Notes: generated by a model not told the origin, from the sequence alone. DNA of 64,000 nt from Nitrospinaceae bacterium (GCA_965237905.1 OZ250172.1:1056001-1120000); one strand, 5' to 3'. Shown: positions 1 to 64,000, numbered from the stretch's first letter. A program made the numbers and translations.

Positions 1-1
1 C

Positions 2-313
2 CAGCCCGAAGCGGAGACTTCCAACATTCTGGAAAAGGTGGAGGTGGAGGATTTTCCGAACCTGACCGACGCGCAAAAATCGGAAGTGATCGACGCCCTG
101 CTGGATCATGCTGTCCGCCCTGCCCTGGCCAACGATGGCGGCGGCATCACTCTACTGGGCGTGGAGGGAAATCTCGTGCGGGTTCACTATCAAGGCGCCT
201 GCGGCACCTGTCCGAGTTCCACCACGGGAACATTGGAGTTTATCGAAAATTTCCTCAGGGACACCCTCAGCAAAGACCTCAAAGTTGAAACGGTCGACGC
301 CTCGACTGTTTAA
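2..313 (+). CDS. NifU/NfuA C-terminal domain Fe-S scaffold protein (5' partial)
   Basis: VRPALANDGGGI and YQGACGTCPSS motifs; the frame is open from the window edge. Confidence 0.85.
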   Translation, partial: QPEAETSNILEKVEVEDFPNLTDAQKSEVIDALLDHAVRPALANDGGGITLLGVEGNLVRVHYQGACGTCPSSTTGTLEFIENFLRDTLSKDLKVETVDASTV

Positions 314-888
314 ATCCACTTGTTATGCACTTCCGGCGGCCGGAAGTTTTCAATAAACTCAATCGCCTGTTCCGGTGACTCCACCAGCGCGTACATCTTC
401 AGCGTTTCCTCTTTAGCGAATTTCAACTCCACCAGTTTTTCGAAATGGCGGATGATGCCGTCGTAAAAACCTTCCGTATTAATAAATACCAAGGGTTTCA
501 GAGTTTGCTTCAACTGGATCAGCGAAAAAATCTCCATCGCTTCTTCGAGAGTTCCCACCCCGCCCGGCAACACGATGAACGCATCGGACCGCTCATCCAT
601 GATGCCCTTGCGCTCCCGCATATCTTGGGTGACGATCAATTCATCGGCCTCGCCGTATTCGATCTCCGTTTTCCTGAAAAATTCCGGTAACACACCGGTG
701 ACTCTGCCCCCCTTGTCGTGCACGCCTCGGGCCACCGCACCCATCAAGCCAATCGACGCGCCGCCGTAGACCAGATCGATCCCAGCCTGGCCCATGCGCC
801 GGCCCAGATCGGTCGCGGCATCCAGATACGCCCCATTCACAGCGTTGCTGGAGGCGCAGAACACGCATATCGAATGAATATGTCTCAT
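310..888 (-). CDS. LOG family (TIGR00730) nucleotide 5'-monophosphate phosphoribohydrolase
   Basis: ICVFCASS, LVYGG..GLMG, MRERK and PGGVGTLEE motifs. Confidence 0.92.
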   Translation of the reverse strand: MRHIHSICVFCASSNAVNGAYLDAATDLGRRMGQAGIDLVYGGASIGLMGAVARGVHDKGGRVTGVLPEFFRKTEIEYGEADELIVTQDMRERKGIMDERSDAFIVLPGGVGTLEEAMEIFSLIQLKQTLKPLVFINTEGFYDGIIRHFEKLVELKFAKEETLKMYALVESPEQAIEFIENFRPPEVHNKWI

Positions 889-1062
889 TTCAATTCCTGC
901 ACAGTATCAAGCGTTTTAAAGACGGATCCCGGAGCCCACGATGGTTTCATCCTGTTCCCAAAAAAGAAAACCCGCCCGACATTGTAATGCATCCGGTTAC
1001 CCGACAAAAGCGGCCCTTTTAGCATAGTTAGTCCTTTTATTTTCAATAGTTTCCATGGGCAC

Positions 1063-1091
1063 TTGACAGATTCCCCTCGAGTTCCCATATT
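1063..1091 (+). promoter_or_regulatory. Sigma-70-type promoter for the small ORF
   Basis: TTGACA-N17-CATATT. Confidence 0.6.
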
Positions 1092-1165
1092 TAGAGGGCA
1101 AGGCCGGGTCCCCCAGGGAGCCACAGGCCTCAAAAACCAACGGTTCCATCACAGGAGGTGTTCAC

Positions 1166-1270
1166 ATGGAATGGGTGGAAATTGGAAGTTCTGGAGGATT
1201 TTTAATGGGAGCCCTGGCAGTTTTGGCGGCAGGGGGATTTATGTTTTTCCTCGGCAAAAATATGGAATGA
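1166..1270 (+). CDS. 34-aa single-pass membrane peptide (not in the ORF track)
   Basis: AGGAGG RBS 7 nt upstream; translates to MEWVEIGSSGGFLMGALAVLAAGGFMFFLGKNME; followed by a terminator. Confidence 0.7.
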   Translation: MEWVEIGSSGGFLMGALAVLAAGGFMFFLGKNME

Positions 1271-1302
1271 CGAGCGGTACCTTTCCTGCATCTGAATTTC
1301 AT

Positions 1303-1334
1303 AACGGGTCATCCATTGGGATGGCCCGTTTTTT
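1303..1334 (+). terminator. Rho-independent terminator
   Basis: AACGGGTCATCC-ATTG-GGATGGCCCGTT followed by a T run; lies between the small ORF and the convergent dgt. Confidence 0.75.
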
Positions 1335-1342
1335 ATTGAGCC

Positions 1343-2491
1343 TCAATCCTTCCCGTCGGGGCTGTAGAGTTTGCGATATTCGTCGATGGAGGAGCGGTCG
1401 GTCATGCCGGAAATGTAATCACAGATGCGCCGCGGCAGGGATCCCTGATGCTCGTTGGCCAGCACGCTCTCCGGCAGAAGTTGGGGGATGCGAGTATAAG
1501 CGTCGAACAGTTTCGTCAGGTACAGTTCGGCTTTGAACTCCATGTGCCGTACCCGGCGGTGATGGTACATGTTTTTATGCAAAAACTTTTTCAGCTCGTT
1601 GTTCTTTTCGGCAACCTCTTTACTGAACCCCGCCACACGCTTTTGACAGGATCGCACATCGCCCACCGAACGGATGCCATACTGCTCGATATTCTCCTGC
1701 GTGGTCTTACGAAAATCGGTAATGAGATCATTAATGATTCTCCGGACGATCTGATATTTCTTGAGATCAAAATCCAGGTTCGCGTATTGTTGCTCCAGCA
1801 GTTTTTCATTTTCCTGCCACAGGGCGACTTCCTGCAATTGCCCGATATCGAGCAGATTCGAGGTGATGCCGTCATCCAGATCGTGCGCGTTGTAGGCGAT
1901 GCCGTCTGCAAAATCCGCCACCTGCCCTTCCAGCGAAGGATAGCGGTGCCCGGTTTCATTTAAAAGAGGATTGTCGGTGTCTCTGGAATGTTTGCTGATG
2001 CCTTCCTGCACTTCCCAGGTCAGGTTCAATCCTTCAAACTCCGGGTAGCGTTTTTCAAGAACCTTGACGATACGCAAACTCTGCTTGTTGTGTTCGAACC
2101 CGTCATGGTCTTTCATCAATAGGTTCAATACATCTTGCCCGGTATGCCCGAACGGCGGATGCCCCAGATCGTGTGCCAGCGCGATGGCTTCCGCCAAGTC
2201 CTCGTTCAACTGCAGAGACTTGCAGATGGAGCGGGCGATCTGTGCCACCTCCAGCGAATGAGTCAGCCGCGTCCGGTAATAATCACCTTCGTGATACACG
2301 AACACCTGGGTCTTGTATTCCAGTTTGCGGAACGCGGAAGTGTGGATGACCCGGTCGCGGTCGCGCTGGAACCGGGTGCGGTAGGCATGCTCGTCTTCCG
2401 TATGCGCGCGACCCCAGCTCTCCCCGCTTTTGACGGCGAACGGAGCCAGGTATTCATTTTCCAGCTTTTCAATGTCCTGACCCTTGATCAA
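1343..2491 (-). CDS. dgt: Deoxyguanosinetriphosphate triphosphohydrolase
   Basis: FQRDRDRVIH, RTRLTHSLEV, AHDLGHPPFGH (HD) and CDYISGMTD motifs. Confidence 0.95.
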   Translation of the reverse strand: MIKGQDIEKLENEYLAPFAVKSGESWGRAHTEDEHAYRTRFQRDRDRVIHTSAFRKLEYKTQVFVYHEGDYYRTRLTHSLEVAQIARSICKSLQLNEDLAEAIALAHDLGHPPFGHTGQDVLNLLMKDHDGFEHNKQSLRIVKVLEKRYPEFEGLNLTWEVQEGISKHSRDTDNPLLNETGHRYPSLEGQVADFADGIAYNAHDLDDGITSNLLDIGQLQEVALWQENEKLLEQQYANLDFDLKKYQIVRRIINDLITDFRKTTQENIEQYGIRSVGDVRSCQKRVAGFSKEVAEKNNELKKFLHKNMYHHRRVRHMEFKAELYLTKLFDAYTRIPQLLPESVLANEHQGSLPRRICDYISGMTDRSSIDEYRKLYSPDGKD

Positions 2492-2526
2492 TTTTTTGCC
2501 TCATTTAAGAGATCTATAAACAAGAT

Positions 2527-2587
2527 TGTTACCCTGAGCCTGTCGAAGGGGGACAACGCATCATGCTTCGACAGGCTCAGCATGACA
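2527..2587. repeat. REP-like palindromic element
   Basis: CTGAGCCTGTCGAAG ... CTTCGACAGGCTCAG inverted repeat ending in CATGACA; related copy at 34287. Confidence 0.75.
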
Positions 2588-2753
2588 GCGAATCCTTTGT
2601 ATGGATTCTCCGGGCATTGTATCTGATTCGGGCTGATTTTCAATGTTCATCGCCGTGCGCTGGCAACTGATTCGGGGTTTTGTTATGGTGGACACCGCGC
2701 CTGCGGTCATTCGCAGTCTTACAATGGATCAAAACCACTCTATTAAGTAACCT

Positions 2754-3956
2754 ATGACCCTCGAATCGGACTTTCTGATAATCGGCGGCGGCATTATGGG
2801 GCTGAGCATCGCCCGCGAACTCCGCAAAAGTTTTCACGGGTCCAAGGTAATTCTGATCGAAAAAGAAGATCATTGTGGCGAGCATGCCAGTGGCCGCAAC
2901 AGCGGCGTTCTGCACGCCGGATTCTATTATACTGCCGATAGCCTCAAGGCCCGCTTTACCCGCGACGGCAACCGGGCGCTCACCGAATATTGCGAATCCC
3001 ATGGCCTCAAAATCAACAAGTGCGGCAAACTGGTGGTGGCTCAGAACGAAAGCGAGTTGCCCTGGCTGGAGGAATTGATACGCCGGGCGGAGAAAAACGG
3101 TGTCGACCTGAAGTCCATCGATCAAAAAGAAGCGGAGTCGATAGAGCCCCGCGTCAAAACCCACCAGCGCGCGCTGTTCTCCCCCAGCACCTCATCGGTG
3201 GACCCCGGAGAAGTCATGTCCCGTCTTCATGAAGATGCACTGGCCGAAGGTGTGGAAGTTCATTTGGGAGTGCGTTACCTGCAACGAACCGCGACCGGCA
3301 TTCAAACGACTGCAGGAGATTATAATGCACGGTACATGATTAACTGCGCCGGGTTATACGCCGACACCATCGGACGCGACTTCGGGTTTTCCAAACACTA
3401 CCGTATTCTGCCGTTCAAAGGCCTGTATCTTTATTCCAATGAGCCGGCGGGATCGCTCCGCACCCACATCTATCCGGTACCCGACCTGCGCAATCCTTTC
3501 CTGGGCGTTCACTTTACCGTCACCGCCCAGGGCGCGGTCAAAATAGGGCCGACGGCCACCCCAGCCTTCTGGCGGGAACAATATAAAGGAGGGGAAAACT
3601 TCAACTCCGCCGAGCTGATTGAAATTCTGTTCCGCCAGGCCGGCCTCTTTTTTTCCTCCAATTTCGATTTCAAGCGGCTGGCCTGGGAAGAAATCCAGAA
3701 ATACTCGCGGGGCCACCTGATATCCCTCGCTTCCAATCTGCTTCAGGGGGTCCGCAAGAGCCAGTACAAAAAGTGGGGCCCACCGGGAATCCGAGCTCAA
3801 TTATTGGACCTCAGGGGGAAAAAGCTTGAAATGGACTTCATTCTGGAAAACGATGATCAATCGATGCATCTATTGAACGCCGTCTCCCCCGCCTTCACCT
3901 GCGCCTTCCCTTTTGCCGAATATGTGTGCCAAAAAATAAAACGATTGATAGAATAA
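2754..3956 (+). CDS. lhgO: L-2-hydroxyglutarate oxidase-like FAD oxidoreductase
   Basis: IIGGGIMG, HASGRNSGVLHAG, IYPVPD..PFLGVHFT and GIRAQ motifs. Confidence 0.88.
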   Translation: MTLESDFLIIGGGIMGLSIARELRKSFHGSKVILIEKEDHCGEHASGRNSGVLHAGFYYTADSLKARFTRDGNRALTEYCESHGLKINKCGKLVVAQNESELPWLEELIRRAEKNGVDLKSIDQKEAESIEPRVKTHQRALFSPSTSSVDPGEVMSRLHEDALAEGVEVHLGVRYLQRTATGIQTTAGDYNARYMINCAGLYADTIGRDFGFSKHYRILPFKGLYLYSNEPAGSLRTHIYPVPDLRNPFLGVHFTVTAQGAVKIGPTATPAFWREQYKGGENFNSAELIEILFRQAGLFFSSNFDFKRLAWEEIQKYSRGHLISLASNLLQGVRKSQYKKWGPPGIRAQLLDLRGKKLEMDFILENDDQSMHLLNAVSPAFTCAFPFAEYVCQKIKRLIE

Positions 3957-4112
3957 AGGGATCCTTTCAAGGTCATGTCAAGGAACTGCCTTTTTGCCAA
4001 AATAACCCCGGGACTCCTTTATATCGCAATTCCTTTCGAGCCTGGTCCGTCCCACTTGGGCTAATATGTTATTTTTCTTGACGTTATTTCCCTCATCCAC
4101 TATTCTTTGAAT

Positions 4113-5252
4113 ATGCAGTGTGATAATTGCGGTTACATATTCTTCCAACCTTCCAGGAAGTGCGCCTGTTGCAGTGCCCCTTATGCGCCGACTCAGTCCG
4201 CCTTTGACGTGGGGCAGGAAAACCTGTTCACTATCTTCGAGATGGCACCCGGTGAAGGCGGAATTCCAAGCGGCATGGGAATGACCGGGGCTGGCGCTGG
4301 AGTTGAGGATTTCAACTTCACGGATGATTTTGATACGGGTGGAACCGAGTATGGCGTGGATGAAAACGTCCTCGACCTGAGCGATGCGGAAGCTGAAGGA
4401 TTTGGGCCAAGTACCGCCGCCGGGGTTATGAGCGTTGATGACTTTGAATTTGATACCACCATGGATGAAATGGCTCCCATGGAAAATGCCGGAGCCGACA
4501 ACTTTGATTTGAATCTTTCCGATGATCTCGCAGACGATGAAACGGTTGCTACGGAAATCCCAGAACTTGAAATAGAAACCGATGAGGCCGCGGGCGTGGA
4601 TTTTGCCGGTGGGTTCGATGAAGTGGAAGGCCTGGGCTTTGGATTTGACGAATCTCCTGCTGAAGAGACGTCGGATATGGCCACTGAAGAAATCAGTCTG
4701 GATGCCTCTCCAGAACCTGAAGCTGAGATTTCCCTGGAACCGGAATTGGATATGGACGATGAACAACCCACTTTGGAACTCTCTGAGGAACTGGGGTTGG
4801 AAATGGACGACGAACAACCCTCTTTGGAGCTTTCTGAAGAACCCTCCATGGAGCTCCCTGATGACCTTGACTTGGATACGGGAGAAATGGATACCTTTGA
4901 AGAGGAATCCTCCATAGAACTCCCCGACGATTTAGAACTTTCTGATGAACCTGAATTGATGGAAACCGAAGACTACGCCGAAATGGAAGATGACGGAGGA
5001 ATAGAATTTGACCTCGACGGCGTGGATTTAGACGAACCGGAAGAAGTCTCCTATGAGGTGCCCGAAGCGGAAACCGGCGATGAGGAAATCTCCTTTGAGA
5101 TACCCGAAGCAGAAACCGGCGATGAGGAAATCTCCTATGAGGTGCCCGAAGCGGCAACCGACGACGAGGAACCCTCCATGGATTTCGACGGGCTGGAATT
5201 GGAAATGGGATCCCCCGAGGAACCCGAAGAAGATGAAGATTTTACGAAGTAA
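4113..5252 (+). CDS. Hypothetical protein: N-terminal Zn-ribbon plus a long acidic low-complexity region
   Basis: CDNC...CACC at the N-terminus; the remainder is strongly D/E-rich with tandem repeats. Confidence 0.7.
   Translation: MQCDNCGYIFFQPSRKCACCSAPYAPTQSAFDVGQENLFTIFEMAPGEGGIPSGMGMTGAGAGVEDFNFTDDFDTGGTEYGVDENVLDLSDAEAEGFGPSTAAGVMSVDDFEFDTTMDEMAPMENAGADNFDLNLSDDLADDETVATEIPELEIETDEAAGVDFAGGFDEVEGLGFGFDESPAEETSDMATEEISLDASPEPEAEISLEPELDMDDEQPTLELSEELGLEMDDEQPSLELSEEPSMELPDDLDLDTGEMDTFEEESSIELPDDLELSDEPELMETEDYAEMEDDGGIEFDLDGVDLDEPEEVSYEVPEAETGDEEISFEIPEAETGDEEISYEVPEAATDDEEPSMDFDGLELEMGSPEEPEEDEDFTK
5046..5171 (+). repeat. 3 x 42-bp in-frame tandem repeat ((V/I)S(Y/F)E(V/I)PEAETGDEE)
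   Basis: Read directly from the sequence; a second 2 x 51-bp repeat lies near 4746-4846. Confidence 0.85.
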
Positions 5253-5557
5253 CTTCCCCTTTTTATTTTGCATTCCCTTTTGACCCACCCCCCCCTAAAC
5301 AAAAATTCCACCCCTCATCCAGGAAATTTGGTTTTCCCCCACTTTTGTGCTAAAAAGGCTATTTTTTTGCATTTAAGGGAAAATATTGGATTTTGAGCCG
5401 ATTTTAATTTATAAATTGGTTGGAGCAAACCCGTCTCTAACAGGAATTGGCAGTTCCAGGTAGTTCGGGAGCAAACGTCGAGAACACCATCCACCTTCGG
5501 GGACTGGCAAGCTTTCTGTCCCGGCGTTTCCCATTCACCTTTTCCCTGATATTCCCA

Positions 5558-6022
5558 ATGACACCAGCCCGTTTCGGACGTCGTTACATCGCGTTTTTGC
5601 TGGATATCTTTTTTTTGGAAATACTGGGGGTATTGGCCACGGTACCTCTGGTCAATCAAACAGACCAGGATCTGGCGAAGGTTCTGATTCGCTGGTTTGC
5701 CATGGGGGAAATCAGCCCGGAGGGGGCTTGGCTGGTGGCATTGTACTGCCTGGTGTTGGGTTTGCTGTGGAGTATGTATTTTGTCGGGTTTACCGCCGCC
5801 TGCGGACAAACTCCCGGAAAGAGAATCATGAGCTTGTACGTTGTTGATGAGAGCGGAGCGCCTGTGGATTGGGATGCCGCCTCGGTCCGATTTTTTATCG
5901 GTTATCCCGTTTCGCTCCTGCCCTTGGGCCTGGGTTGTTATTGGGCTCTGGTGGATAAGAATAATCAAGCGTGGCACGATAAAATTGCCGGGACTCTGGT
6001 GACAGGGCCCGCGACTTCATAA
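5558..6022 (+). CDS. RDD family membrane protein
   Basis: FGRRYIAFLLD, GQTPGK and WHDKIAGT motifs. Confidence 0.9.
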   Translation: MTPARFGRRYIAFLLDIFFLEILGVLATVPLVNQTDQDLAKVLIRWFAMGEISPEGAWLVALYCLVLGLLWSMYFVGFTAACGQTPGKRIMSLYVVDESGAPVDWDAASVRFFIGYPVSLLPLGLGCYWALVDKNNQAWHDKIAGTLVTGPATS

Positions 6023-6049
6023 ACCTTAATATTGCAGGAATCAGACCTA

Positions 6050-7195
6050 ATGAAAAAAACGTATCTGCTGGCTCCGGGACCGACCCCGGTCCCCGAAACC
6101 GTCAATCTGGAAATGGCCGCGCCGATGGTGCATCATCGCACCCCCCAATTCAGCAAGATCTTCGGCGAAGCGGCGGAAGACGCCAAGTACCTGTTCCAAA
6201 CCAAACAGGATGTTATCATTCTGGCATCCACCGGCACCGGGGGCATGGAGAGCTGTATCACCAACCTGTTCTCACCGGGCGATAAAGTCCTGGTCGTCAA
6301 CGGTGGAAAATTCGGGGAACGCTGGGGCAAGATCAGCGAATCGTACGGCCTCGAACCGGTCTGGATTAATGTCGAATGGGGACAGGCTGTGGACGCCAAC
6401 AAAGTTAAAGAGGTATTGGATAAAGACAAGGACATCCGTGCGATCCTGGTGCAGGCCAGTGAAACCTCCACCGCCGTAGCCCATCCGATCGAAGCTTTGT
6501 CAAAACTGACCCGCGACCGTGACGATATCCTACTGGTGGTTGACGGCATTACCGGTGTCGGTGTGTTTCCTCTGCCGATGGACGAGTGGGGGATCGATGC
6601 CATCGTCACCGGCTCCCAAAAAGCACTGCAACTGCCGCCGGGTATCGCCCTGGTGGCGTTGAGTGAAAAGGCCTGGAAATTTGCCGACCAGTCCAAGTGC
6701 CCGCATTTCTATTTTGATCTCAAGAAAGAACGCAAAAACCTGGCCGACCAAACCTCGGCCTACACACCAGCGGTTTCTCTGGTGATCGGCTTGCGCGCCG
6801 TATTAAAAAGTTTCAAGGAAGAGGGAATCGAGAACGTCCACAAACGTCACAACCGGCTGGCACGGGCCACCCGCGCGGCAACCAAAGCATTGGGACTGAA
6901 GATGGTCGCGCCCGATGCCCCGGCAGACAGCCTCACCGGCGTGTTTCTTCCCGACGGGATTGACGGCGGCAAATTCGTCAAAAGCCTGCGCGATGACTTC
7001 GGGGTAACTATGGCCGGCGGACAAGATCAATGGAAAGGTAAAGTCGTCCGCATCGCGCATCTCGGCTATGTGGATACGTTCGACACCATCATCGCTATTG
7101 CGGCCCTTGAGATGGCACTCAAAAAATTCGGGCATGCCGTGGCATTGGGCAAGGGCGTTGCGGCGGCGCAGGAAATTTTACTCGAAGCATACTGA
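6050..7195 (+). CDS. Class V PLP aminotransferase (alanine-glyoxylate/serine-pyruvate family), probable phosphoserine aminotransferase
   Basis: LLAPGPT, HHRT and GSQKAL (PLP lysine) motifs; lies next to serA. Confidence 0.9.
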   Translation: MKKTYLLAPGPTPVPETVNLEMAAPMVHHRTPQFSKIFGEAAEDAKYLFQTKQDVIILASTGTGGMESCITNLFSPGDKVLVVNGGKFGERWGKISESYGLEPVWINVEWGQAVDANKVKEVLDKDKDIRAILVQASETSTAVAHPIEALSKLTRDRDDILLVVDGITGVGVFPLPMDEWGIDAIVTGSQKALQLPPGIALVALSEKAWKFADQSKCPHFYFDLKKERKNLADQTSAYTPAVSLVIGLRAVLKSFKEEGIENVHKRHNRLARATRAATKALGLKMVAPDAPADSLTGVFLPDGIDGGKFVKSLRDDFGVTMAGGQDQWKGKVVRIAHLGYVDTFDTIIAIAALEMALKKFGHAVALGKGVAAAQEILLEAY

Positions 7196-7217
7196 AATAA
7201 TTAAGATTGAAAATTTA

Positions 7218-7547
7218 ATGTCCATTGAAGAAACTGAAGTTATTGATTTTATTTCAATCGATAAATCAGCAGGTGCTGTCCATCTAACCATTTCGGATCA
7301 TTTGGAATGGGAAGAAAAGGAAGGCGAACACCTTTTATTATTACAAGATAAAATCAATGCATATTTGAGGTTTATAGAGGGCGGCGAATTAGAGGAAACA
7401 TATCCTAAAGCAAAAGGAAAAAAAATTGTGATAAGTATTGTCGGCCAGTATCCTCTAAGTCAGGAAGCAAAAAAGTTCTATGATATGGCCGCAGGGATTA
7501 CCGAGGAAGCAGGAATTCAATTGGAATTTAAATTAGCTGAAGATTAA
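7218..7547 (+). CDS. DUF6572-like hypothetical protein
   Basis: VIDFI..., LTISDHLEW and HLLLLQDKINAYL motifs; AT-rich. Confidence 0.7.
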   Translation: MSIEETEVIDFISIDKSAGAVHLTISDHLEWEEKEGEHLLLLQDKINAYLRFIEGGELEETYPKAKGKKIVISIVGQYPLSQEAKKFYDMAAGITEEAGIQLEFKLAED

Positions 7548-7633
7548 AACCATGAGGTTTTCAGCCAATCAACAGACGAAAACCTTTCCAGGTACAAACA
7601 TAACTAATTTTAATTTTTTGGAGTTTTGAAATA

Positions 7634-9211
7634 ATGAAAATTCTGGTCAGTGACAATCTGTCCAAACTGGGTGTGGAAATATTACAAAAGGAAAGCGGTA
7701 TTGAGGTTGACGTCGATACCGGTTTGGCGAAGGAAGAGTTGATCAAGATCATCCCGCAATACGACGGACTGATCGTGAGAAGTGCTACAAAAGTCACCGC
7801 CGACGTGATTGCGGCTGCGACAAACCTCAAGGTGGTGGGACGCGCCGGAGTAGGTGTCGACAACATCGATCTCGATGCGGCAGGAAAAAAAGGCATCATC
7901 GTGATGAACGCGCCGGACGGCAATATGATCACCACCGCCGAACATGCCATGGCGCTGATGTTGAGCATGTCCCGCAACATTCCACAGGCCAACGCTTCGG
8001 TCAAAGATAAAAAATGGTCTCCCAAAAATTTCATGGGAGTCGAGTTGTACGGGAAAACAATGGGCATTGTCGGTCTGGGCCGCATTGGCTCCGTCGTTGC
8101 GGAGCGGACCAAGGGATTCGCCATGAAGGTGATCGCTTACGATCCGTTTGTGTCCAAGGAACAGGCGGAAAAAATCGGAGTGGAGATTGTGGAGTTGAAG
8201 GATTTGCTGCAACGCGCCGATTTCATCAGTCTGCACTCGCCGAAAGTGGGCGACAAACCGCTCTTGGGCAAAGAAGAACTGAATAGCGTCAAACCGGGGG
8301 TTCGCATCATCAACTGTGCCCGTGGTGAATTGATCGACGAAGCGGCCCTCATCCAAGCTATCAAAGACGGCAAGGTGGCCCAGGCGGCACTGGACGTGTA
8401 TTCGAAAGAGCCGGTCAATCCCGACAGTCCGTTATTGGATATTCCGGAAATCATCTGCACTCCACATCTGGGCGCATCGACAGGGGAAGCTCAGGATAAG
8501 GTGGCCATCGCCATCTGCGATCAGATGATCGATTTTCTGAAATACGGGAGCATCCGCAACGCGGTCAACATGCCTTCCATCGACGAAGAGACGCTCAAAC
8601 AGATCAAGCCGTATCTGGACTTGGGGTCGGATCTGGGTCAACTGGCTTCGCAATTGGTCGAAGGTCCCATTACTCAAGTCAAAGTTCAGTACAATGGTGA
8701 CGTAGCCGACCTGAACGTCCAACCCATCACGATTTGCGTTTTGAAGGGATTATTGACGCGATCGCTGGAAGGGGTCAACATGGTCAATGCGCCGTTCATC
8801 GCCAAGGAGCGGGGTATTGAGGTGCAGGAGTTGAAGAGCAATGAAATCAAGGACTACACCAGCACCGTCCAGGTTCAGGTGACCACCAAGCAGGGCGCTC
8901 GCGATATTACCGGCAGTATCTTTGGCAAAGGCGACCCGCGCATCGTGAGATTCGACGAATATAACTTCGAGGCGGTGATCTCCAAACACATGTTAATTTT
9001 GAGCAACAAGGATGTTCCGGGAGTAATCGGCAAACTCGGTAATGTGTTGGGCAAGAACAGCATCAACATCGCCGGGTTTCATCTGGGCCGCCTGGGAAAA
9101 ACGGGAAATGCGGTTTCAGTGGTCAATATCGATTCACCGCCGACCAGCGAGACCTTACGGGAATTGCGGGAAACACCCAATGTACTTGAGGTGTTTTCAG
9201 TCGTCCTCTAA
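7634..9211 (+). CDS. serA: D-3-phosphoglycerate dehydrogenase (long type with ASB and ACT domains)
   Basis: GRAGVGVDNID, GLGRIG, NCARG and TPHLGAST motifs; C-terminal ACT domain. Confidence 0.96.
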   Translation: MKILVSDNLSKLGVEILQKESGIEVDVDTGLAKEELIKIIPQYDGLIVRSATKVTADVIAAATNLKVVGRAGVGVDNIDLDAAGKKGIIVMNAPDGNMITTAEHAMALMLSMSRNIPQANASVKDKKWSPKNFMGVELYGKTMGIVGLGRIGSVVAERTKGFAMKVIAYDPFVSKEQAEKIGVEIVELKDLLQRADFISLHSPKVGDKPLLGKEELNSVKPGVRIINCARGELIDEAALIQAIKDGKVAQAALDVYSKEPVNPDSPLLDIPEIICTPHLGASTGEAQDKVAIAICDQMIDFLKYGSIRNAVNMPSIDEETLKQIKPYLDLGSDLGQLASQLVEGPITQVKVQYNGDVADLNVQPITICVLKGLLTRSLEGVNMVNAPFIAKERGIEVQELKSNEIKDYTSTVQVQVTTKQGARDITGSIFGKGDPRIVRFDEYNFEAVISKHMLILSNKDVPGVIGKLGNVLGKNSINIAGFHLGRLGKTGNAVSVVNIDSPPTSETLRELRETPNVLEVFSVVL

Positions 9212-9231
9212 ACAACCTGATAAAAAAAAAC

Positions 9232-9264
9232 AAAACCCGCTCTCTTTTTAGAGAGCGGGTTTTT
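9232..9264. terminator. Bidirectional terminator
   Basis: AAAACCCGCTCTC / GAGAGCGGGTTTT stem between convergent genes. Confidence 0.8.
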
Positions 9265-9312
9265 ATTTTCAAACGTCTTCGCCGGACAGCTCCGGCAACC
9301 ATCATTGAAGGC

Positions 9313-9864
9313 CTACTTCTTTTCCCCGGCCTCAGTTGTCTGCCCGAATGTTTGAGCGATGACCTCGTTAATAGCCTTCTCACCTAAAATATTATATACA
9401 GCATTTGCCGACTTGAAGTGGGCACTGGTGAACAGGCTCATTACCTTTTTACTGGAATACCCGAGCATCATAAATTCGTGGGCGTAATTTTCGGCCACCA
9501 GGCGCAGGGTTTTATCGTCCGCGTCTTCGTCGCCGGTGGGCGGGCCTTCATCAGGATTGATATCGTCCTTGACCTCGTATATGTAGATCAAATGCCAGCC
9601 GAACTCGGTTTTAATGGGCCCGACCACATCCCCCTCCTCCGCGCTGAACGCGGCCACTTCAAAGGGGCGAACCATGGCACCTTTCCCGAACCAGCCCAAG
9701 TCGCCGCCGCGTTTTTTGGAGGGGCACTCGCTGTACTCCTCGGCCATTTTGGCGAACTCGGCACCATCATCCAATTTCTGATTTATTTCATCCGCCAATT
9801 CCTTGGTCGCGACCAGAATGTGGCGGGCCTGAATTTTTTTGACTTTCTTATCTGGATTGCTCAT
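9313..9864 (-). CDS. Parvulin (PpiC-type) PPIase fused to a C-terminal helical domain of unknown function
   Basis: ARHILV, SECPS..RGGDLGWF and KTEFGWHLI motifs; about 70 extra C-terminal residues. Confidence 0.88.
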   Translation of the reverse strand: MSNPDKKVKKIQARHILVATKELADEINQKLDDGAEFAKMAEEYSECPSKKRGGDLGWFGKGAMVRPFEVAAFSAEEGDVVGPIKTEFGWHLIYIYEVKDDINPDEGPPTGDEDADDKTLRLVAENYAHEFMMLGYSSKKVMSLFTSAHFKSANAVYNILGEKAINEVIAQTFGQTTEAGEKK

Positions 9865-9897
9865 AACTTTCCTGCCTTTATTTTGAATTGATATCAA

Positions 9898-10698
9898 TCA
9901 ATTTAATTTCAAACCACAACATTTTTTGAATTTTTTTCCGGACCCGCAAGGACACATTTCATTGCGTTGGACCTTGTGGGGTGTGACTTCCATTTTGGGT
10001 GAAGATTTCAACAATTCCTCACCAATCTGCTTGGCTTCCTTGTAACGCTGTTTCAGAATATCGTTGAGATTGGGAATAAACCGGATAAACTCCATAAGGA
10101 GTTCACTATTCGCCGGCTCGAGCTTGGCTTCCTCCTCTTCCCGGTTTTTCTCATTGAAATAATAGGTGTAGGGGAAAATAGGAGGCGGGCGATCTTCGGC
10201 GTGATCAAATTTGTAAAACGTCAGTTGAACGCTTTTGTTATCATTGCGCGGATCCAGCTCATAGGCCTCTTCGACGAAATGCTTGTTCTCATTATATTTA
10301 AAATCCAGCAGTTGTTTCGCCCGGGGGAACAGTTCCATATAGTTGACATAGCGTCCCGACTCGAACACGAGATAGGACATGGGGTTATTCTCCCCATAAG
10401 CCTTGGCCTCCATGTACCTCTGTTTGAACAGGATGATCATTTCATCCGTCACTTCCGCCATGAATTCATCGAGGATGGATGTTTGGGAGTCGGTTAACTC
10501 CGGATGATTGGGCAGGATTCCCTGTGTTTTATCGAAGTTCAACAGAAAGGAAAACCGGTTATCGTCGTCTTCCTTGTCACAAAGGGAAATGGTGACATGA
10601 TTGCAATCACAAAAAGGATTGGTGCAATAGTAATCTTCCAGAATGTAGAGACTTTTGAAATCTTCTTCCTCAAACCGGTAGGTCATGACCGAGTTCAA
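9898..10698 (-). CDS. SEC-C metal-binding motif protein with an internal domain duplication
   Basis: C-terminal RNEMCPCGSGKKFKKCC; N-terminal CTNPFCDC. Confidence 0.85.
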   Translation of the reverse strand: MNSVMTYRFEEEDFKSLYILEDYYCTNPFCDCNHVTISLCDKEDDDNRFSFLLNFDKTQGILPNHPELTDSQTSILDEFMAEVTDEMIILFKQRYMEAKAYGENNPMSYLVFESGRYVNYMELFPRAKQLLDFKYNENKHFVEEAYELDPRNDNKSVQLTFYKFDHAEDRPPPIFPYTYYFNEKNREEEEAKLEPANSELLMEFIRFIPNLNDILKQRYKEAKQIGEELLKSSPKMEVTPHKVQRNEMCPCGSGKKFKKCCGLKLN

Positions 10699-10770
10699 GC
10701 TTTCCTGATTATTGACAACACTGTACGCTTCGATGACGCTTCTCCTTCTTCACAACATTAATTCTGGCGC

Positions 10771-11199
10771 TCACTCTTCTTCCGTGATGATCCTCACCGC
10801 CCGGATGGAATCCTTGGACGGATCGTCCCGGTTGTTGACGTTGGCGTGGCCATATCGATAATAAAAGATCACCGCCCCATTATGGGGTTTCAGGTCGCTA
10901 GTCCAGGTGGTGTAGCCCCCTCCCGGAGAAAACGCACTGTCGATAAATATTTCAAACCGGTCGCTGTCGCGAATGGACGTTTCCTCGACAAACAGGCTTT
11001 CCGCTTCCTCCAGGTTTGGCATGTGCCAATCGTTATAGCCGGCAAACTTTTTATTGTTCAGTTCCCGGATGTAATCCTCGGCCTTGTACCAGGTATGGAA
11101 TATACTCTGGTCCTGGAATCCGTCGGTTTGCTTCCACATCAAACCTTCTTCCGTATCCGTGACGGTTCCATCCCCGTTATCTTTAAACCGTTTTCCCAT
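10771..11199 (-). CDS. DUF1566/Lcl C-terminal domain protein A
   Basis: RFKDNGDGTVTD..GLMW, DWHMP and IRAVR motifs. Confidence 0.9.
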   Translation of the reverse strand: MGKRFKDNGDGTVTDTEEGLMWKQTDGFQDQSIFHTWYKAEDYIRELNNKKFAGYNDWHMPNLEEAESLFVEETSIRDSDRFEIFIDSAFSPGGGYTTWTSDLKPHNGAVIFYYRYGHANVNNRDDPSKDSIRAVRIITEEE

Positions 11200-11220
11200 C
11201 GAAAGCGCTTGTCCGTCCGA

Positions 11221-11682
11221 TCAAACCTTGTTCATATCACGTACCAGACGGGTGGATCCCCGCGAAACCCGGTAGACGTCGTCGTACATCATCCCGCCCT
11301 TGCGGTAACCGAAGCGAACGGCCTGAATTTTATTCCGCACGTCGCTGGTCCAACACAAAAATCCGAACCCACCGGGGAAAAGAGAATGCAAATAAGCCTT
11401 TTGCCCCATATGATCCTTATTGATCTGGTTTTTATCGTATAAACTTTTCGCCTCTTCCGTCGTGGGAAGCCGCCAGTCGTTGTAACCGGCATAATGAGAC
11501 TGGCTCAACTCTTTCGCATAATCGCGGGACTGAACCCAGTTGAGCCATTTACCGGTCATCTGATACGTATCCTGCCTGAGCCAAACCAGCTTCCGCGTTA
11601 GATCGATCACCGTATGTTCATCCGCCTCGGCAAACCGCTCCTGAACGGCGGTTGAAGCAGGCGTGGGTTCGGAGGGACTCAT
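11221..11682 (-). CDS. DUF1566/Lcl protein B
   Basis: TVID...LVW, GYNDWRLPT and TRLVR motifs. Confidence 0.88.
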   Translation of the reverse strand: MSPSEPTPASTAVQERFAEADEHTVIDLTRKLVWLRQDTYQMTGKWLNWVQSRDYAKELSQSHYAGYNDWRLPTTEEAKSLYDKNQINKDHMGQKAYLHSLFPGGFGFLCWTSDVRNKIQAVRFGYRKGGMMYDDVYRVSRGSTRLVRDMNKV

Positions 11683-12572
11683 TATTCCTTTTCCTCTGGC
11701 AGCAGTGTTCGTACCGCGCGTACGCCGTGGCTTCGCAGTCCTTTTTTATGAAACTTATGATCCCCGCTGTAAAAGTTAAACCGCATCGCTATGCTGTCGT
11801 CGGTTTTATGCAGGGTTTTGGTCCAGGTGGTCTGTCCCGCACCGGGCGGAAACACTGGGACCAGATACAGGGTATCGCCATAAGTGTCGATTACGGGATT
11901 GTTGGGATCGTGGATGGATTGCGCCTCTTTACGTGTGGGCAATCTCCAGTCGCTGTGACCGCCGAATTCCTCTTTGTTGAGCACACTGACTTGGACCTTG
12001 GCCTCGGACCAGCTGATCCATTTGTCCAAATCCAGGTAGGAATCGTCCTGCTTCCACATCAATCCCGTTTCCAGATCGCTGACGGTACCATTGTTGTGAA
12101 CCACATAGCGCTCTTCCGGGGGCAGTTTTGATTCGGCCGTGATGGAGCGGACGGGACGGATGCCGCTGGGGAATCCTTCATTTTCGCGGGCCAGCCAAAA
12201 TTCGTAATCGGCACGGAAATCGTAACCCATCGCCGCCTTGGCGCCGCGGGTTTCGGTGGTCCAGGTCGTGTACCCGCACCCGGAAGTAAATACTGGATCG
12301 ATGTGAGCTTCACACCCCTCCATATCGGTATTGCTGAATTCGGGATCATACAACTCGCGGGCTTCCTGGCCGTTGGGAAATCGCCAGTCGGAGTGCCCAG
12401 CGAATTTTTTTTCGTTCAGCTCTTTGATGTATTCCTGGCCTTGCCACCACGAAACCAGTTTACCGAGCTTCACCCAAGTATCGTCCTTGGCCCACATCAG
12501 GTTTTTTCGAGTATCGGTGACGGTTTCATCCCCGTTATCAATAAACCTGGTTTTAACTTTGGTTCCGCTCAT
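11682..12572 (-). CDS. Tandem two-domain DUF1566/Lcl protein C
   Basis: Two copies of DNG.TV.D..LMW / DWR.P / R.VR; ATG at 12572 follows GAGG. Confidence 0.9.
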   Translation of the reverse strand: MSGTKVKTRFIDNGDETVTDTRKNLMWAKDDTWVKLGKLVSWWQGQEYIKELNEKKFAGHSDWRFPNGQEARELYDPEFSNTDMEGCEAHIDPVFTSGCGYTTWTTETRGAKAAMGYDFRADYEFWLARENEGFPSGIRPVRSITAESKLPPEERYVVHNNGTVSDLETGLMWKQDDSYLDLDKWISWSEAKVQVSVLNKEEFGGHSDWRLPTRKEAQSIHDPNNPVIDTYGDTLYLVPVFPPGAGQTTWTKTLHKTDDSIAMRFNFYSGDHKFHKKGLRSHGVRAVRTLLPEEKE

Positions 12573-12585
12573 AATAGTGGTTTCC

Positions 12586-13095
12586 TCAAGTGTTTCTTCT
12601 GCGACCAACGGTTTTGACCGGGTCTTTGCGGCAGATTCTTACCGACCCGAACGCATATTCATCGGCGCTGGCGATTTGGCCCTGGGTGTAATCGAACCGG
12701 GGCCGCCGTGTAGAGGTGTCCGCCATGGTCCATTGCATTTTGAACGAACCTTCGGGAAACAGGGAATCGATATGAACCGTTTCGCCGGTTTTGCCGGTAT
12801 TCTCCCACTCTGCATCGTACAGGGTGGCCGCCTCTTCGTTGGTCGGTAAGCGCCAGTCCGAGAATCCGCCAATTTTACGTACATTCTTTCTTTCGGCGTA
12901 GTCTTTGGATTCATGCCAGTTGAAATATTTTCCTTTGTCCTGCCAGGAATCTTTTTTCAGCCAGTACATTCCCGTTTGGGTGTCCTGGATCACCAGGGGT
13001 CCGTGTACCACGAACCGCTTGGGACCTTCTTCAACGACTTCCAGTTTGTCGGTTTGCGCGTCGTGAACAACCGGTTTGGTTTCCTCGTCTGCCAT
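12586..13095 (-). CDS. DUF1566/Lcl protein D
   Basis: IQDTQTGMYW, GFSDWRLPT and SVRICR motifs; RBS before MADEETK. Confidence 0.88.
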   Translation of the reverse strand: MADEETKPVVHDAQTDKLEVVEEGPKRFVVHGPLVIQDTQTGMYWLKKDSWQDKGKYFNWHESKDYAERKNVRKIGGFSDWRLPTNEEAATLYDAEWENTGKTGETVHIDSLFPEGSFKMQWTMADTSTRRPRFDYTQGQIASADEYAFGSVRICRKDPVKTVGRRRNT

Positions 13096-13111
13096 AGCGT
13101 GACTTCTCCCC

Positions 13112-13327
13112 TTAATCGGTATAGCCGATTTCGACGTTATCTTCATCGACGTTGACAATCACCGGAATCACATAATCCCCGTTGGAATATTCCAGCATTT
13201 TCTCAAGACCCTGAGGATTGCTCTCCACATTGACATAGATAAAAGGTTTGCACTGTTTTTTATAATCCTGACGGGCCTTGGTAGTGTAAGGACAATCGTC
13301 TTTCCCAAATATCATGTAGTGACTCAC
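13112..13327 (-). CDS. Glutaredoxin-like protein, Cys version of the UXX-star (seleno)protein family
   Basis: IFGKDDCPYTTKAR, YVNV and IPVIV...VEIGY motifs; GTG start after GAGAGG. Confidence 0.75.
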   Translation of the reverse strand: MSHYMIFGKDDCPYTTKARQDYKKQCKPFIYVNVESNPQGLEKMLEYSNGDYVIPVIVNVDEDNVEIGYTD

Positions 13328-13357
13328 AACAACACCTCTCTTCGAGCACAAGCGATT

Positions 13358-14011
13358 TTAACCATCGAACTTTTTGGTCTCGCTCCGCCAATCGGGTTCC
13401 CACGACTCTTTCAGTTCATCGCGGACGGCCCGGACATGGCAAAATTCGTTATCCTTGTGTTCCCACATATCGTTACCGGTAACGTAGCTGAAAATCATGG
13501 CGTATTGCTGAAAATCCGGCTTTTCCTCATACGTCCAGGTATTGTGTCCGCCGCCGGACGCGAACAGAGGATCAATATGGACTTCCGCGCCGTCCTTGTC
13601 CTGGTTGGATACGGCAAACGCGAACAGCGATTTGGCCTCATCAAAGCCGGCCAGCCGCCAATCGTCGAAACCAGCGAATTTTTTTTCGTTCAGTTCCTCG
13701 ATATAATCGTTGGATTCAAACCAGTTGATGCCGTAACCAAAGTCGGCAAAGGAGTCGCTTTTTTTCCACATCAGATTGGAGATGGAATCGCTGATGGTTT
13801 CGTTGCCGTTATCAACTAACTGGGGAACATCCGGCTCTTCCTCTGCCTCTGCCTCCTCCTCGATTTCCTCCCACTCGTCGTCGCCGATCCACTCGTCGGC
13901 GTCGAAGCCTTCTTCATCTTCAAAGTCGTCATCGAGCGGCAGGGTCTTTTTGGCTTCCTCACCGGGGACTTCTTTTTCTTCCGACGGGTCCTTCACTTCT
14001 TCTTCGGACAC
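13358..14011 (-). CDS. DUF1566/Lcl protein E with an acidic N-terminal tail
   Basis: DNGNETISD..NLMW, DWRLA and HVRAVR motifs; about 60 D/E-rich N-terminal residues. Confidence 0.88.
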   Translation of the reverse strand: MSEEEVKDPSEEKEVPGEEAKKTLPLDDDFEDEEGFDADEWIGDDEWEEIEEEAEAEEEPDVPQLVDNGNETISDSISNLMWKKSDSFADFGYGINWFESNDYIEELNEKKFAGFDDWRLAGFDEAKSLFAFAVSNQDKDGAEVHIDPLFASGGGHNTWTYEEKPDFQQYAMIFSYVTGNDMWEHKDNEFCHVRAVRDELKESWEPDWRSETKKFDG

Positions 14012-14057
14012 GGTGGCTCTCCTTATCGCCGCTCAATCAAAGCGGCGGGTTATGAAT

Positions 14058-14498
14058 TCAAGCGTCCCTGACCAGGCGAACCGAGGTTCCCGTGGTCGAG
14101 ACCTGCTGGTCCACACACACTTCCTTGATGACAGGGAAATAACATTTCCAGGCGTAGGAATCGTACCGGGTTTCCGAGGTCCAGTAACTCCATTCCCCAC
14201 CTGCCTGATAATTGGCAACGGAACGTTTTTTTTTGGCGGGAAGGTTCACGAACAGCGCCTCATAGGCTTCCTTCGCTTTGAGCAGGCCTCGCATTTCGCT
14301 TTTCGTGGGCAATCGCCAGTCGGTGGTCCCCAGATATTTCTGCTCGTTACAAGCCTCCCGGTAGGCGTTGGCCTCATCCCAATTGAGCCATTTGCCCAAT
14401 TCCTGCCGGGAGTCTTTTTTGACCCAGATCAAATCCTCGTCCACTTGAGCTACGGTTCCGTCACCATTATCTTTAAACAGTTTTTCCCAATCCGCCAT
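14058..14498 (-). CDS. DUF1566/Lcl protein F
   Basis: FKDNGDGTV, DWRLPT, YWTS and SVRLVR motifs. Confidence 0.88.
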   Translation of the reverse strand: MADWEKLFKDNGDGTVAQVDEDLIWVKKDSRQELGKWLNWDEANAYREACNEQKYLGTTDWRLPTKSEMRGLLKAKEAYEALFVNLPAKKKRSVANYQAGGEWSYWTSETRYDSYAWKCYFPVIKEVCVDQQVSTTGTSVRLVRDA

Positions 14499-14700
14499 AT
14501 AATTGCCAAAACCCAAAACCAACTTCTCGTTTTGGGTTATTGTGAATTTTTTAGAGCGGCCCTACCCCTTTGGAGGGTGGCCCCCTAACACCCTAAATTT
14601 TAAGAAAGTTTACCGTTAAAGTATCACCCACCCGGCTATATTTCAATACCTAACCAAGAGAAAACTGTCCGACCGCCTATTTTTACCAAATCCTTATAAA

Positions 14701-15195
14701 TCAGCGCTGATCACTGATCATCATGCCTCTTTTAGGCGGAATTTTCCCCAAGGAGGCTTTGGATTCCTCGTCCATGGTTCCCCGCACCAGGCGAACGCTG
14801 GTATCCAGGGTGTCGTCTACCTCTTTATGGCCTCCAGTGCCACTGGCAAAGGAAAACACATAAGCGGTGATCCTGCCTCGGGAATTGCTGGTCCAGGTGT
14901 CATAGCCACAGCCCTCGGTAAAGACCGGATCGATATACAAGGCCATTTCGTACTTGTCCTGGATGGATTTTTCCTTCTCCCTGTAATACAGGGAATGCGC
15001 CTCTTCCTTGCTGGGCAGTCGCCAGTCGCTGTATCCCGCGAAGGATTCTTCATTCATTTTAGCCATGAGTTTTTTAGCGGCGGCATAGACCAGAAATCTT
15101 CTAAAAATGTTGTAGGAATCTTCTTGCATCCACATCAGATTAGATTTGTGGTCGGTCACGGTTCCGTCGCCATTATCTACAAATCGTTCTTCCAT
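14701..15195 (-). CDS. DUF1566/Lcl protein G
   Basis: RFVDNGDGTVTD..LMW, GYSDWRLPS and SVRLVR motifs. Confidence 0.9.
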   Translation of the reverse strand: MEERFVDNGDGTVTDHKSNLMWMQEDSYNIFRRFLVYAAAKKLMAKMNEESFAGYSDWRLPSKEEAHSLYYREKEKSIQDKYEMALYIDPVFTEGCGYDTWTSNSRGRITAYVFSFASGTGGHKEVDDTLDTSVRLVRGTMDEESKASLGKIPPKRGMMISDQR

Positions 15196-15267
15196 ACTTG
15201 CCTCTTAAAATTCTATTTGCAAATTTCCACTTAAAGTTTAGATCAGGTCCCCGGAACATTGGGTTCA

Positions 15268-15303
15268 AAAAAAAGCCGGAAGGTCGAAACCCTCCGGCTT
15301 TGC
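15268..15303 (-). terminator. Rho-independent terminator after the secreted hypothetical gene
   Basis: Minus strand: AAAGCCGGAGGG-TTTCG-ACCTTCCGGCTTTTTTT. Confidence 0.75.
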
Positions 15304-15326
15304 TAATACAGATGTAAGAGTGAAAC

Positions 15327-15818
15327 TTAGCGATTGGCCTCAGACTTGGCGCCCGTAACACCGTAGATACCGCGCTCGGTGCCTTCCGGCATACCCAGAG
15401 TCGGCTCGATGTACGTGCCCGGCTGTACGTGGTCCATATGGTAATTGGACTGATACGTTTTACCGGAACCCGCGTCGATTTTCCAGTCATGGCGGTCAAA
15501 GCGCTGACGCTGACAGTTCACCACAATGGTACCCGGGCCCTTGTTCCAAAAGTCTGTTTTCATAGCAATCGAACCGGCCTGATACCCACCGGGAGCAATC
15601 ACTCTTGTCATTTTTTTGCCCCAATTGTAGCCCCAAGGGCCAATATCAAATGTTACCGTGGTGGATTTGGTCTCACTGGTGTTGTAGAAAATCCACGAGG
15701 CGTTTTCACAAACACTGTGTCCCCCCGACTTAAGGTTTGTTTCATTGGCGGCGGCCAAGGACGCGAAGGCCAACAGAACGAAAGCCACGGACAGGACGGC
15801 AATTAATTTTCTTACCAT
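15327..15818 (-). CDS. Secreted hypothetical protein
   Basis: Sec signal peptide (MVRKLIAV...AAA), GGGAG RBS, two Cys, beta-rich N-terminal domain. Confidence 0.75.
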   Translation of the reverse strand: MVRKLIAVLSVAFVLLAFASLAAANETNLKSGGHSVCENASWIFYNTSETKSTTVTFDIGPWGYNWGKKMTRVIAPGGYQAGSIAMKTDFWNKGPGTIVVNCQRQRFDRHDWKIDAGSGKTYQSNYHMDHVQPGTYIEPTLGMPEGTERGIYGVTGAKSEANR

Positions 15819-16128
15819 TGTGCTCCCCCTTTCAAATTGGTGGTATTTAAGAACACTACTTTTATTTTATATATACAAAAGTCAACTGGACTCAAAAACT
15901 CTTTTTGAACGCGGACCGCACTTTTGAATAACATTCAAAATCCGCACGTTAGACACTGCCCCATGGCCGACCCCTCGTGAGAGCCCACCACTAGTCTCGT
16001 ATGGAGGGGAAAATATCAAAACCCGCCTACCAAGTCAAGGTATAAATTTTAACACAATCCCTGAATTATAATCCCATAAAAAACAAAGGGTTACCTGAGA
16101 ACGGGGCCGTTCCCTGCAAATCCCCTCG

Positions 16129-16524
16129 TCAGACCTGAAATTTGAGGGAAGTCAAATTTATCAAGTGGGTGGAGTTCATCAGAGCCCGCTCCCCTTCCTC
16201 AGTCAAGTCGTTGACCACCAGCTGGATGGATTTCAGATTGCCCAAGGTGGTGGAATTGGCAAGAAATTCAGCACCGACATCGGTGATACGATTGGACTTC
16301 AAGTTTAACGTTCTCAAATTGGAAAAGAGGGGCGACTCAGCGACCGCTTTGACTCCCACATCTCCGATATCGTTTTGCGAAAGGTCCAACGCACGCAAGG
16401 TGGACAATTCTTCGCATTGAGCCAACTCTTTCGCACCGACTTCACGAATATATTTGGCTTTGAGGTTGAGCACCTGCCCGTCTTTACTCAGATGGGTTTT
16501 AATCAGTTTTTTTATATCCGCCAT
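16129..16524 (-). CDS. Leucine-rich repeat protein (RI/GALA-like)
   Basis: LDLSQNDIGDVGVKAVA and LNLKSNRITDVGAEFLA repeats. Confidence 0.88.
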   Translation of the reverse strand: MADIKKLIKTHLSKDGQVLNLKAKYIREVGAKELAQCEELSTLRALDLSQNDIGDVGVKAVAESPLFSNLRTLNLKSNRITDVGAEFLANSTTLGNLKSIQLVVNDLTEEGERALMNSTHLINLTSLKFQV

Positions 16525-16568
16525 AAATGAGCCGCTTCCATGATCTTTTAAATTAAGTTCAATTAAGT

Positions 16569-17372
16569 TTATCCCAAACCTGGGATATCTTTAGCTTCAA
16601 ATCCATATTCGTCAAACGCCTTCCATCCCACGGCCAGCATTTTCTTGGCGTACTTGGACATCAAGTTGGCCTGGGAATGATTGGGATCAATTTCCAGAGT
16701 CTTTTTAATCAGCTTCAGGGCTTTTTGAACATCCTGGATTTCGCTTCCATATTTGGCGATCTGACGGGATTTGTCGATCAGGTCCGATCCCCACTTGTAA
16801 TAAATATTGGCCAGTTGAACCGGCGCTTCCTTACTGATGAAGTCTACCAGCTCGTCATCGGCTTTTAACTGCGGGAGAAATTCCATAGCTTTCTGAAAGT
16901 GATGGATCGGAACTGCGTAATCTTCCTCGAAAACCTCGACGATGGAATCCCCCGGCTTGTGAGCGGAATGCAAACCGATAGAGCTCTTCACCACCACGGA
17001 TTGGATTCCGGACAGTAGCTGATGAAAAATCAGATTGCCCATTCCATAATGGATGATCGCATGGAAGTCCTGTTCCGTATCGCATTCGAGAGCGCGTTCG
17101 TATTCGGCTTTGGCTTCTTCCCTGTCTCCCAATTCTTCCAGCGCTTCTGCCAGATTGTAATGATGAACACAATTGTCCGGATCTTCTTCAAGAACGGCAC
17201 GAAACTCCTCGATTTGCGCCTCCAGATCGAACTCTGCCAGCTCCCCTCCTTCCTTCTCAAGCTTGTCGCGGGCCGCTTCGTCCTCCTCGACTTCTTGCAG
17301 GTTGGGATCGATCTCTTCTTCAGCCGCCGTTTGCTCCGGCACGGTGTTTTCTTCTTTATCTTCGGGACTCAT
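16569..17372 (-). CDS. TPR protein with an acidic N-terminus
   Basis: HYNLAEALEELG..AKAEYERALE and KKTLEIDPNH motifs. Confidence 0.82.
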   Translation of the reverse strand: MSPEDKEENTVPEQTAAEEEIDPNLQEVEEDEAARDKLEKEGGELAEFDLEAQIEEFRAVLEEDPDNCVHHYNLAEALEELGDREEAKAEYERALECDTEQDFHAIIHYGMGNLIFHQLLSGIQSVVVKSSIGLHSAHKPGDSIVEVFEEDYAVPIHHFQKAMEFLPQLKADDELVDFISKEAPVQLANIYYKWGSDLIDKSRQIAKYGSEIQDVQKALKLIKKTLEIDPNHSQANLMSKYAKKMLAVGWKAFDEYGFEAKDIPGLG

Positions 17373-17401
17373 AGTCTAAAGAATTTCCATAGGTCGGAGG
17401 C

Positions 17402-18073
17402 TCATTTTCTTGCCAGTTCTGAACCGTTGTTATCGCGTACCGCGCGAATCACACTGAGAGAATGCTGAATGCCCCCCTTCATGCTCGGATACGCCTTACC
17501 GCGGATATAATTATATCCCCAGGCCATATCGCCCTTGGCCTCTTCACTGCTCCAATAACAGCAATGGCTCTTCCCGAATATGGGATCGATATGCAGTTCG
17601 TTTTTGGTCCAGTAATAGTTCCAGGGAACCGATTGCTTTTCATCAAACAGAGTGGCCAACTCTTTACGGGTCGGCAAGCGCCAGGTACCCGCTCCCCCAA
17701 ATTTGGCTTCATTCAACTCGCGGATATAATCCTGGGCCTTATGCCAGTTGATCCACTGCTTGCGGACTTGATACGAATCGATCTGAACCCAGATCAGTTT
17801 TGTTTCGAGATCGGTCACGGTTCCGTTTTTATTATCCTGGAACCGAGGGTTATCGGAGGAGGGAGCGACGTCTGTTTTCGGCTCGGTCAACGTCAAAATC
17901 TGCCCGCCGAATTCATAATCCGTCTTGTCTTCCTTGGCCTGTTGCGCCGTCGGATTATCCGGTATCGGTTCGCCTGCCAGACCTGCAGAAGGAACAACCG
18001 CCAAGGCGATCGCCAAAAGTATTGCCTTCAATACCGGAAGGGCCTGCCGTTGAACCGGGTTGATCTCTGCCAT
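17402..18073 (-). CDS. Exported DUF1566/Lcl protein H
   Basis: GAGGAGG RBS, hydrophobic signal segment, RFQDNKNGTVTD, WRLPT and IRAVR motifs. Confidence 0.88.
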   Translation of the reverse strand: MAEINPVQRQALPVLKAILLAIALAVVPSAGLAGEPIPDNPTAQQAKEDKTDYEFGGQILTLTEPKTDVAPSSDNPRFQDNKNGTVTDLETKLIWVQIDSYQVRKQWINWHKAQDYIRELNEAKFGGAGTWRLPTRKELATLFDEKQSVPWNYYWTKNELHIDPIFGKSHCCYWSSEEAKGDMAWGYNYIRGKAYPSMKGGIQHSLSVIRAVRDNNGSELARK

Positions 18074-18089
18074 GCGTTGCCTCCTCACG

Positions 18090-19124
18090 CTACTCGTCCA
18101 TGGGAACCCAATCCGGCTCCCAAGACAGACACAACCCGGAGGGATTGTGAAACTGTTTTTCCTCATTACCCACCGATCCCCATTTGGCGACAAAATTCAA
18201 ATCCGGATCGAACTTTTGAATTCGATGGTTCAGCGTATCGACGACAAACACAAACCCGTAGGGGTCTTCAACCACCGCCATCGGGCAGTTGAACTGGCCG
18301 TCGCGTTTTCCGAATTCGCCAACGACCCGGATAAAGTTTCCTTCGCGATCGAATAACTGCATCCGGTTCTGGCTTTTTTCCACCACCAGCAGGGTGCCGT
18401 CGTTGCGTACGGTCAAATCGCAGGGAAAATTGAAACGCCCTTCCTCAAACCCGTACTCGCCGAACTTGGACAGAAACTGTCCCTCTTCATTGAAAATCTG
18501 GACGCGCTGGTTGTCGCGGTCGGCCACATAAATATTGCCCTCCTGATCCACCGCGACACCCGTGGGAAATTTACAGAACCCGTCAAAGTCTCCCGGAAAA
18601 CCGAACCCCAGCAGATATTCGCCGTCGTCGTCATACCGCTTGAGGGAATGGTTATGGGTATCGGCCACCAGGATGGTTCCTCCGGGTTCGGCAAGGATAG
18701 CCTCCGGCCAGTAGAACTTTTCCTGTCCCCAACCCTCGGTTCCCACCGAAAGAATAAAATCGCCTTCCGAATCGAATTTCTGGATGCGGTGGCACCCGGT
18801 ATCCGCCACCCAGACATTGCCTTCCTTGTCCACCGCCACGTCGAAGGGTCCCTTGAACACGCCTTCGCGATAAGGCGGCCGGGTACCGGCAGATTTACCG
18901 AACTGGAACAGATATTTGCCGTTACCGTCGAACTTCTGGATGCGGTCGTTCCCGGAATCCGCCACCCAGATATACAATTTGGAGTGATCGACATCCGCCC
19001 ATTTCGGTTGCTCTTCGGGAAGAATCTCTTCCGCCCCCTCGATCACCTCCAGGGTACCGGTACCGACAGACTCCTCGGTGTCTTCTTGGTTCACTGAATC
19101 CTGCTCTAAATCATCTTGCGCCAT
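18090..19124 (-). CDS. NHL-repeat six-bladed beta-propeller protein
   Basis: Repeated F..P..VAVD..G..VAD..N.RIQKFD. Confidence 0.92.
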   Translation of the reverse strand: MAQDDLEQDSVNQEDTEESVGTGTLEVIEGAEEILPEEQPKWADVDHSKLYIWVADSGNDRIQKFDGNGKYLFQFGKSAGTRPPYREGVFKGPFDVAVDKEGNVWVADTGCHRIQKFDSEGDFILSVGTEGWGQEKFYWPEAILAEPGGTILVADTHNHSLKRYDDDGEYLLGFGFPGDFDGFCKFPTGVAVDQEGNIYVADRDNQRVQIFNEEGQFLSKFGEYGFEEGRFNFPCDLTVRNDGTLLVVEKSQNRMQLFDREGNFIRVVGEFGKRDGQFNCPMAVVEDPYGFVFVVDTLNHRIQKFDPDLNFVAKWGSVGNEEKQFHNPSGLCLSWEPDWVPMDE

Positions 19125-19312
19125 TGGATATCTTTCCTGTGGCCGGTACCGATGACCGGTGCGGCCTTGTCCTGATTACTAAAGACTCTTCTAAACGAAA
19201 ACGGAAGCCGGTGAAGGCTTCCGCATTGTATGTGTTCCCGGCTCAATCACAAGCCAGTATTTATATACCACACCCATCATGGGAAAAACCTTCAGGACTC
19301 CCCATTCCAGCC

Positions 19313-19927
19313 TTATTCCACCATGAATTTTTTCACATCCAGAATCTGGTACTCGAAGTCACAGGCGCCCTGCAATTCATCCAGACGCGCATTCCATTCG
19401 CGCTTGAAGTTATCCAGATTTTCCATGTTGGGTTTTTTCTTCATCAAGCCAACTTCCTTGTACACCGGCTTGACGAGATTTTTGTGGATTTCCTGAATCA
19501 CGTTGCGGACACGGATAATACAATCCTTGGTAACCGTCTCGCGGGTCACGCCATCTACTTTTTCCAGCAAACGCAGGAAGCCTTGAACGGAGCCGAGATG
19601 CTTGAGGTAGGCTTCCGCCAGCATGTGGTTGTATTTCAAACCGCAATCAATGTAACCGGCCATCAGATAAACGCCAACATGATGATCGAACTGCACCGAC
19701 AGGGTGATGAGTTTTTGGAGATAATCAACCTCACGGAGATCCTCTTCATCTTCCTCACCTTCCTTAAGCTCTTTCGCCGCTTTGGCTTTCTCGGCTTCCA
19801 GCTCTTTTTTTATTTTTTCCAGTTCGGAAAGGTCGCCTATAGGATCTTCCTGCCGCTGATTGTCCTCGGCATCCGCAGCCTCTTGTTGGTCCTTTACTTC
19901 TTCTGTATTGGTCTCTTGTTCGCTCAA
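19313..19927 (-). CDS. Hypothetical helical protein with an acidic/coiled-coil N-terminus
   Basis: AAGGAG RBS, TTG start, charged coiled-coil. Confidence 0.7.
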   Translation of the reverse strand: MSEQETNTEEVKDQQEAADAEDNQRQEDPIGDLSELEKIKKELEAEKAKAAKELKEGEEDEEDLREVDYLQKLITLSVQFDHHVGVYLMAGYIDCGLKYNHMLAEAYLKHLGSVQGFLRLLEKVDGVTRETVTKDCIIRVRNVIQEIHKNLVKPVYKEVGLMKKKPNMENLDNFKREWNARLDELQGACDFEYQILDVKKFMVE

Positions 19928-20175
19928 TGCCTTATCTCCTTCAAAGAAACAATAATCCGCCGGAGTGCTTCCGAAAATATATTCAAAATTAACGGTTTAG
20001 ACGATTTTTGTGGAATCAGTCGGATTATATAGGTTTCCCGTCAAGAGTGTCAAGACAATAAGCCCCACGCTTTCACAGGTTTTTCACAATGGGGTTCCAT
20101 GTAAAACCCTTTGTCCCTTAAGAACTTATACGCGATCTGCCGAGTGGCAAAAAGCTCAAAAACCCAAACCCCTGA

Positions 20176-20205
20176 TTGACAGGGAGGAGGCCCCTCAACT
20201 ATGAT
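20176..20205 (+). promoter_or_regulatory. Sigma-70-type promoter
   Basis: TTGACA-N18-TATGAT upstream of the radical SAM gene. Confidence 0.55.
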
Positions 20206-20246
20206 GAATCTCAACAAATTCCAACTATTGAGCCGAAAGTCCCATC

Positions 20247-22058
20247 ATGAAAACAGCGTTGATTTTTCCACCGCAATGGTTTCCCAGCCAGCCTTATCTG
20301 GCTCTGCCGACACTGACCGCCTTTCTTCAGCACCACGGCCATGCGGTGGATCAATTTGATTTTAATATCGAAAGTTACGACACCTTCCTCCACCGTAGTT
20401 ACCTGGAGGAATGCCTGGGGAAAATCAAAGAACGCCTCAACCAGCCCGCCTACACGCCAGAGGAAAATGAAATCAAAGGGGTGTACCGGGAAATCCTGGG
20501 CGACACCGATTTTCTGGAATCCGTTCTGGACGGTGTGGAGGATGCCAAGAACGCTCTGAGAACCGAGGAGATGTTTTTCCAGTTCCCGGTTTACAAGCGG
20601 GCTTACACCACCCTGAAGGTGGCCATGCAGTTGATCTCCTACGCACATTTCCCGACCAAGGTGGACCTGGAATCGTTTTTCATGCAAGGCAATCCGGAGG
20701 AAAACCTGGAAGGGATTCTGCAAGCCACGGCGGACCCGGTCACCAACCCGTACCTCACTTTGTTTGAAAATCAGATGCTGTCCAAGGCGCCGTGGGACGA
20801 ATACGGCTTGGTGGGCATCTCGATCATTCACGTCGGACAGGTGATTGCCGGTTTAACGCTGGCCCGCCTGCTCCGCGAGAAGCACCCGCACCTTCACATC
20901 TGCATCGGCGGCAGTGTCTTCACCCGGCATTCCGGTATCATGGAAAACAAACAGGTTCTGTTTGAAAAAATATTTCACAGCATCATCCAATTCGAAGGCG
21001 AATACCCCCTGCTGAAACTGGTGGAACAACTCAAAGCCGGCGGCTCTTTGAGCGAGGTGCCGAATCTGACGTATCTCGATCAGGGCAAGGTGATCACCAA
21101 TGCCAAATCCGAGTCTCTCCCCTATGATCAACTGGTGCGGCCGACGTTCGACCAACTGCCGCTCGAAAAATATCTGATGCCCTACCCTGTCCTGCCCTAC
21201 ATGGCCAGCCGGGGATGTTACTGGGGCAAGTGCACATTTTGCACTCATAGCCACATCTACGACTCCTATTACCGTAAGGATAATGAGGAGCGCGTGGCGC
21301 TCGATCTCGATTACCTGGGCAAACGGTACGGCACGCGCTACTTCACCTTCTCGGATGAGGCCATTTCACCCAACGCGTTCAAGCGCATGTCCTATTCCGT
21401 GCTCAAGCACAAGGTGGACATGAGGGCGCTGGGCATGATCAAATTCGAGGCCGACACTGTCGAAAGCGAAGATCTGTTCAAGGATATGTTTGAGGCGGGA
21501 TTTATCATGTTGTTCTTCGGGCTGGAGAGCGCCAACGACCGCGTGCTGTCGATCATCGACAAAGGCTGTGACCAGAAAACCGAAGAAATGGTCCTCGAAA
21601 ACAGTTCGCGCGCCGGCATCTGGAATCATTTGTACCTGTTCTTCGGTTTTCCCACTGAGGAGCGGGAGGAGGCGGAAGACACCATCCAGTTCACCGTCGA
21701 TCATGGAGAACGGGGGTCGGGGTCTATCCATTCGGTCGGGCAATCGACTTTTACGTTGGAAAAGGACTCGGCCATCTTCCACAATCCGCAAAAATTTTCG
21801 ATCGACCGCATCCTGCACGACCCGGACCGCGACATGGCGATCATCTTCGATTACGAAATACAAAAGGGCATGCCGCGCAAGGAAATCATGGAAGTGTACG
21901 AACGGTTCGATGAGGTGCTGGAGGAACAGTTCCCCTCCCGCAAAATCTGGAATTACCTGTCGCGGGAGCATTTTCTGCTCTACCTGGACCGGTTCGGACG
22001 GGAAGAACTGTTGAAAATGGCACAGGACGAGGCGGTGACCGAAACGGTGGGGGCCTGA
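20247..22058 (+). CDS. B12-binding-domain radical SAM enzyme
   Basis: IFPP..PYLAL, ICIGG, FEGE, SRGCYWGKCTFC, FGLESA and FFGFPTE motifs. Confidence 0.9.
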   Translation: MKTALIFPPQWFPSQPYLALPTLTAFLQHHGHAVDQFDFNIESYDTFLHRSYLEECLGKIKERLNQPAYTPEENEIKGVYREILGDTDFLESVLDGVEDAKNALRTEEMFFQFPVYKRAYTTLKVAMQLISYAHFPTKVDLESFFMQGNPEENLEGILQATADPVTNPYLTLFENQMLSKAPWDEYGLVGISIIHVGQVIAGLTLARLLREKHPHLHICIGGSVFTRHSGIMENKQVLFEKIFHSIIQFEGEYPLLKLVEQLKAGGSLSEVPNLTYLDQGKVITNAKSESLPYDQLVRPTFDQLPLEKYLMPYPVLPYMASRGCYWGKCTFCTHSHIYDSYYRKDNEERVALDLDYLGKRYGTRYFTFSDEAISPNAFKRMSYSVLKHKVDMRALGMIKFEADTVESEDLFKDMFEAGFIMLFFGLESANDRVLSIIDKGCDQKTEEMVLENSSRAGIWNHLYLFFGFPTEEREEAEDTIQFTVDHGERGSGSIHSVGQSTFTLEKDSAIFHNPQKFSIDRILHDPDRDMAIIFDYEIQKGMPRKEIMEVYERFDEVLEEQFPSRKIWNYLSREHFLLYLDRFGREELLKMAQDEAVTETVGA

Positions 22059-22082
22059 AATCCGCGTTCAGGTGACGGACAT

Positions 22083-22760
22083 ATGGAACTGCTACCTTCG
22101 ATCGCTGGTTTATTGGTCGCTCTCGGTGGGCCGCCTCTCGTCGCGCTGTACGGAACGCGTACCGCTTCCAAGCCAGCTTCCCTTACGACCAACCTCTTGT
22201 GCCAACTTGCGCTGTTGGGGCTCCTCCTGGCGATTGTACTAATTGTCTTGGTGTGGGAACAGGCGCCGCTGTCCTCGCTTGGCCTTCGTGGTGTCGACCT
22301 CTCCACGTTCACCTGGGCAGCCGGAGTCGCTGCGCTTTTCATCTTCGTGCTGGGCCCGATCATCGTGCGAATGCCAAAATGGTTGAGTCAGCCCGGATTT
22401 GAGAAGCCGCTTGGCGATCTACAGAAGTTGCCTGTGTGGTACCTGATCCTAGCCGTCTTCATCGGTGGATCGGTTGAGGAATTGCTCTACCGCGGCTTTG
22501 CAATCGAGCATCTGGCGCATATTATTGGAAGCGACTGGCTCGCTGCTGCCACCGTCATCGCGATGTTCGGCCTGGCCCATGTTCCGTTATGGGGCTGGGC
22601 ACCTGCGCTGACGGCGACATTCTCGGGCGCTGTTCTGACGATCTTCTATCTGTGGCATCGCGATCTCGTCGCAAATATCTTGGCGCATGTGACAACCGAC
22701 TTCGTGGGCATTGTTCTTCCTGTGCTTCTGGCAAAAACGCGGCGGACGGCATCGCAATAG
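22083..22760 (+). CDS. CPBP (Abi/CAAX) intramembrane metalloprotease
   Basis: EELLYRG, FGLAH and ILAH motifs. Confidence 0.9.
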   Translation: MELLPSIAGLLVALGGPPLVALYGTRTASKPASLTTNLLCQLALLGLLLAIVLIVLVWEQAPLSSLGLRGVDLSTFTWAAGVAALFIFVLGPIIVRMPKWLSQPGFEKPLGDLQKLPVWYLILAVFIGGSVEELLYRGFAIEHLAHIIGSDWLAAATVIAMFGLAHVPLWGWAPALTATFSGAVLTIFYLWHRDLVANILAHVTTDFVGIVLPVLLAKTRRTASQ

Positions 22761-23002
22761 CTTATCGTTGAGCGATGTCGCGCCTGTCCGCTTCGGGTCG
22801 TTTTGAGCCGTTCGCATCACTGGCACCGACCGTCGGCAAGTGTCCCTTACGAAACGAATCGTCCTTTTCACATCACTAAGGGATCTTGTTGGCAGGCCGT
22901 CTCACCATCTTGGAATCGACCTTGACGGAGAAAGTCACTGAGACCCGCGTTCATCGGGCTCCTACCGGGGTCGCTCTGGGCAGAAAAGGTTGAGATTCCC
23001 AT

Positions 23003-23032
23003 TTGACATGCACCCGATGGATAACCTAGAAT
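23003..23032 (+). promoter_or_regulatory. Sigma-70-type promoter
   Basis: TTGACA-N18-TAGAAT. Confidence 0.55.
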
Positions 23033-23084
23033 CAGAGCCATCCAAATTTATTTAATTTTTTGAGCATTTGAGAGGACCGAAGTT

Positions 23085-24191
23085 ATGGCGGATATTGATG
23101 TCAATGAGGATTTTAACCCTCAGGAGTTCCGGGAAAAACAGGAAAGCAAAAAGCAGTCGGATTTGATCACGATGAAAATCCATCCTGAAATCTGGGATGA
23201 ACTGGGAGTGCGCGACCCGGAGCAGATCAAGCTGGAAACCGCCATCATGAAAAAAACCCGGCAGATCAAAAAAGAACTCCGGACCGATCCCGACAACCTG
23301 GACAAGCAGGTGGAACTGGGCACCCTTTACATCGACGGGGGTAACTACGAAGATGCCATCAAAATGGTCCGGGCCGTAGTCAGTAAAGATCCCAAACATG
23401 CCCGCGCCCGTAAAGTCCTCGGCACCGGCTACGCGCTCAGCAACCAGGAAGATGAAGCCATCCGGGAACTCAACCGCGCGATAGAACTGGACCCCGACGA
23501 TGCTGAAACTCATTTCAACCTCGGTGGGGTGTACATGTTGCAGGACTCGTTTGGCAACGCAGAGCAGGAATTCAAGAAAGTGGCCAAGCTGGATCCATCG
23601 GATACCACCGCCTACGCCAATCTGGCCGCCGCGTACAACATGCAGAAAAATCACCTGGAAGAAATCCGGACATTGAAAAAAGTGCTGATGTTCGATCCGG
23701 AAAACAAGGAACTGCGCTCCGCCCTGAGCAACGCCTATTTTCATGTGGGCGATTTCGACGAATCACTCACCAGCGCCCTGTGCGTCATCGAACTGGATGA
23801 AAAGGACCCGCAGGCCTACTGCAACCTGGGAAGTATCTATTCCGCCCAGAACATGGTGGAAGAAGCGGTGGAAGCGTTCCAGAAAGCCATCGAGATGGAC
23901 CCGGAGTATTCGCTCCCGCACACCAATCTGGGAAGTTTGTACGGAACCATCGGGCGAGTCGAAAGCGCCATCAAGGAATTCAAAAAAGCCACCAGCCTCA
24001 ACTCCGGGGATGCCGAGGCCTGGCTGAATCTGTACCATTCCTATAAAGAAATCGGACGGCAGGAAGACGCCACCAAGGCCTATCAGAAGTTCGAAACGCT
24101 GACCAAGGCACCCGCACCCGGCGGCGGTAAAACTGAATTCTCCGGTGTTCCCGGCGGCGTGTCCACCACCGGCGATACGGCGGGTGAATAG
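23085..24191 (+). CDS. Multi-TPR protein
   Basis: About 8 repeats of the type AHFNLG..Y...A...F.KA..LDP. Confidence 0.92.
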   Translation: MADIDVNEDFNPQEFREKQESKKQSDLITMKIHPEIWDELGVRDPEQIKLETAIMKKTRQIKKELRTDPDNLDKQVELGTLYIDGGNYEDAIKMVRAVVSKDPKHARARKVLGTGYALSNQEDEAIRELNRAIELDPDDAETHFNLGGVYMLQDSFGNAEQEFKKVAKLDPSDTTAYANLAAAYNMQKNHLEEIRTLKKVLMFDPENKELRSALSNAYFHVGDFDESLTSALCVIELDEKDPQAYCNLGSIYSAQNMVEEAVEAFQKAIEMDPEYSLPHTNLGSLYGTIGRVESAIKEFKKATSLNSGDAEAWLNLYHSYKEIGRQEDATKAYQKFETLTKAPAPGGGKTEFSGVPGGVSTTGDTAGE

Positions 24192-24334
24192 CGGGGTAGC
24201 CCCCCGCTGGCAACTGGCTAACAGTTAACGGCAAGCGATGCATCTTGGAGCGCATTTAAAAATTAGATGTTCTCCGCGCCCTCTGTGGTAAATTCTACCC
24301 TCTGATCTACTATCTTCACTGATGCAAAGGTCTG

Positions 24335-25714
24335 ATGGCCCGTACGGATTCACAACTTCTGCCGCTCGGCGATTTCAAACCCTCGGATGAGTGGCAGACG
24401 CACGTCAATGCCATTTTCTACGGGATCAAGGGTCCCGCAATCCATCACCATTTCCAGACTTACGTTAGCCGCGATTACCGGCTGGCACATGCTCTTGCTG
24501 ACGGGTTTCTGAAGGATGTTCAGGAACGCGGCCCGGCCGACGGTCCGATCCATATTCAAGAATGGGGCGTCGGCAACGGCAACCTGGCGGCGCGTTTCCT
24601 GGCGCGCCTGAAATCCGCCGATACCGATCAGACGGTCTACCCGCGCATCCACTACACGCTGTGTGACTACTCCGAGGAAATTTTAAATGGCGTGCGCGCC
24701 AACCCGAATCTGCAGGAACATGAAGGCCGTTATTTTTTGAAGCGGGTCAACGCGGAAACGCAGGACGATTTCGAACCGCACTCGGTGCATAAAATCATCT
24801 CCAACGAAATCTGGGACGATCTTGCGACAAGCGTCTTGCTCAAAAACGACGGCATGCTGTACGAGGAGTACCTGCAACCGCTCCTGCCGCAGAACATCCC
24901 GAACATTCTCTCGCTCGTCGAGCAGTTCAGCGAAAAGAATCTGGATGCGCTGAAAAGCCATCCGCCGTTTCTGGAAGATATCGTGTGGGAACGCAGTTTC
25001 CAGCGCACCGATATCTCGGACTGGCCATACGGCGAAGTCATCCTGAAACATCTGGACCGGCTGGAGGACGAAATCCTCATCCCTGTCAACACCGGCGCAT
25101 TTCAAACCGTCGAGCGGGCACAACGCATGCTCGCCGAAAATAATCTGGGATACACCTCGCTCGATTACGGCATGCTGTCCGATCACGAACTCAACTGGCG
25201 GGGCCGCCCCTATTACAAACTGTACGGCGGACAGTACACCTCGATGGTGAACTTTCCGTTGATCGCGGAGGTGGCACAAGCGGTCGGGTTCGCCGACGTT
25301 CAGTGGGAGCATCAACACGATTTTGTCGGACGCAATCTATCGGAGAACGTGTTGAGTGCCTTGGAGCTGGTGCAGGTTCATCCCAAAATTTCACGCATGG
25401 AGCCGTGGGACGCGGACCTCCTGATGCTTCAGACCCTGCAGGCGTTGAACGCCTCGTACCGGAGTCCCTACAAGAGCCAAATGGATTATCCCCCTATGCC
25501 CGGCACCCCCAAGAAACAGCGCAAACAGATCGCCGAGCTGGCGAAAAACCTGAGCGCCACCGGCGTACCGGATACCGTGGCCTACATCACAGAAAGCGAA
25601 GTGACCGACTCCACCGGACGCCTCAAAAAACTCGGCTACGGCGAACGCGATTTGAAAGCCGCATTCGATCGCACCACCCAACCCATCGCCTTCGGCCACA
25701 TGACTTTGCGGTAA
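24335..25714 (+). CDS. SAM-dependent methyltransferase, MidA/NDUFAF7-like, with a C-terminal extension
   Basis: EWGVGNG motif I, ISNEIWDDL, LDYG and TSMVNF. Confidence 0.72.
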   Translation: MARTDSQLLPLGDFKPSDEWQTHVNAIFYGIKGPAIHHHFQTYVSRDYRLAHALADGFLKDVQERGPADGPIHIQEWGVGNGNLAARFLARLKSADTDQTVYPRIHYTLCDYSEEILNGVRANPNLQEHEGRYFLKRVNAETQDDFEPHSVHKIISNEIWDDLATSVLLKNDGMLYEEYLQPLLPQNIPNILSLVEQFSEKNLDALKSHPPFLEDIVWERSFQRTDISDWPYGEVILKHLDRLEDEILIPVNTGAFQTVERAQRMLAENNLGYTSLDYGMLSDHELNWRGRPYYKLYGGQYTSMVNFPLIAEVAQAVGFADVQWEHQHDFVGRNLSENVLSALELVQVHPKISRMEPWDADLLMLQTLQALNASYRSPYKSQMDYPPMPGTPKKQRKQIAELAKNLSATGVPDTVAYITESEVTDSTGRLKKLGYGERDLKAAFDRTTQPIAFGHMTLR

Positions 25715-25819
25715 ATCACCCCGCCTCTTGTTTCCCATGAAAATTCGTCGTTTCAAACTCCCAATACCGGGCCGGAACGGGTATGATGTGGGGTAATCAC
25801 CCTTTTGGACGTTTTCGTT

Positions 25820-26839
25820 ATGCTCAGTATTTTTGTCGAGGTCAGTTGCGGTCGTTACCTGAAGGACGAGTGCACCTTCTGCCACGTCTACGAACCGCTC
25901 ATGCAGATGCCGAAATCCGACTGGCACCTGACCCCCGCCCAGGCGCAATTGATGGCGGATAAAATCCGGCAAGTGGAAGTGCTGAACACCCTGGCCCAGC
26001 ACGAGATCAACCTGACCGGCGGCGAGGCGTCGCAGAATCCCGAAATCGTCGACATCTTCAAAATTTTCAAAGCCGTCACCCCCAACGTCTGCCTGCACAC
26101 CAACCTCGATATCAAGTCGGAAGAAACCAAACGCTGGCAGAAGCTGGTGGAGATCATGCAGCTCGGCGGGCGCATCGACATCACCCTCTACCCGACGGTG
26201 TGGGAAGAACGGCAAAAACCGTTACTTGCGGAGATGATGACCCTGCAGAACAAACTGCTGGTCAATGTGGTCTTCGAATCAGTGACCGATCTCGCCATGC
26301 AGTTGGGCCTGCTGGTGGATTTTTTCAGTACCGTGAAACCGGAGGTTCCGGAGATCGCGACTCTGCTCGACGAGTATCTCGGCAAGGTCCAATACCTGGT
26401 GGAACACAACCCCAACTGCGACGAGACGATTTACACGACGCACATGGGAGATACCGGATCGTTCACGCGGTCGGGGGATTTTATTTTCGGGATCAATTTA
26501 TTACCGGCGTTCGGAATGGACGAACAGGGACGGCGCGCCATGACATCCAATCCGTTTCCGAAAAACACCTACCTGTTGGAATGCGTCGCGGCGCGGGGGT
26601 CCATCGAAATCATGACGGTCCAGCAGAACGGCAACATGACGCCCTGCTGTGACGTTGGCAACCTGAAGTGCCTGCCGACCTTCGGTAATTTATTTGAAGA
26701 TTCGCCCGAGGAAATCGAGACGAAGTTCGAGGCATCACGCCGGAAGATCGAGGCGGGGATTCATAAAAACAAGGTCAACCTCAAGAGCGAGAAAGCGGGA
26801 CAATGGGTGGAGGAAGGCATCCCGCCCTATTGCCTGTAA
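25820..26839 (+). CDS. Radical SAM enzyme with a SPASM/twitch-like C-terminus
   Basis: CGRYLKDECTFC, LTGGE, HTN and C...TV..NGN.TPCC...FGNL motifs. Confidence 0.8.
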   Translation: MLSIFVEVSCGRYLKDECTFCHVYEPLMQMPKSDWHLTPAQAQLMADKIRQVEVLNTLAQHEINLTGGEASQNPEIVDIFKIFKAVTPNVCLHTNLDIKSEETKRWQKLVEIMQLGGRIDITLYPTVWEERQKPLLAEMMTLQNKLLVNVVFESVTDLAMQLGLLVDFFSTVKPEVPEIATLLDEYLGKVQYLVEHNPNCDETIYTTHMGDTGSFTRSGDFIFGINLLPAFGMDEQGRRAMTSNPFPKNTYLLECVAARGSIEIMTVQQNGNMTPCCDVGNLKCLPTFGNLFEDSPEEIETKFEASRRKIEAGIHKNKVNLKSEKAGQWVEEGIPPYCL

Positions 26840-26859
26840 CCGGGCAACGCCCGTAGGAT

Positions 26860-26903
26860 AAAAAACGGCGGGACCCTGATGGCTATCAGGATTCCGCCGT
26901 TTT
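26860..26903. terminator. Bidirectional terminator
   Basis: AAAACGGCGGGA-CCTGAT...ATCAGG-TTCCGCCGTTTT. Confidence 0.75.
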
Positions 26904-26928
26904 GAGATTTTTCGGTTAACGAAAACTT

Positions 26929-28458
26929 TTAGGCCAACTCTTTTTGGGCTTCTTCGTCCTCTTCCTCGTCGTCCATGAAATCGTCATCGTGACCCATGAG
27001 CAGTTCAGGATCCTCGATGGCCGGATGATCGATCTCTTCATGCTTGCCATCTCTATTGGAGTCCGGAAGCTCTTCCCAGATCACGACCCGGGAATTTCCA
27101 CGGTCACAAATGTAGAGCTTGCCAATATCGTCTTCATCTTCCAGATCCTCGTCGATAAACAGCCCGTAGGGATCGTTCAGGCTACATTCGGAAGCCTCGC
27201 CGCCCCGGTTGAATTTGTGTCCGGAGAAAGCATTCTGGCCGATCACCAGGTCCGCCGGCTGACCGTTCTCCGTCGGCAGTTCCTTCCAAACCAGTACCCG
27301 GTTGTTACCGGAGTCTGACACAAACAGTCCTTTGCGGCCATAAACCACGTCGGTGGGGAAATACATCCCAACGGAGTCCGCCCGTTTCATTCCCAGCCCG
27401 CCATTGACTTCACGGCTGTAGAAATCCTTTTGACCCAACACCAGGTCTGCGGGAACACCGTTGTTCGAAGGTAATTTATTCCAGATCAAAACGCGGTTGT
27501 TGCCCTGATCCACGACGAATACTTTTCCGGTTTCCTCATGGTAGAAAGCAGAGGTGGGAAAACTGAGCGTTTCCGGAGTCACATTGTCAAAATCGCCCCG
27601 GTTGGGCTCCCGTTCATCCATGCCGAATTGTCCCAGGCAAACATCAGCATTCCAACCATCATTGAAGGGAATTTTCTGCCAGATCAAAACCCGGTGATTG
27701 TCCTTGTCCGCCACGATCACATGCTGGTCGTTGCCGGAGCGGATGGAGAATGGGAAAAACAGAGATCCCGACCCGACCAGCCCGCGCCGGTTAGCCTCAC
27801 CACACTCCAGGTTATCCTGGCCCAAAACGAGACCCGGAACTTCACCGTCCTCGGAGGGCAGGCCGTTCCAGCGAAGCACACGATGGTTGCCGCTGTCGGA
27901 CACATACAGTTTTCCGTCAATGACGGCAACTCCCGCCGGTGACGAGATGGTGTCTTCCTCCGGTTTACTGATGGTGAAACCTTCCAGGTTTTCGTCACCC
28001 AGACCGGAAGTCATTTCGTCAAGCGTGGTGCTGATGCCGCGGTTTTCCAGACAGTCGGAAAAATCCTCCTGACCCAGCACAATGCTTGCGGGTTCGCCGT
28101 TCTCTTCGGGGAACTGGTTCCAGACCAGCACCCGGTGGTTGCCCCAGTCACTTACAAACAGCATATCGCCGTAACGACAGGCGAATTGCGGTTCGGAAAG
28201 AGTGTTGTCGCCGGGATCGTCGGCTCCACGGTTGGCTTCGCGTACGGAAAAATCGCTCTGGCCGATAACCATAACCGCGCCGATCTCCTTCTCTTTCTCT
28301 TCTTCCCCACCCTCGATCTCGTCGAATTCATCCATTTCCTCTTCGGTGAGGGCATCTTCTTCAATTTCCTCTTCTTCTACTGCTTCGAGCCCTTCTTCGG
28401 CCACTTCGAGGGCCTCATCCTTGATCTCTTCTTCCTTTTTGACTTGGTCTTCAGACAT
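26929..28458 (-). CDS. NHL-repeat protein (VLGQ.DF type) with acidic termini
   Basis: Repeated VSD.GN.RVL.W...P...G.PAD.VLGQ. Confidence 0.88.
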   Translation of the reverse strand: MSEDQVKKEEEIKDEALEVAEEGLEAVEEEEIEEDALTEEEMDEFDEIEGGEEEKEKEIGAVMVIGQSDFSVREANRGADDPGDNTLSEPQFACRYGDMLFVSDWGNHRVLVWNQFPEENGEPASIVLGQEDFSDCLENRGISTTLDEMTSGLGDENLEGFTISKPEEDTISSPAGVAVIDGKLYVSDSGNHRVLRWNGLPSEDGEVPGLVLGQDNLECGEANRRGLVGSGSLFFPFSIRSGNDQHVIVADKDNHRVLIWQKIPFNDGWNADVCLGQFGMDEREPNRGDFDNVTPETLSFPTSAFYHEETGKVFVVDQGNNRVLIWNKLPSNNGVPADLVLGQKDFYSREVNGGLGMKRADSVGMYFPTDVVYGRKGLFVSDSGNNRVLVWKELPTENGQPADLVIGQNAFSGHKFNRGGEASECSLNDPYGLFIDEDLEDEDDIGKLYICDRGNSRVVIWEELPDSNRDGKHEEIDHPAIEDPELLMGHDDDFMDDEEEDEEAQKELA

Positions 28459-28580
28459 CGAACCCACCTCTTTTAAAACTTAATAAATGGCTCAACCGGC
28501 CGAAAACTCTCGAGTCCTCTGGTACCGGTGAAAATAAAATTGTTAGCGTACTGTATTAATATCCCATACTGGGGTTTCGA

Positions 28581-30164
28581 TCAAGGTAAATTCAACCGTT
28601 GCCACATGGAAACCACCTTTCTACCATTGCGGTCCTGATAGGCTCCATCCCACACCGCAAAGGCAATCAGGATCGGCTGCTTCTTCCTGAACTTTACGTC
28701 CCATTTGTTGAGAGACTTTAAAGACCGGCGAAAAACCACATGCCACTGGCCCTCTTTCCATATCCCCTGGCCGATAATATTTTGCTTGGTTTTCGGTTGC
28801 GGGGTCAGGGTGCCGAACCCTTCGGCGTTCAATTCTTCAATGGGCACGTCGCGGAAGGGATTCAGGGACTCGACCGGGTTCACCTCGCCGCCGAAAATCA
28901 TGACATCCATATCCATACCCTTGGTTGCGTATTCCAGCTCCTCTTTGGTTTCAATCTCCGATTGCCAATCGGCGCGCCATTGCCAGATGTTGACGGGCTT
29001 GGACCGGTTGCCCATTCCAAAGAAGGGCTCGTTGTGGCCGTGGGTGTGCAAAAGCACGTCGCCCAGGGCGAATTCCAGCGCCACGGCATCTTTGAAATCC
29101 TGATGGCGGCTGGAGGTCCGGTTGGCCACGGGATCGTCCCATACCACCCGGATGGCGATTTCCTTGTCGTTGACGACCGATTGAAACCGCACCCGATTGA
29201 TGGGATTTTTACGGGCGTTGAGCGCGATCAACTGCACGTCGTGGCTGGGCACATCCTTCCAGAGCGGACTCTCCGGATCGTCTACAATTTTCTGATCGGT
29301 TGTTTTGGAATAGAGATCGATTTCATACTCGGCCTTCTGGAGCCGGTCTACCTGGATTTTAGACCGGACATAAGCCACCAGATCCCAGCGCTCGGCATCG
29401 GTCAGATGGCTGAACGATTTCATCGGGGTGCCGTCGATGCCGGTGGTCAGGGTCATATACAAATCCCGCTTCTCATAGCCGAATTTATTGATATTGGGAT
29501 TGGTCAAATCATAGACAAATACCCGGTGATCCCAGATGTCGTACAGGGTGTCGGCCATCGGCCCGCCGCCCTTGAGGTCGGTGCCATGACAGCGGGAACA
29601 CCGCATCTCTTTATAAACTTGCTTACCCTTTTTAATGGATTCCGGGGTGGTGGATGGCGTGGGACCGGGGTCGATCGGTTTTTTGGGTTTCTCAGTTTTG
29701 AACCGGCTTGAAAAACTTTTGATGTATTCCACGACCGCAAAGGTCTCGTCGTCGGTCAGGGCCGATTCCCAGGCCGGCATCGCGGTTCCCTTGATGCCCT
29801 TGCTGATGGTTTTAAAGATATCGGAGTCGAGCGGCAGGGAGCCGGACGGGGTGGAGCGGTGTTTGAACACGCCCTTGCGAAAATCCCGCGGCCACGGGTA
29901 CAGGTAATCGATTGCCTTACCGCCGCCGTTACCATCCTCACCGTGGCAGAACGTGCACATGTGTTTGTATACGGTCGCGCCGATGGTTTTGCTGGTCTGC
30001 GCTCCGTGGCCTTTATGACCGCCGGGGTCATCGGTGTGTGCATACAACCCACCGCCATCCGGTCCTATGAACCCAAGGACGAGGGCGGTGACCAGAAGAC
30101 TCGGCAGGAAAAGGCGTCTAACGGACCTGTATTTGGGGTTTCGATAAGGTGTATAAGGTTTCAT
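28581..30164 (-). CDS. Diheme cytochrome c fused to an ethylbenzene-dehydrogenase-gamma/NxrC-like heme b domain
   Basis: CTFCH and CSRCH, PWPRDF, FKDAVALEF, GMG and AFAVWDG..RNGRK motifs; start position uncertain. Confidence 0.85.
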   Translation of the reverse strand: MKPYTPYRNPKYRSVRRLFLPSLLVTALVLGFIGPDGGGLYAHTDDPGGHKGHGAQTSKTIGATVYKHMCTFCHGEDGNGGGKAIDYLYPWPRDFRKGVFKHRSTPSGSLPLDSDIFKTISKGIKGTAMPAWESALTDDETFAVVEYIKSFSSRFKTEKPKKPIDPGPTPSTTPESIKKGKQVYKEMRCSRCHGTDLKGGGPMADTLYDIWDHRVFVYDLTNPNINKFGYEKRDLYMTLTTGIDGTPMKSFSHLTDAERWDLVAYVRSKIQVDRLQKAEYEIDLYSKTTDQKIVDDPESPLWKDVPSHDVQLIALNARKNPINRVRFQSVVNDKEIAIRVVWDDPVANRTSSRHQDFKDAVALEFALGDVLLHTHGHNEPFFGMGNRSKPVNIWQWRADWQSEIETKEELEYATKGMDMDVMIFGGEVNPVESLNPFRDVPIEELNAEGFGTLTPQPKTKQNIIGQGIWKEGQWHVVFRRSLKSLNKWDVKFRKKQPILIAFAVWDGAYQDRNGRKVVSMWQRLNLP

Positions 30165-30618
30165 TACCATTCAAACCATCTTCGGCGACATCGATCCAAA
30201 TATTCGTGCAGTTGTGCCGGAAGTCGACCCCCAGACAATAAAACAGGGGATACTTCGAGGTGAAATAAATCACCGGTTTTGAGACGTATACCGTCAGGCT
30301 GTCGATTCTCGCACTCTGGATCGCATCCTGGATGGTCATTTTCTCGCTGGATTCCTTCCGGATAATCTTGCGAATGACCTGATAATCCAGCTTTCCATCC
30401 AAATCCAGATCGTAATAGGTGGCAATCAAACCGGGAATGCTGATCAATTCCCATCCGCGGTAGGAAGGGTCCTTCCATCCCGGTTCTTTGGGAATTTGAA
30501 CTGTATCGGACTTTTGAGATAAGGGAGGAAAGGGCTCCTGGGCGTGAGCCGGACTTTTGATCCACATCATGTGAACCAGAACCACTCCAAGAAGAAAACT
30601 GACCGAATGCGCCTTCAT
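30118..30618 (-). CDS. Secreted hypothetical protein
   Basis: AGGAG RBS, signal peptide, DLDLDGKLD (Ca-binding-like loop). Confidence 0.7.
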   Translation of the reverse strand: MKAHSVSFLLGVVLVHMMWIKSPAHAQEPFPPLSQKSDTVQIPKEPGWKDPSYRGWELISIPGLIATYYDLDLDGKLDYQVIRKIIRKESSEKMTIQDAIQSARIDSLTVYVSKPVIYFTSKYPLFYCLGVDFRHNCTNIWIDVAEDGLNGNETLYTLSKPQIQVR

Positions 30619-30804
30619 CCCAATGCTCCTGTAAATTCACCCCCCAGTACGTCAATTAAAGCCTAAGATTCCAAAGTACCACACTTTCCAGAGCAAAGAA
30701 AAGAATATAAAAACCTCTCCACATCCCTCTAAGTTACTGTATTTTAAATATTTATAGAGGGGGAACGTTACCCTGTCTGGGAAGAATTTTCAGGAAACAG
30801 ACAT

Positions 30805-30843
30805 AAAAAAAGGGCAAAGCGCACACAGCGCTCTGCCCTTTTT
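30805..30843. terminator. Terminator downstream of the cytochrome c gene
   Basis: AAAAAGGGCAAAGCG...CGCTCTGCCCTTTTT. Confidence 0.75.
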
Positions 30844-30858
30844 AAAAACTTAAAAAAT

Positions 30859-31302
30859 TTACTTCATCAAATCCGTGCGAATGTATTTGATGACATCCCA
30901 GATTTCCTTGTCCTTCAGTTTACCGCCGAACGGCAACATGCCCTTCGCGCCGGTACCCTTCGGTCCGTTCTTGATGACCCAGAACATTTGACCCGGAGTG
31001 ATTTTTTTCATGGTTTTTGCACAAGTGAAGTTGCGGGGTTTGGGGTTCAAAGCCACACCCAGTTTGCCGGTGCCGTCGCCTTTATCGCCATGACACATTT
31101 TGCAGGCCATGGGTTTAGCGGTCTTGGAGTAGATTTTTTTGCCTGCGGCAGCATTGGCCTTGGCGGTCTCATCTTTTTTGTAGAGACTGGCTGGAGCTTT
31201 TTTGACTTTCCGCTTTTGAGGACACTTGGCCGCGGCGAAAACGGTGTTGACCGCGAACAAAGTCAAAACGGCGAATACAAGAAATATTACAGATTTTTTC
31301 AT
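30859..31302 (-). CDS. Periplasmic monoheme cytochrome c
   Basis: Signal peptide, CKMCH, PKPRNF and GMLPF (axial Met). Confidence 0.92.
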   Translation of the reverse strand: MKKSVIFLVFAVLTLFAVNTVFAAAKCPQKRKVKKAPASLYKKDETAKANAAAGKKIYSKTAKPMACKMCHGDKGDGTGKLGVALNPKPRNFTCAKTMKKITPGQMFWVIKNGPKGTGAKGMLPFGGKLKDKEIWDVIKYIRTDLMK

Positions 31303-31654
31303 CGGTGTTGTCCTTTCATAAGGTATTGAATTAAGATATATCACGCAAAACGGTAAACATTAAAAACCGAGACAATCGAATTTATGAGCCGGAAGCAAAA
31401 CCGAGAGGAACCAGAGACCGCGCAAATTACCGGCGAAAAATGAGGGCTAGATTATATTTAATCTGGCACTTATGTCAACCCCAATTTCCACACAGGCCGG
31501 TTCCTGATCATCCGGCTTGACCCGGACTGCCGCCACTCCTTTAGCATTCACAATATCCAGTAAATCGGTATAAAATAAGAACACCAGTTGATTTTTCGCT
31601 GTTTACCTCCCATTTGGGACCCCAACTGTTTTTCGAGAGCATCTCTTCCAATTC

Positions 31655-33559
31655 ATGGACCTTCTCCTTTTCACAATAATTTTTCTGGCGTTTTTTCTGG
31701 CAGGTGAAACCCTGGCCTCCTTCTGGAAACCCGTCTATTCACATTTCCTGGAGCGGCTGGTGTTTCATACCCTTCTGGGTCTGGTGGCGGTGGCGCTTCT
31801 GACCATGGCTCTCGCTTTTGCCGGGGGCATTTATCCGGCTACCGGATGGATCATTGTGGGAGTGATTGTTCTGGGTTCCGCCAAAACCTGGCCTTCCCTT
31901 TGGCAAACGGTTTCAGCGTTCCGGCCTAATTTTGGGAAATTTTTCGATAAAGATCAGACAGACCAGGGATTCCAGGGGTTCAGCGTTTTGATCCTCGTGG
32001 TACTGGTGGTTCTGGCGTTGGTACTGGCGCTGGCCCCGCCGGTGAAAACCGACGCGCTGGTGTACCACCTGGCTATCCCCAAGGCCTATCTCGAACACCA
32101 CGGCATCGTCAACCTCCCCAACAACATGTACTCTTTCTTTCCTCTATTGTTCGAGATGGTGTTTCTGTTTGCAATGACATTCGGAGTGGAATCGCTCCCG
32201 GCGCTGTGCGGCCTGGGAATGGCTTTTCTTCTGCTCATGGGATTGGGGGTTTATTTCCGCCAGTACCTGTCGCCGCGCCTGGCCTGGTTCGTGCCGGTGT
32301 TGTTTTTCAGCACGCCAACCTTTTTTGAAATTTCCGCTTCCGCCTATATTGATCTGGCGTTGGCGGGCTTCATGTTTTTCACGTTTTATGCCTGGGATCG
32401 TTGGCGGGAAACCCGCCTCCCCTTCTGGTTCTTCTATATGGCTGTGTGCGCCGCTGCGGCCTGGGCCACCAAATTGACCGGGTTGATTGTGCTCCCTCTG
32501 GTGGTGCTGGGCATCGCTTTGGAGGGAAAAAAAGACAACAACCCTGCACGGGTGTTGAAGCATATCGTGATCTTTTCCGGCATCATCTTTCTGTTCATGG
32601 TTCCCTGGTGGATTCGTAACTACCTATACACCGGCAATCCTTTTCTGCCTCTGCTGATGCAATTTCTGGGCGGGGAAGGCCGTGTCAATTGGGATCCTCA
32701 CCGGGCAATGTTGTTTAATGACTATGTTAAAAATTTTGGCATGGGAAGAGGACTGTTGGACCTGCTGTTACTGCCCTACAACCTCACCTTTCACGCCCAA
32801 CCGGGTTCCCTGAAATTTGACGGGCAGATCGGCATCGTGTTCTTCATGCTGATTCCGGCGCTGATCGTCGGCCTGTGGAAACCCCGTTCGCCGCGATGGG
32901 TGCCACTGGGTTTATGTTTTGCCGTGCTGATGTTTTTCTGGTTCGTTTATTTCCAATACGTCCGGTTTTTGGCACCGGCCTTCACGGCGCTGACTCTGTT
33001 AGGCGTCGCCGGGCTGGAGAAAATTACCCGGCCCAAATCCGAGGACGGTTCCCCGCCGCGCTGGCTGGGTCAAATTCTGCTGGGCGTGGTGGCCTGCGGC
33101 GTATTGTTTAATGTCAACCTGATCCGGGAAAGCTGGCAAAAAAAGGCTCCCTGGGAATATGTGACAGGGAAAGAAACCCGCGACCCGTATCTTGCCCGGA
33201 ACATATCCGGTTATCCCATGTACCAGGCCATGAACAAGCTGAACCCTGAAGCCAAGGTGCTGTGGGTCTATATGCGTAATCGGGGTTATTTGGCGGAGAG
33301 GTCCTTTCACAGCGACAGCGTGTTTGAAGACTTCACCCTGAAGAGCATCGTGGAGCAGGACGCCTCTCCCGAAGGCATCCGCCGGCAATTGCAATCTTTG
33401 GGCATCACCCACCTGATGTTCGACCGGAATTACATGTTAGGGAAAGAGGCCGCGTTTTCTCCAGACCACCAGACCGCGCTGAACCGGTTTCTGAAAAATC
33501 ACACTCAATTGCTGAAACAGAAGGATAATTTTTTCCTGGTCCAACTGGTATTGGACTAA
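31655..33559 (+). CDS. GT-C superfamily (ArnT/GT39-like) membrane glycosyltransferase
   Basis: DALVYHL, YIDL, ATK and RNYLYTGNP motifs; many TM helices. Confidence 0.75.
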   Translation: MDLLLFTIIFLAFFLAGETLASFWKPVYSHFLERLVFHTLLGLVAVALLTMALAFAGGIYPATGWIIVGVIVLGSAKTWPSLWQTVSAFRPNFGKFFDKDQTDQGFQGFSVLILVVLVVLALVLALAPPVKTDALVYHLAIPKAYLEHHGIVNLPNNMYSFFPLLFEMVFLFAMTFGVESLPALCGLGMAFLLLMGLGVYFRQYLSPRLAWFVPVLFFSTPTFFEISASAYIDLALAGFMFFTFYAWDRWRETRLPFWFFYMAVCAAAAWATKLTGLIVLPLVVLGIALEGKKDNNPARVLKHIVIFSGIIFLFMVPWWIRNYLYTGNPFLPLLMQFLGGEGRVNWDPHRAMLFNDYVKNFGMGRGLLDLLLLPYNLTFHAQPGSLKFDGQIGIVFFMLIPALIVGLWKPRSPRWVPLGLCFAVLMFFWFVYFQYVRFLAPAFTALTLLGVAGLEKITRPKSEDGSPPRWLGQILLGVVACGVLFNVNLIRESWQKKAPWEYVTGKETRDPYLARNISGYPMYQAMNKLNPEAKVLWVYMRNRGYLAERSFHSDSVFEDFTLKSIVEQDASPEGIRRQLQSLGITHLMFDRNYMLGKEAAFSPDHQTALNRFLKNHTQLLKQKDNFFLVQLVLD

Positions 33560-33652
33560 TGGCGGTTTTCATCTATAATCCAACCTTCTTTTAAATCCAG
33601 CAGAACACCCGCCCAGTCTCATGCTATGGGGAGGGATAGGAGACATATAGCG

Positions 33653-34252
33653 ATGGCACGTTTGGAAGGCAAAAATATACTGATCATTATCCCGAAAGAT
33701 TATTACGAAGAGGAGGAACTGGATTACCCTTTAAAAAAACTCCGTGAGGAAGGAGCGGATGTGCGCATTGCTTCCTCCAAACTCAAGGAAGCCGTAGGCA
33801 TGAAAACCGGCCGCATCATGCCGGATTTTCTGGTGGTGGACGCCATTGAGGGCATTACGGGAGACAGTTATGTAACCGGGGGCAAAGGGACACGCCAGGT
33901 CATTGGCGTGTTTCACGGCGTGGTGGTCATCGGCGGGCGCGGCGCCCGAAAATATATATGGACCGACAAGCTGACGCGTTTGCTGATATTGGACCGTTTT
34001 AAAAGCGACATGGTGGTCGCCGCCATCGGACAGGGCGTTCCGGCGTTAGGGATCGCGGGATTGTTGGAAAATATCGAAGTGGCCGCTCCGCAGGACAAAC
34101 ATACCCTTCCGGAGCTGGACAAAGCCGCCGCCATTCTGGCTGATGAAAACATGGTGATCCATGAACGGATCATCACCGCAGTAGGAGCCGAGGCGGTGGA
34201 AGAGTTCACTGAAGCCATCATCGAAGCGGTAATGGCAACAAAAGTAAAATAG
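33653..34252 (+). CDS. DJ-1/PfpI family protein lacking the nucleophile Cys
   Basis: YEEEELDYP, VVVIGG.GA and AAIGQG motifs. Confidence 0.82.
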   Translation: MARLEGKNILIIIPKDYYEEEELDYPLKKLREEGADVRIASSKLKEAVGMKTGRIMPDFLVVDAIEGITGDSYVTGGKGTRQVIGVFHGVVVIGGRGARKYIWTDKLTRLLILDRFKSDMVVAAIGQGVPALGIAGLLENIEVAAPQDKHTLPELDKAAAILADENMVIHERIITAVGAEAVEEFTEAIIEAVMATKVK

Positions 34253-34286
34253 GAATACCTCCTTACCAGAGGCTTTTGCGTAGCCG

Positions 34287-34371
34287 TGTCCCCCTGAGCC
34301 CGTCGCGAAGGGGAACACGGTCATACTTCGACAGAGCCTGTCTTGAGCTTGTCGAAGGACTCAGCATGACA
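34287..34371. repeat. REP-like palindromic element (composite)
   Basis: CTGAGC..GTCG..AAGG, CTTCGACA, TGAGCTTGTCGAAGG and CTCAGCATGACA segments; matches 2527-2587. Confidence 0.7.
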
Positions 34372-34392
34372 CCGATTGCAGAGCCTGTCCCT

Positions 34393-34758
34393 CTAAATCC
34401 CGAGTTCGTCCCCTTCTCCTTCTTTTTCTTTTTGAGACTGAATTATTTTCTGGCGAATTTTAAATGCGTTGTTTAAATCCTTGACGGTATTTTCCTTGGC
34501 GTCGGGCAAATGTATTTTTTGATTAAACTCATCCAAGGGGTGGTCTTCCAGCAGTTTGGCAAAGGCCTCGTCCAGGAAAGGGCGGGTCATCTGCACCACA
34601 TTATCCAATAATATCGAAATCCGCTCATACTTGTCCCAGTTGTCCAGGACATGTTTTCTGAGAGACTCGGCGGAAGGGGAACCGTCGTCGGAGGTACGGC
34701 CAGACAGCATATCGGTCCCCATAAATTTGTACACATTTACGATTAATTCGTTTTCCAT
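34393..34758 (-). CDS. STAS-like (DUF4325) protein
   Basis: I.LDNV..MT..FLDEAFAKL motif. Confidence 0.72.
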   Translation of the reverse strand: MENELIVNVYKFMGTDMLSGRTSDDGSPSAESLRKHVLDNWDKYERISILLDNVVQMTRPFLDEAFAKLLEDHPLDEFNQKIHLPDAKENTVKDLNNAFKIRQKIIQSQKEKEGEGDELGI

Positions 34759-34791
34759 AGTTCCTTCCTTAAAGAGATCCTAACAAAAATC

Positions 34792-35280
34792 TTATTCCTC
34801 TACGATGGCAACGGATTTCATTTCTATCCGTTCCTCCGGATTGTCGTTGGAGTCGCGAGGCTCGTCAACGATTTTATCCACCACGTCCATGCCTTCAATG
34901 ACCTTGCCGAACGCCGTGTACTGGCCATCCAGAAAAAACGAATCCTTAACGCAGATGAAAAACTGCGACCCCGCGCTGTTGGGGTCCTGGGACCGCGCCA
35001 TAGACAGCACGCCCCGCTGATGCTTCGTGTCATTGAATTCCGCGTCAATGGTGTGTCCCGGACCGCCCGTACCGTGTGCGGAGCGGTTGTCCGATTTCGA
35101 ATTGGGGTCGCCCCCCTGAATCATAAAACCGGGAATGACCCGGTGAAACGTGGTGCTGTCATAAAAGTTTTTGTTGGCCAGATCCTTGAAATTTTTGACA
35201 TGCCCCGGAGCTTTGTCATCAAAAAATTCCAGTTTAATGGTCCCGTGTGTGGTTTCGATCACTGCGACTTCTTTACTCAT
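34792..35280 (-). CDS. Cyclophilin-type PPIase (cytoplasmic)
   Basis: FHRVIPGFMIQGGDP and SAGSQFFI motifs. Confidence 0.95.
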   Translation of the reverse strand: MSKEVAVIETTHGTIKLEFFDDKAPGHVKNFKDLANKNFYDSTTFHRVIPGFMIQGGDPNSKSDNRSAHGTGGPGHTIDAEFNDTKHQRGVLSMARSQDPNSAGSQFFICVKDSFFLDGQYTAFGKVIEGMDVVDKIVDEPRDSNDNPEERIEMKSVAIVEE

Positions 35281-35303
35281 AAAAAGCTCCTTTGGCTTTG
35301 GAA

Positions 35304-35885
35304 TTATTTTTTGGATTTAATGATAATTTTCATGCTGACGGATTCAATGGGATTATCGTTCCCATCCCGCGGGGAACTGACGATCTTATCCGCCACTTCC
35401 ATCCCTTTGGTCACTTTGCCGAACGCCGTGTATTGGCCGTTCAGAAAATGGGCATCCTTGACCACGATGAAAAACTGCGATCCCGCGCTATCCGGGTCCT
35501 GGGAACGGGCCATGGACAGAATGCCCCGTTCATGCTTGGTATCGTTGAACTCGGCCTTGATGTTGTAACCGGGTCCCCCCCTGCCATGCACGGAACGATC
35601 CGATTTTTTGGAATTGGGGTCCCCGCCCTGAATCATAAAACCAGGGATCACCCGATGAAAGAGAGTCCCATTGTAAAATCCGGTTTTAGCGAGGGTCTTG
35701 AAATTTTTGACGTGACCGGGGGCTTTGTCCGGGAAGAATTCCAATTCGATATTGCCGAGCCTGGTTTCGATAACGGCAATTTCATTTGCCGGCACAGGGT
35801 TGCCCTTGACCTTTTCATCCGCCAGCGCAGAACCTGTTCCTACTGCCAGCATTGCAACCCAAAGCAGAATAATAATCTTTCGCAT
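35304..35885 (-). CDS. Cyclophilin-type PPIase (periplasmic)
   Basis: Same motifs plus a signal peptide. Confidence 0.95.
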   Translation of the reverse strand: MRKIIILLWVAMLAVGTGSALADEKVKGNPVPANEIAVIETRLGNIELEFFPDKAPGHVKNFKTLAKTGFYNGTLFHRVIPGFMIQGGDPNSKKSDRSVHGRGGPGYNIKAEFNDTKHERGILSMARSQDPDSAGSQFFIVVKDAHFLNGQYTAFGKVTKGMEVADKIVSSPRDGNDNPIESVSMKIIIKSKK

Positions 35886-35987
35886 GGAACCCCCAAAAAA
35901 TGATTTAAACTATTCAATAATCCCCACAGCGGTCTCAACACCGATCAATATGCACTGGAGGGTCTGTAACCGGGCCATTGTAAAGGA

Positions 35988-38096
35988 ATGGAAACTTTGT
36001 TGTCAATTGACATGCGAAATCGCGGACCCCGCCTGCGCACCTGCTTTGTCGGATTCAGCTACCTGCTCGCGGCTTTGGGGATAGCCTGTCTGATTTTCGG
36101 AGCGGTGATTCCCTTGGCGGCCGGAATCCTGTTTTTGACAGCTCTGATGGTGTGTTTCACACTGGAAACGTATCAAAAAATTCCGATCCACCCTCCAATC
36201 CGATTTTCCATTTGGTTGACAGGTCTGGTGATTTTACCCCTGATTTACTTTATATGGAAACCCCCGATTCTGGATCTCACGGTTTGGTTTCTGATCTTTA
36301 TCCTGCTCACCCGTTTTGTGTTCAAATCCGAACTCAATGATTATCTTTACGGTTATTTGATCTCAATCGTCTGCCTGCTGATTGGAGCCCTATTCATTCA
36401 GGACATAGTTTTCGGCCTGCTATTCCTGTCGTTTTATCTCGTGTTGTGCTGGTGTTTGATATTTTACAACATGATGGTGGAGCGGGTGGGAACCCATTGC
36501 CCGCCATCAGGTTTTCGCCAAACTGGAGAACATGAAGCCACCGGTTTTTCTTTGTTCGCTCTGTCCGCAGCTATGATTCTGGCCAGCTTTTTATTGACTG
36601 CTGTTATTTTCGTCAGTTTTCCACGATTGGGACTGGGATTTCTGGCGTTGGATTCCGGTGGGGGGCCGGTCAGCGGGTTTTCCAACCGGGTGGAACTGGG
36701 AGAGGTGGGCCGCATCAAACAAAACGACAGTGTGGTCATGCGGGTGGAATTTCGCAAAAATGGCGAGGTCTACCGTCCCCCCTCCAGGATTCTTTGGAGG
36801 GGCGTGAATCTGGATTACTATGACGGCAAAACCTGGTTCTCCACCATGCCGACGGCTTGGCAGGCATTCAACACTCAGGGGCGGGGGGCACGATTGTTCA
36901 CGGTTCCGGCACCCAAGGAAATAGTCGTCCAGGACATTTATATGGAATCTTTCAATTCACCGGTGGTATTCACCTACGGAATACCCCTTGAAATTGAGGG
37001 AACCTTCAAGAAACTTCAAATGGATCAGGGGTATTCCCTGCAAACCCTGGACAGGCACACCGGTCCCAGACGGTACACCGTCATCGCCGATATTGGAAAT
37101 CCCAAAACCAACTACCCCCATCCCACCCACTTCAATGTGCGCAATATTTATCCGAACCGGTTTCTGCAATTACCGAAGAACAGCCCCAGGACCCTCAAGC
37201 TGGCCCGGGATTTAGTGGATGCGTCCGACTCCGAAGCCGTCAAGGCGCACAAAATTCTTAAATATTTGAAGAACAATTACGGATATTCGCTGGACATGGA
37301 GCGCAAAACCCATAAATCGGCATTGGATGAATTTTTATTCGTGCGCAAGGAAGGCCACTGCGAGTATTTCGCCTCGGCTATGGCAGTGCTCTTGCGGTTG
37401 AACGGGATACCCTCGCGGATCATCAACGGTTTTGCCGGTACAGAATGGAACGATCTGGGACAATACATGGTAGTCCGTCAGACTCATGCTCACTCCTGGG
37501 TGGAGACGTATATTCCGGGCCTGGGCTGGAAGGTCTACGATCCCACTCCCCCCGATCCCACAGCTGTCCCTGATTCGCCCAATATGCTGGCTCGCAGGCT
37601 TGATCTCATGCGTCTTTATTGGCAGAGGTATGTCATTCGATATTCCATGCAGGACCAGGTGCAACTGGTGGATTACTTCAGCCAGGAAACTCAGGATTTT
37701 AAAGACCGGTGGAAAAATTGGAAGACTCCCAGTTTTAAGGAAATGCTGAGCACCCTCCAAAACCACCCTTGGGTGCTGTTTTTGATTGTGGCAGGATTTC
37801 TAGGGTGGCGATTTGCTTCCAAAAAATACCAGTGGCAAGGAACCCCCTGGACACCCCGATTGCCCTTCGCGGTTCAAATGTACCATCAAATGCTGAAGCG
37901 TCTGGAGTCCCAGGGAATCTTCAAACCCAATAACGCAACACACCTGGAGTTTCTGAATACGCTGACCGGCCTGCCCCCGGAACAACGGGAAGCCATAGAG
38001 TCCATCACGCGGTTCTACGAACAGAACCGCTTCGGTAACCTCCCCTTCTCATCCGGTGAGCAACACCACATCAAATCCCTGATCCGGCAAATTTAA
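35988..38096 (+). CDS. TgpA-type transglutaminase-like membrane protein (DUF3488 + TGase + DUF4129)
   Basis: GHCEYFASA, HAHSWVE and YDPTP catalytic triad motifs. Confidence 0.92.
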   Translation: METLLSIDMRNRGPRLRTCFVGFSYLLAALGIACLIFGAVIPLAAGILFLTALMVCFTLETYQKIPIHPPIRFSIWLTGLVILPLIYFIWKPPILDLTVWFLIFILLTRFVFKSELNDYLYGYLISIVCLLIGALFIQDIVFGLLFLSFYLVLCWCLIFYNMMVERVGTHCPPSGFRQTGEHEATGFSLFALSAAMILASFLLTAVIFVSFPRLGLGFLALDSGGGPVSGFSNRVELGEVGRIKQNDSVVMRVEFRKNGEVYRPPSRILWRGVNLDYYDGKTWFSTMPTAWQAFNTQGRGARLFTVPAPKEIVVQDIYMESFNSPVVFTYGIPLEIEGTFKKLQMDQGYSLQTLDRHTGPRRYTVIADIGNPKTNYPHPTHFNVRNIYPNRFLQLPKNSPRTLKLARDLVDASDSEAVKAHKILKYLKNNYGYSLDMERKTHKSALDEFLFVRKEGHCEYFASAMAVLLRLNGIPSRIINGFAGTEWNDLGQYMVVRQTHAHSWVETYIPGLGWKVYDPTPPDPTAVPDSPNMLARRLDLMRLYWQRYVIRYSMQDQVQLVDYFSQETQDFKDRWKNWKTPSFKEMLSTLQNHPWVLFLIVAGFLGWRFASKKYQWQGTPWTPRLPFAVQMYHQMLKRLESQGIFKPNNATHLEFLNTLTGLPPEQREAIESITRFYEQNRFGNLPFSSGEQHHIKSLIRQI

Positions 38097-38224
38097 ATTA
38101 TTCCCCAACGCCTGCAAAAACTTTGTCAGGAGTCGGCTGGCTTTGCGACCTTTTATTGACAACCTGTGGGCGGAAATATATATTCGCAAACTTGAGACCG
38201 TTGTTCATCCATTGGGAGAAACAC

Positions 38225-38845
38225 ATGCCGCGCTTGCCGGCTTTTTTTATCAGCCTTGGACTGTTCCTGACTTTTACCTCAAATGTTTATGCCGAAGGTA
38301 GTGGTATCTATATCGGAGGCATTGCCGGCACAAGCCTTCGGTCGGATAGCCTCCTTTCGAGCCCGAGCCTGGGAACCCAAACGATGGAATTTCACCCGGG
38401 ATACACATTCGGTGGATTTGTTGGGTACGATTTCGGAAACAACTTTCGGATGGAAGGGGAACTTTCCTACCGCGAAAATGAAATCCGTACCGGCGGCGGG
38501 AAAGACCCCCAGGCCGCAACCTCGACCATGATGTTCAATGGATTTTATGATGTGCCCTCTAAAACACGCTTGAAGCTTTATTTTGGGGGCGGTCTCGGTG
38601 TGGCGACCGCACAACTGGAAACGATTTCGCTGGGCCAGGCGATTGACACCAATGAAACGCTGTTCGCTTACCAATTGGAAGCGGGTATCGGCTGGAACTA
38701 CAATCCCAAGGTAACCTTCAGCTTAGGGTACCGATTCTTCGACGCGGCCAACCCGGAATTTGTATTGCCCGCAGGGCAACGGGTTCGGATGCAACTGGAA
38801 ACTCACGAACTCATTCTGAAAATGCGGTACCTGTTCAACCTTTAA
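38225..38845 (+). CDS. Outer-membrane 8-stranded beta-barrel protein
   Basis: Signal peptide, GYDF..FRMEGE and LGYRF motifs. Confidence 0.85.
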   Translation: MPRLPAFFISLGLFLTFTSNVYAEGSGIYIGGIAGTSLRSDSLLSSPSLGTQTMEFHPGYTFGGFVGYDFGNNFRMEGELSYRENEIRTGGGKDPQAATSTMMFNGFYDVPSKTRLKLYFGGGLGVATAQLETISLGQAIDTNETLFAYQLEAGIGWNYNPKVTFSLGYRFFDAANPEFVLPAGQRVRMQLETHELILKMRYLFNL

Positions 38846-39006
38846 GCACCCTCCCCATCGGACTTCATCACCTACTCGATTAAACCCTTTGATTAAGGGT
38901 CCTTTAAAATATTCCAGAAACACCTGTTTTTGAATTCGGTTGCGGGGTTCCCACCGATTTGTTATTCTCCACACAATTTTAAAGGGTTCTAACTCTGGGA
39001 GGAAAT

Positions 39007-39615
39007 ATGAAATGTATTCTTGGACTGGTTGTCGGAGTTCTGGTACTTCTTTTTGCGGCACAGGTGTGGGCGCAGGTTCAACCTCAAGGTTTGTACGCTT
39101 CAGGTAACATTGGATTCGGCATTCGGCCCGATGGCGATATCAATATTTCTTCATCTCCATTCGAAAATGATCCAGCCTTTGTGATCAATGGCGCCATTGG
39201 TGTTGAGTTGAATCCCATGATCCGGATCGAAGGAGAAATAGGATTTCATTATAACACTGCGGACCAGGGCGGTTCTCCCATTAATTGGAGCTTCCGAAAC
39301 ATTAGCTTTATGGGTAACGGTTATTTCGACATTCCCACCCAATCCCCCTTAAGACCTTATGTAGGGGCTGGTTTGGGTTTAGCCCTTGTGCAATTGGAAG
39401 GTGAGTTTTTTGGTGTTGACGATTCCGATTCTGACCTGGTCGGCGCTTTTCAACTGATGGCAGGTATCGGTTTTGATATCAATCCCCAAGCCACATTAAC
39501 GTTCGGGTACCGCTATTTCATCACCACCGATCCCAGTTTTAATTCCGGCTTCGGTGCGTTCGAAACCGAATACACCAGCCACGATTTCCTGTTCGGCGCC
39601 CGCTTCCGGTTTTGA
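39007..39615 (+). CDS. Outer-membrane 8-stranded beta-barrel protein
   Basis: RPYVGAGLG, FQLMAG and a C-terminal RFRF beta-signal. Confidence 0.88.
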   Translation: MKCILGLVVGVLVLLFAAQVWAQVQPQGLYASGNIGFGIRPDGDINISSSPFENDPAFVINGAIGVELNPMIRIEGEIGFHYNTADQGGSPINWSFRNISFMGNGYFDIPTQSPLRPYVGAGLGLALVQLEGEFFGVDDSDSDLVGAFQLMAGIGFDINPQATLTFGYRYFITTDPSFNSGFGAFETEYTSHDFLFGARFRF

Positions 39616-39621
39616 GGAGCC

Positions 39622-40239
39622 ATGAAACATATTTTTGGATGGGTCATCGGCGTTCTGGTACTTCTCATTGCGGCACAGGTGTGGGCGCAGGAGCCGCAGG
39701 AGCGTACTCATAAATTATACCTTTCCGGAAATTTTGGATTCGGTGTTCGACCGGACGCCAAAGCGACCGGTTTGTCAGGAAAATTCGACAATAACCTCGC
39801 TGTGGTCCTCAATGGTGCCTTCGGTATCGAATTGGCGGAGTATTTCAGGCTCGAAGCAGAAGCCGGATTTCATACAAATGCAGCTGATCGAACCACGACG
39901 ACATTCCCAGAATACGGCTTTTCTGTGCTCAGTCTTATGGGCAATGCGTTTTTCGATATCCCCACCGGGTTGCCTCTGAGACCTTATGTGGGGGCAGGGG
40001 TCGGATTTGGCATTGCCCGCGCCAGCGAAGATATATTTGATTCATCCGATTCGGATTTAGTAGGCGCCTTCCAATTGATGGCGGGCTTGGGCTATGACAT
40101 CAGCCCAAAAGCCACGCTGACGATTGGTTACCGTTATTTCACCACCACCGACCCGGATTTTGTCCTGGCCCCCTCACAATTTTTTGAAACGGAATACACC
40201 AGCCACGATATCCTGTTCGGAGCCCGCTTCCGATTTTAA
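39622..40239 (+). CDS. Outer-membrane 8-stranded beta-barrel protein (paralog of the preceding gene)
   Basis: Near-identical strands and C-terminus (ETEYTSHD.LFGARFRF). Confidence 0.88.
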   Translation: MKHIFGWVIGVLVLLIAAQVWAQEPQERTHKLYLSGNFGFGVRPDAKATGLSGKFDNNLAVVLNGAFGIELAEYFRLEAEAGFHTNAADRTTTTFPEYGFSVLSLMGNAFFDIPTGLPLRPYVGAGVGFGIARASEDIFDSSDSDLVGAFQLMAGLGYDISPKATLTIGYRYFTTTDPDFVLAPSQFFETEYTSHDILFGARFRF

Positions 40240-40516
40240 GAGGACTCCCGCCACCGCCGGGAAGACTTTCTGCCGGAACCCAATGGTCCGGTCCTCCAAG
40301 GACTTGTCTCATTCCGCCTTATTTATTCCCTTCTTCCATTGAATTTCCACAAAAAGGACCTATATTTTTTTCATGGGTTGTAAACCCACGGGTTTTCCTT
40401 CCCGGCAGAGGTTGTAAGGGAAAACCCAGCTTTGTATCCAAATTTAAACAATCGACCGCGGGGGTCTATTTAGTCCGGCTCTGCCAAGCGGTCTTATACC
40501 GGAAAGGGGGTTACCC

Positions 40517-41620
40517 ATGAACCGGTTGATTTTCAGGATGCCGCTCCTTTTGACCTTAACCGCTATCCTTTTGTTTCACCCCACTCTTGTTCGATCCGAT
40601 CCCTCTGAGAATGCTAACGGCATTTCTGCCCGGTTAGCGGCGGATTTTGTGCACGGTGTGATTGAAGCCGGCCGCACCACCTATTCCCAGGATATTGTGG
40701 ACCGTCTCGGCAAATCCGGTTCTCTTAAAACTACCGAGAATTGGAAACGAGAAAACACCCTTCCCCTGCCGGCGCAATTTTTGATGATGTCCTCCCGCAT
40801 GTCAAATCAACGCGGGATCGGAATGCGTTACCGGTTGATGAGCCTGTGGCCAATCAATCCCAAAAATACTCCACCCTCTCAAACGGAGAAGCTCGGTTTG
40901 AAACAGGTGGCGAAAAACCCCGGCCAACCTTTTACCTGGGTCGTCCGGAAAAACGGCATCTGGTTTTACGAAGCCATCTACCCTGATAAAGCCGTGGTCG
41001 AGTCCTGCGTCTCCTGCCACAACCATCACCCGAAAAGTCCCAAAACTGATTTCAAAATCGGGGACGTCATGGGCGGAATCGTGATTGATCTTCCTTTGGG
41101 CAGGCGATCCAACAAAAAACCCAACGAACAATTTCTGTTTCCTCCGGAAGTGGTGGCAGACTATGTCCACTCCATCCTGGAGTCAAATCGGGCCGTCTAT
41201 GCCAAGCATATTGTAGATCGCCTCGAAAGCAGGGGGATTAAGTCCCCCAGCGAGAATTGGGAACAAGACAATACCCTGATGCTCCCGGCGCAGTTTTTGA
41301 TGAATACCAGCCGCCTGATTCGGGAAAAGGGGTTGGGCCTTGACTTTCAGTTGATCAGTCTTTGGCCCATCAATATGAAAAATAGCCCGGGGAGTAAGTT
41401 TGAGCAGGTAGGGCTGGAAACAGTGGATTACCATCCAATTCGGCCCTATTCCGGCCGGGTCAAAGTAGGCCGCAAACATTTTTTTCAATCCATCTACCCG
41501 GATTTGGCGGTCGCCCCGGCTTGCGTCGAATGCCATAACGCCCATCCGAAAAGCCCCAGGCGGGATTTCAAATTGCTGGATGTCATGGGGGGAATCGTCG
41601 TCACTCTGCCCCTCCGTTAG
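40517..41620 (+). CDS. Tandem DUF3365 (Tll0287-like) diheme c protein
   Basis: Two repeats of LPAQFL...SLWPIN...CxxCH...GDVMGG-like; signal peptide. Confidence 0.88.
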   Translation: MNRLIFRMPLLLTLTAILLFHPTLVRSDPSENANGISARLAADFVHGVIEAGRTTYSQDIVDRLGKSGSLKTTENWKRENTLPLPAQFLMMSSRMSNQRGIGMRYRLMSLWPINPKNTPPSQTEKLGLKQVAKNPGQPFTWVVRKNGIWFYEAIYPDKAVVESCVSCHNHHPKSPKTDFKIGDVMGGIVIDLPLGRRSNKKPNEQFLFPPEVVADYVHSILESNRAVYAKHIVDRLESRGIKSPSENWEQDNTLMLPAQFLMNTSRLIREKGLGLDFQLISLWPINMKNSPGSKFEQVGLETVDYHPIRPYSGRVKVGRKHFFQSIYPDLAVAPACVECHNAHPKSPRRDFKLLDVMGGIVVTLPLR

Positions 41621-41621
41621 G

Positions 41622-41753
41622 AACAAAAGAACCCAGGAGCCCAAAAAACTCCTGGGTTTTTTCTAAAACCGCCTGTCGAAAGGAGGATCAGGCGGTTTGT
41701 CTCAGCCGGTTGAAAAGTCCTTTAAAAGGCTCCTGCCGGATTACCTTCGTAAA
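41622..41753. repeat. Diverged direct repeat of 42539-42672 (terminator plus mlaC 3' remnant)
   Basis: The minus strand encodes FTKVIRQEPFKGLFNRLRQTA* versus FTKVIRQESFEGLLKRLKEQTA* in mlaC. Confidence 0.85.
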
Positions 41754-41866
41754 ACCAGTAATCTCCTGGAAACATCCGCCATCAAATAAATTTGCCGAAA
41801 GCCCTCATACCTGCTAGCCTATTGAATATTAAAGACTAACTTACCCATTAGTAGGGAGGGTGCTGA

Positions 41867-42523
41867 ATGAAGCGCACAGCTATTGCTCTAATCCTTGTTT
41901 TAGCGGTTCTGCAATGTTCCGACGCCGATGCCCGGTCACGGTTAAAAACTAACACTGAAGAAGGTGCAATGAACGAATACGTCTTCTTTTACGGGGGAGC
42001 GAACTCTCCTCCGAACGCCGATATTACGTTTGCTGGTTTCCCGGAATTTGAACTTCACTTGGATAACGGTCTTGTCTTTGGTGGGGGCGTTGGCACCCAG
42101 TGGCACAATTTTCGCCTTGAAGGGGAAGTAGGCTACCGCTCCAACGATGTGTCTACAGAAGATTTAGCCGGCCTTGCCGAGTGGGATTTCAGTGCCATCA
42201 GTCTTATGGTAAACGTTTATTACGACCTCGATATCGGCCTTCCCGTGATACCTTTCGGGGGAGTGGGGGGAGGCTTTGCCCAGGTAAGATCGTTCGCCAA
42301 TGATGGGATAAATTCCCCGAAAGATAACGCTACCGTTCCTGCCTATCAATTCATGGCAGGTGCTATATTTGATTTCTCTGACAGGTTCTCTATTTTCGGA
42401 GCCTACCGGTATTTCAGGACTACTAAAGCGACTATTAACGAATTATTCCTCCCTCCGTTTCAATCGTTTGAAATAGAGTTTGTCAGCCAGGAAATTACGG
42501 CTGGGATTTTCTTCCGGTTCTGA
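41867..42523 (+). CDS. Outer-membrane 8-stranded beta-barrel protein
   Basis: GGGAGG RBS, FRLEGEVGYR, AYQFMAG and terminal FRF. Confidence 0.85.
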   Translation: MKRTAIALILVLAVLQCSDADARSRLKTNTEEGAMNEYVFFYGGANSPPNADITFAGFPEFELHLDNGLVFGGGVGTQWHNFRLEGEVGYRSNDVSTEDLAGLAEWDFSAISLMVNVYYDLDIGLPVIPFGGVGGGFAQVRSFANDGINSPKDNATVPAYQFMAGAIFDFSDRFSIFGAYRYFRTTKATINELFLPPFQSFEIEFVSQEITAGIFFRF

Positions 42524-42603
42524 CGCTTTGCGGGCACAAACAAAAAAACCCAAGAGCCCAAAGGCTCCCGGGTTTTTTCTAAAACCGCCCGTCGAGGGGG
42601 GGA

Positions 42604-43302
42604 TCAGGCGGTTTGTTCTTTAAGACGTTTCAATAGTCCTTCAAAAGATTCCTGCCGGATCACTTTTGTAAACTGGAAACGGTAGTTGCGGACCATGCTG
42701 ACTCCCTGCACCAGGAAATCATACACCCGCCACTCTTTGCCAACCCGCTTCAACTTGTAATAAATGGCAATCGTCCGATCCGGGCTCACAATGTTGGTCT
42801 TGATAAAGGCGTAATCGCCTTTGACCCGCTCGCTCAGAAAATGTACCTTGCCCCCCTGGAAATTTTCGATCATGTGCATATACGATTTTTCCAAAAGCTT
42901 TTTGAACAGACCGGTGAACTGTGTCTGCTCTTTCCGGGAGCGGCTGCTCCAAACATTATCCAGAGTGTGCATGGCCATCTGCCGAAAATCGAACCGTTGC
43001 CCGATCACCTTGCGTAAAGCCAGCCTGCGTGACCGACCGTCCTTCTTCATATTCTCGTCGGTCACAATTTCCAGAACCTGATCCACTGTCAGTTTCAAAT
43101 CGGTCGCGGCTTCGGAAAATCCGAAACCCGTCGTGCCCACCGCTGCTATTTTAATCGGCTCGGATTTGGAAATTTCTTTCTGGGGGGTGTCCGCTTTGGA
43201 CGCTACCGCATTTTTGGATAAAGTCAGGGAAGGTGTGATCAGCAAAAAAGAAAATGCAATGCTCACTAAATAAAATTTTTGGTTACTTCTGTTACTTCTC
43301 AT
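42604..43302 (-). CDS. mlaC: MlaC/Ttg2D phospholipid-binding periplasmic protein
   Basis: RFDF..MA and WRVYD..V.GVSMVRNYR.QF motifs. Confidence 0.85.
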   Translation of the reverse strand: MRSNRSNQKFYLVSIAFSFLLITPSLTLSKNAVASKADTPQKEISKSEPIKIAAVGTTGFGFSEAATDLKLTVDQVLEIVTDENMKKDGRSRRLALRKVIGQRFDFRQMAMHTLDNVWSSRSRKEQTQFTGLFKKLLEKSYMHMIENFQGGKVHFLSERVKGDYAFIKTNIVSPDRTIAIYYKLKRVGKEWRVYDFLVQGVSMVRNYRFQFTKVIRQESFEGLLKRLKEQTA

Positions 43303-43341
43303 GTGGGATACTCCCTCCTCACTGCTAGGTCCTTAATCTCT

Positions 43342-43357
43342 TGCACTCTTTATGCCA
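43342..43357 (-). promoter_or_regulatory. Sigma-54 (-24/-12) promoter
   Basis: TGGCATAAAGAGTGCA (GG-N10-GC) 40 nt upstream of mlaC. Confidence 0.6.
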
Positions 43358-43755
43358 CGCGGCGCAAGTTTTAGGTCGTAACAGCGCATGTCCTTCTAAA
43401 TCAAAATAAACATTACGATAAATCATTTGGCGTATTACTAATTTAACATGGAAAAAGAAGGTAAATCAACAAAATTTCACACATTTTTGGTCCCAATAAA
43501 GGCATTTTTGTATACACCCATGCTTAACACTTGATTTTATTGACCCAGGGATTTAATATTTTTTTGATGCCCTGTCAGGGAAACATAAAGAAGAGACATA
43601 ATTGGCTCTCCTCCCAACCCGGCCCCGATAAATCCAGTTGACAGCACCCGGCGAATTGAGAATAATACACATAATTTCCGATATTTGAATGGGTTAACGG
43701 GCTCCCTTGCACGGGCCGCGCCTATTTTTTTTTAAAGGGATAAGGGATTTCTGTT

Positions 43756-44883
43756 ATGGACCGGTACTGGGAAGGATTCAAAACCCCCTTCATCTGCTTC
43801 GCAGGATTTTCCGGCGTGGGCAAAACCACCCTGCTGGAACACATGATCCGCCGCTTTAAAGAAGACCGTATCCGCGTCGGTTATTACAAGCACGACGCCC
43901 ACCGGTTCCAGATGGATAAAAAGGGCAAGGACACCCAACGCGGCGCCGAGGCGGGAGCGGGCATCGTCACCATCAATGACCCCGAACATTGCGCCGTCAT
44001 CGCCGAAAATCCCTTCAAGAAGCGCACCATCACTCACGCGCTGGAGCAGTGCGACTGCATCCTGATCGAAGGCTACAAAAAATCGCCGTTCGACAAAATC
44101 GTGTTGCTCGACGCCGACGGCAAACTGCCTATCGCCGCCGATGATCCCGGCATCAAGGCCATCATTCATCAGGGCGTGGTCGATGACACCTCGTTCACGG
44201 AGCACGGCATTCCCCTGTTCCACCGCGACGAAGCCGATCAAATCTACCAATTCGTGAAAGATCACTTTTACAACAGCACCCGCCCACTGCTCGGCGGCGT
44301 GTTCATCGGCGGACAAAGCAAACGCATGGGCCAACCCAAGTTTTCGCTTTCCTACCAGGGCCAGTCGGAAACCGAGCGCATGGTGAATATGCTCTCCAAC
44401 TTCTGTGATCAGGTTTATCTCTCAGCCCGGCAGGAACAGGATCTCAGTGCCATCGGCGGCTTGCCGCAATGCGGGCGCATCAACGACGAACATTACGGCC
44501 TCGGCCCGGTGGGCGGGCTCGCCACATTGATGGGCACCCATCCCGAAAAGGCCTGGCTGATCACCGCCTGTGACATGCCGTTCCTTCAGGACGACGCCAT
44601 CGAACGCATCGTGAGCGAGCGCGATCCGCTCCGCTACGGAACCTGCTTTCTACAGAAAGGCGGGATCGGGGTGGAGCCGATGTGCGCCATCTACGAACCC
44701 AAGTTCATCACACCCCTGTTCGAGGCCTTATCGCGCCGCGAGTTATCCCTGACGCGCATCATCAACGACCTGCCGTTCAAACACGTAACCGTGACCCCAT
44801 CCGACCGGACGCATTTCACCAACGTCAATACCCCGGAAGAATACGAAGTCGCCCGCACGCAACGCGAGCAGGAGAATAAGTAA
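43756..44883 (+). CDS. mobB-mobA: MobB-MobA fusion (molybdopterin-guanine dinucleotide biosynthesis)
   Basis: GFSGVGKTT, KHDAH and IEGYK (MobB); GGQSKRMG, GPVGG, ACDMP and NVNTPEE (MobA). Confidence 0.92.
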   Translation: MDRYWEGFKTPFICFAGFSGVGKTTLLEHMIRRFKEDRIRVGYYKHDAHRFQMDKKGKDTQRGAEAGAGIVTINDPEHCAVIAENPFKKRTITHALEQCDCILIEGYKKSPFDKIVLLDADGKLPIAADDPGIKAIIHQGVVDDTSFTEHGIPLFHRDEADQIYQFVKDHFYNSTRPLLGGVFIGGQSKRMGQPKFSLSYQGQSETERMVNMLSNFCDQVYLSARQEQDLSAIGGLPQCGRINDEHYGLGPVGGLATLMGTHPEKAWLITACDMPFLQDDAIERIVSERDPLRYGTCFLQKGGIGVEPMCAIYEPKFITPLFEALSRRELSLTRIINDLPFKHVTVTPSDRTHFTNVNTPEEYEVARTQREQENK

Positions 44884-46098
44884 ATGGCGATGATTCAGGT
44901 GAACGAGGCGCGGGAGATCATCCTCTCCAAAATAGCAACCAAGGGCGTCGAAAAAGTTCCTCTGGATGATGCCTTGGGACGCATTCTGGCCGAGGACATC
45001 GTGGCACAGCGCAGTAACCCGCCGATGGACAACTCCGCGATGGACGGTTACGCCGTCATCGCCGCCGACATCCAAACCGCGACACCCGACAATCCCGTAA
45101 AACTGGAAGTGGTGGGCAATGTCCCCGCCGGGTCGGTGGCTGAGGTCACACTGAAAAATAAACAAGCCATCCGCATCATGACCGGCGCGCCCATCCCAGA
45201 AGGAGCCGACGCGGTGTTGATGCAGGAGGACACCGATAAAAACGGCAACGGCATTCTCGCGAAAGATAAAGCCGAGACCGGCGAAAACATCCGCCTCGCC
45301 GGGGAAGACGTTAAAGTCGGCGATACCGTCATTCAGAAAGGCGTGGCCATCACCCCCTCCCAAATCGGGATGATGGCGGTGGTGGGCCGGTCCAACATCT
45401 ACGTCGGTCAGCGGCCGACAGTGGCCATCCTTTCCACCGGCGACGAAATTGTTGAACTGGACGGAAACCCGACGGGACCCTGCATCTACAACAGCAATGG
45501 CTATATGCTGGCGGCGCAGATTCGCTCCGCCGGGGGCATTCCCTGTTACCTCGGGGTCGCCAAAGATGACGAAAAAGATTTGATGGAAAAATTCGACTGG
45601 GCGCTGAAGTGCGACATCGTCGTTTCTTCCGGCGGTGTGTCGGTGGGCGATTACGATCTGGTCAAGTCCACCCTCGAAAAAATGGGAAACGACATGGCGT
45701 TCTGGAAAGTGGCGATGAAACCGGGCAAACCCCTCGCCTTCGGCAAAATCGGCGAGATACCGATTTTCGGCCTGCCGGGCAATCCCGTTTCATCCTTTGT
45801 TTCGTTCGAGCAGTTTGCGCGGCCCGCCATTAAAAAAATGATGGGCGCCAAAGAAATCCTGCCCCGGACCGTGCAGGCCAAGCTGACCCGCACGATCCAT
45901 AAAAAAACCGGTCGCCTGCATTTCATGAGCGCCGTGGTTTCGTGGGACAGCGGCGAGTACACCGTCGCCCCCGCCGAGGAACAGGGCTCGGGTGTCCTCA
46001 AATCCACCATCAACGCCAACGGCCTGCTGGTGTTTCCGCTGGAGAAAGACGAACTTAAAAACGGCGAGTTGGTGACCGTCCAACTTCTGGAGGTATGA
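44884..46098 (+). CDS. moeA: Molybdopterin molybdotransferase
   Basis: SAMDGYA, STGDE, SGGVSVG, MKPGKP and LPGNP motifs. Confidence 0.96.
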   Translation: MAMIQVNEAREIILSKIATKGVEKVPLDDALGRILAEDIVAQRSNPPMDNSAMDGYAVIAADIQTATPDNPVKLEVVGNVPAGSVAEVTLKNKQAIRIMTGAPIPEGADAVLMQEDTDKNGNGILAKDKAETGENIRLAGEDVKVGDTVIQKGVAITPSQIGMMAVVGRSNIYVGQRPTVAILSTGDEIVELDGNPTGPCIYNSNGYMLAAQIRSAGGIPCYLGVAKDDEKDLMEKFDWALKCDIVVSSGGVSVGDYDLVKSTLEKMGNDMAFWKVAMKPGKPLAFGKIGEIPIFGLPGNPVSSFVSFEQFARPAIKKMMGAKEILPRTVQAKLTRTIHKKTGRLHFMSAVVSWDSGEYTVAPAEEQGSGVLKSTINANGLLVFPLEKDELKNGELVTVQLLEV

Positions 46099-47969
46099 CA
46101 ATGCGCACTCCCCATTTCCGATCCATAATCGGACCTTTCTTCAAATTCTGGATTCCTTTAACGGCCCTGTTGATCGTTTTCAGCCAGGACGCACCGGCCG
46201 ACAACAGCGCGTCCGGCGTCGAGCGCATGGTCCGCCAGATTGAGACCCTGTTCCCGGTTCTGGAGGGGTACGTGCTTTCGGTGGAAGGCGACCGGGTAGC
46301 CATCGATCTCAAACGCGGCCAATCCGTTACAGCGGGCCAGACGCTCAAGTTGATCCGCTACGGAAAACCCATCACCCACCCCGTCACTAAAAAAATTGTG
46401 GGCCATGAGGAAACCGATCTGGGCCAGATCAAGGTACAAGAAGTGCGTAAGGATTACTCTCTCGCCCAAATCATCACCTCCGGCGTGCAGGCGCACAAAG
46501 GCGACGGCGTGCGCAGTCTCTTTAAGAAAGTAAACATTCTTGTGGCTCCCGTTCAGGCCGATCCCGGGGTACCGGGGAACCCGCAGGCGCTGGGCCTGGA
46601 AATCGAAACACAACTCAACAGTCACATCCGTTTCGAAGTGCCTGCGTTTGATCTGGGCATCTGGCTATTGGAAAACGAAGTTCCCCTGTCCTCCCTGACC
46701 CGGCTGGAAAACCTCCAACGCCTCCGCCAGAAAGTGACGGCAGACTCTATCCTGCTCACCCGGGTCCATTCCATCAAAGGTAAAACCGTTTTGAACTATC
46801 GTTTGGTGTCCTCGAGTGATGGCGGCGTATTGAAGGAAGCGCGCGTGTTGATCCCCTCTCTGCCGGTCGCCCAGGTGCCTTCGGCTTCAGGACAGAGCGT
46901 GCAGACCGATTTGCGGAGGGGAACAGGGCTGTTTGGTTTTGTCGGCAAACAGGATTTTGATTTTGAGCTGGTCGATTTTGCGGTGGGCGATCTGACGGGC
47001 AAGGGACACCAGGACTATGTCATCATCGACGACCATCGCATCATGATCTATCGATATCGAAACAACCGATTCAAAAAGGTCGGGCAGGTTAAATTGCAAG
47101 TAGGCGTTCATCGGTTTCTTTCCGTGGACGTGGCGGATATCAACGGCAACGGCCGGGACGAGATATTCGTGACCAATTCGCTGGGGGACAGTCTCAGCTC
47201 GTTTGTTCTGGAGGTGGTTCCGGGGAAAAAAGGACTGACCCGCACCTGGGAAAATGTGAACCGCTATTTCCGTGTCCTCCGTGATTTTGACGGCCCGCCC
47301 CTGCTGGTTTCCCAACGCCCCGGATTTGAGAAACCCTTTCAACCCGGAATCCAGAAAATGCACCCTGTAAGTGGTGGATATTCAGAGGAATCCGAGCTGG
47401 CCCTGCAGATGGGGGACTACCGGGGAATGATCCTGTATGGACTTGCTTTTGGGCAGGTCACACCTGCTAAAGGCAAGGAAACAATATTCCTTGACAGTGA
47501 TTATCATTTAAGAGTATATTCTCCCGGCGGTCGCCTTCTCGTAAGCTCGGACGAGTATTTCGGCCATGATCCTCGTATTATCGAAGTGGGGCTCAAAGAA
47601 CAGGTTGCCGGGACGTTCATTGACTATCCGGAGGCCCCCCAGCCGGTACACTTTAAAGGCAGGCTTCAGCTCATTCAGCACAACGCTCAAAAATATCTTT
47701 TAGTACCCAAGAATCACCGGACAGGAAACTTTCTTTCGCAACTGGTTATTGTCAAAAACAGCAGTCTGGCAGTCTTGGGCATCAACCGTGAAGGACTGAA
47801 AAAGATCTACGAAACCAAGAAACAAAGGGGATACCTCACGGCCTTTCAAGTGGTGGACACTGCAGACAAGAGGCAAAAACAGGTGCATGTGGCTCATGTC
47901 GCCGACCACGGGGGGTTTTTGGGCAGTAAAAAAATCAGCACGATCTACACCTACGCATGGGGTCAGTGA
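46095..47969 (+). CDS. Exported FG-GAP/VCBS-repeat protein with a FlgT-C-like N-terminal domain
   Basis: VGDLTG and VADINGNGRDEIFVT; ITHPVT motif. Confidence 0.72.
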   Translation: MTMRTPHFRSIIGPFFKFWIPLTALLIVFSQDAPADNSASGVERMVRQIETLFPVLEGYVLSVEGDRVAIDLKRGQSVTAGQTLKLIRYGKPITHPVTKKIVGHEETDLGQIKVQEVRKDYSLAQIITSGVQAHKGDGVRSLFKKVNILVAPVQADPGVPGNPQALGLEIETQLNSHIRFEVPAFDLGIWLLENEVPLSSLTRLENLQRLRQKVTADSILLTRVHSIKGKTVLNYRLVSSSDGGVLKEARVLIPSLPVAQVPSASGQSVQTDLRRGTGLFGFVGKQDFDFELVDFAVGDLTGKGHQDYVIIDDHRIMIYRYRNNRFKKVGQVKLQVGVHRFLSVDVADINGNGRDEIFVTNSLGDSLSSFVLEVVPGKKGLTRTWENVNRYFRVLRDFDGPPLLVSQRPGFEKPFQPGIQKMHPVSGGYSEESELALQMGDYRGMILYGLAFGQVTPAKGKETIFLDSDYHLRVYSPGGRLLVSSDEYFGHDPRIIEVGLKEQVAGTFIDYPEAPQPVHFKGRLQLIQHNAQKYLLVPKNHRTGNFLSQLVIVKNSSLAVLGINREGLKKIYETKKQRGYLTAFQVVDTADKRQKQVHVAHVADHGGFLGSKKISTIYTYAWGQ

Positions 47970-48161
47970 GAAGCTGTTCCTACACTATCTTGTGGTTGGT
48001 GAGGGAAAATCAAATAGTCCAACCCGAATTACTGTTTGAGTAATGCGTTTTTTGATAGGTTTTTTTGTAAAGTACTGTAATATTGATAGTTAGCCTGCAC
48101 GATATAAGGATTTAAGAAGTTTTTGATGTCTAATCTGGTTGATTACTTGGAGGAGGTAAGT

Positions 48162-49607
48162 ATGAGACGAAAATTTTTTACGGCCTTTGCTGGTGTGATT
48201 TCCTTTCTGACGATAGGAGCCATGACAGCGGATGCGGCAGAAATCACGTTTGGCGGACGCATTCGTCCGCGGTATGAGTATTGGAATTTTCAGAACGGTG
48301 CGGTAAATCAGGATGTCCAGTACATCGACGTGCTGACACGTCTGGAAGCCAAAGCCAAAATCAGCGACAACGCCAGCGCGTTCATTCAACTCCAGGCGAA
48401 CAGCCGTTGGGGTAGTGTGCCTAACACCGGCGGGGTTGGTGCGAACAACTTTGGGAGCCGGGCCAGTAATCCGCTGAGTGGTAACGACACCACGACGGAC
48501 GTCGGTATCCATCAGGCGTATTTTACTTTGAACAAGCTTTTTGGCGCGCCGGTAGACCTGAAATTGGGTCGCCAGGAAATCATCCTGGACGGGCATCGCC
48601 TGTTCGGTAACACGGTGTGGACTCAGGGTATGATGTCGCACGATGCGTTTATCCTGAACCACAGCCACGACAAGATGACCCTGAAGTTTATTTACAGTGC
48701 CAACGTTGAGCAATCCATAAGAGGCGGTGCCGGCGGTGCGTTCCCGGGTGCCTCCTCTGATGACGTGGATGACACAGAGACGTATGCTATCTGGGCCAAC
48801 TTTAAAGGTCTTGTAGGAGAAAACTCCTCCACTTCGGCTTATTTGGTATTAGTGGATGAAGATTGTAATTCGACTGCATGTCCGAATGCTGGTCTTGCCC
48901 CTGCTGGTACAAGCAATAGCGCCGATTTCTACACGGTCGGTGTTCGTCAGGCCGGTGGTTTCGGAGACATCAGCTATCGCGGTGAATTCTACTACCAGAT
49001 CGGCAAATCAGGTTTCAACGCAGTCCCAGTGAGCGGTGAAGTTGGTGATTTTAATGCTTTCATGTTCGGTCTGCGTGCCGGCTATAAGGCGAAAAACGTC
49101 GCCATGAAGCCCAGCGTCACACTGTGGTTCGACTACCTGAGTGGTACCGATGCTGCTGACATAGCCGTGGGTGACGTTAGCACCTTTAATACCTTGTTCG
49201 ACACCGGCCATAAATACTACGGTTTGCAGGACTTTTTCATTCATGGCAGTCTCGGCGGCCTGGGGACTCATCCCCGTGGTGGTTTGATCGATTATGCCAT
49301 CAAAATGTCCATTCAGCCGATGGCTAAAACCACTCTGAAAGCGGACTTCCATCTGTTCACGGTGGCGGAAGACGATGTCTGTGGTAACTGTACCGTGGGT
49401 GGCAGCAATCCCTCCACTCTGGGTAAGGAAGTCGACATCACTTTGGTGCACAAGTACAGTGCCAACACCACGATGAGTCTGGGTTATTCGCACATGTTCG
49501 CCAATGAGCTGTTGTCCAACTATAATGGTCAGTCACCCGGAGGAGTTCGCATTTCGAACTTCGAAGATTCGGACTGGCTGTATGTTATGCTCGACGTGAA
49601 GTTCTAA
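48162..49607 (+). CDS. Alginate-export family outer-membrane porin
   Basis: GGAGG RBS, IHQAYF, KLGRQE..RLFG, H.YYG.QD, LGKEVD and terminal F. Confidence 0.88.
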   Translation: MRRKFFTAFAGVISFLTIGAMTADAAEITFGGRIRPRYEYWNFQNGAVNQDVQYIDVLTRLEAKAKISDNASAFIQLQANSRWGSVPNTGGVGANNFGSRASNPLSGNDTTTDVGIHQAYFTLNKLFGAPVDLKLGRQEIILDGHRLFGNTVWTQGMMSHDAFILNHSHDKMTLKFIYSANVEQSIRGGAGGAFPGASSDDVDDTETYAIWANFKGLVGENSSTSAYLVLVDEDCNSTACPNAGLAPAGTSNSADFYTVGVRQAGGFGDISYRGEFYYQIGKSGFNAVPVSGEVGDFNAFMFGLRAGYKAKNVAMKPSVTLWFDYLSGTDAADIAVGDVSTFNTLFDTGHKYYGLQDFFIHGSLGGLGTHPRGGLIDYAIKMSIQPMAKTTLKADFHLFTVAEDDVCGNCTVGGSNPSTLGKEVDITLVHKYSANTTMSLGYSHMFANELLSNYNGQSPGGVRISNFEDSDWLYVMLDVKF

Positions 49608-49632
49608 TCACGTTTCATTGGTTTGTATTTCC

Positions 49633-49665
49633 ATCCCCGGGCGAAACTGCCCGGGGATTTTTTTT
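49633..49665 (+). terminator. Rho-independent terminator
   Basis: ATCCCCGGGC-GAAACT-GCCCGGGGAT followed by a T run. Confidence 0.85.
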
Positions 49666-49751
49666 GCCTATTGCCCTCTTTTCCCACCCCCTTTCCTTCC
49701 GAAATTTCGATATAATGGCGGCATATAACCCAATCACTCTGGAGGTGGTTT

Positions 49752-50270
49752 ATGCGCATCCATAGAAAATATACAAGTCTGGTAACATTTCTGACCGGGT
49801 GCCTTCTACTGTGTTTTCTATACAGCCCCGCTTGGGCGGAGCCCGGCTCGAAGGCCGAACTGATGCTCCAAAAAAGGGACCCGTACCTTTACGGCTCCTG
49901 CGGGTGGTGCACCGACCTGTTCAGCCTGAAGGAAAATGATAACCGAAAGAATATAACGGTCAGCAATCTGGACACGCAAACCGGGTATTACCAGGTCGAT
50001 GTATCGGGGCCTGCCGGAACCACGGTGACGCTTTTCGGATCGAAAAACTATGGCCTGAAAAACGGGTATTTGATCCTGGTCAAAAAAGATGACCGCCCCA
50101 TTGCCGTGGAAGATATGGATGATCTGCCGCCGCGCCAGTGGGTGGATGTGGGGACTCCGGAAACCGGTATCTTTTCAGTGTGGTATCATCCTGCTTCCTA
50201 TTTCAAGGAACGCATCGCTTCGGTGCAATGGGGGCAATGGTGGACCGAACTGCCGCCCGCAAGTCAATAA
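49752..50270 (+). CDS. Secreted hypothetical protein with CGWC and crystallin-like motifs
   Basis: GGAGG RBS, signal peptide, GPAGTTVTLF..NYG and RIASVQW. Confidence 0.72.
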   Translation: MRIHRKYTSLVTFLTGCLLLCFLYSPAWAEPGSKAELMLQKRDPYLYGSCGWCTDLFSLKENDNRKNITVSNLDTQTGYYQVDVSGPAGTTVTLFGSKNYGLKNGYLILVKKDDRPIAVEDMDDLPPRQWVDVGTPETGIFSVWYHPASYFKERIASVQWGQWWTELPPASQ

Positions 50271-50440
50271 GGACCTGATGAAGCTGATGACGACCCTTCC
50301 CCGTTCCCCGTTCCCCGTTCCCTGGCCCTGGGCCTGATACTCACCCTCGCGTCGCCATCCCCTGCGCCTGCGGAGGCCGCTTTCATTTGGAAATTTCGAT
50401 ATAATGGCTGGATACAATGATTACAGCCTGAAGGTGGTTT

Positions 50441-50955
50441 ATGCGAATCCAAAGGAAATATAAAAATCTGGGAATATTTCTGACCGGGTGCCTGCTTCTG
50501 TGCTTTCTAATCGGCCCCGCCTGGGCGGAACCCGACCCGAAGGCCGAACTGTTGCTCCAAAAAAGGGACCCGTACCACGCCGCCTGCGGGTGGTGCGCCG
50601 ATCTATTCAGCCTGAAGGAAAACGACAACCGGAAGGATTTCAGGGAATACAACGCAAACGCGCAAACCGGGTATTATGAGATCGATGTATTGGGGCCTGC
50701 CGGAACCACGGTGACGCTCTACGGGTCTCAAAACCATGGCCTGAAACACGGTACCTGATCCTGGTCAAAAAAGATGCCCGTCCCGTTGAGGTAGGAGACC
50801 TGCACAATCTGCCGCCGCGCCAGTGGGTGGATGTGGGTACTGCGCAAACCGGTGTCTATTCAGTGTGGTATCATCCGGCCTCTTATTTCAAGGAACGCAT
50901 TGCCTCGGTGCGCTGGGGGCAATGGTGGACCGAACTGCCGCCCGCAAATAAATGA
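50441..50955 (+). pseudogene. Frameshifted paralog of 49752-50270
   Basis: 1-nt deletion at about 50750 (GG versus GGG); homology continues to CCC GCA AAT AAA TGA. Confidence 0.82.
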
Positions 50956-50969
50956 GGAATAAGCATTTG

Positions 50970-52056
50970 ATGAACCGGATGACGACCCTTCCCCGCTCCC
51001 TGGCCCTGGGCCTGATGCTCACCCTCGCGTTGCCGGCCACTGCGCCTGATGCTCACCCTCGCGTTGCCGGCCACTGCGCCTGCGGAGCCGTTCCAGCTCA
51101 ACGGAAAACCCATTCCCGACAAAGTCGCTGTGGTCAATGGGGTCGCACTGGATTCGCAATTGCTGATCAGCGAGATCAAGGTCTATCGCCTGATGAACCG
51201 GCAGAAAAACAAGACACTCTCCGAAAAAGAGCTGGCCGAGTTTTCCCATCAGGCGCTGGCCCGCCTGGTGGATCAGGAATTGATTTATCAGGAAGCGCGG
51301 AAGAAAAATATTCGGGTCGATCCCAAACTGCTGGAGCAGAAGGTCCAGCAAGTCCGCGAGCAGTTTCCTTCCCAGCAAATGCTCCACACCGCGCTGGATA
51401 TGCAGGGGCTGACGATGGACCTGCTCAAAACCAAGTTCGAAAAACAAATGGCGGAGGAGGCACTCATCCGCCAAGAGGTGGTCCCGAATGTGAAGGTGGA
51501 CGATCCGGAAGTGGACGCCTTCTACCAGGAACATCTGGACAAGTTCCAAACCCCGGAGCAATACGAGATCCACCACATCTTCACCTCCGCCCTGCAACCG
51601 GATGCGCACGGTAAAACCATCCGCGACGAAGCCCTGCGTAAAAAGGCGGAGCGTTTAAATGCTCTGGTGGATCAGGACGCGGCCGAGAAGATCCGGGATC
51701 TGCATCGGCAACTGCAGGAGGGAGCGGATTTCGCGGAACTGGCCAAAGAACATTCCGAAGACAGCGGTAGCGGCTCCAAGGGCGGAAGTTGGGGCGCAGT
51801 GGCATTGAGCGAACTTCCCGAGGTCCTGGCGAATGAATTAAAGAAGCTGAAACAAAATGAAATCAGTGAGCCGATCCGTTCCCCTTACGGATACCATGTC
51901 CTGAAATGGACGAAAATCATTCCTGCGGGGCATGTGAAATTATCCGAGATTAAAACGGATATCATGAACTCCCTGTTGCGGGAGAAAACCCTGGGCGAAC
52001 ATCAGAAGATGGTCTCCAAAATGAGGGAGCAGGCGGATATCCAGCTTTTTTATTGA
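50970..52056 (+). CDS. SurA/PrsA-type PPIase chaperone; signal peptide frameshifted by a 34-bp duplication
   Basis: VAVVNG, FAELAKEHSED..GG and SPYGYHVLK motifs; the main ORF is 51049-52056. Confidence 0.8.
51011..51078 (+). repeat. Perfect 2 x 34-bp tandem duplication
   Basis: CCTGATGCTCACCCTCGCGTTGCCGGCCACTGCG repeated twice. Confidence 0.92.
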
Positions 52057-52198
52057 AAACTACGCACCAGAGTTGCTTATACTGGTATTGCCGGTGGCAT
52101 GAGCCGGACGGAACGATCTCCGATGGGGTGGTCTCCACTCACTCCCACCCGTGCCGCTGGGTTGCATGAACAATTCCTCTCACTGATCGTAAGGACCT

Positions 52199-53026
52199 AT
52201 GGAATTTCTGGAGCTTCTACTGGGAACGATTTGGTTGCGTCCCTATGTGTTTATTTTTCTCTTCAGTTATCTGGCCATCGCCATCCTTGATATAGGCGTC
52301 AAGCGGTCGCTCCTTTTTACCGTATTGGCTTTCGGCATCGCGTTTGCGGCGGAATATTCCTCGACCCGGAACGGGTTTCCCTTCGGATTTTACAGCTATA
52401 TCGAGACGACCCGTGATCAGGAGTTGTGGTTTTCAAATGTCCCCTTCCTGGACCCGATTTCTTTCAGCTTTCTATCTTACGTCAGCTATACCTTGAGCCT
52501 GTTCCTGTGGTGTCCGTTGAAAAAACGCGGATGGGATATCCGGCTCGCGGAGACGAGCGCCATCAAATATTCCTGGCGGGTCATCCTGACGGGAGCGGTG
52601 TTGATGATGATGTTGGATGTGGTGATCGATCCTGTTTCGTTTTTGGGCGACCGCTGGTTTCTGGGGCAAATTTATACCTACAAAGAACAGGGAGAATATT
52701 TTAATATTCCACTCACTAATTTTTTCGGCTGGTTTGTCGTTGGGGTCACCATTCTTTTTTGCTTTACGCGAATCGACGCCTGGCTGGCGCGCCGGGGGTT
52801 CCGGGATATGGGAATGCGGCAGGTACCGGGGCAGGCCCTTCTGGGACCGGCGGTGTACTTCGGCGTTTTGGTATTTACTCTGGGAGTGACATTTTATATC
52901 GGAGAGTTTTTCATGGGGTTCTGCGGGTTAGGCGTGACGCTTTTTCTGTTGTCCCTGCCTCTGGTCAAAGTCTTTCAAAAAGAGAGGGTTTCGAAACCGT
53001 CGGATTCAGCGGTAATTAGTAAATGA
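52199..53026 (+). CDS. CruF-like (DUF422) carotenoid-biosynthesis-family membrane protein
   Basis: E...[16 protein letters not shown] and IPLTNFFGW motifs. Confidence 0.8.
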
Positions 53027-53503
53027 CATGGCGATTCCGAAATCTTTTTCTTTGAGCTCGGCCATCACCGCCTGCAAATCATCCCGGTTTTTGCCGGAAA
53101 CCCGCACCTGATCGTCCATCACCTGCCCCTGGACTTTGATCTTCATCCCTTTGATGGCTTTAGCAATCTCCTTCCCTTTCTCTTGGGGAATTCCCTGTTG
53201 CAGTTGGATTGCCTGGCGAACGGTGTTCCCGCCGGCGGGCTCCACGTTGCCGTAACTGAGGGCTTTGAGTGAAACCTGGCGCTTGATCAGTTTGCTCTCC
53301 AGAATATCGACGACCGATTTCATTTTATGCTCATCGTCGGAAATCAGGTTGAGTGCGGGCACTTTCTCATCGAGGGTGATTTCACTTTTACTGCCTTTAA
53401 AGTCAAACCGCTGACGAACCTCCATCGTGGCCTGGTTGATGGCATTTTTCACTTCCTGAAGATCCACATTTGAAACAATGTCAAAGGAACAATTTTTTGC
53501 CAT
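53006..53503 (-). CDS. yajQ: YajQ family nucleotide/c-di-GMP-binding protein
   Basis: SFDIVS, RFDFKG, VRVSGK.RDDLQ and FTNYR motifs. Confidence 0.95.
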
Positions 53504-53565
53504 CGGTACCGTGTCCTGTACAATGAATAAAAGAGAATAGGCCCTGCCTCAGGGCAAGGCAGAGG

Positions 53566-53796
53566 TTAATGCATCTTGGTGTTCATGTAAAACCCGTAGA
53601 CAAACATGATGATAACTCCAATAATGATGGAGTCGTCAATCAGAACCTCTTTCAAGGTCGGGGAACCGTCATGGAGTAACCAGGGCACCGCTATGAACAG
53701 AACGCCCACAAACCCGACCGCCAGCAATCCCAGGATGGAATATACCAGTAGCTTTTCATTGATTGGGGGTTCGGGGTTCTCGGGGTCATCCATCAT
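53566..53796 (-). CDS. Small two-TM hypothetical protein
   Basis: AGGAG RBS before MMDDPE; two hydrophobic segments. Confidence 0.65.
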   Translation of the reverse strand: MMDDPENPEPPINEKLLVYSILGLLAVGFVGVLFIAVPWLLHDGSPTLKEVLIDDSIIIGVIIMFVYGFYMNTKMH

Positions 53797-53849
53797 CCAC
53801 TCCTGATTCCATTCAAGCTCAAAAATAATCGATTCAACGGAGAAGTGCA

Positions 53850-54887
53850 ATGCCTAAATCGAACTACAGCGTTGGGGACCCCCAAGCCGAGCAAATGATT
53901 CAGAATCTGGTGGACTTCTGCGACAACCCCGTCGTGCCGGACCTTTTGAGGGAAATCCTGACCACCGTGGTGAAAATGGGCATGGAGCACCAGGACCGTG
54001 GAGATTTTAAATTGACGAATAACACGCTCAAGGAACTGCGTCATGCTTACCGGGTGTTTTCGCCTTACCGCGAAAAGCGCAAAGTGGTGGTCTTCGGTTC
54101 CGCGCGCACTCCGGAATCCAACCCCTGTTATCAGATGGCCCAGGAAACGGCACAGGCATTGGTCGAGAAAGGGCATATGATCATCACCGGTGCCGGCGGA
54201 GGCATTATGGAAGCGGCCAACCGGGGTGCTGGCAGGGAAAATAGTTTCGGCATTAACATCAGACTCCCCAAGGAGCAGAGCGCAAATCTCCATATCGATG
54301 GCGATTCCAAACTGATGCAATTCAAATATTTTTTCACCCGCAAGCTGATGTTCATCAAGGAATCAGACGCCACCATTCTCTTCCCTGGAGGGTTCGGGAC
54401 TCTCGATGAAGGGCTCGAAAACCTAACTTTATTCCAAACCGGCAAATGCATGCCACGCCCGATTATTCTGGCGGAACCTAAAAATGGAACCTACTGGGAA
54501 AGCCTCGTTCACCAATTCGAGGAGGAACTCCTGTCCAAGGGATACATATCGTCCATTGATATGAATCTGTTCCACATCACTCACTCGGTAGAGGATGCGG
54601 TTCAGCATCTCGAGGATTACTACCGCTATTACCATTCCCTGCGCTATGTCAACGGGTTCACCGTTCTCCGTTTTACGAAGGCCCTGTCTCCGGCGGTGGT
54701 GGAATACCTGAACCATGAATTCCGGGATATTCTCAGAGAGGGAGATTTTCAGGCTTCGGAGGCGCTGGACACGGAAAAAGCCCAGAACGAGTTTTCCGAC
54801 CTGCCTCGCCTGGTTTTTCAATTCAACAAACAACATTTTGGACGTTTGAACGAAATGATCCTGTGGATCAACCGGAACCTGATCTAG
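53850..54887 (+). CDS. LOG family protein (long form)
   Basis: VFGSAR, TGAGGGIMEA, KYFFTRK and PGGFGTLDE motifs. Confidence 0.9.
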   Translation: MPKSNYSVGDPQAEQMIQNLVDFCDNPVVPDLLREILTTVVKMGMEHQDRGDFKLTNNTLKELRHAYRVFSPYREKRKVVVFGSARTPESNPCYQMAQETAQALVEKGHMIITGAGGGIMEAANRGAGRENSFGINIRLPKEQSANLHIDGDSKLMQFKYFFTRKLMFIKESDATILFPGGFGTLDEGLENLTLFQTGKCMPRPIILAEPKNGTYWESLVHQFEEELLSKGYISSIDMNLFHITHSVEDAVQHLEDYYRYYHSLRYVNGFTVLRFTKALSPAVVEYLNHEFRDILREGDFQASEALDTEKAQNEFSDLPRLVFQFNKQHFGRLNEMILWINRNLI

Positions 54888-55083
54888 CCCTTTCAAAAAA
54901 CCCGGTAAGGGGGTTAATTACAAAAATTCTCTTCGATTCGTTAAAATTTTATAATTCCCCTCGATTCATTTATCATTTTTTGCACATTCTCTCTTTATCT
55001 CCCCTATCCCCAATCACTTTCAAAAATTCGGAATTTCTTGATTTTAAGTGCTTTACAAGCGAATGTCAGCGGCTACTGCGTAT

Positions 55084-55099
55084 TGGCCAGCGTTTTGCA
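55084..55099 (+). promoter_or_regulatory. Sigma-54 (-24/-12) promoter
   Basis: TGGCCAGCGTTTTGCA (GG-N10-GC) with an AT-rich upstream region. Confidence 0.62.
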
Positions 55100-55159
55100 A
55101 TGTATCTGCTCATATCCACACTTTATTAAACCCAAAACATTCTCGGGGGAGATTGAACT

Positions 55160-55543
55160 ATGACAGCGATTCAATATATGAAAAAAGGACAGGTTGTTTT
55201 TAACGAAGGAAGCCGTAGTGACTATGCATTTATCATCGAGGACGGACAGGTGGAAGTATCCCGAAAACGCAAAGATGGCAATATTGAAGTTGTCGACATT
55301 TTAGGACGAAACGATATCTTTGGAGAAATGGGGATGATCGACGGCAGACCGCGCTCGGCCACGGTCACGGCCTTGGAAAACAGCAAATTTACCATGATCA
55401 CCCGCGATGATTTAAATGCAATGACCCGCAAGGATCCTAAAGCCTGGGTTCCGATTGTGAAAGCGATGTCAGCACGATTGCGGCGTTCCACAACCAAGGA
55501 AAAAAAATACCTGCGTAACGCGGGTCTGGTTCGTACTCGATAA
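55160..55543 (+). CDS. Stand-alone cyclic-nucleotide-binding domain protein
   Basis: G.VVF.EG, IFGEMG and PRSATV motifs; no HTH. Confidence 0.9.
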   Translation: MTAIQYMKKGQVVFNEGSRSDYAFIIEDGQVEVSRKRKDGNIEVVDILGRNDIFGEMGMIDGRPRSATVTALENSKFTMITRDDLNAMTRKDPKAWVPIVKAMSARLRRSTTKEKKYLRNAGLVRTR

Positions 55544-55637
55544 CCGGTCTTTCTTTTGACTTGGTTTACTTCGCCGTGCATCTGGGCTAGAATATTCGGC
55601 CAGATCAACTTCTTGGGGGTGTTCGTCTTACAAAAGA

Positions 55638-56830
55638 TTGACTCCCAAACCGAAAACCCTCCGGCCCGGCGAAACCTTGAGAATCCTGAGAACCATCGAT
55701 TCATTCCAGCCGAATAGTTTGGAGTCTGCCCAGCAAGCCTGGCAGATTTCCAATCGGCTGGAGCAAAAAGGAGTTCGATCCCCACTGCTCACCACGGTCT
55801 CCTCTTCGGACGACCGGTCATCAAAGAAGGAAACCCTGGGCCAGGTTCAGATCACCCGGGTTCCCGTTCAGTTTGCGCTGGGGCAGTACAAGGTCAGCTT
55901 CGGGATGATGACCTACCTGCGACGGTATCATGTCTTCCACAGCCACCTGTACCGTACGTTTCAAACGGACTGCTCTTTTTTTTTGCGTTGATTCGCCAGA
56001 AACCGTTTGTGCTGAGCACCCACGGATCCCTGCTGGATTACAAAAAATACCTTCAACCCTCCTCCAACTCTTTCCCCTACAAGCTATATGATGGTTTAAC
56101 TTTTAAAACCACCGCCAAGCGGGCCGATGCTGTCGTGGTGTCCTCTCAAATGGAATATGAAGAGGCGCTGGAGTTTGGTATCCATAAAAACAAACTGCAT
56201 ATCATTCCCGACGGCATCGAGAGTTCCGGTCCAGCAGTCGACCGTTCCTCCCGGCAGGGGGCGCCTTTAAATTTATTATTTGCCGGATCGATGACCCGAT
56301 TCCGGCGCGTGGAGTTATTGCTCAGGGCCGCCCGTAAGTTGACCCTGCCCTTCCGGGTCACCCTCGTCGCCACCAACAATATCGTTAAAACCGGCGGCTC
56401 AACAGAATATTTCACGGAACTGAAAAAACTCGCCAAAACATTGGGCATCGAAGACCGGGTGGACTTTCTGGGCAACCCCTCCCCGGAAGACATGAAAAAC
56501 TGCTATTCCAATGCCGACCTGTTCATCAATCCTTCAGCCTATGAAACCTCCGGGAAAATCCTACTGGAAGCCGGAGCCAGTGGACTGCCCATAATCTCCA
56601 CCCCCGTAGGCCTTGCCAACGAGATCGTCACATCGGGAGAAAACGGGTTCATCGTTCCCGCCGACCCGGACATGATTTGCGACCGGATCCTGCAACTCAA
56701 CAACCCGGACACACGGAAAAAATTCGGGCATCATATCCGCGGGAAAGTGCTGAACGCGTTCGGATGGAACACGGTCATGGACCGTTACATGGAGCTTTAC
56801 GGCTCGCTAAAGAAACCATATACTGGTTAA
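55638..56830 (+). pseudogene. GT4 glycosyltransferase split at a T9 tract
   Basis: ORF 55638-55991 (GT4 N-terminus) and ORF 55988-56830 (PSAYE..LLEA.ASGLP) fuse with one extra T. Confidence 0.8.
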
Positions 56831-56902
56831 AAGAATTCGTGAATCCCTGGGAACAGGATCCATTAAAATTCTTTCCCTCAATCAAATCCAAAACCGGACC
56901 TC

Positions 56903-57685
56903 GTGAAAACCAACATTGCCCTCTACCAGGAAAGCCTGAAATCCGATCAGGTGGATTATGAAACCCCTTATGAATCCGTCGCCACGGACTTCTACCGGGA
57001 ATTGATTACAGGCGTGATCCATGATCGGTCTGCGCGCATTCTTGATTTAGGATGCTTCAAGGGTATCCTCGTGGACAAGTTGAGTGATTATTCAACGGTT
57101 GGGCTGGATGTCACCACCGCGGGGTTTATGAAACAAGGCAAATACGTTCTCGGTATCGGGGAGCAACTGCCCTTTAAAGACAATTCATTCGATTGCGTGG
57201 CGATGACGGAAGTCATCGAGCATATTCTGGAACCTGAGCGGGTTTTTGTGGAAATTCGCCGGATCCTCAAGGACGGAGGCTACCTCCTGATCACCCATCC
57301 CAACAAATACAACTTACTGGATGAAGCTCTCGAATGGTTTAAAGAGAACCGGTGGATTCGCAAGATGCTGAATCGGCCGATCTATCAGGGCGTTCAGCAC
57401 GTGCAATCGTTTTATTACAGCGACACCATCAAGGCGCTCCAGCCCTTTCATTTTAATATCCACTCGCGGCACGCCCTGACTTTTTCCCTGTTTCGCCTTT
57501 TTTCCATACTCGTGTATGGCCGCTTCAAATGGGACAACTCCTTTGAATTTCTCAAAAAGTTTATCAAAGGGGAACGATTCATCATCCAGCGTTTGGGACG
57601 GCTGGGCCAGCTTTTGTCCGGCAGTTGCATCATGCTTTTTCAATTGAAAAAATCGGGGTCCCCTCCCCCCACTCCTCAGCAATGA
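56903..57685 (+). CDS. Class I SAM-dependent methyltransferase
   Basis: ILDLGC, LPFKDNSFD, EVIEH and RILK.GG motifs. Confidence 0.9.
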   Translation: MKTNIALYQESLKSDQVDYETPYESVATDFYRELITGVIHDRSARILDLGCFKGILVDKLSDYSTVGLDVTTAGFMKQGKYVLGIGEQLPFKDNSFDCVAMTEVIEHILEPERVFVEIRRILKDGGYLLITHPNKYNLLDEALEWFKENRWIRKMLNRPIYQGVQHVQSFYYSDTIKALQPFHFNIHSRHALTFSLFRLFSILVYGRFKWDNSFEFLKKFIKGERFIIQRLGRLGQLLSGSCIMLFQLKKSGSPPPTPQQ

Positions 57686-58893
57686 AAAAGAAACTACTCT
57701 TATTCGCGTCGACCTTTCCCCGCTGGGAAGACGACACTGAAATTCCACGGTTCGTGTTCGAACTGGGAGTGGAACTGCGGAGATACTTCGAGGTGTACGC
57801 CTTGGCACCGCACACCCCCGGCGCGGCTAAATCCGAAAACCTGGAAGGGATTCAGGTCATCCGGTTCCCCTATTTTTATCCGGAAGAAAAACAACGACTG
57901 GCGTATGGCACCGGCATGATGGCCAGCCTGAAATCCGATCCCTGGACGTACCTGCAGGTGCCTTCCTTTTTATTCTGTCAATGGAGGGCCCTGCGCCGAA
58001 CCGTCCGCGAACATAACATCGACATCGTCAACAACCATTGGATGATTCCGCAAGGCTTCATCGCGTCCCTTCCCCCCCGACTGTACTGCAAACAGGTATT
58101 GACCATTCATGCCGCGGGATTGTTCGCATTGCGGCGCCTGCCTTTGGGCAAGTTCATGGCGCGGCGGATGGTCCGCCGGTCCGACCTCATTTATAGCGTC
58201 AGCTCCTACAACCAGCAGATTCTGGAACAACTGGTCCGGCACCCGGTCGACTGCCGGATTTTACCGATGGGCATCGACACGTATTATTATGAAAACCACT
58301 CCGATCCGGCCACGCTCCGCAATGAGTTGGGCCTGCCTGCCGGAAAAATTATTTTGTATGTCGGAAAACTGAACGAAAAAAAGGGCATCACCTATCTGCT
58401 CAAGGCCTTTCACTCCATTGCACAAAATCAGCCCGACTGCCATCTGGTCATCGTCGGAACCGGTTTGCTGGAAAGAGCACTCAAGCACGAAACTCAACGG
58501 TTGGAACTGGAATCACGCATCACCTTTGCCGGACAACAGGGCAAGCAGGCTGTACGAAACTGTTTTCAGGCGGCCGATCTGGTCGTCGTCCCGTCCATTA
58601 TCGATTCCACCGGAGAAACGGAAGGATTGCCCGTCGTCCTTTTGGAATCGCTCGCCTCCGGCAAACCGGTGGTCGCCACCCGTGTCGCCGGCGCGCCGGA
58701 TGTGATCGTCGACGGTCACAACGGATTCCTGGCCGAACCCAAAAACCCCAGCGATCTGGCGGAAAAGATGGTGCAGGCCCTGAACGCCGATGCGACTACC
58801 CTCTCCCAAAACGCGCGCGACTCCGTACAAAAATACGACTGGGAAATGATCGGCAAGGATTACCGCGACCGGATACTTGGCCTCTTCGATTAA
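57682..58893 (+). CDS. GT4 glycosyltransferase
   Basis: STFPRW, HW.IPQG, KKG and EGLPVVLLE motifs. Confidence 0.92.
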   Translation: MKKKLLLFASTFPRWEDDTEIPRFVFELGVELRRYFEVYALAPHTPGAAKSENLEGIQVIRFPYFYPEEKQRLAYGTGMMASLKSDPWTYLQVPSFLFCQWRALRRTVREHNIDIVNNHWMIPQGFIASLPPRLYCKQVLTIHAAGLFALRRLPLGKFMARRMVRRSDLIYSVSSYNQQILEQLVRHPVDCRILPMGIDTYYYENHSDPATLRNELGLPAGKIILYVGKLNEKKGITYLLKAFHSIAQNQPDCHLVIVGTGLLERALKHETQRLELESRITFAGQQGKQAVRNCFQAADLVVVPSIIDSTGETEGLPVVLLESLASGKPVVATRVAGAPDVIVDGHNGFLAEPKNPSDLAEKMVQALNADATTLSQNARDSVQKYDWEMIGKDYRDRILGLFD

Positions 58894-58926
58894 AACCTGC
58901 TATCCACAGAGTGAAGGAAACCGGAT

Positions 58927-59934
58927 TTATTTGCCGCGGAAGGTTTCCTGGGCTTCCTGGACCAGCCGCTCGATCTGGTGGGAGTGGCGCTTGGAATAAT
59001 GAAAGGTTTTCAATTGTTTGACCCCGGCTTCTTTTGCCAGCAGTCCCGCCTGGCGGGTGGTTAAATGGCACCGGTCCCGCGCCCGGTCTTCTTCTTCGGC
59101 AATAAACGGAGATTCACAAAAGAAAAGGTCTGCCTCGCGGACTAAATTGACAACACGCGGAATGTTCGTCGGCGAATACACCGTGTCCGTGATGTAGGCG
59201 ATTTTCTGCCCCGGCGTGATGGTCACCAGCTTTTCTTTGAGCGTGCCCAACGCATATTCCCGCGTCTCCTGCGCACCATTGACGCCCACCGGAACCTGAA
59301 CCACAAGGTCATCGGAAGCGCCTTCATAGATATTCTGCTTGACCCGGTTCAACCATTCACCCGGTTCGAGATGCATCGCCGTCAAACCATCCTTATTGAT
59401 GTTGACGTGAAATTTTTCTTTAATGGCGAAACCTAGACAAGGCACCCGGTGCTCCAGAATTTCCGCCGAAACGGATAATGCCGGTTCGTCCAGAATCACC
59501 CCGCCGCTGAACGGTTCTTCCCGTTCATCGCTTCTTTGAAATTTTTCAATGGCGCGGAACGTTGCTTTGCGCAATTGGTTGGGATGCACTTCCACCACTT
59601 CGAGTGTGAGGGACTCTTCGTAACGGTCGACCAGGTTCCAGGTGAACCCGGCCAGCTTGCCCTCGACATTGGCGATGAAATTTTCCGGACCGTACAAGGT
59701 GATCGCCTTTTCACGTCCAAATACAATACGCAGAAACCGGTCGAACCCAATGAAATGGTCGATGTGGGTATGGCTGACAAAAACGTGCGTCACCTTCAGC
59801 AGATCGGCATTGGTGAGCGGCGACGAATCTCCCAGGTCGAACAGAAACGCCCGCTTCTCGTACAAAAACTGCACGAACAAGCCGGGGTCGCCCAACGGAT
59901 CGTTCACAAGCGATGGATGTAAAATCGGTTTCAT
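58927..59934 (-). CDS. Ribonuclease Z-like metallo-beta-lactamase
   Basis: SHTHIDH, H.VP, YITDT, CES, HLT and FHYS.R motifs. Confidence 0.82.
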   Translation of the reverse strand: MKPILHPSLVNDPLGDPGLFVQFLYEKRAFLFDLGDSSPLTNADLLKVTHVFVSHTHIDHFIGFDRFLRIVFGREKAITLYGPENFIANVEGKLAGFTWNLVDRYEESLTLEVVEVHPNQLRKATFRAIEKFQRSDEREEPFSGGVILDEPALSVSAEILEHRVPCLGFAIKEKFHVNINKDGLTAMHLEPGEWLNRVKQNIYEGASDDLVVQVPVGVNGAQETREYALGTLKEKLVTITPGQKIAYITDTVYSPTNIPRVVNLVREADLFFCESPFIAEEEDRARDRCHLTTRQAGLLAKEAGVKQLKTFHYSKRHSHQIERLVQEAQETFRGK

Positions 59935-59949
59935 AGTTTGAACCACCGC

Positions 59950-61054
59950 TTAAGCAGTGACATTCTCCTTTAACAAATACGCTTCGATGAAACGGCCCAG
60001 ATCGCCGTCCAATACCGCATCGACATTACCCATTTCAACGCCGGTCCGCAAATCCTTGGCCAAGCGGTAAGGGTGCAACACGTAGGACCGAATCTGGCTT
60101 CCCCATTCGATTTTCCGCTTCTCCTTTTCCTTGGCCTTTTTCTCTTCGTCTTTCTTTTCCATTTCCGCTTCGTAGAGGCGAGCCCGGAGGACCTTCATGG
60201 CCGACGCTTTGTTCTTGTGCTGGGATCGTTCGTTCTGACATTGCACCACAATTCCCGTCGGCTGGTGAGTGATGCGCACTGCAGAGTCGGTGGTGTTCAC
60301 GCCCTGACCTCCCGGACCGGAAGCACGGTAGACGTCTATTTTAAGATCATCGGGATTGATTTCCACTTCGACATCCTCCGCCACTTCGGGATACACAAAC
60401 ACCGAAGCAAAGGACGTGTGCCGCCGCTTGTTGGAATCGAACGGCGAAATGCGCACCAACCGATGCACCCCGATCTCCGCCTTCAGATACCCGTAGGCGT
60501 AATCGCCGATGAAGTTGACCGTGGCGCTTTTGATCCCGGCTTCCTCGCCGTACTGCATATCGAGCACTTCCGTTTTATATTCGTTACGCTCGCCCCAGCG
60601 GATGTACATACGCAACAGCATCTCCGCCCAGTCCTGCGATTCGGTACCTCCCGCGCCGGAATTGATGGCGAGGATTGCGTTGTTGCCGTCACTTTCACCG
60701 GAAAGCATGGCCTTCAGTTCCGCCGCCTCCAACTGCTTTTTCAGATTGGAGACAATCGCCTCGCATTCGCCCAGCAGGGAGTCGTCCTCTTCCTCGGCCA
60801 GCAAAGTCAGCGTGGCATCCAGGTCATCGTTTTCCTTGGCCAGATCTTTCCAGAGGTTGACGCTACGCTGAAGGGCGGAGCGTTTTTGGACGGATTTCTG
60901 GGCGGCCTCGTTGTCGTTCCAGAAATTGGGAGCGGCCACTTCTTTATCGAGTGCCTCAAGTTCCTTTAATTTATTATCGACGTCAAAGAAACCCCCGGAT
61001 GCGGTCGATGCGTTGGGTCATTTCCTGATGCTGTTTTTTCAACTCGTCAATCAT
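59950..61054 (-). CDS. prfB: Peptide chain release factor 2 with programmed +1 frameshift
   Basis: MIDELKK...RGFL, then CTT-TGA-C at 60988-60982 after GGGGG; SPF and GGQ motifs. Confidence 0.97.
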
Positions 61055-61111
61055 GAATCACTCCCTGACTAAAATGTTAACCGGTTGTAATCTTCCCCAG
61101 AAAATTCGAGG

Positions 61112-62014
61112 TCACTTCGAATTCCGAATCGGGTAGGGATGGTTAAAAAACGGATCGTTCCGATTGTTCCGCTGAACCGCCTTGAAAAATTCCGAGGTCT
61201 CGAAGTCATCCTTGAACACAAAGCCGCTGGGCTCGATCGAATTCCTGCTTTCGATCATATCCATATTTTCGAGCCAGGACAAGTTTCGTTGAACGTTTTC
61301 CGGCAAATTAGAAATATATTTCCGGAGTGTCTCCAGGGACGCGCCTTCATCCTTGAGAATCGCCACACAAACCGTCGCCACACGTTCCGCATCTTCAAAA
61401 AAAGAGACCCGCTGAAATACTTCATCCAGAGTTTTCCGGTCGCGCGGTTTCAACGCATTGCTTTTTCCGTACAGGTTGGTGACCAGAATACCCTCTGCCT
61501 TGAGAGACTGAGCGATCTCCCGGTAAAACTCGACGGTCTTTAAATGATACGGAACCGATCCGCCTTTAAAAGCGTCCAGGAACACCATGCCATATTTTTG
61601 GCCGCACTGTTTGACAAAGGCCCGTCCGTCGTCCTCGAAAACCCGCAGATGCTTGTTTTCTTTGAAACCGAAATAGCGCCGGGCCAGTTCCGTCACGCGA
61701 GCGTCCACTTCCACCACATCAATCTTGATGTCCGGGTACACCTCGTTCAAAAACCGGGGAAGTACACCGCCGCCCAACCCGATCATAAGTATCCGGGATG
61801 GGTCCGGGTTCCACATCAAAGGAGCGAGGAGCAGACGCGTATAGATCAGGGCCAGGTCACCCGGCCGATCCAGATCGATCCGGGTCTGCAGATAGAACCG
61901 GCCATTACTCTGGAACCACATTTCCCTCAGGTTTTTCCGTTCAATGACAAAAATATTATTAAAGGGAGACCGGGTTTGGGTCAAAATTTTAAGTTGCTGG
62001 GTTTCCGTGGTCAT
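61112..62014 (-). CDS. Spermidine-synthase-like SAM-dependent transferase
   Basis: IGLGGG, VEVD, DGR.FV, LDAF and HL.T.EF motifs. Confidence 0.85.
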   Translation of the reverse strand: MTTETQQLKILTQTRSPFNNIFVIERKNLREMWFQSNGRFYLQTRIDLDRPGDLALIYTRLLLAPLMWNPDPSRILMIGLGGGVLPRFLNEVYPDIKIDVVEVDARVTELARRYFGFKENKHLRVFEDDGRAFVKQCGQKYGMVFLDAFKGGSVPYHLKTVEFYREIAQSLKAEGILVTNLYGKSNALKPRDRKTLDEVFQRVSFFEDAERVATVCVAILKDEGASLETLRKYISNLPENVQRNLSWLENMDMIESRNSIEPSGFVFKDDFETSEFFKAVQRNNRNDPFFNHPYPIRNSK

Positions 62015-62237
62015 AGTCCGCCTCTGGGACGGTCCGGAAGGGCTTCAAAAATAGCCCTGCCGTGCGCCTAATCAGCTGGTTTTGGCCAGCGAATACAAAA
62101 ATTTTTCAAACTGCCAACACTTATGATACCATGACCTTATTAGTCGATTTTTGATATTTCCCTGTAAATTCAAGTACCGGAGCCCTCTCCGGTGGTATTA
62201 AGTATCTTAAAACTTCTTCTGAGGATGGAGTCCTAGA

Positions 62238-63881
62238 ATGCCAAAAAGAGTCTTGAAACATAAAGTCGGGCTGGAGCACCACGGCATCAAAAACGTCAAG
62301 GAAATCTTCTGGAACCTGACCACCCCCGAATTATACGAACAAATTATAAGGAACCAGGAAGGAATTATTTCCCACCTGGGTCCTGTTTGCGTGAAAACCG
62401 GTGAGCACACCGGCCGCTCCCCTAACGATAAATTCATCGTTCAGGAGCCCACCAGCCAGGACAACATCTGGTGGGGCAAGGTCAATAAACCGTTTCCCGT
62501 CGATAAGTTTGACGCGCTGTATGCTCGCGTGCTGGCCTATATGCAGGGAAAGAATCTTTATGTGCAGGATTGCCTGGGCAGTTCCGATCCCAATTACCAG
62601 CTCCATATCCGCGTCATTACGGAATACGCCTGGCAGAGCCTGTTCGCCCGCAACATGTTTATCCAGATCAATGACCTGGAAAAACTGGAGAATCACACTC
62701 CGGCGTTCACCATTATTGGATTGCCTAATTTCAAAGCGGTTCCGGAAATCGACGGGACCAATTCCGAAACCTTCGTCATTGTGGATTTCAGCAAACAGCT
62801 GGTCCTGATCGGCGGTACCAAATACGCCGGGGAAATCAAAAAATCAGTTTTCTCCATTCTCAATTACCTGCTTCCCCACAAGCACAGTGTCCTGTCGATG
62901 CACTGCTCGGCCAATCTGGGGGACAAGGGAGACACCGCCATATTTTTCGGTCTGTCGGGAACGGGTAAAACCACCCTGTCGGCGGACTCCACCCGCAAAC
63001 TGATCGGCGACGACGAACACGGCTGGAGCGAAGACGGCGTGTTCAATTTCGAAGGCGGCTGTTACGCCAAGGTGATCAAGCTCCGCGAGGAAGCGGAACC
63101 GGAAATTTTTGATTGCACCCGGCGCTTCGGCACCCTTTTGGAAAACGTGGTGATGGACTACAACACGCGGCGGTTGGATCTGGACGATTCCAGTTTCACG
63201 GAAAACACCCGTGCGGGCTACCCGCTCACGCATATCAGCAACTCCGTGCCGGAGGGACGGGGCGGCCATCCCAACAATGTAATCATGCTGACCTGCGACG
63301 CCTACGGCATCATGCCGCCGGTAGCCAAGTTGACTCCCGAGCAGGCCATGTATCATTTCATTTCCGGCTACACCGCCAAGGTTGCCGGAACCGAACGGGG
63401 AATGAGCCGCGAACCGTCGGCCATTTTCAGCACCTGTTTCGGAGCGCCTTTCATGGCTCTGCATCCGTCGGTCTACGCCAACCTGCTGGGCGAAAGAATC
63501 GCAAAGCACAAGGTCGATTGCTGGCTGGTCAACACCGGCTGGACAGGCGGACCTTACGGCGTCGGCAACCGGATGGGGATCGCCCATACCCGCGCCATGA
63601 TCAATGCCATTCTGAACGGCGACCTGAAAAAAGTACAACTGAAAACGGACCCGATTTTCGGCCTGCAGGTTCCCGATTCCTGTCCCAATGTCCCTGAAGA
63701 AGTACTTGATCCCAGAGGCACTTGGAAAAATCCTAAAGCCTACGATGAAAAGGCCCAGGAGTTGGCGGCCCAGTTCATCGAAAACTTCAAGGAATACGAA
63801 GACAGTGTCGGGCCGGAAGTCATCGCGGCGGGACCGCAAATTCCCGCCGGCAAAAAAGCCGCAATCAAACAAATCAAGTAA
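62238..63881 (+). CDS. pckA: Phosphoenolpyruvate carboxykinase (ATP)
   Basis: GLSGTGKTTLS and LIGDDEHGW...FNFEGGCYAK motifs. Confidence 0.97.
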   Translation: MPKRVLKHKVGLEHHGIKNVKEIFWNLTTPELYEQIIRNQEGIISHLGPVCVKTGEHTGRSPNDKFIVQEPTSQDNIWWGKVNKPFPVDKFDALYARVLAYMQGKNLYVQDCLGSSDPNYQLHIRVITEYAWQSLFARNMFIQINDLEKLENHTPAFTIIGLPNFKAVPEIDGTNSETFVIVDFSKQLVLIGGTKYAGEIKKSVFSILNYLLPHKHSVLSMHCSANLGDKGDTAIFFGLSGTGKTTLSADSTRKLIGDDEHGWSEDGVFNFEGGCYAKVIKLREEAEPEIFDCTRRFGTLLENVVMDYNTRRLDLDDSSFTENTRAGYPLTHISNSVPEGRGGHPNNVIMLTCDAYGIMPPVAKLTPEQAMYHFISGYTAKVAGTERGMSREPSAIFSTCFGAPFMALHPSVYANLLGERIAKHKVDCWLVNTGWTGGPYGVGNRMGIAHTRAMINAILNGDLKKVQLKTDPIFGLQVPDSCPNVPEEVLDPRGTWKNPKAYDEKAQELAAQFIENFKEYEDSVGPEVIAAGPQIPAGKKAAIKQIK

Positions 63882-64000
63882 GCCCTCTACGGGTGGACTC
63901 CTGCCTGGAGGGGGAACGGGCTGACGGTTGAAGGCAAACGAAGACCACTGGGCGCAATACTGGGTTTTAAGTTATCAGCGGCGATTCGCCGCCACCGGGC

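Follow-up and report, generated by a model that had tools for sequence, protein, structure and literature searches.

The window analysed here is a stretch of 64,000 nucleotides from a Nitrospinaceae bacterium. On its minus strand, positions 10771-18073 hold an array of eight co-oriented Lcl_C/DUF1566 genes (Pfam PF07603) with nine domains. Small repeat proteins lie among these genes, and a divergently transcribed group of enzyme genes follows:

9313..9897, minus strand: parvulin-type PPIase (Rotamase_3, 89.5 bits), leaderless, with a C-terminal extension of about 85 aa; the start is probably Met12 at 9864
9898..10698, minus strand: SEC-C protein, 266 aa (Pfam SEC-C, 38.3 bits, residues 245-262)
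10771..11199, minus strand: Lcl_C paralog A, 142 aa, leaderless, 69.1 bits
11221..11682, minus strand: Lcl_C paralog B, 153 aa, leaderless, 69.6 bits; its start and the C stop share 1 nt
11682..12572, minus strand: Lcl_C paralog C, domains C1 and C2, leaderless, 140.8 bits over two stretches; ATG at 12572, ORF open to 12608
12586..13095, minus strand: Lcl_C paralog D, leaderless, 51.7 bits
13112..13315, minus strand: glutaredoxin-like protein, 67 aa (Pfam Glutaredoxin)
13358..14011, minus strand: Lcl_C paralog E, leaderless, 59.3 bits, with an acidic N-terminal tail of about 65 aa
14058..14498, minus strand: Lcl_C paralog F, leaderless, 63.2 bits; ATG at 14498, ORF open to 14522
14701..15195, minus strand: Lcl_C paralog G, leaderless, 71.3 bits; the first gene past the u163 terminator
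15272..15301, minus strand: terminator-like hairpin, 13 pairs and then a T run, directly 3' of u163
15327..15818, minus strand: u163, exported protein of 163 aa, no family known
16129..16524, minus strand: LRR protein, 131 aa, RNI-type, leaderless (Pfam LRR_6, 53.9 bits)
16569..17372, minus strand: TPR1, 267-aa TPR protein with an acidic N-terminal tail of about 60 aa
17402..18073, minus strand: Lcl_C paralog H, 73.7 bits, the sole exported Lcl_C copy of the array
18090..19124, minus strand: NHL1, 344-aa NHL-repeat beta-propeller, leaderless, with an acidic N-terminal tail (Pfam NHL, 116.8 bits)
19313..19927, minus strand: u204, 204 aa, an acidic N-terminal tail of about 65 aa and a 139-aa C-terminal domain
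20247..22058, plus strand: radical SAM protein, 603 aa (Pfam Radical_SAM, 51.8 bits), transcribed divergently
22083..22760, plus strand: Rce1/CPBP intramembrane protease (Pfam Rce1-like, 56 bits)
23085..24191, plus strand: TPR2, a second TPR protein (Pfam)
24335..25714, plus strand: Methyltransf_28/MidA-like protein, MT28 (25.9 bits, cut-off 23.3)
25805..26839, plus strand: SPASM-like radical SAM (19.3 and 19.0 bits, below both Pfam cut-offs)
26929..28467, minus strand: NHL2, 512-aa NHL-repeat protein (Pfam NHL, 84 bits)

All eight array genes exceed the curated gathering cut-off of PF07603 (34.9 bits), scoring 51.7-140.8 bits over nine domain stretches. Genome-wide, the complete 3.09-Mb sequence contains 25 Lcl_C matches above this cut-off, nine of which are packed into about 7.4 kb where an even spread predicts 0.06. 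Two starts required a choice. The ORF of paralog D is open to 13158, from where it would overlap the glutaredoxin-like gene; the probable start at Met22 (13095) avoids this overlap. Likewise, paralog H probably begins at Met41 (18073), within an ORF open to 18193. A sequence-only reading of this DNA had described eight co-oriented, diverged DUF1566 genes with nine domains, and Pfam together with the eight minus-strand ORFs bears this out. The glutaredoxin (of only 67 aa), LRR, TPR and NHL genes that it placed amid the array are all present, and Pfam confirms the parvulin, SEC-C protein, TPR2, Methyltransf_28 and NHL2 as flanking genes. Its gene list lacked u163, u204 and the Rce1/CPBP protease.

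We judged leaders by eye rather than with a signal-peptide predictor, reading the longest open N-termini, with start codons set from the alignment. By this reading paralogs A-G lack a hydrophobic leader in 11/11 genomes while H has one, as had been claimed from the single sequence. No more than 21 nt separate D from C in 10 of 11 loci, and C lies within 25 nt of B in 9 of 11; indeed, D-C-B-A are tightly packed in most genomes (gaps of no more than 25 nt). The proposal that some genes are translationally coupled agrees with the overlap of the C stop and the B start. The spacing from G to F, on the other hand, is 175-733 nt, and u163 is set off by about 300 nt on one side and 130 nt on the other. 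The strong terminator after u163 and the wide G-F gaps thus divide the cluster into several units, with u163 probably being a transcription unit of its own. The parvulin is the final gene of a long unit and is followed by a terminator-like hairpin at 9263-9232. A 12/12 sigma-70-like promoter (20053-20024) and a hairpin (19224-19201) accompany u204.

We examined conservation in a synteny set of 10 fetched loci from relatives in families f1, f2 and f4. The gene order parv-SECC-A-B-C-D-E-F-G-u163-LRR-TPR1-H-NHL1 is identical in all 10, and the array is also present in family f3 (G031:C14). In the 10 loci each paralog finds its positional ortholog as the best match, and the paralog ranked second scores roughly half as many bits. 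A tree of 114 domains from 11 genomes (C1 represented by 10 rows and every other paralog by 11) recovered A, B, D, E, F, G, H and C2 as single clades with SH-aLRT values of 98-100 (A, D, F and G 100; E and H 99; B and C2 98), and C1 with 88. The two-domain fusion of paralog C is kept in 10/11 genomes. Compared with two genera, paralogs A, E and F have dN values of 0.12-0.17, next to 0.10-0.13 for serA. Hence, the two outcomes against which the sequence-only reading had staked itself were not found: the paralogs are not recent lineage-specific duplicates, each being one clade across 11 genomes, and the order is conserved in every locus of the three families. Its description of intact, diverged, non-redundant and mostly cytoplasmic paralogs accordingly stands.

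The family as a whole is equally persistent. Matches were found in 77/77 genomes of the order Nitrospinales searched, and genomes at least 90% complete have 21-28 domain matches, with 23 in each of a 1.6- and a 1.7-Mb genome. This constant family size across the order strengthens the reading of the paralogs as non-redundant. Sister families show 0-17 domain matches and the family is present in 11/15 of their genomes; the four sister-family Lcl_C genes that were read all have leaders (4/4). Our literature search found no paper on this array. The eight-gene cluster is common to all examined marine nitrite-oxidising bacteria of the order Nitrospinales.

Sixteen of the 24 family genes of the genome are dispersed singly in unrelated housekeeping contexts, with neighbours such as QPRTase, anthranilate synthase, alanine racemase, citrate synthase, DnaJ and GatB, among others. 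Both dispersed paralogs that were tested have one clear ortholog in 5/5 genomes from four families, at 66-77% and 45-62% identity, while the next paralog reaches at most 47% and 37%, respectively. The 16 dispersed members indicate that Lcl_C proteins can function outside the array. One could therefore propose that the paralogs are independent single-domain binders, each with a job of its own, and that the array is a relic of tandem duplications under shared regulation with no assembly involved. Beyond the dispersed members, of which the two tested are equally well conserved, this finds support in the terminator of u163 and in the collinearity of the region as a whole, which extends over more than 35 kb and makes conserved order less telling here than elsewhere. 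However, it accounts poorly for the tight D-C-B-A spacing, for the persistent fusion in paralog C, and for the co-clustering in all loci of three kinds of repeat scaffold with four acidic-tailed proteins. We regard it as a possible but rather unlikely explanation.

To place the domain structurally, we used an AF2 model of paralog A (pLDDT 96.2). Its top structural match is Lcl's C-terminal domain, 8q4e_A (VIA-align Z 11.9; 117 residues superposed at rmsd 3.3 A, 20% identity), which is also the top Foldseek match (E 6.5e-4, TM 0.51/0.55). Further matches are the Bd2740 fibre tip, TvpA, intimin, snake-venom lectin-like proteins and Mtd. The array proteins are thus predicted by this model to share a C-type-lectin-like fold. 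Sequence variation along the domain is uneven: within orthogroups the identity is 0.64 in the N-terminal half and 0.69 in the C-terminal half, whereas paralogs compared with one another reach 0.41 and 0.26, respectively. In line with this, columns fixed among orthologs yet differing between paralogs concentrate in the C-terminal half. In C-type-lectin folds this half provides the binding surface, and in the targets of diversity-generating retroelements (DGRs) it is the variable region. As the best conserved half among orthologs, it is hard-wired rather than diversified.

The accessory genes are conserved along with the paralogs. In the 10/10 relatives or loci, the glutaredoxin-like gene shows 67-78% identity (tblastn), u163 50-68%, u204 66-84% across 139 aa (tblastx), TPR1 58-70%, NHL1 66-79%, the parvulin 73-80% and the SEC-C protein 48-69%. 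The LRR protein has a positional ortholog at 60-96% identity in 72/77 genomes of the order. The glutaredoxin-like gene, single-copy in the genome, scores 26.8 bits against Pfam Glutaredoxin (PF00462; cut-off 22.9). Its CP[YH]T motif is found in 11/11 genomes with only the first Cys kept, and with a single conserved Cys classic thiol-disulfide chemistry is not assured. No family match was obtained for u204 (NCBIfam and further family searches) or, in Pfam, for the N-terminal 240 or so residues of the SEC-C protein. Similarly, u163 has a hydrophobic leader in 11/11 genomes and no Pfam or NCBIfam match, and its Atlas neighbours are solely Nitrospinota hypothetical proteins. In one metatranscriptome the summed contig depth of u163 is 267-783 as against 0-27 in other bins, a weak hint. 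The acidic tails, which mark E, TPR1, NHL1 and u204, are conserved in 11/11 genomes for E and TPR1 and in 10/11 for NHL1. Their net charge ranges from -21 to -32 in E and from -18 to -32 in TPR1, and the E tail has a conserved EWIGDDEW-like motif.

To our knowledge, the characterised members of the DUF1566 family are all extracellular, which counts against a cytoplasmic location of A-G. Seven family genes of the present genome also encode extracytoplasmic proteins by our reading, namely H, five dispersed members with leaders, and a REC-TM-Lcl_C protein whose Lcl_C domain is placed after the membrane segment. It might hence be argued that the leaderless proteins are exported by a signal-peptide-independent route and, like the known members, work as lectins or adhesins in the periplasm or at the surface, with the SEC-C protein and the parvulin as escorts. 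The exported H and u163 within the cluster, the presence in the array's unit of a SEC-C motif like that of the SecA tail, and the reports of exported DUF1566 proteins, Lcl and the lipoprotein LdtA (PMC11162425, PMC5758913), are in keeping with such a scenario. Nevertheless, the absence of leaders from A-G is invariant across the genomes compared, the parvulin is leaderless too, Pfam and NCBIfam detect no secretion-system gene within the cluster, and a cytoplasmic setting suits a glutaredoxin-like partner and tails that are long and acidic. We therefore consider export of the leaderless proteins improbable.

The divergent enzyme genes present a different case. The radical SAM protein (66-76% identity in 9/10 loci, the tenth ending short of the gene) resembles the B12-binding class B enzymes; its NCBIfam matches to B12-binding radical SAM families fall below cut-off, the best match being TIGR03975 of the peptide C-methyltransferases (112 bits against a cut-off of 281.85). 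The earlier label of a B12 radical SAM thus holds for Radical_SAM and is weak for B12; that of a SPASM radical SAM likewise holds for the gene, the SPASM assignment being weak at its sub-threshold scores. The radical SAM, TPR2 and MT28 genes adjoin the array in every fetched locus that reaches them. In 3/7 extensions (G011, G024 and G040) the SPASM gene comes after MT28; G013, G030 and G012 lack it there. The CPBP protease has no blastp match in the 10 syntenic loci and, of the genomes compared, this one alone has it. Consequently, the claim of conserved enzyme neighbours survives for the radical SAM-TPR2-MT28 trio and fails for SPASM and the protease. NHL2 and the next gene, cyt c/EB_dh, are syntenic in 6/7 extensions, and the collinear block of more than 35 kb takes in serA at one flank of the array, while at the other NHL2, cyt c/EB_dh and additional genes continue it to about 35 kb.

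In genomes L004 and L010 of genus g6 an extra SPASM copy lies within the array, between H and TPR1; it is the sole hint linking the enzymes to the array. We also considered a radical SAM maturation (RiPP-like) cluster and rejected it: the maturase models score below their cut-offs, no precursor gene turned up and the presence of SPASM varies between relatives. Another proposal, in line with the modification enzymes of the sequence-only reading, has the divergent radical SAM, TPR2 and MidA-like methyltransferase, together with SPASM where present, acting on or with the array proteins as one protein-modification system. The constant adjacency of the trio, the SPASM copies inside the array and the peptide C-methyltransferase likeness of the radical SAM all speak for it. 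Yet adjacency is hardly enzyme-specific in a collinear block that takes in serA, SPASM comes and goes among relatives and the protease is peculiar to this genome, and genes of this kind are not found beside any of the 16 dispersed paralogs. The case for modification enzymes belonging to the array is hence weak, and we hold a common modification system to be quite doubtful.

Taken together, these observations lead us to favor, tentatively, an ancient, Nitrospinales-wide cluster conserved gene for gene, in which eight non-redundant lectin-fold proteins, seven of them leaderless and likely cytoplasmic, could serve as paralog-specific binding modules acting with the LRR, TPR and NHL proteins. Each paralog would recognise its own conserved partner, be it a protein, a glycan or a metabolite, via the C-terminal half of the domain. 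The D-C-B-A proteins and the acidic-tailed repeat proteins (E, TPR1, NHL1 and u204) might meet in one assembly, with the short conserved motifs of the acidic tails offering docking sites. The glutaredoxin-like, SEC-C and parvulin proteins at the end of the unit could attend to redox upkeep and folding. In this regard, the hetero-oligomeric assembly put forward in the sequence-only reading is a step that we, too, can only infer from the sequences.

Comparisons with described systems help to delimit this proposal. The DGR targets of the CLec2 type or category 'd' (DUF1566, DUF823, Fib_succ_major; Legionella LdtA), TvpA and Mtd belong to the same fold class, the array fold matching TvpA with Z 9.7 and Mtd with Z 8.7. 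Roughly every second category 'd' target is described as a short DUF1566-only protein (PMC5758913), and, as in DGR targets, the array paralogs diverge mostly in the C-terminal half. However, the known category 'd' examples are surface-exposed, unlike A-G. We rejected the idea that these are DGR variable proteins: this complete genome has no reverse transcriptase (0 RVT_1), there is no template/variable pair, and within orthogroups the C-terminal half is the better conserved one. Apart from paralog motifs that are 60-74% identical, no repeat pair of at least 40 nt involves the array.

A second comparison is with the STAND/NTPase conflict systems, which are described as using intracellular lectin-fold (FGS/FGE-sulfatase) and LRR sensors (Kaur et al. 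2021, PMC8195603); DGR-tuned regulatory proteins with intracellular lectin-fold recognition are likewise described in cyanobacteria (PMC7517822). By analogy, the leaderless lectin-fold proteins and the equally order-specific small LRR family might be germline-encoded intracellular sensors of invaders, or a frozen set of former DGR targets; that phages carry small stand-alone DUF1566 proteins would agree with this. The lectin domains of conflict systems, as described in the same source, are nevertheless fast-evolving and joined in one protein with NTPases, kinases or effectors (PMC8195603). The array proteins, in contrast, are stand-alone (140-300 aa) with no output domain, and they have neither a fused nor a neighbouring effector or NTPase. 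Conflict genes behave in the opposite way to these paralogs, which evolve slowly and keep one-to-one orthologs throughout the order. The viral relatives are merely 26-50% identical, and a former DGR is disfavored by the occurrence of RVT_1 in only 8/41 relatives and by the lack in the window of a template or variable repeat of at least 40 nt. A search of PADLOC-DB 2.0, which covers described systems only, gave no match at E <= 0.001 for Lcl_C, LRR, TPR1, NHL1, u163 or u204, and its hits were limited to the SEC-C motif (22-26 bits). An invader-sensing or ex-DGR origin thus seems very improbable.

Two further likenesses concern the fold itself. The snake-venom C-type-lectin-like proteins match paralog A with Z values of about 8-8.8 at 9-15% identity. 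They bind proteins rather than sugars, as hetero-oligomers of diverged paralogous chains; being eukaryotic, secreted and disulfide-linked, they resemble the array in fold only. Closest is the C-terminal domain of Legionella pneumophila Lcl (8q4e), of the same Pfam family and fold, whose DWR-P...E core motif and Arg-Glu salt-bridge positions are kept in the array. Lcl is described as a secreted homotrimer with a collagen-like stalk and a basic surface that binds host glycosaminoglycans (PMC11162425). The array proteins, unlike Lcl, are leaderless in seven of eight cases, none is stalked, and together they comprise nine diverged domains, each with one-to-one orthologs.

The core of the region is a cluster of eight co-oriented minus-strand genes, named A to H, which lie within 10771-18193 and encode nine Lcl_C/DUF1566 domains (PF07603), all scoring above the curated Pfam cut-off; C is the only array Lcl_C gene with two domains (C1 and C2). 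The complete 3.09-Mb genome has 25 Lcl_C domain matches spread over 24 genes, and since nine of these matches fall within 7.4 kb, the cluster is genuine. The sequence-only reading had described this array together with LRR, TPR, NHL, parvulin, SEC-C, Methyltransf_28 and second NHL genes, all of which were recovered in Pfam searches. The glutaredoxin that it placed in the array is a 67-aa gene (13112-13315) between E and D, with a Pfam Glutaredoxin score of 26.8 bits against a cut-off of 22.9, a CP[YH]T motif and a counterpart in 10 of 10 relatives. The two radical SAM genes are likewise present, their 'B12' and 'SPASM' labels being matches below the respective cut-offs only. To these we add three genes absent from that list:

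22083-22760, Rce1/CPBP protease
15327-15818, minus strand, u163, an exported protein of 163 aa matching no family
19313-19927, minus strand, u204, a 204-aa protein with an acidic N-terminal tail

The ESM Atlas matches of u163 are Nitrospinota hypothetical proteins only, and its candidacy as a glutaredoxin was dropped as it has no family support. No usable match for u204 was found in the same resource; its C-terminal domain (139 aa, no known family) retains 66-84% identity in 10 of 10 relatives. Rfam at gathering thresholds gave no match within the window.

On the minus strand the genes are arranged as u204, followed by the group NHL1-H-TPR1-LRR, then u163, and finally the group G-F-E-glutaredoxin-D-C-B-A-SEC-C-parvulin. 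These transcription units are proposed from the following signals, which are predicted consensus matches, not mapped transcript ends:

20053-20024, sigma-70-like promoter with a 12/12 consensus match, on one side of u204
19224-19201, hairpin on the other side of u204, framing it together with the promoter
15301-15272, hairpin of 13 pairs with a T run, after u163
9263-9232, hairpin after the parvulin gene

D, C, B and A are tightly packed, with the stop of C overlapping the start of B by 1 nt in the window, a D-to-C gap that stays within 21 nt in 10 of 11 loci and a C-to-B gap that does not exceed 25 nt in nine of 11. Long acidic N-terminal tails are found on four proteins, namely E, TPR1, NHL1 and u204; over 65 aa the tail of E has a net charge of -21 to -32, and over 60 aa that of TPR1 has one of -18 to -32. 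Short conserved motifs occur in the tails, for example EWIGDDEW (E) and E(T/I)LPEE (NHL1). Expression data are confined to one RNA run with 6% of the sampled words, stored as contigs from which operons, strands and levels are not readable, and in which a lack of coverage carries no information; in one marine-sediment metatranscriptome the summed contig depth of u163 is 267-783 versus 0-27 for the rest of the cluster, and u163 may be made in very large amounts as a periplasmic Nitrospinales protein. Elsewhere in the window, a 42-nt in-frame repeat occurs three times at 5040-5182, its translation being an acidic peptide similar to EE(V/I)S(Y/F)E(V/I)PEAETGD. Three further tandem duplications (34868-35786, 38999-40240 and 49688-51082) have periods of about 512, 615-624 and 686-692 nt and 72-90% identity; the duplicated pair at 39007-40239 codes for two proteins of about 203 aa with the same leader sequence.

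A hydrophobic leader is absent from A-G in 11 of 11 genomes and present in H, in keeping with the earlier claim of seven array paralogs without a signal peptide and one exported; these calls come from reading the longest possible N-termini in the window and ten relatives. To our knowledge, the only roles known for DUF1566/Lcl_C are those of an extracellular adhesin and of a phage/DGR receptor-binding domain. Leaderless export of the array proteins would place them outside the cell in spite of their N-termini; we consider this less likely than a role for A-G as a hard-wired set of intracellular binding modules, a reading that fits the observations made here.

The matching region was fetched from ten genomes belonging to three families of the same order. 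All ten loci show the same succession of serA, parvulin, SEC-C, A-G, u163, LRR, TPR1, H and NHL1, closed in nine of them by a divergent radical SAM gene, the tenth locus ending before it. The array is also present in a fourth family (G031:C14). Each paralog matches its positional ortholog best, scoring about double what the next paralog reaches. A maximum-likelihood tree of 114 domains (127 columns, quick search under LG+G4) recovers A, B, D, E, F, G, H and C2 as single clades with SH-aLRT values of 98-100, and C1 with 88. Both dispersed paralogs that were tested have one clear ortholog each in 5/5 genomes from four families. Recent lineage-specific duplication and an unconserved gene order were outcomes named in advance as refuting the idea of a hetero-oligomeric assembly or ligand-binding platform; these paralog clades and the identical order in 10/10 loci are the opposite of both. 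Order-wide one-to-one orthology implies that the duplications predate the order and that every copy has been kept.

A family census agrees with this picture: all 77 Nitrospinales genomes searched have Lcl_C matches, at 21-28 per genome when these are at least 90% complete, and genomes of 1.6 and 1.7 Mb still have 23 each. Counts drop to 10-13 only in three genomes of the order with a completeness of 83-84%. Among the 15 sister-family genomes the count ranges over 0-17, and all four sister-family Lcl_C genes that were read have leaders. The homologs come from Nitrospina gracilis, N. watsonii, Ca. Nitronauta, Ca. Nitrohelix and Nitromaritima, and are annotated as DUF1566 or Lcl C-terminal domain proteins and nothing more. 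As dS is saturated against other genera, we quote only dN, which for A, E and F versus two other genera is 0.12-0.17, close to the 0.10-0.13 of serA. In one relative, G038, a single in-frame stop in C (L009:6576-7520, minus strand) replaces the Glu/Gln of the TWT(S/T)ETRG motif. Selenocysteine and a true split were both rejected, the replaced residue being Glu/Gln and not Cys; the stop may be a nonsense mutation or a draft-genome assembly error, and hence offers no Rosetta-stone argument from C.

An AF2 model of A built from 98 sequences has a pLDDT of 96.2. Among solved structures it most resembles 8q4e_A, the C-terminal domain of Legionella Lcl (by Foldseek, E 6.5e-4 and TM 0.51/0.55; by VIA-align, Z 11.9 and rmsd 3.3 A over 117 residues), followed by the Bdellovibrio Bd2740 fibre tip, CarF, the DGR proteins TvpA and Mtd, intimin, snake-venom lectin-like chains, PvdO and FGE. 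As the best matches of the model are the Lcl C-terminal domain and lectin-like folds, the modeled structure confirms a C-type-lectin-like fold for A. A PDB search with the single sequence of C gave chance-level matches only; a profile search reaches 8q4e at E 0.0098; an AF2 model of two-domain C with 10 orthologs had a pLDDT of 63.2, with the C-terminal half of each domain below 50, and was set aside. Orthologs share an identity of 0.64 over the N-half of the domain and 0.69 over the C-half within their orthogroups, as against 0.41 and 0.26, respectively, between paralogs, and the columns fixed within orthologs yet differing between paralogs are concentrated in the C-half. The C-half carries the binding surface in C-type-lectin folds and the variable region in DGR targets; hence, judging from the alignments, each paralog seems to have its own conserved specificity.

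No reverse transcriptase is encoded in this complete genome, and any is found in only eight of 41 relatives; no template/variable repeat pair of 40 nt or more was found in the window. The array is thus not an active DGR target set, and that candidate was rejected. As to defence, the PADLOC models, which cover described systems, matched no array protein beyond motif-level matches on the SEC-C tail. A panel of immune sensors we hold less likely, as the slow one-to-one evolution of the paralogs is a poor fit to conflict genes. A phage origin was rejected because viral DUF1566 relatives are all distant: BFVD contains them only at TM 0.56-0.68 and 19-20% identity, and IMG/VR has 65 DUF1566 loci at 26-50% identity, mainly over the conserved N-half.

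The modifying enzymes had been proposed to belong to the array. Their adjacency holds, with the radical SAM, second TPR and Methyltransf_28 genes staying next to it in relatives. The specific link is weakened: the collinear block is far longer, beginning with serA on one side and continuing on the other, in six of seven extensions, through NHL2, a cytochrome c/EB_dh gene and more genes as far as about 35 kb; the SPASM gene follows the methyltransferase in three of the seven and is absent there in G013, G030 and G012; and the CPBP protease occurs only in this genome among those compared. On these grounds we take the enzymes as neighbours, not shown to belong. That array and enzymes together constitute a modification system is a less likely alternative; the sole positive hint of a link comes from both genomes of one genus (g6), where an additional SPASM gene is inserted between H and TPR1.

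From the packing, the fused two-domain C, the repeat scaffolds and the acidic tails we infer a possible joint assembly of the array proteins with the repeat proteins. Complex prediction for C with B (alignments of 96 and 98 rows) returned a score of 0.00, or 'no answer', which speaks neither for nor against it. The main rival is that the paralogs act independently and the array is only historical. The 16 dispersed Lcl_C genes stand singly in unrelated housekeeping contexts with no neighbour common to them; about 10 are leaderless and five have leaders. One of them codes for a receiver-domain/transmembrane/Lcl_C protein and follows a GAF-GAF PilB-like ATPase. This 367-aa protein (L025:3439-4542, plus strand; about 2906938-2908041 in the genome), with a receiver domain, coiled coil, transmembrane segment and Lcl_C domain, lies directly after the PilB/T2SSE-type gene and is possibly a sensor with a periplasmic lectin fold that works with an ATPase of a pilus or secretion system. 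Two FGE-sulfatase-domain genes, which encode another lectin-like fold, lie at most 3 kb from dispersed Lcl_C paralogs (L014:2706-3551 and L015:692-1597, both minus strand).

The 131-aa LRR protein of the cluster (16129-16524, minus strand) is of the RNI type; members of its family were matched in all 77 Nitrospinales genomes and in none of 15 from sister families, with a positional ortholog of the cluster gene in 72 of the 77. Our own profile detects 24 LRR-family ORFs in this genome, mostly leaderless and of 150-460 aa; apart from the array's own, only three of the 24 have an Lcl_C gene within 10 kb, and it may be chance that the genome has 24 genes of each family. At L024:2050-4387 (minus strand) an exported Lcl_C gene is directly upstream of a cytochrome c/EB_dh fusion, a paralog of the one near the array (28581-30170, minus strand), with an LRR paralog 6.5 kb away; this LRR-to-Lcl_C spacing recurs in G013, G017, G019 and G020.

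Nitrospinales are globally abundant marine nitrite oxidisers. That the order keeps about 24 copies, mostly without an export signal, as one-to-one orthologs evolving at housekeeping-like rates even in 1.6-Mb genomes, argues for a core, non-redundant intracellular role of the lectin fold. We would give only a slim chance to a fuller picture, in which an undescribed intracellular recognition apparatus draws on two hard-wired families that, among the Nitrospinota genomes searched, occur in this form in the order alone, namely some 24 lectin-fold (DUF1566) genes, mostly leaderless, and a similar number (about 24) of genes for small RNI-type LRR proteins. The cluster would be its core particle, with nine lectin-fold domains, possibly as three Lcl-like hetero-trimers, docked via the acidic-tail motifs onto the TPR, LRR and NHL scaffolds, and the apparatus would serve to organise or regulate some process that nitrite oxidisers of this lifestyle cannot do without. 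A literature search found no paper on an intracellular DUF1566 role in Nitrospina or on Nitrospina DUF1566 or LRR arrays, and no 'DUF1566' or 'Lcl' entry was found in the supplements of PMC11428151. Should targets be found, they could bring to light a so far unknown level at which Nitrospinales cells are organised or regulated, and the proteins would offer a natural set of binding scaffolds that are small, stable and poor in cysteine; with cultured Nitrospina gracilis and N. watsonii among the homolog sources, the question is testable. Legionella Lcl, the source of the best structural match, is reported as a trimer in PMC11162425.
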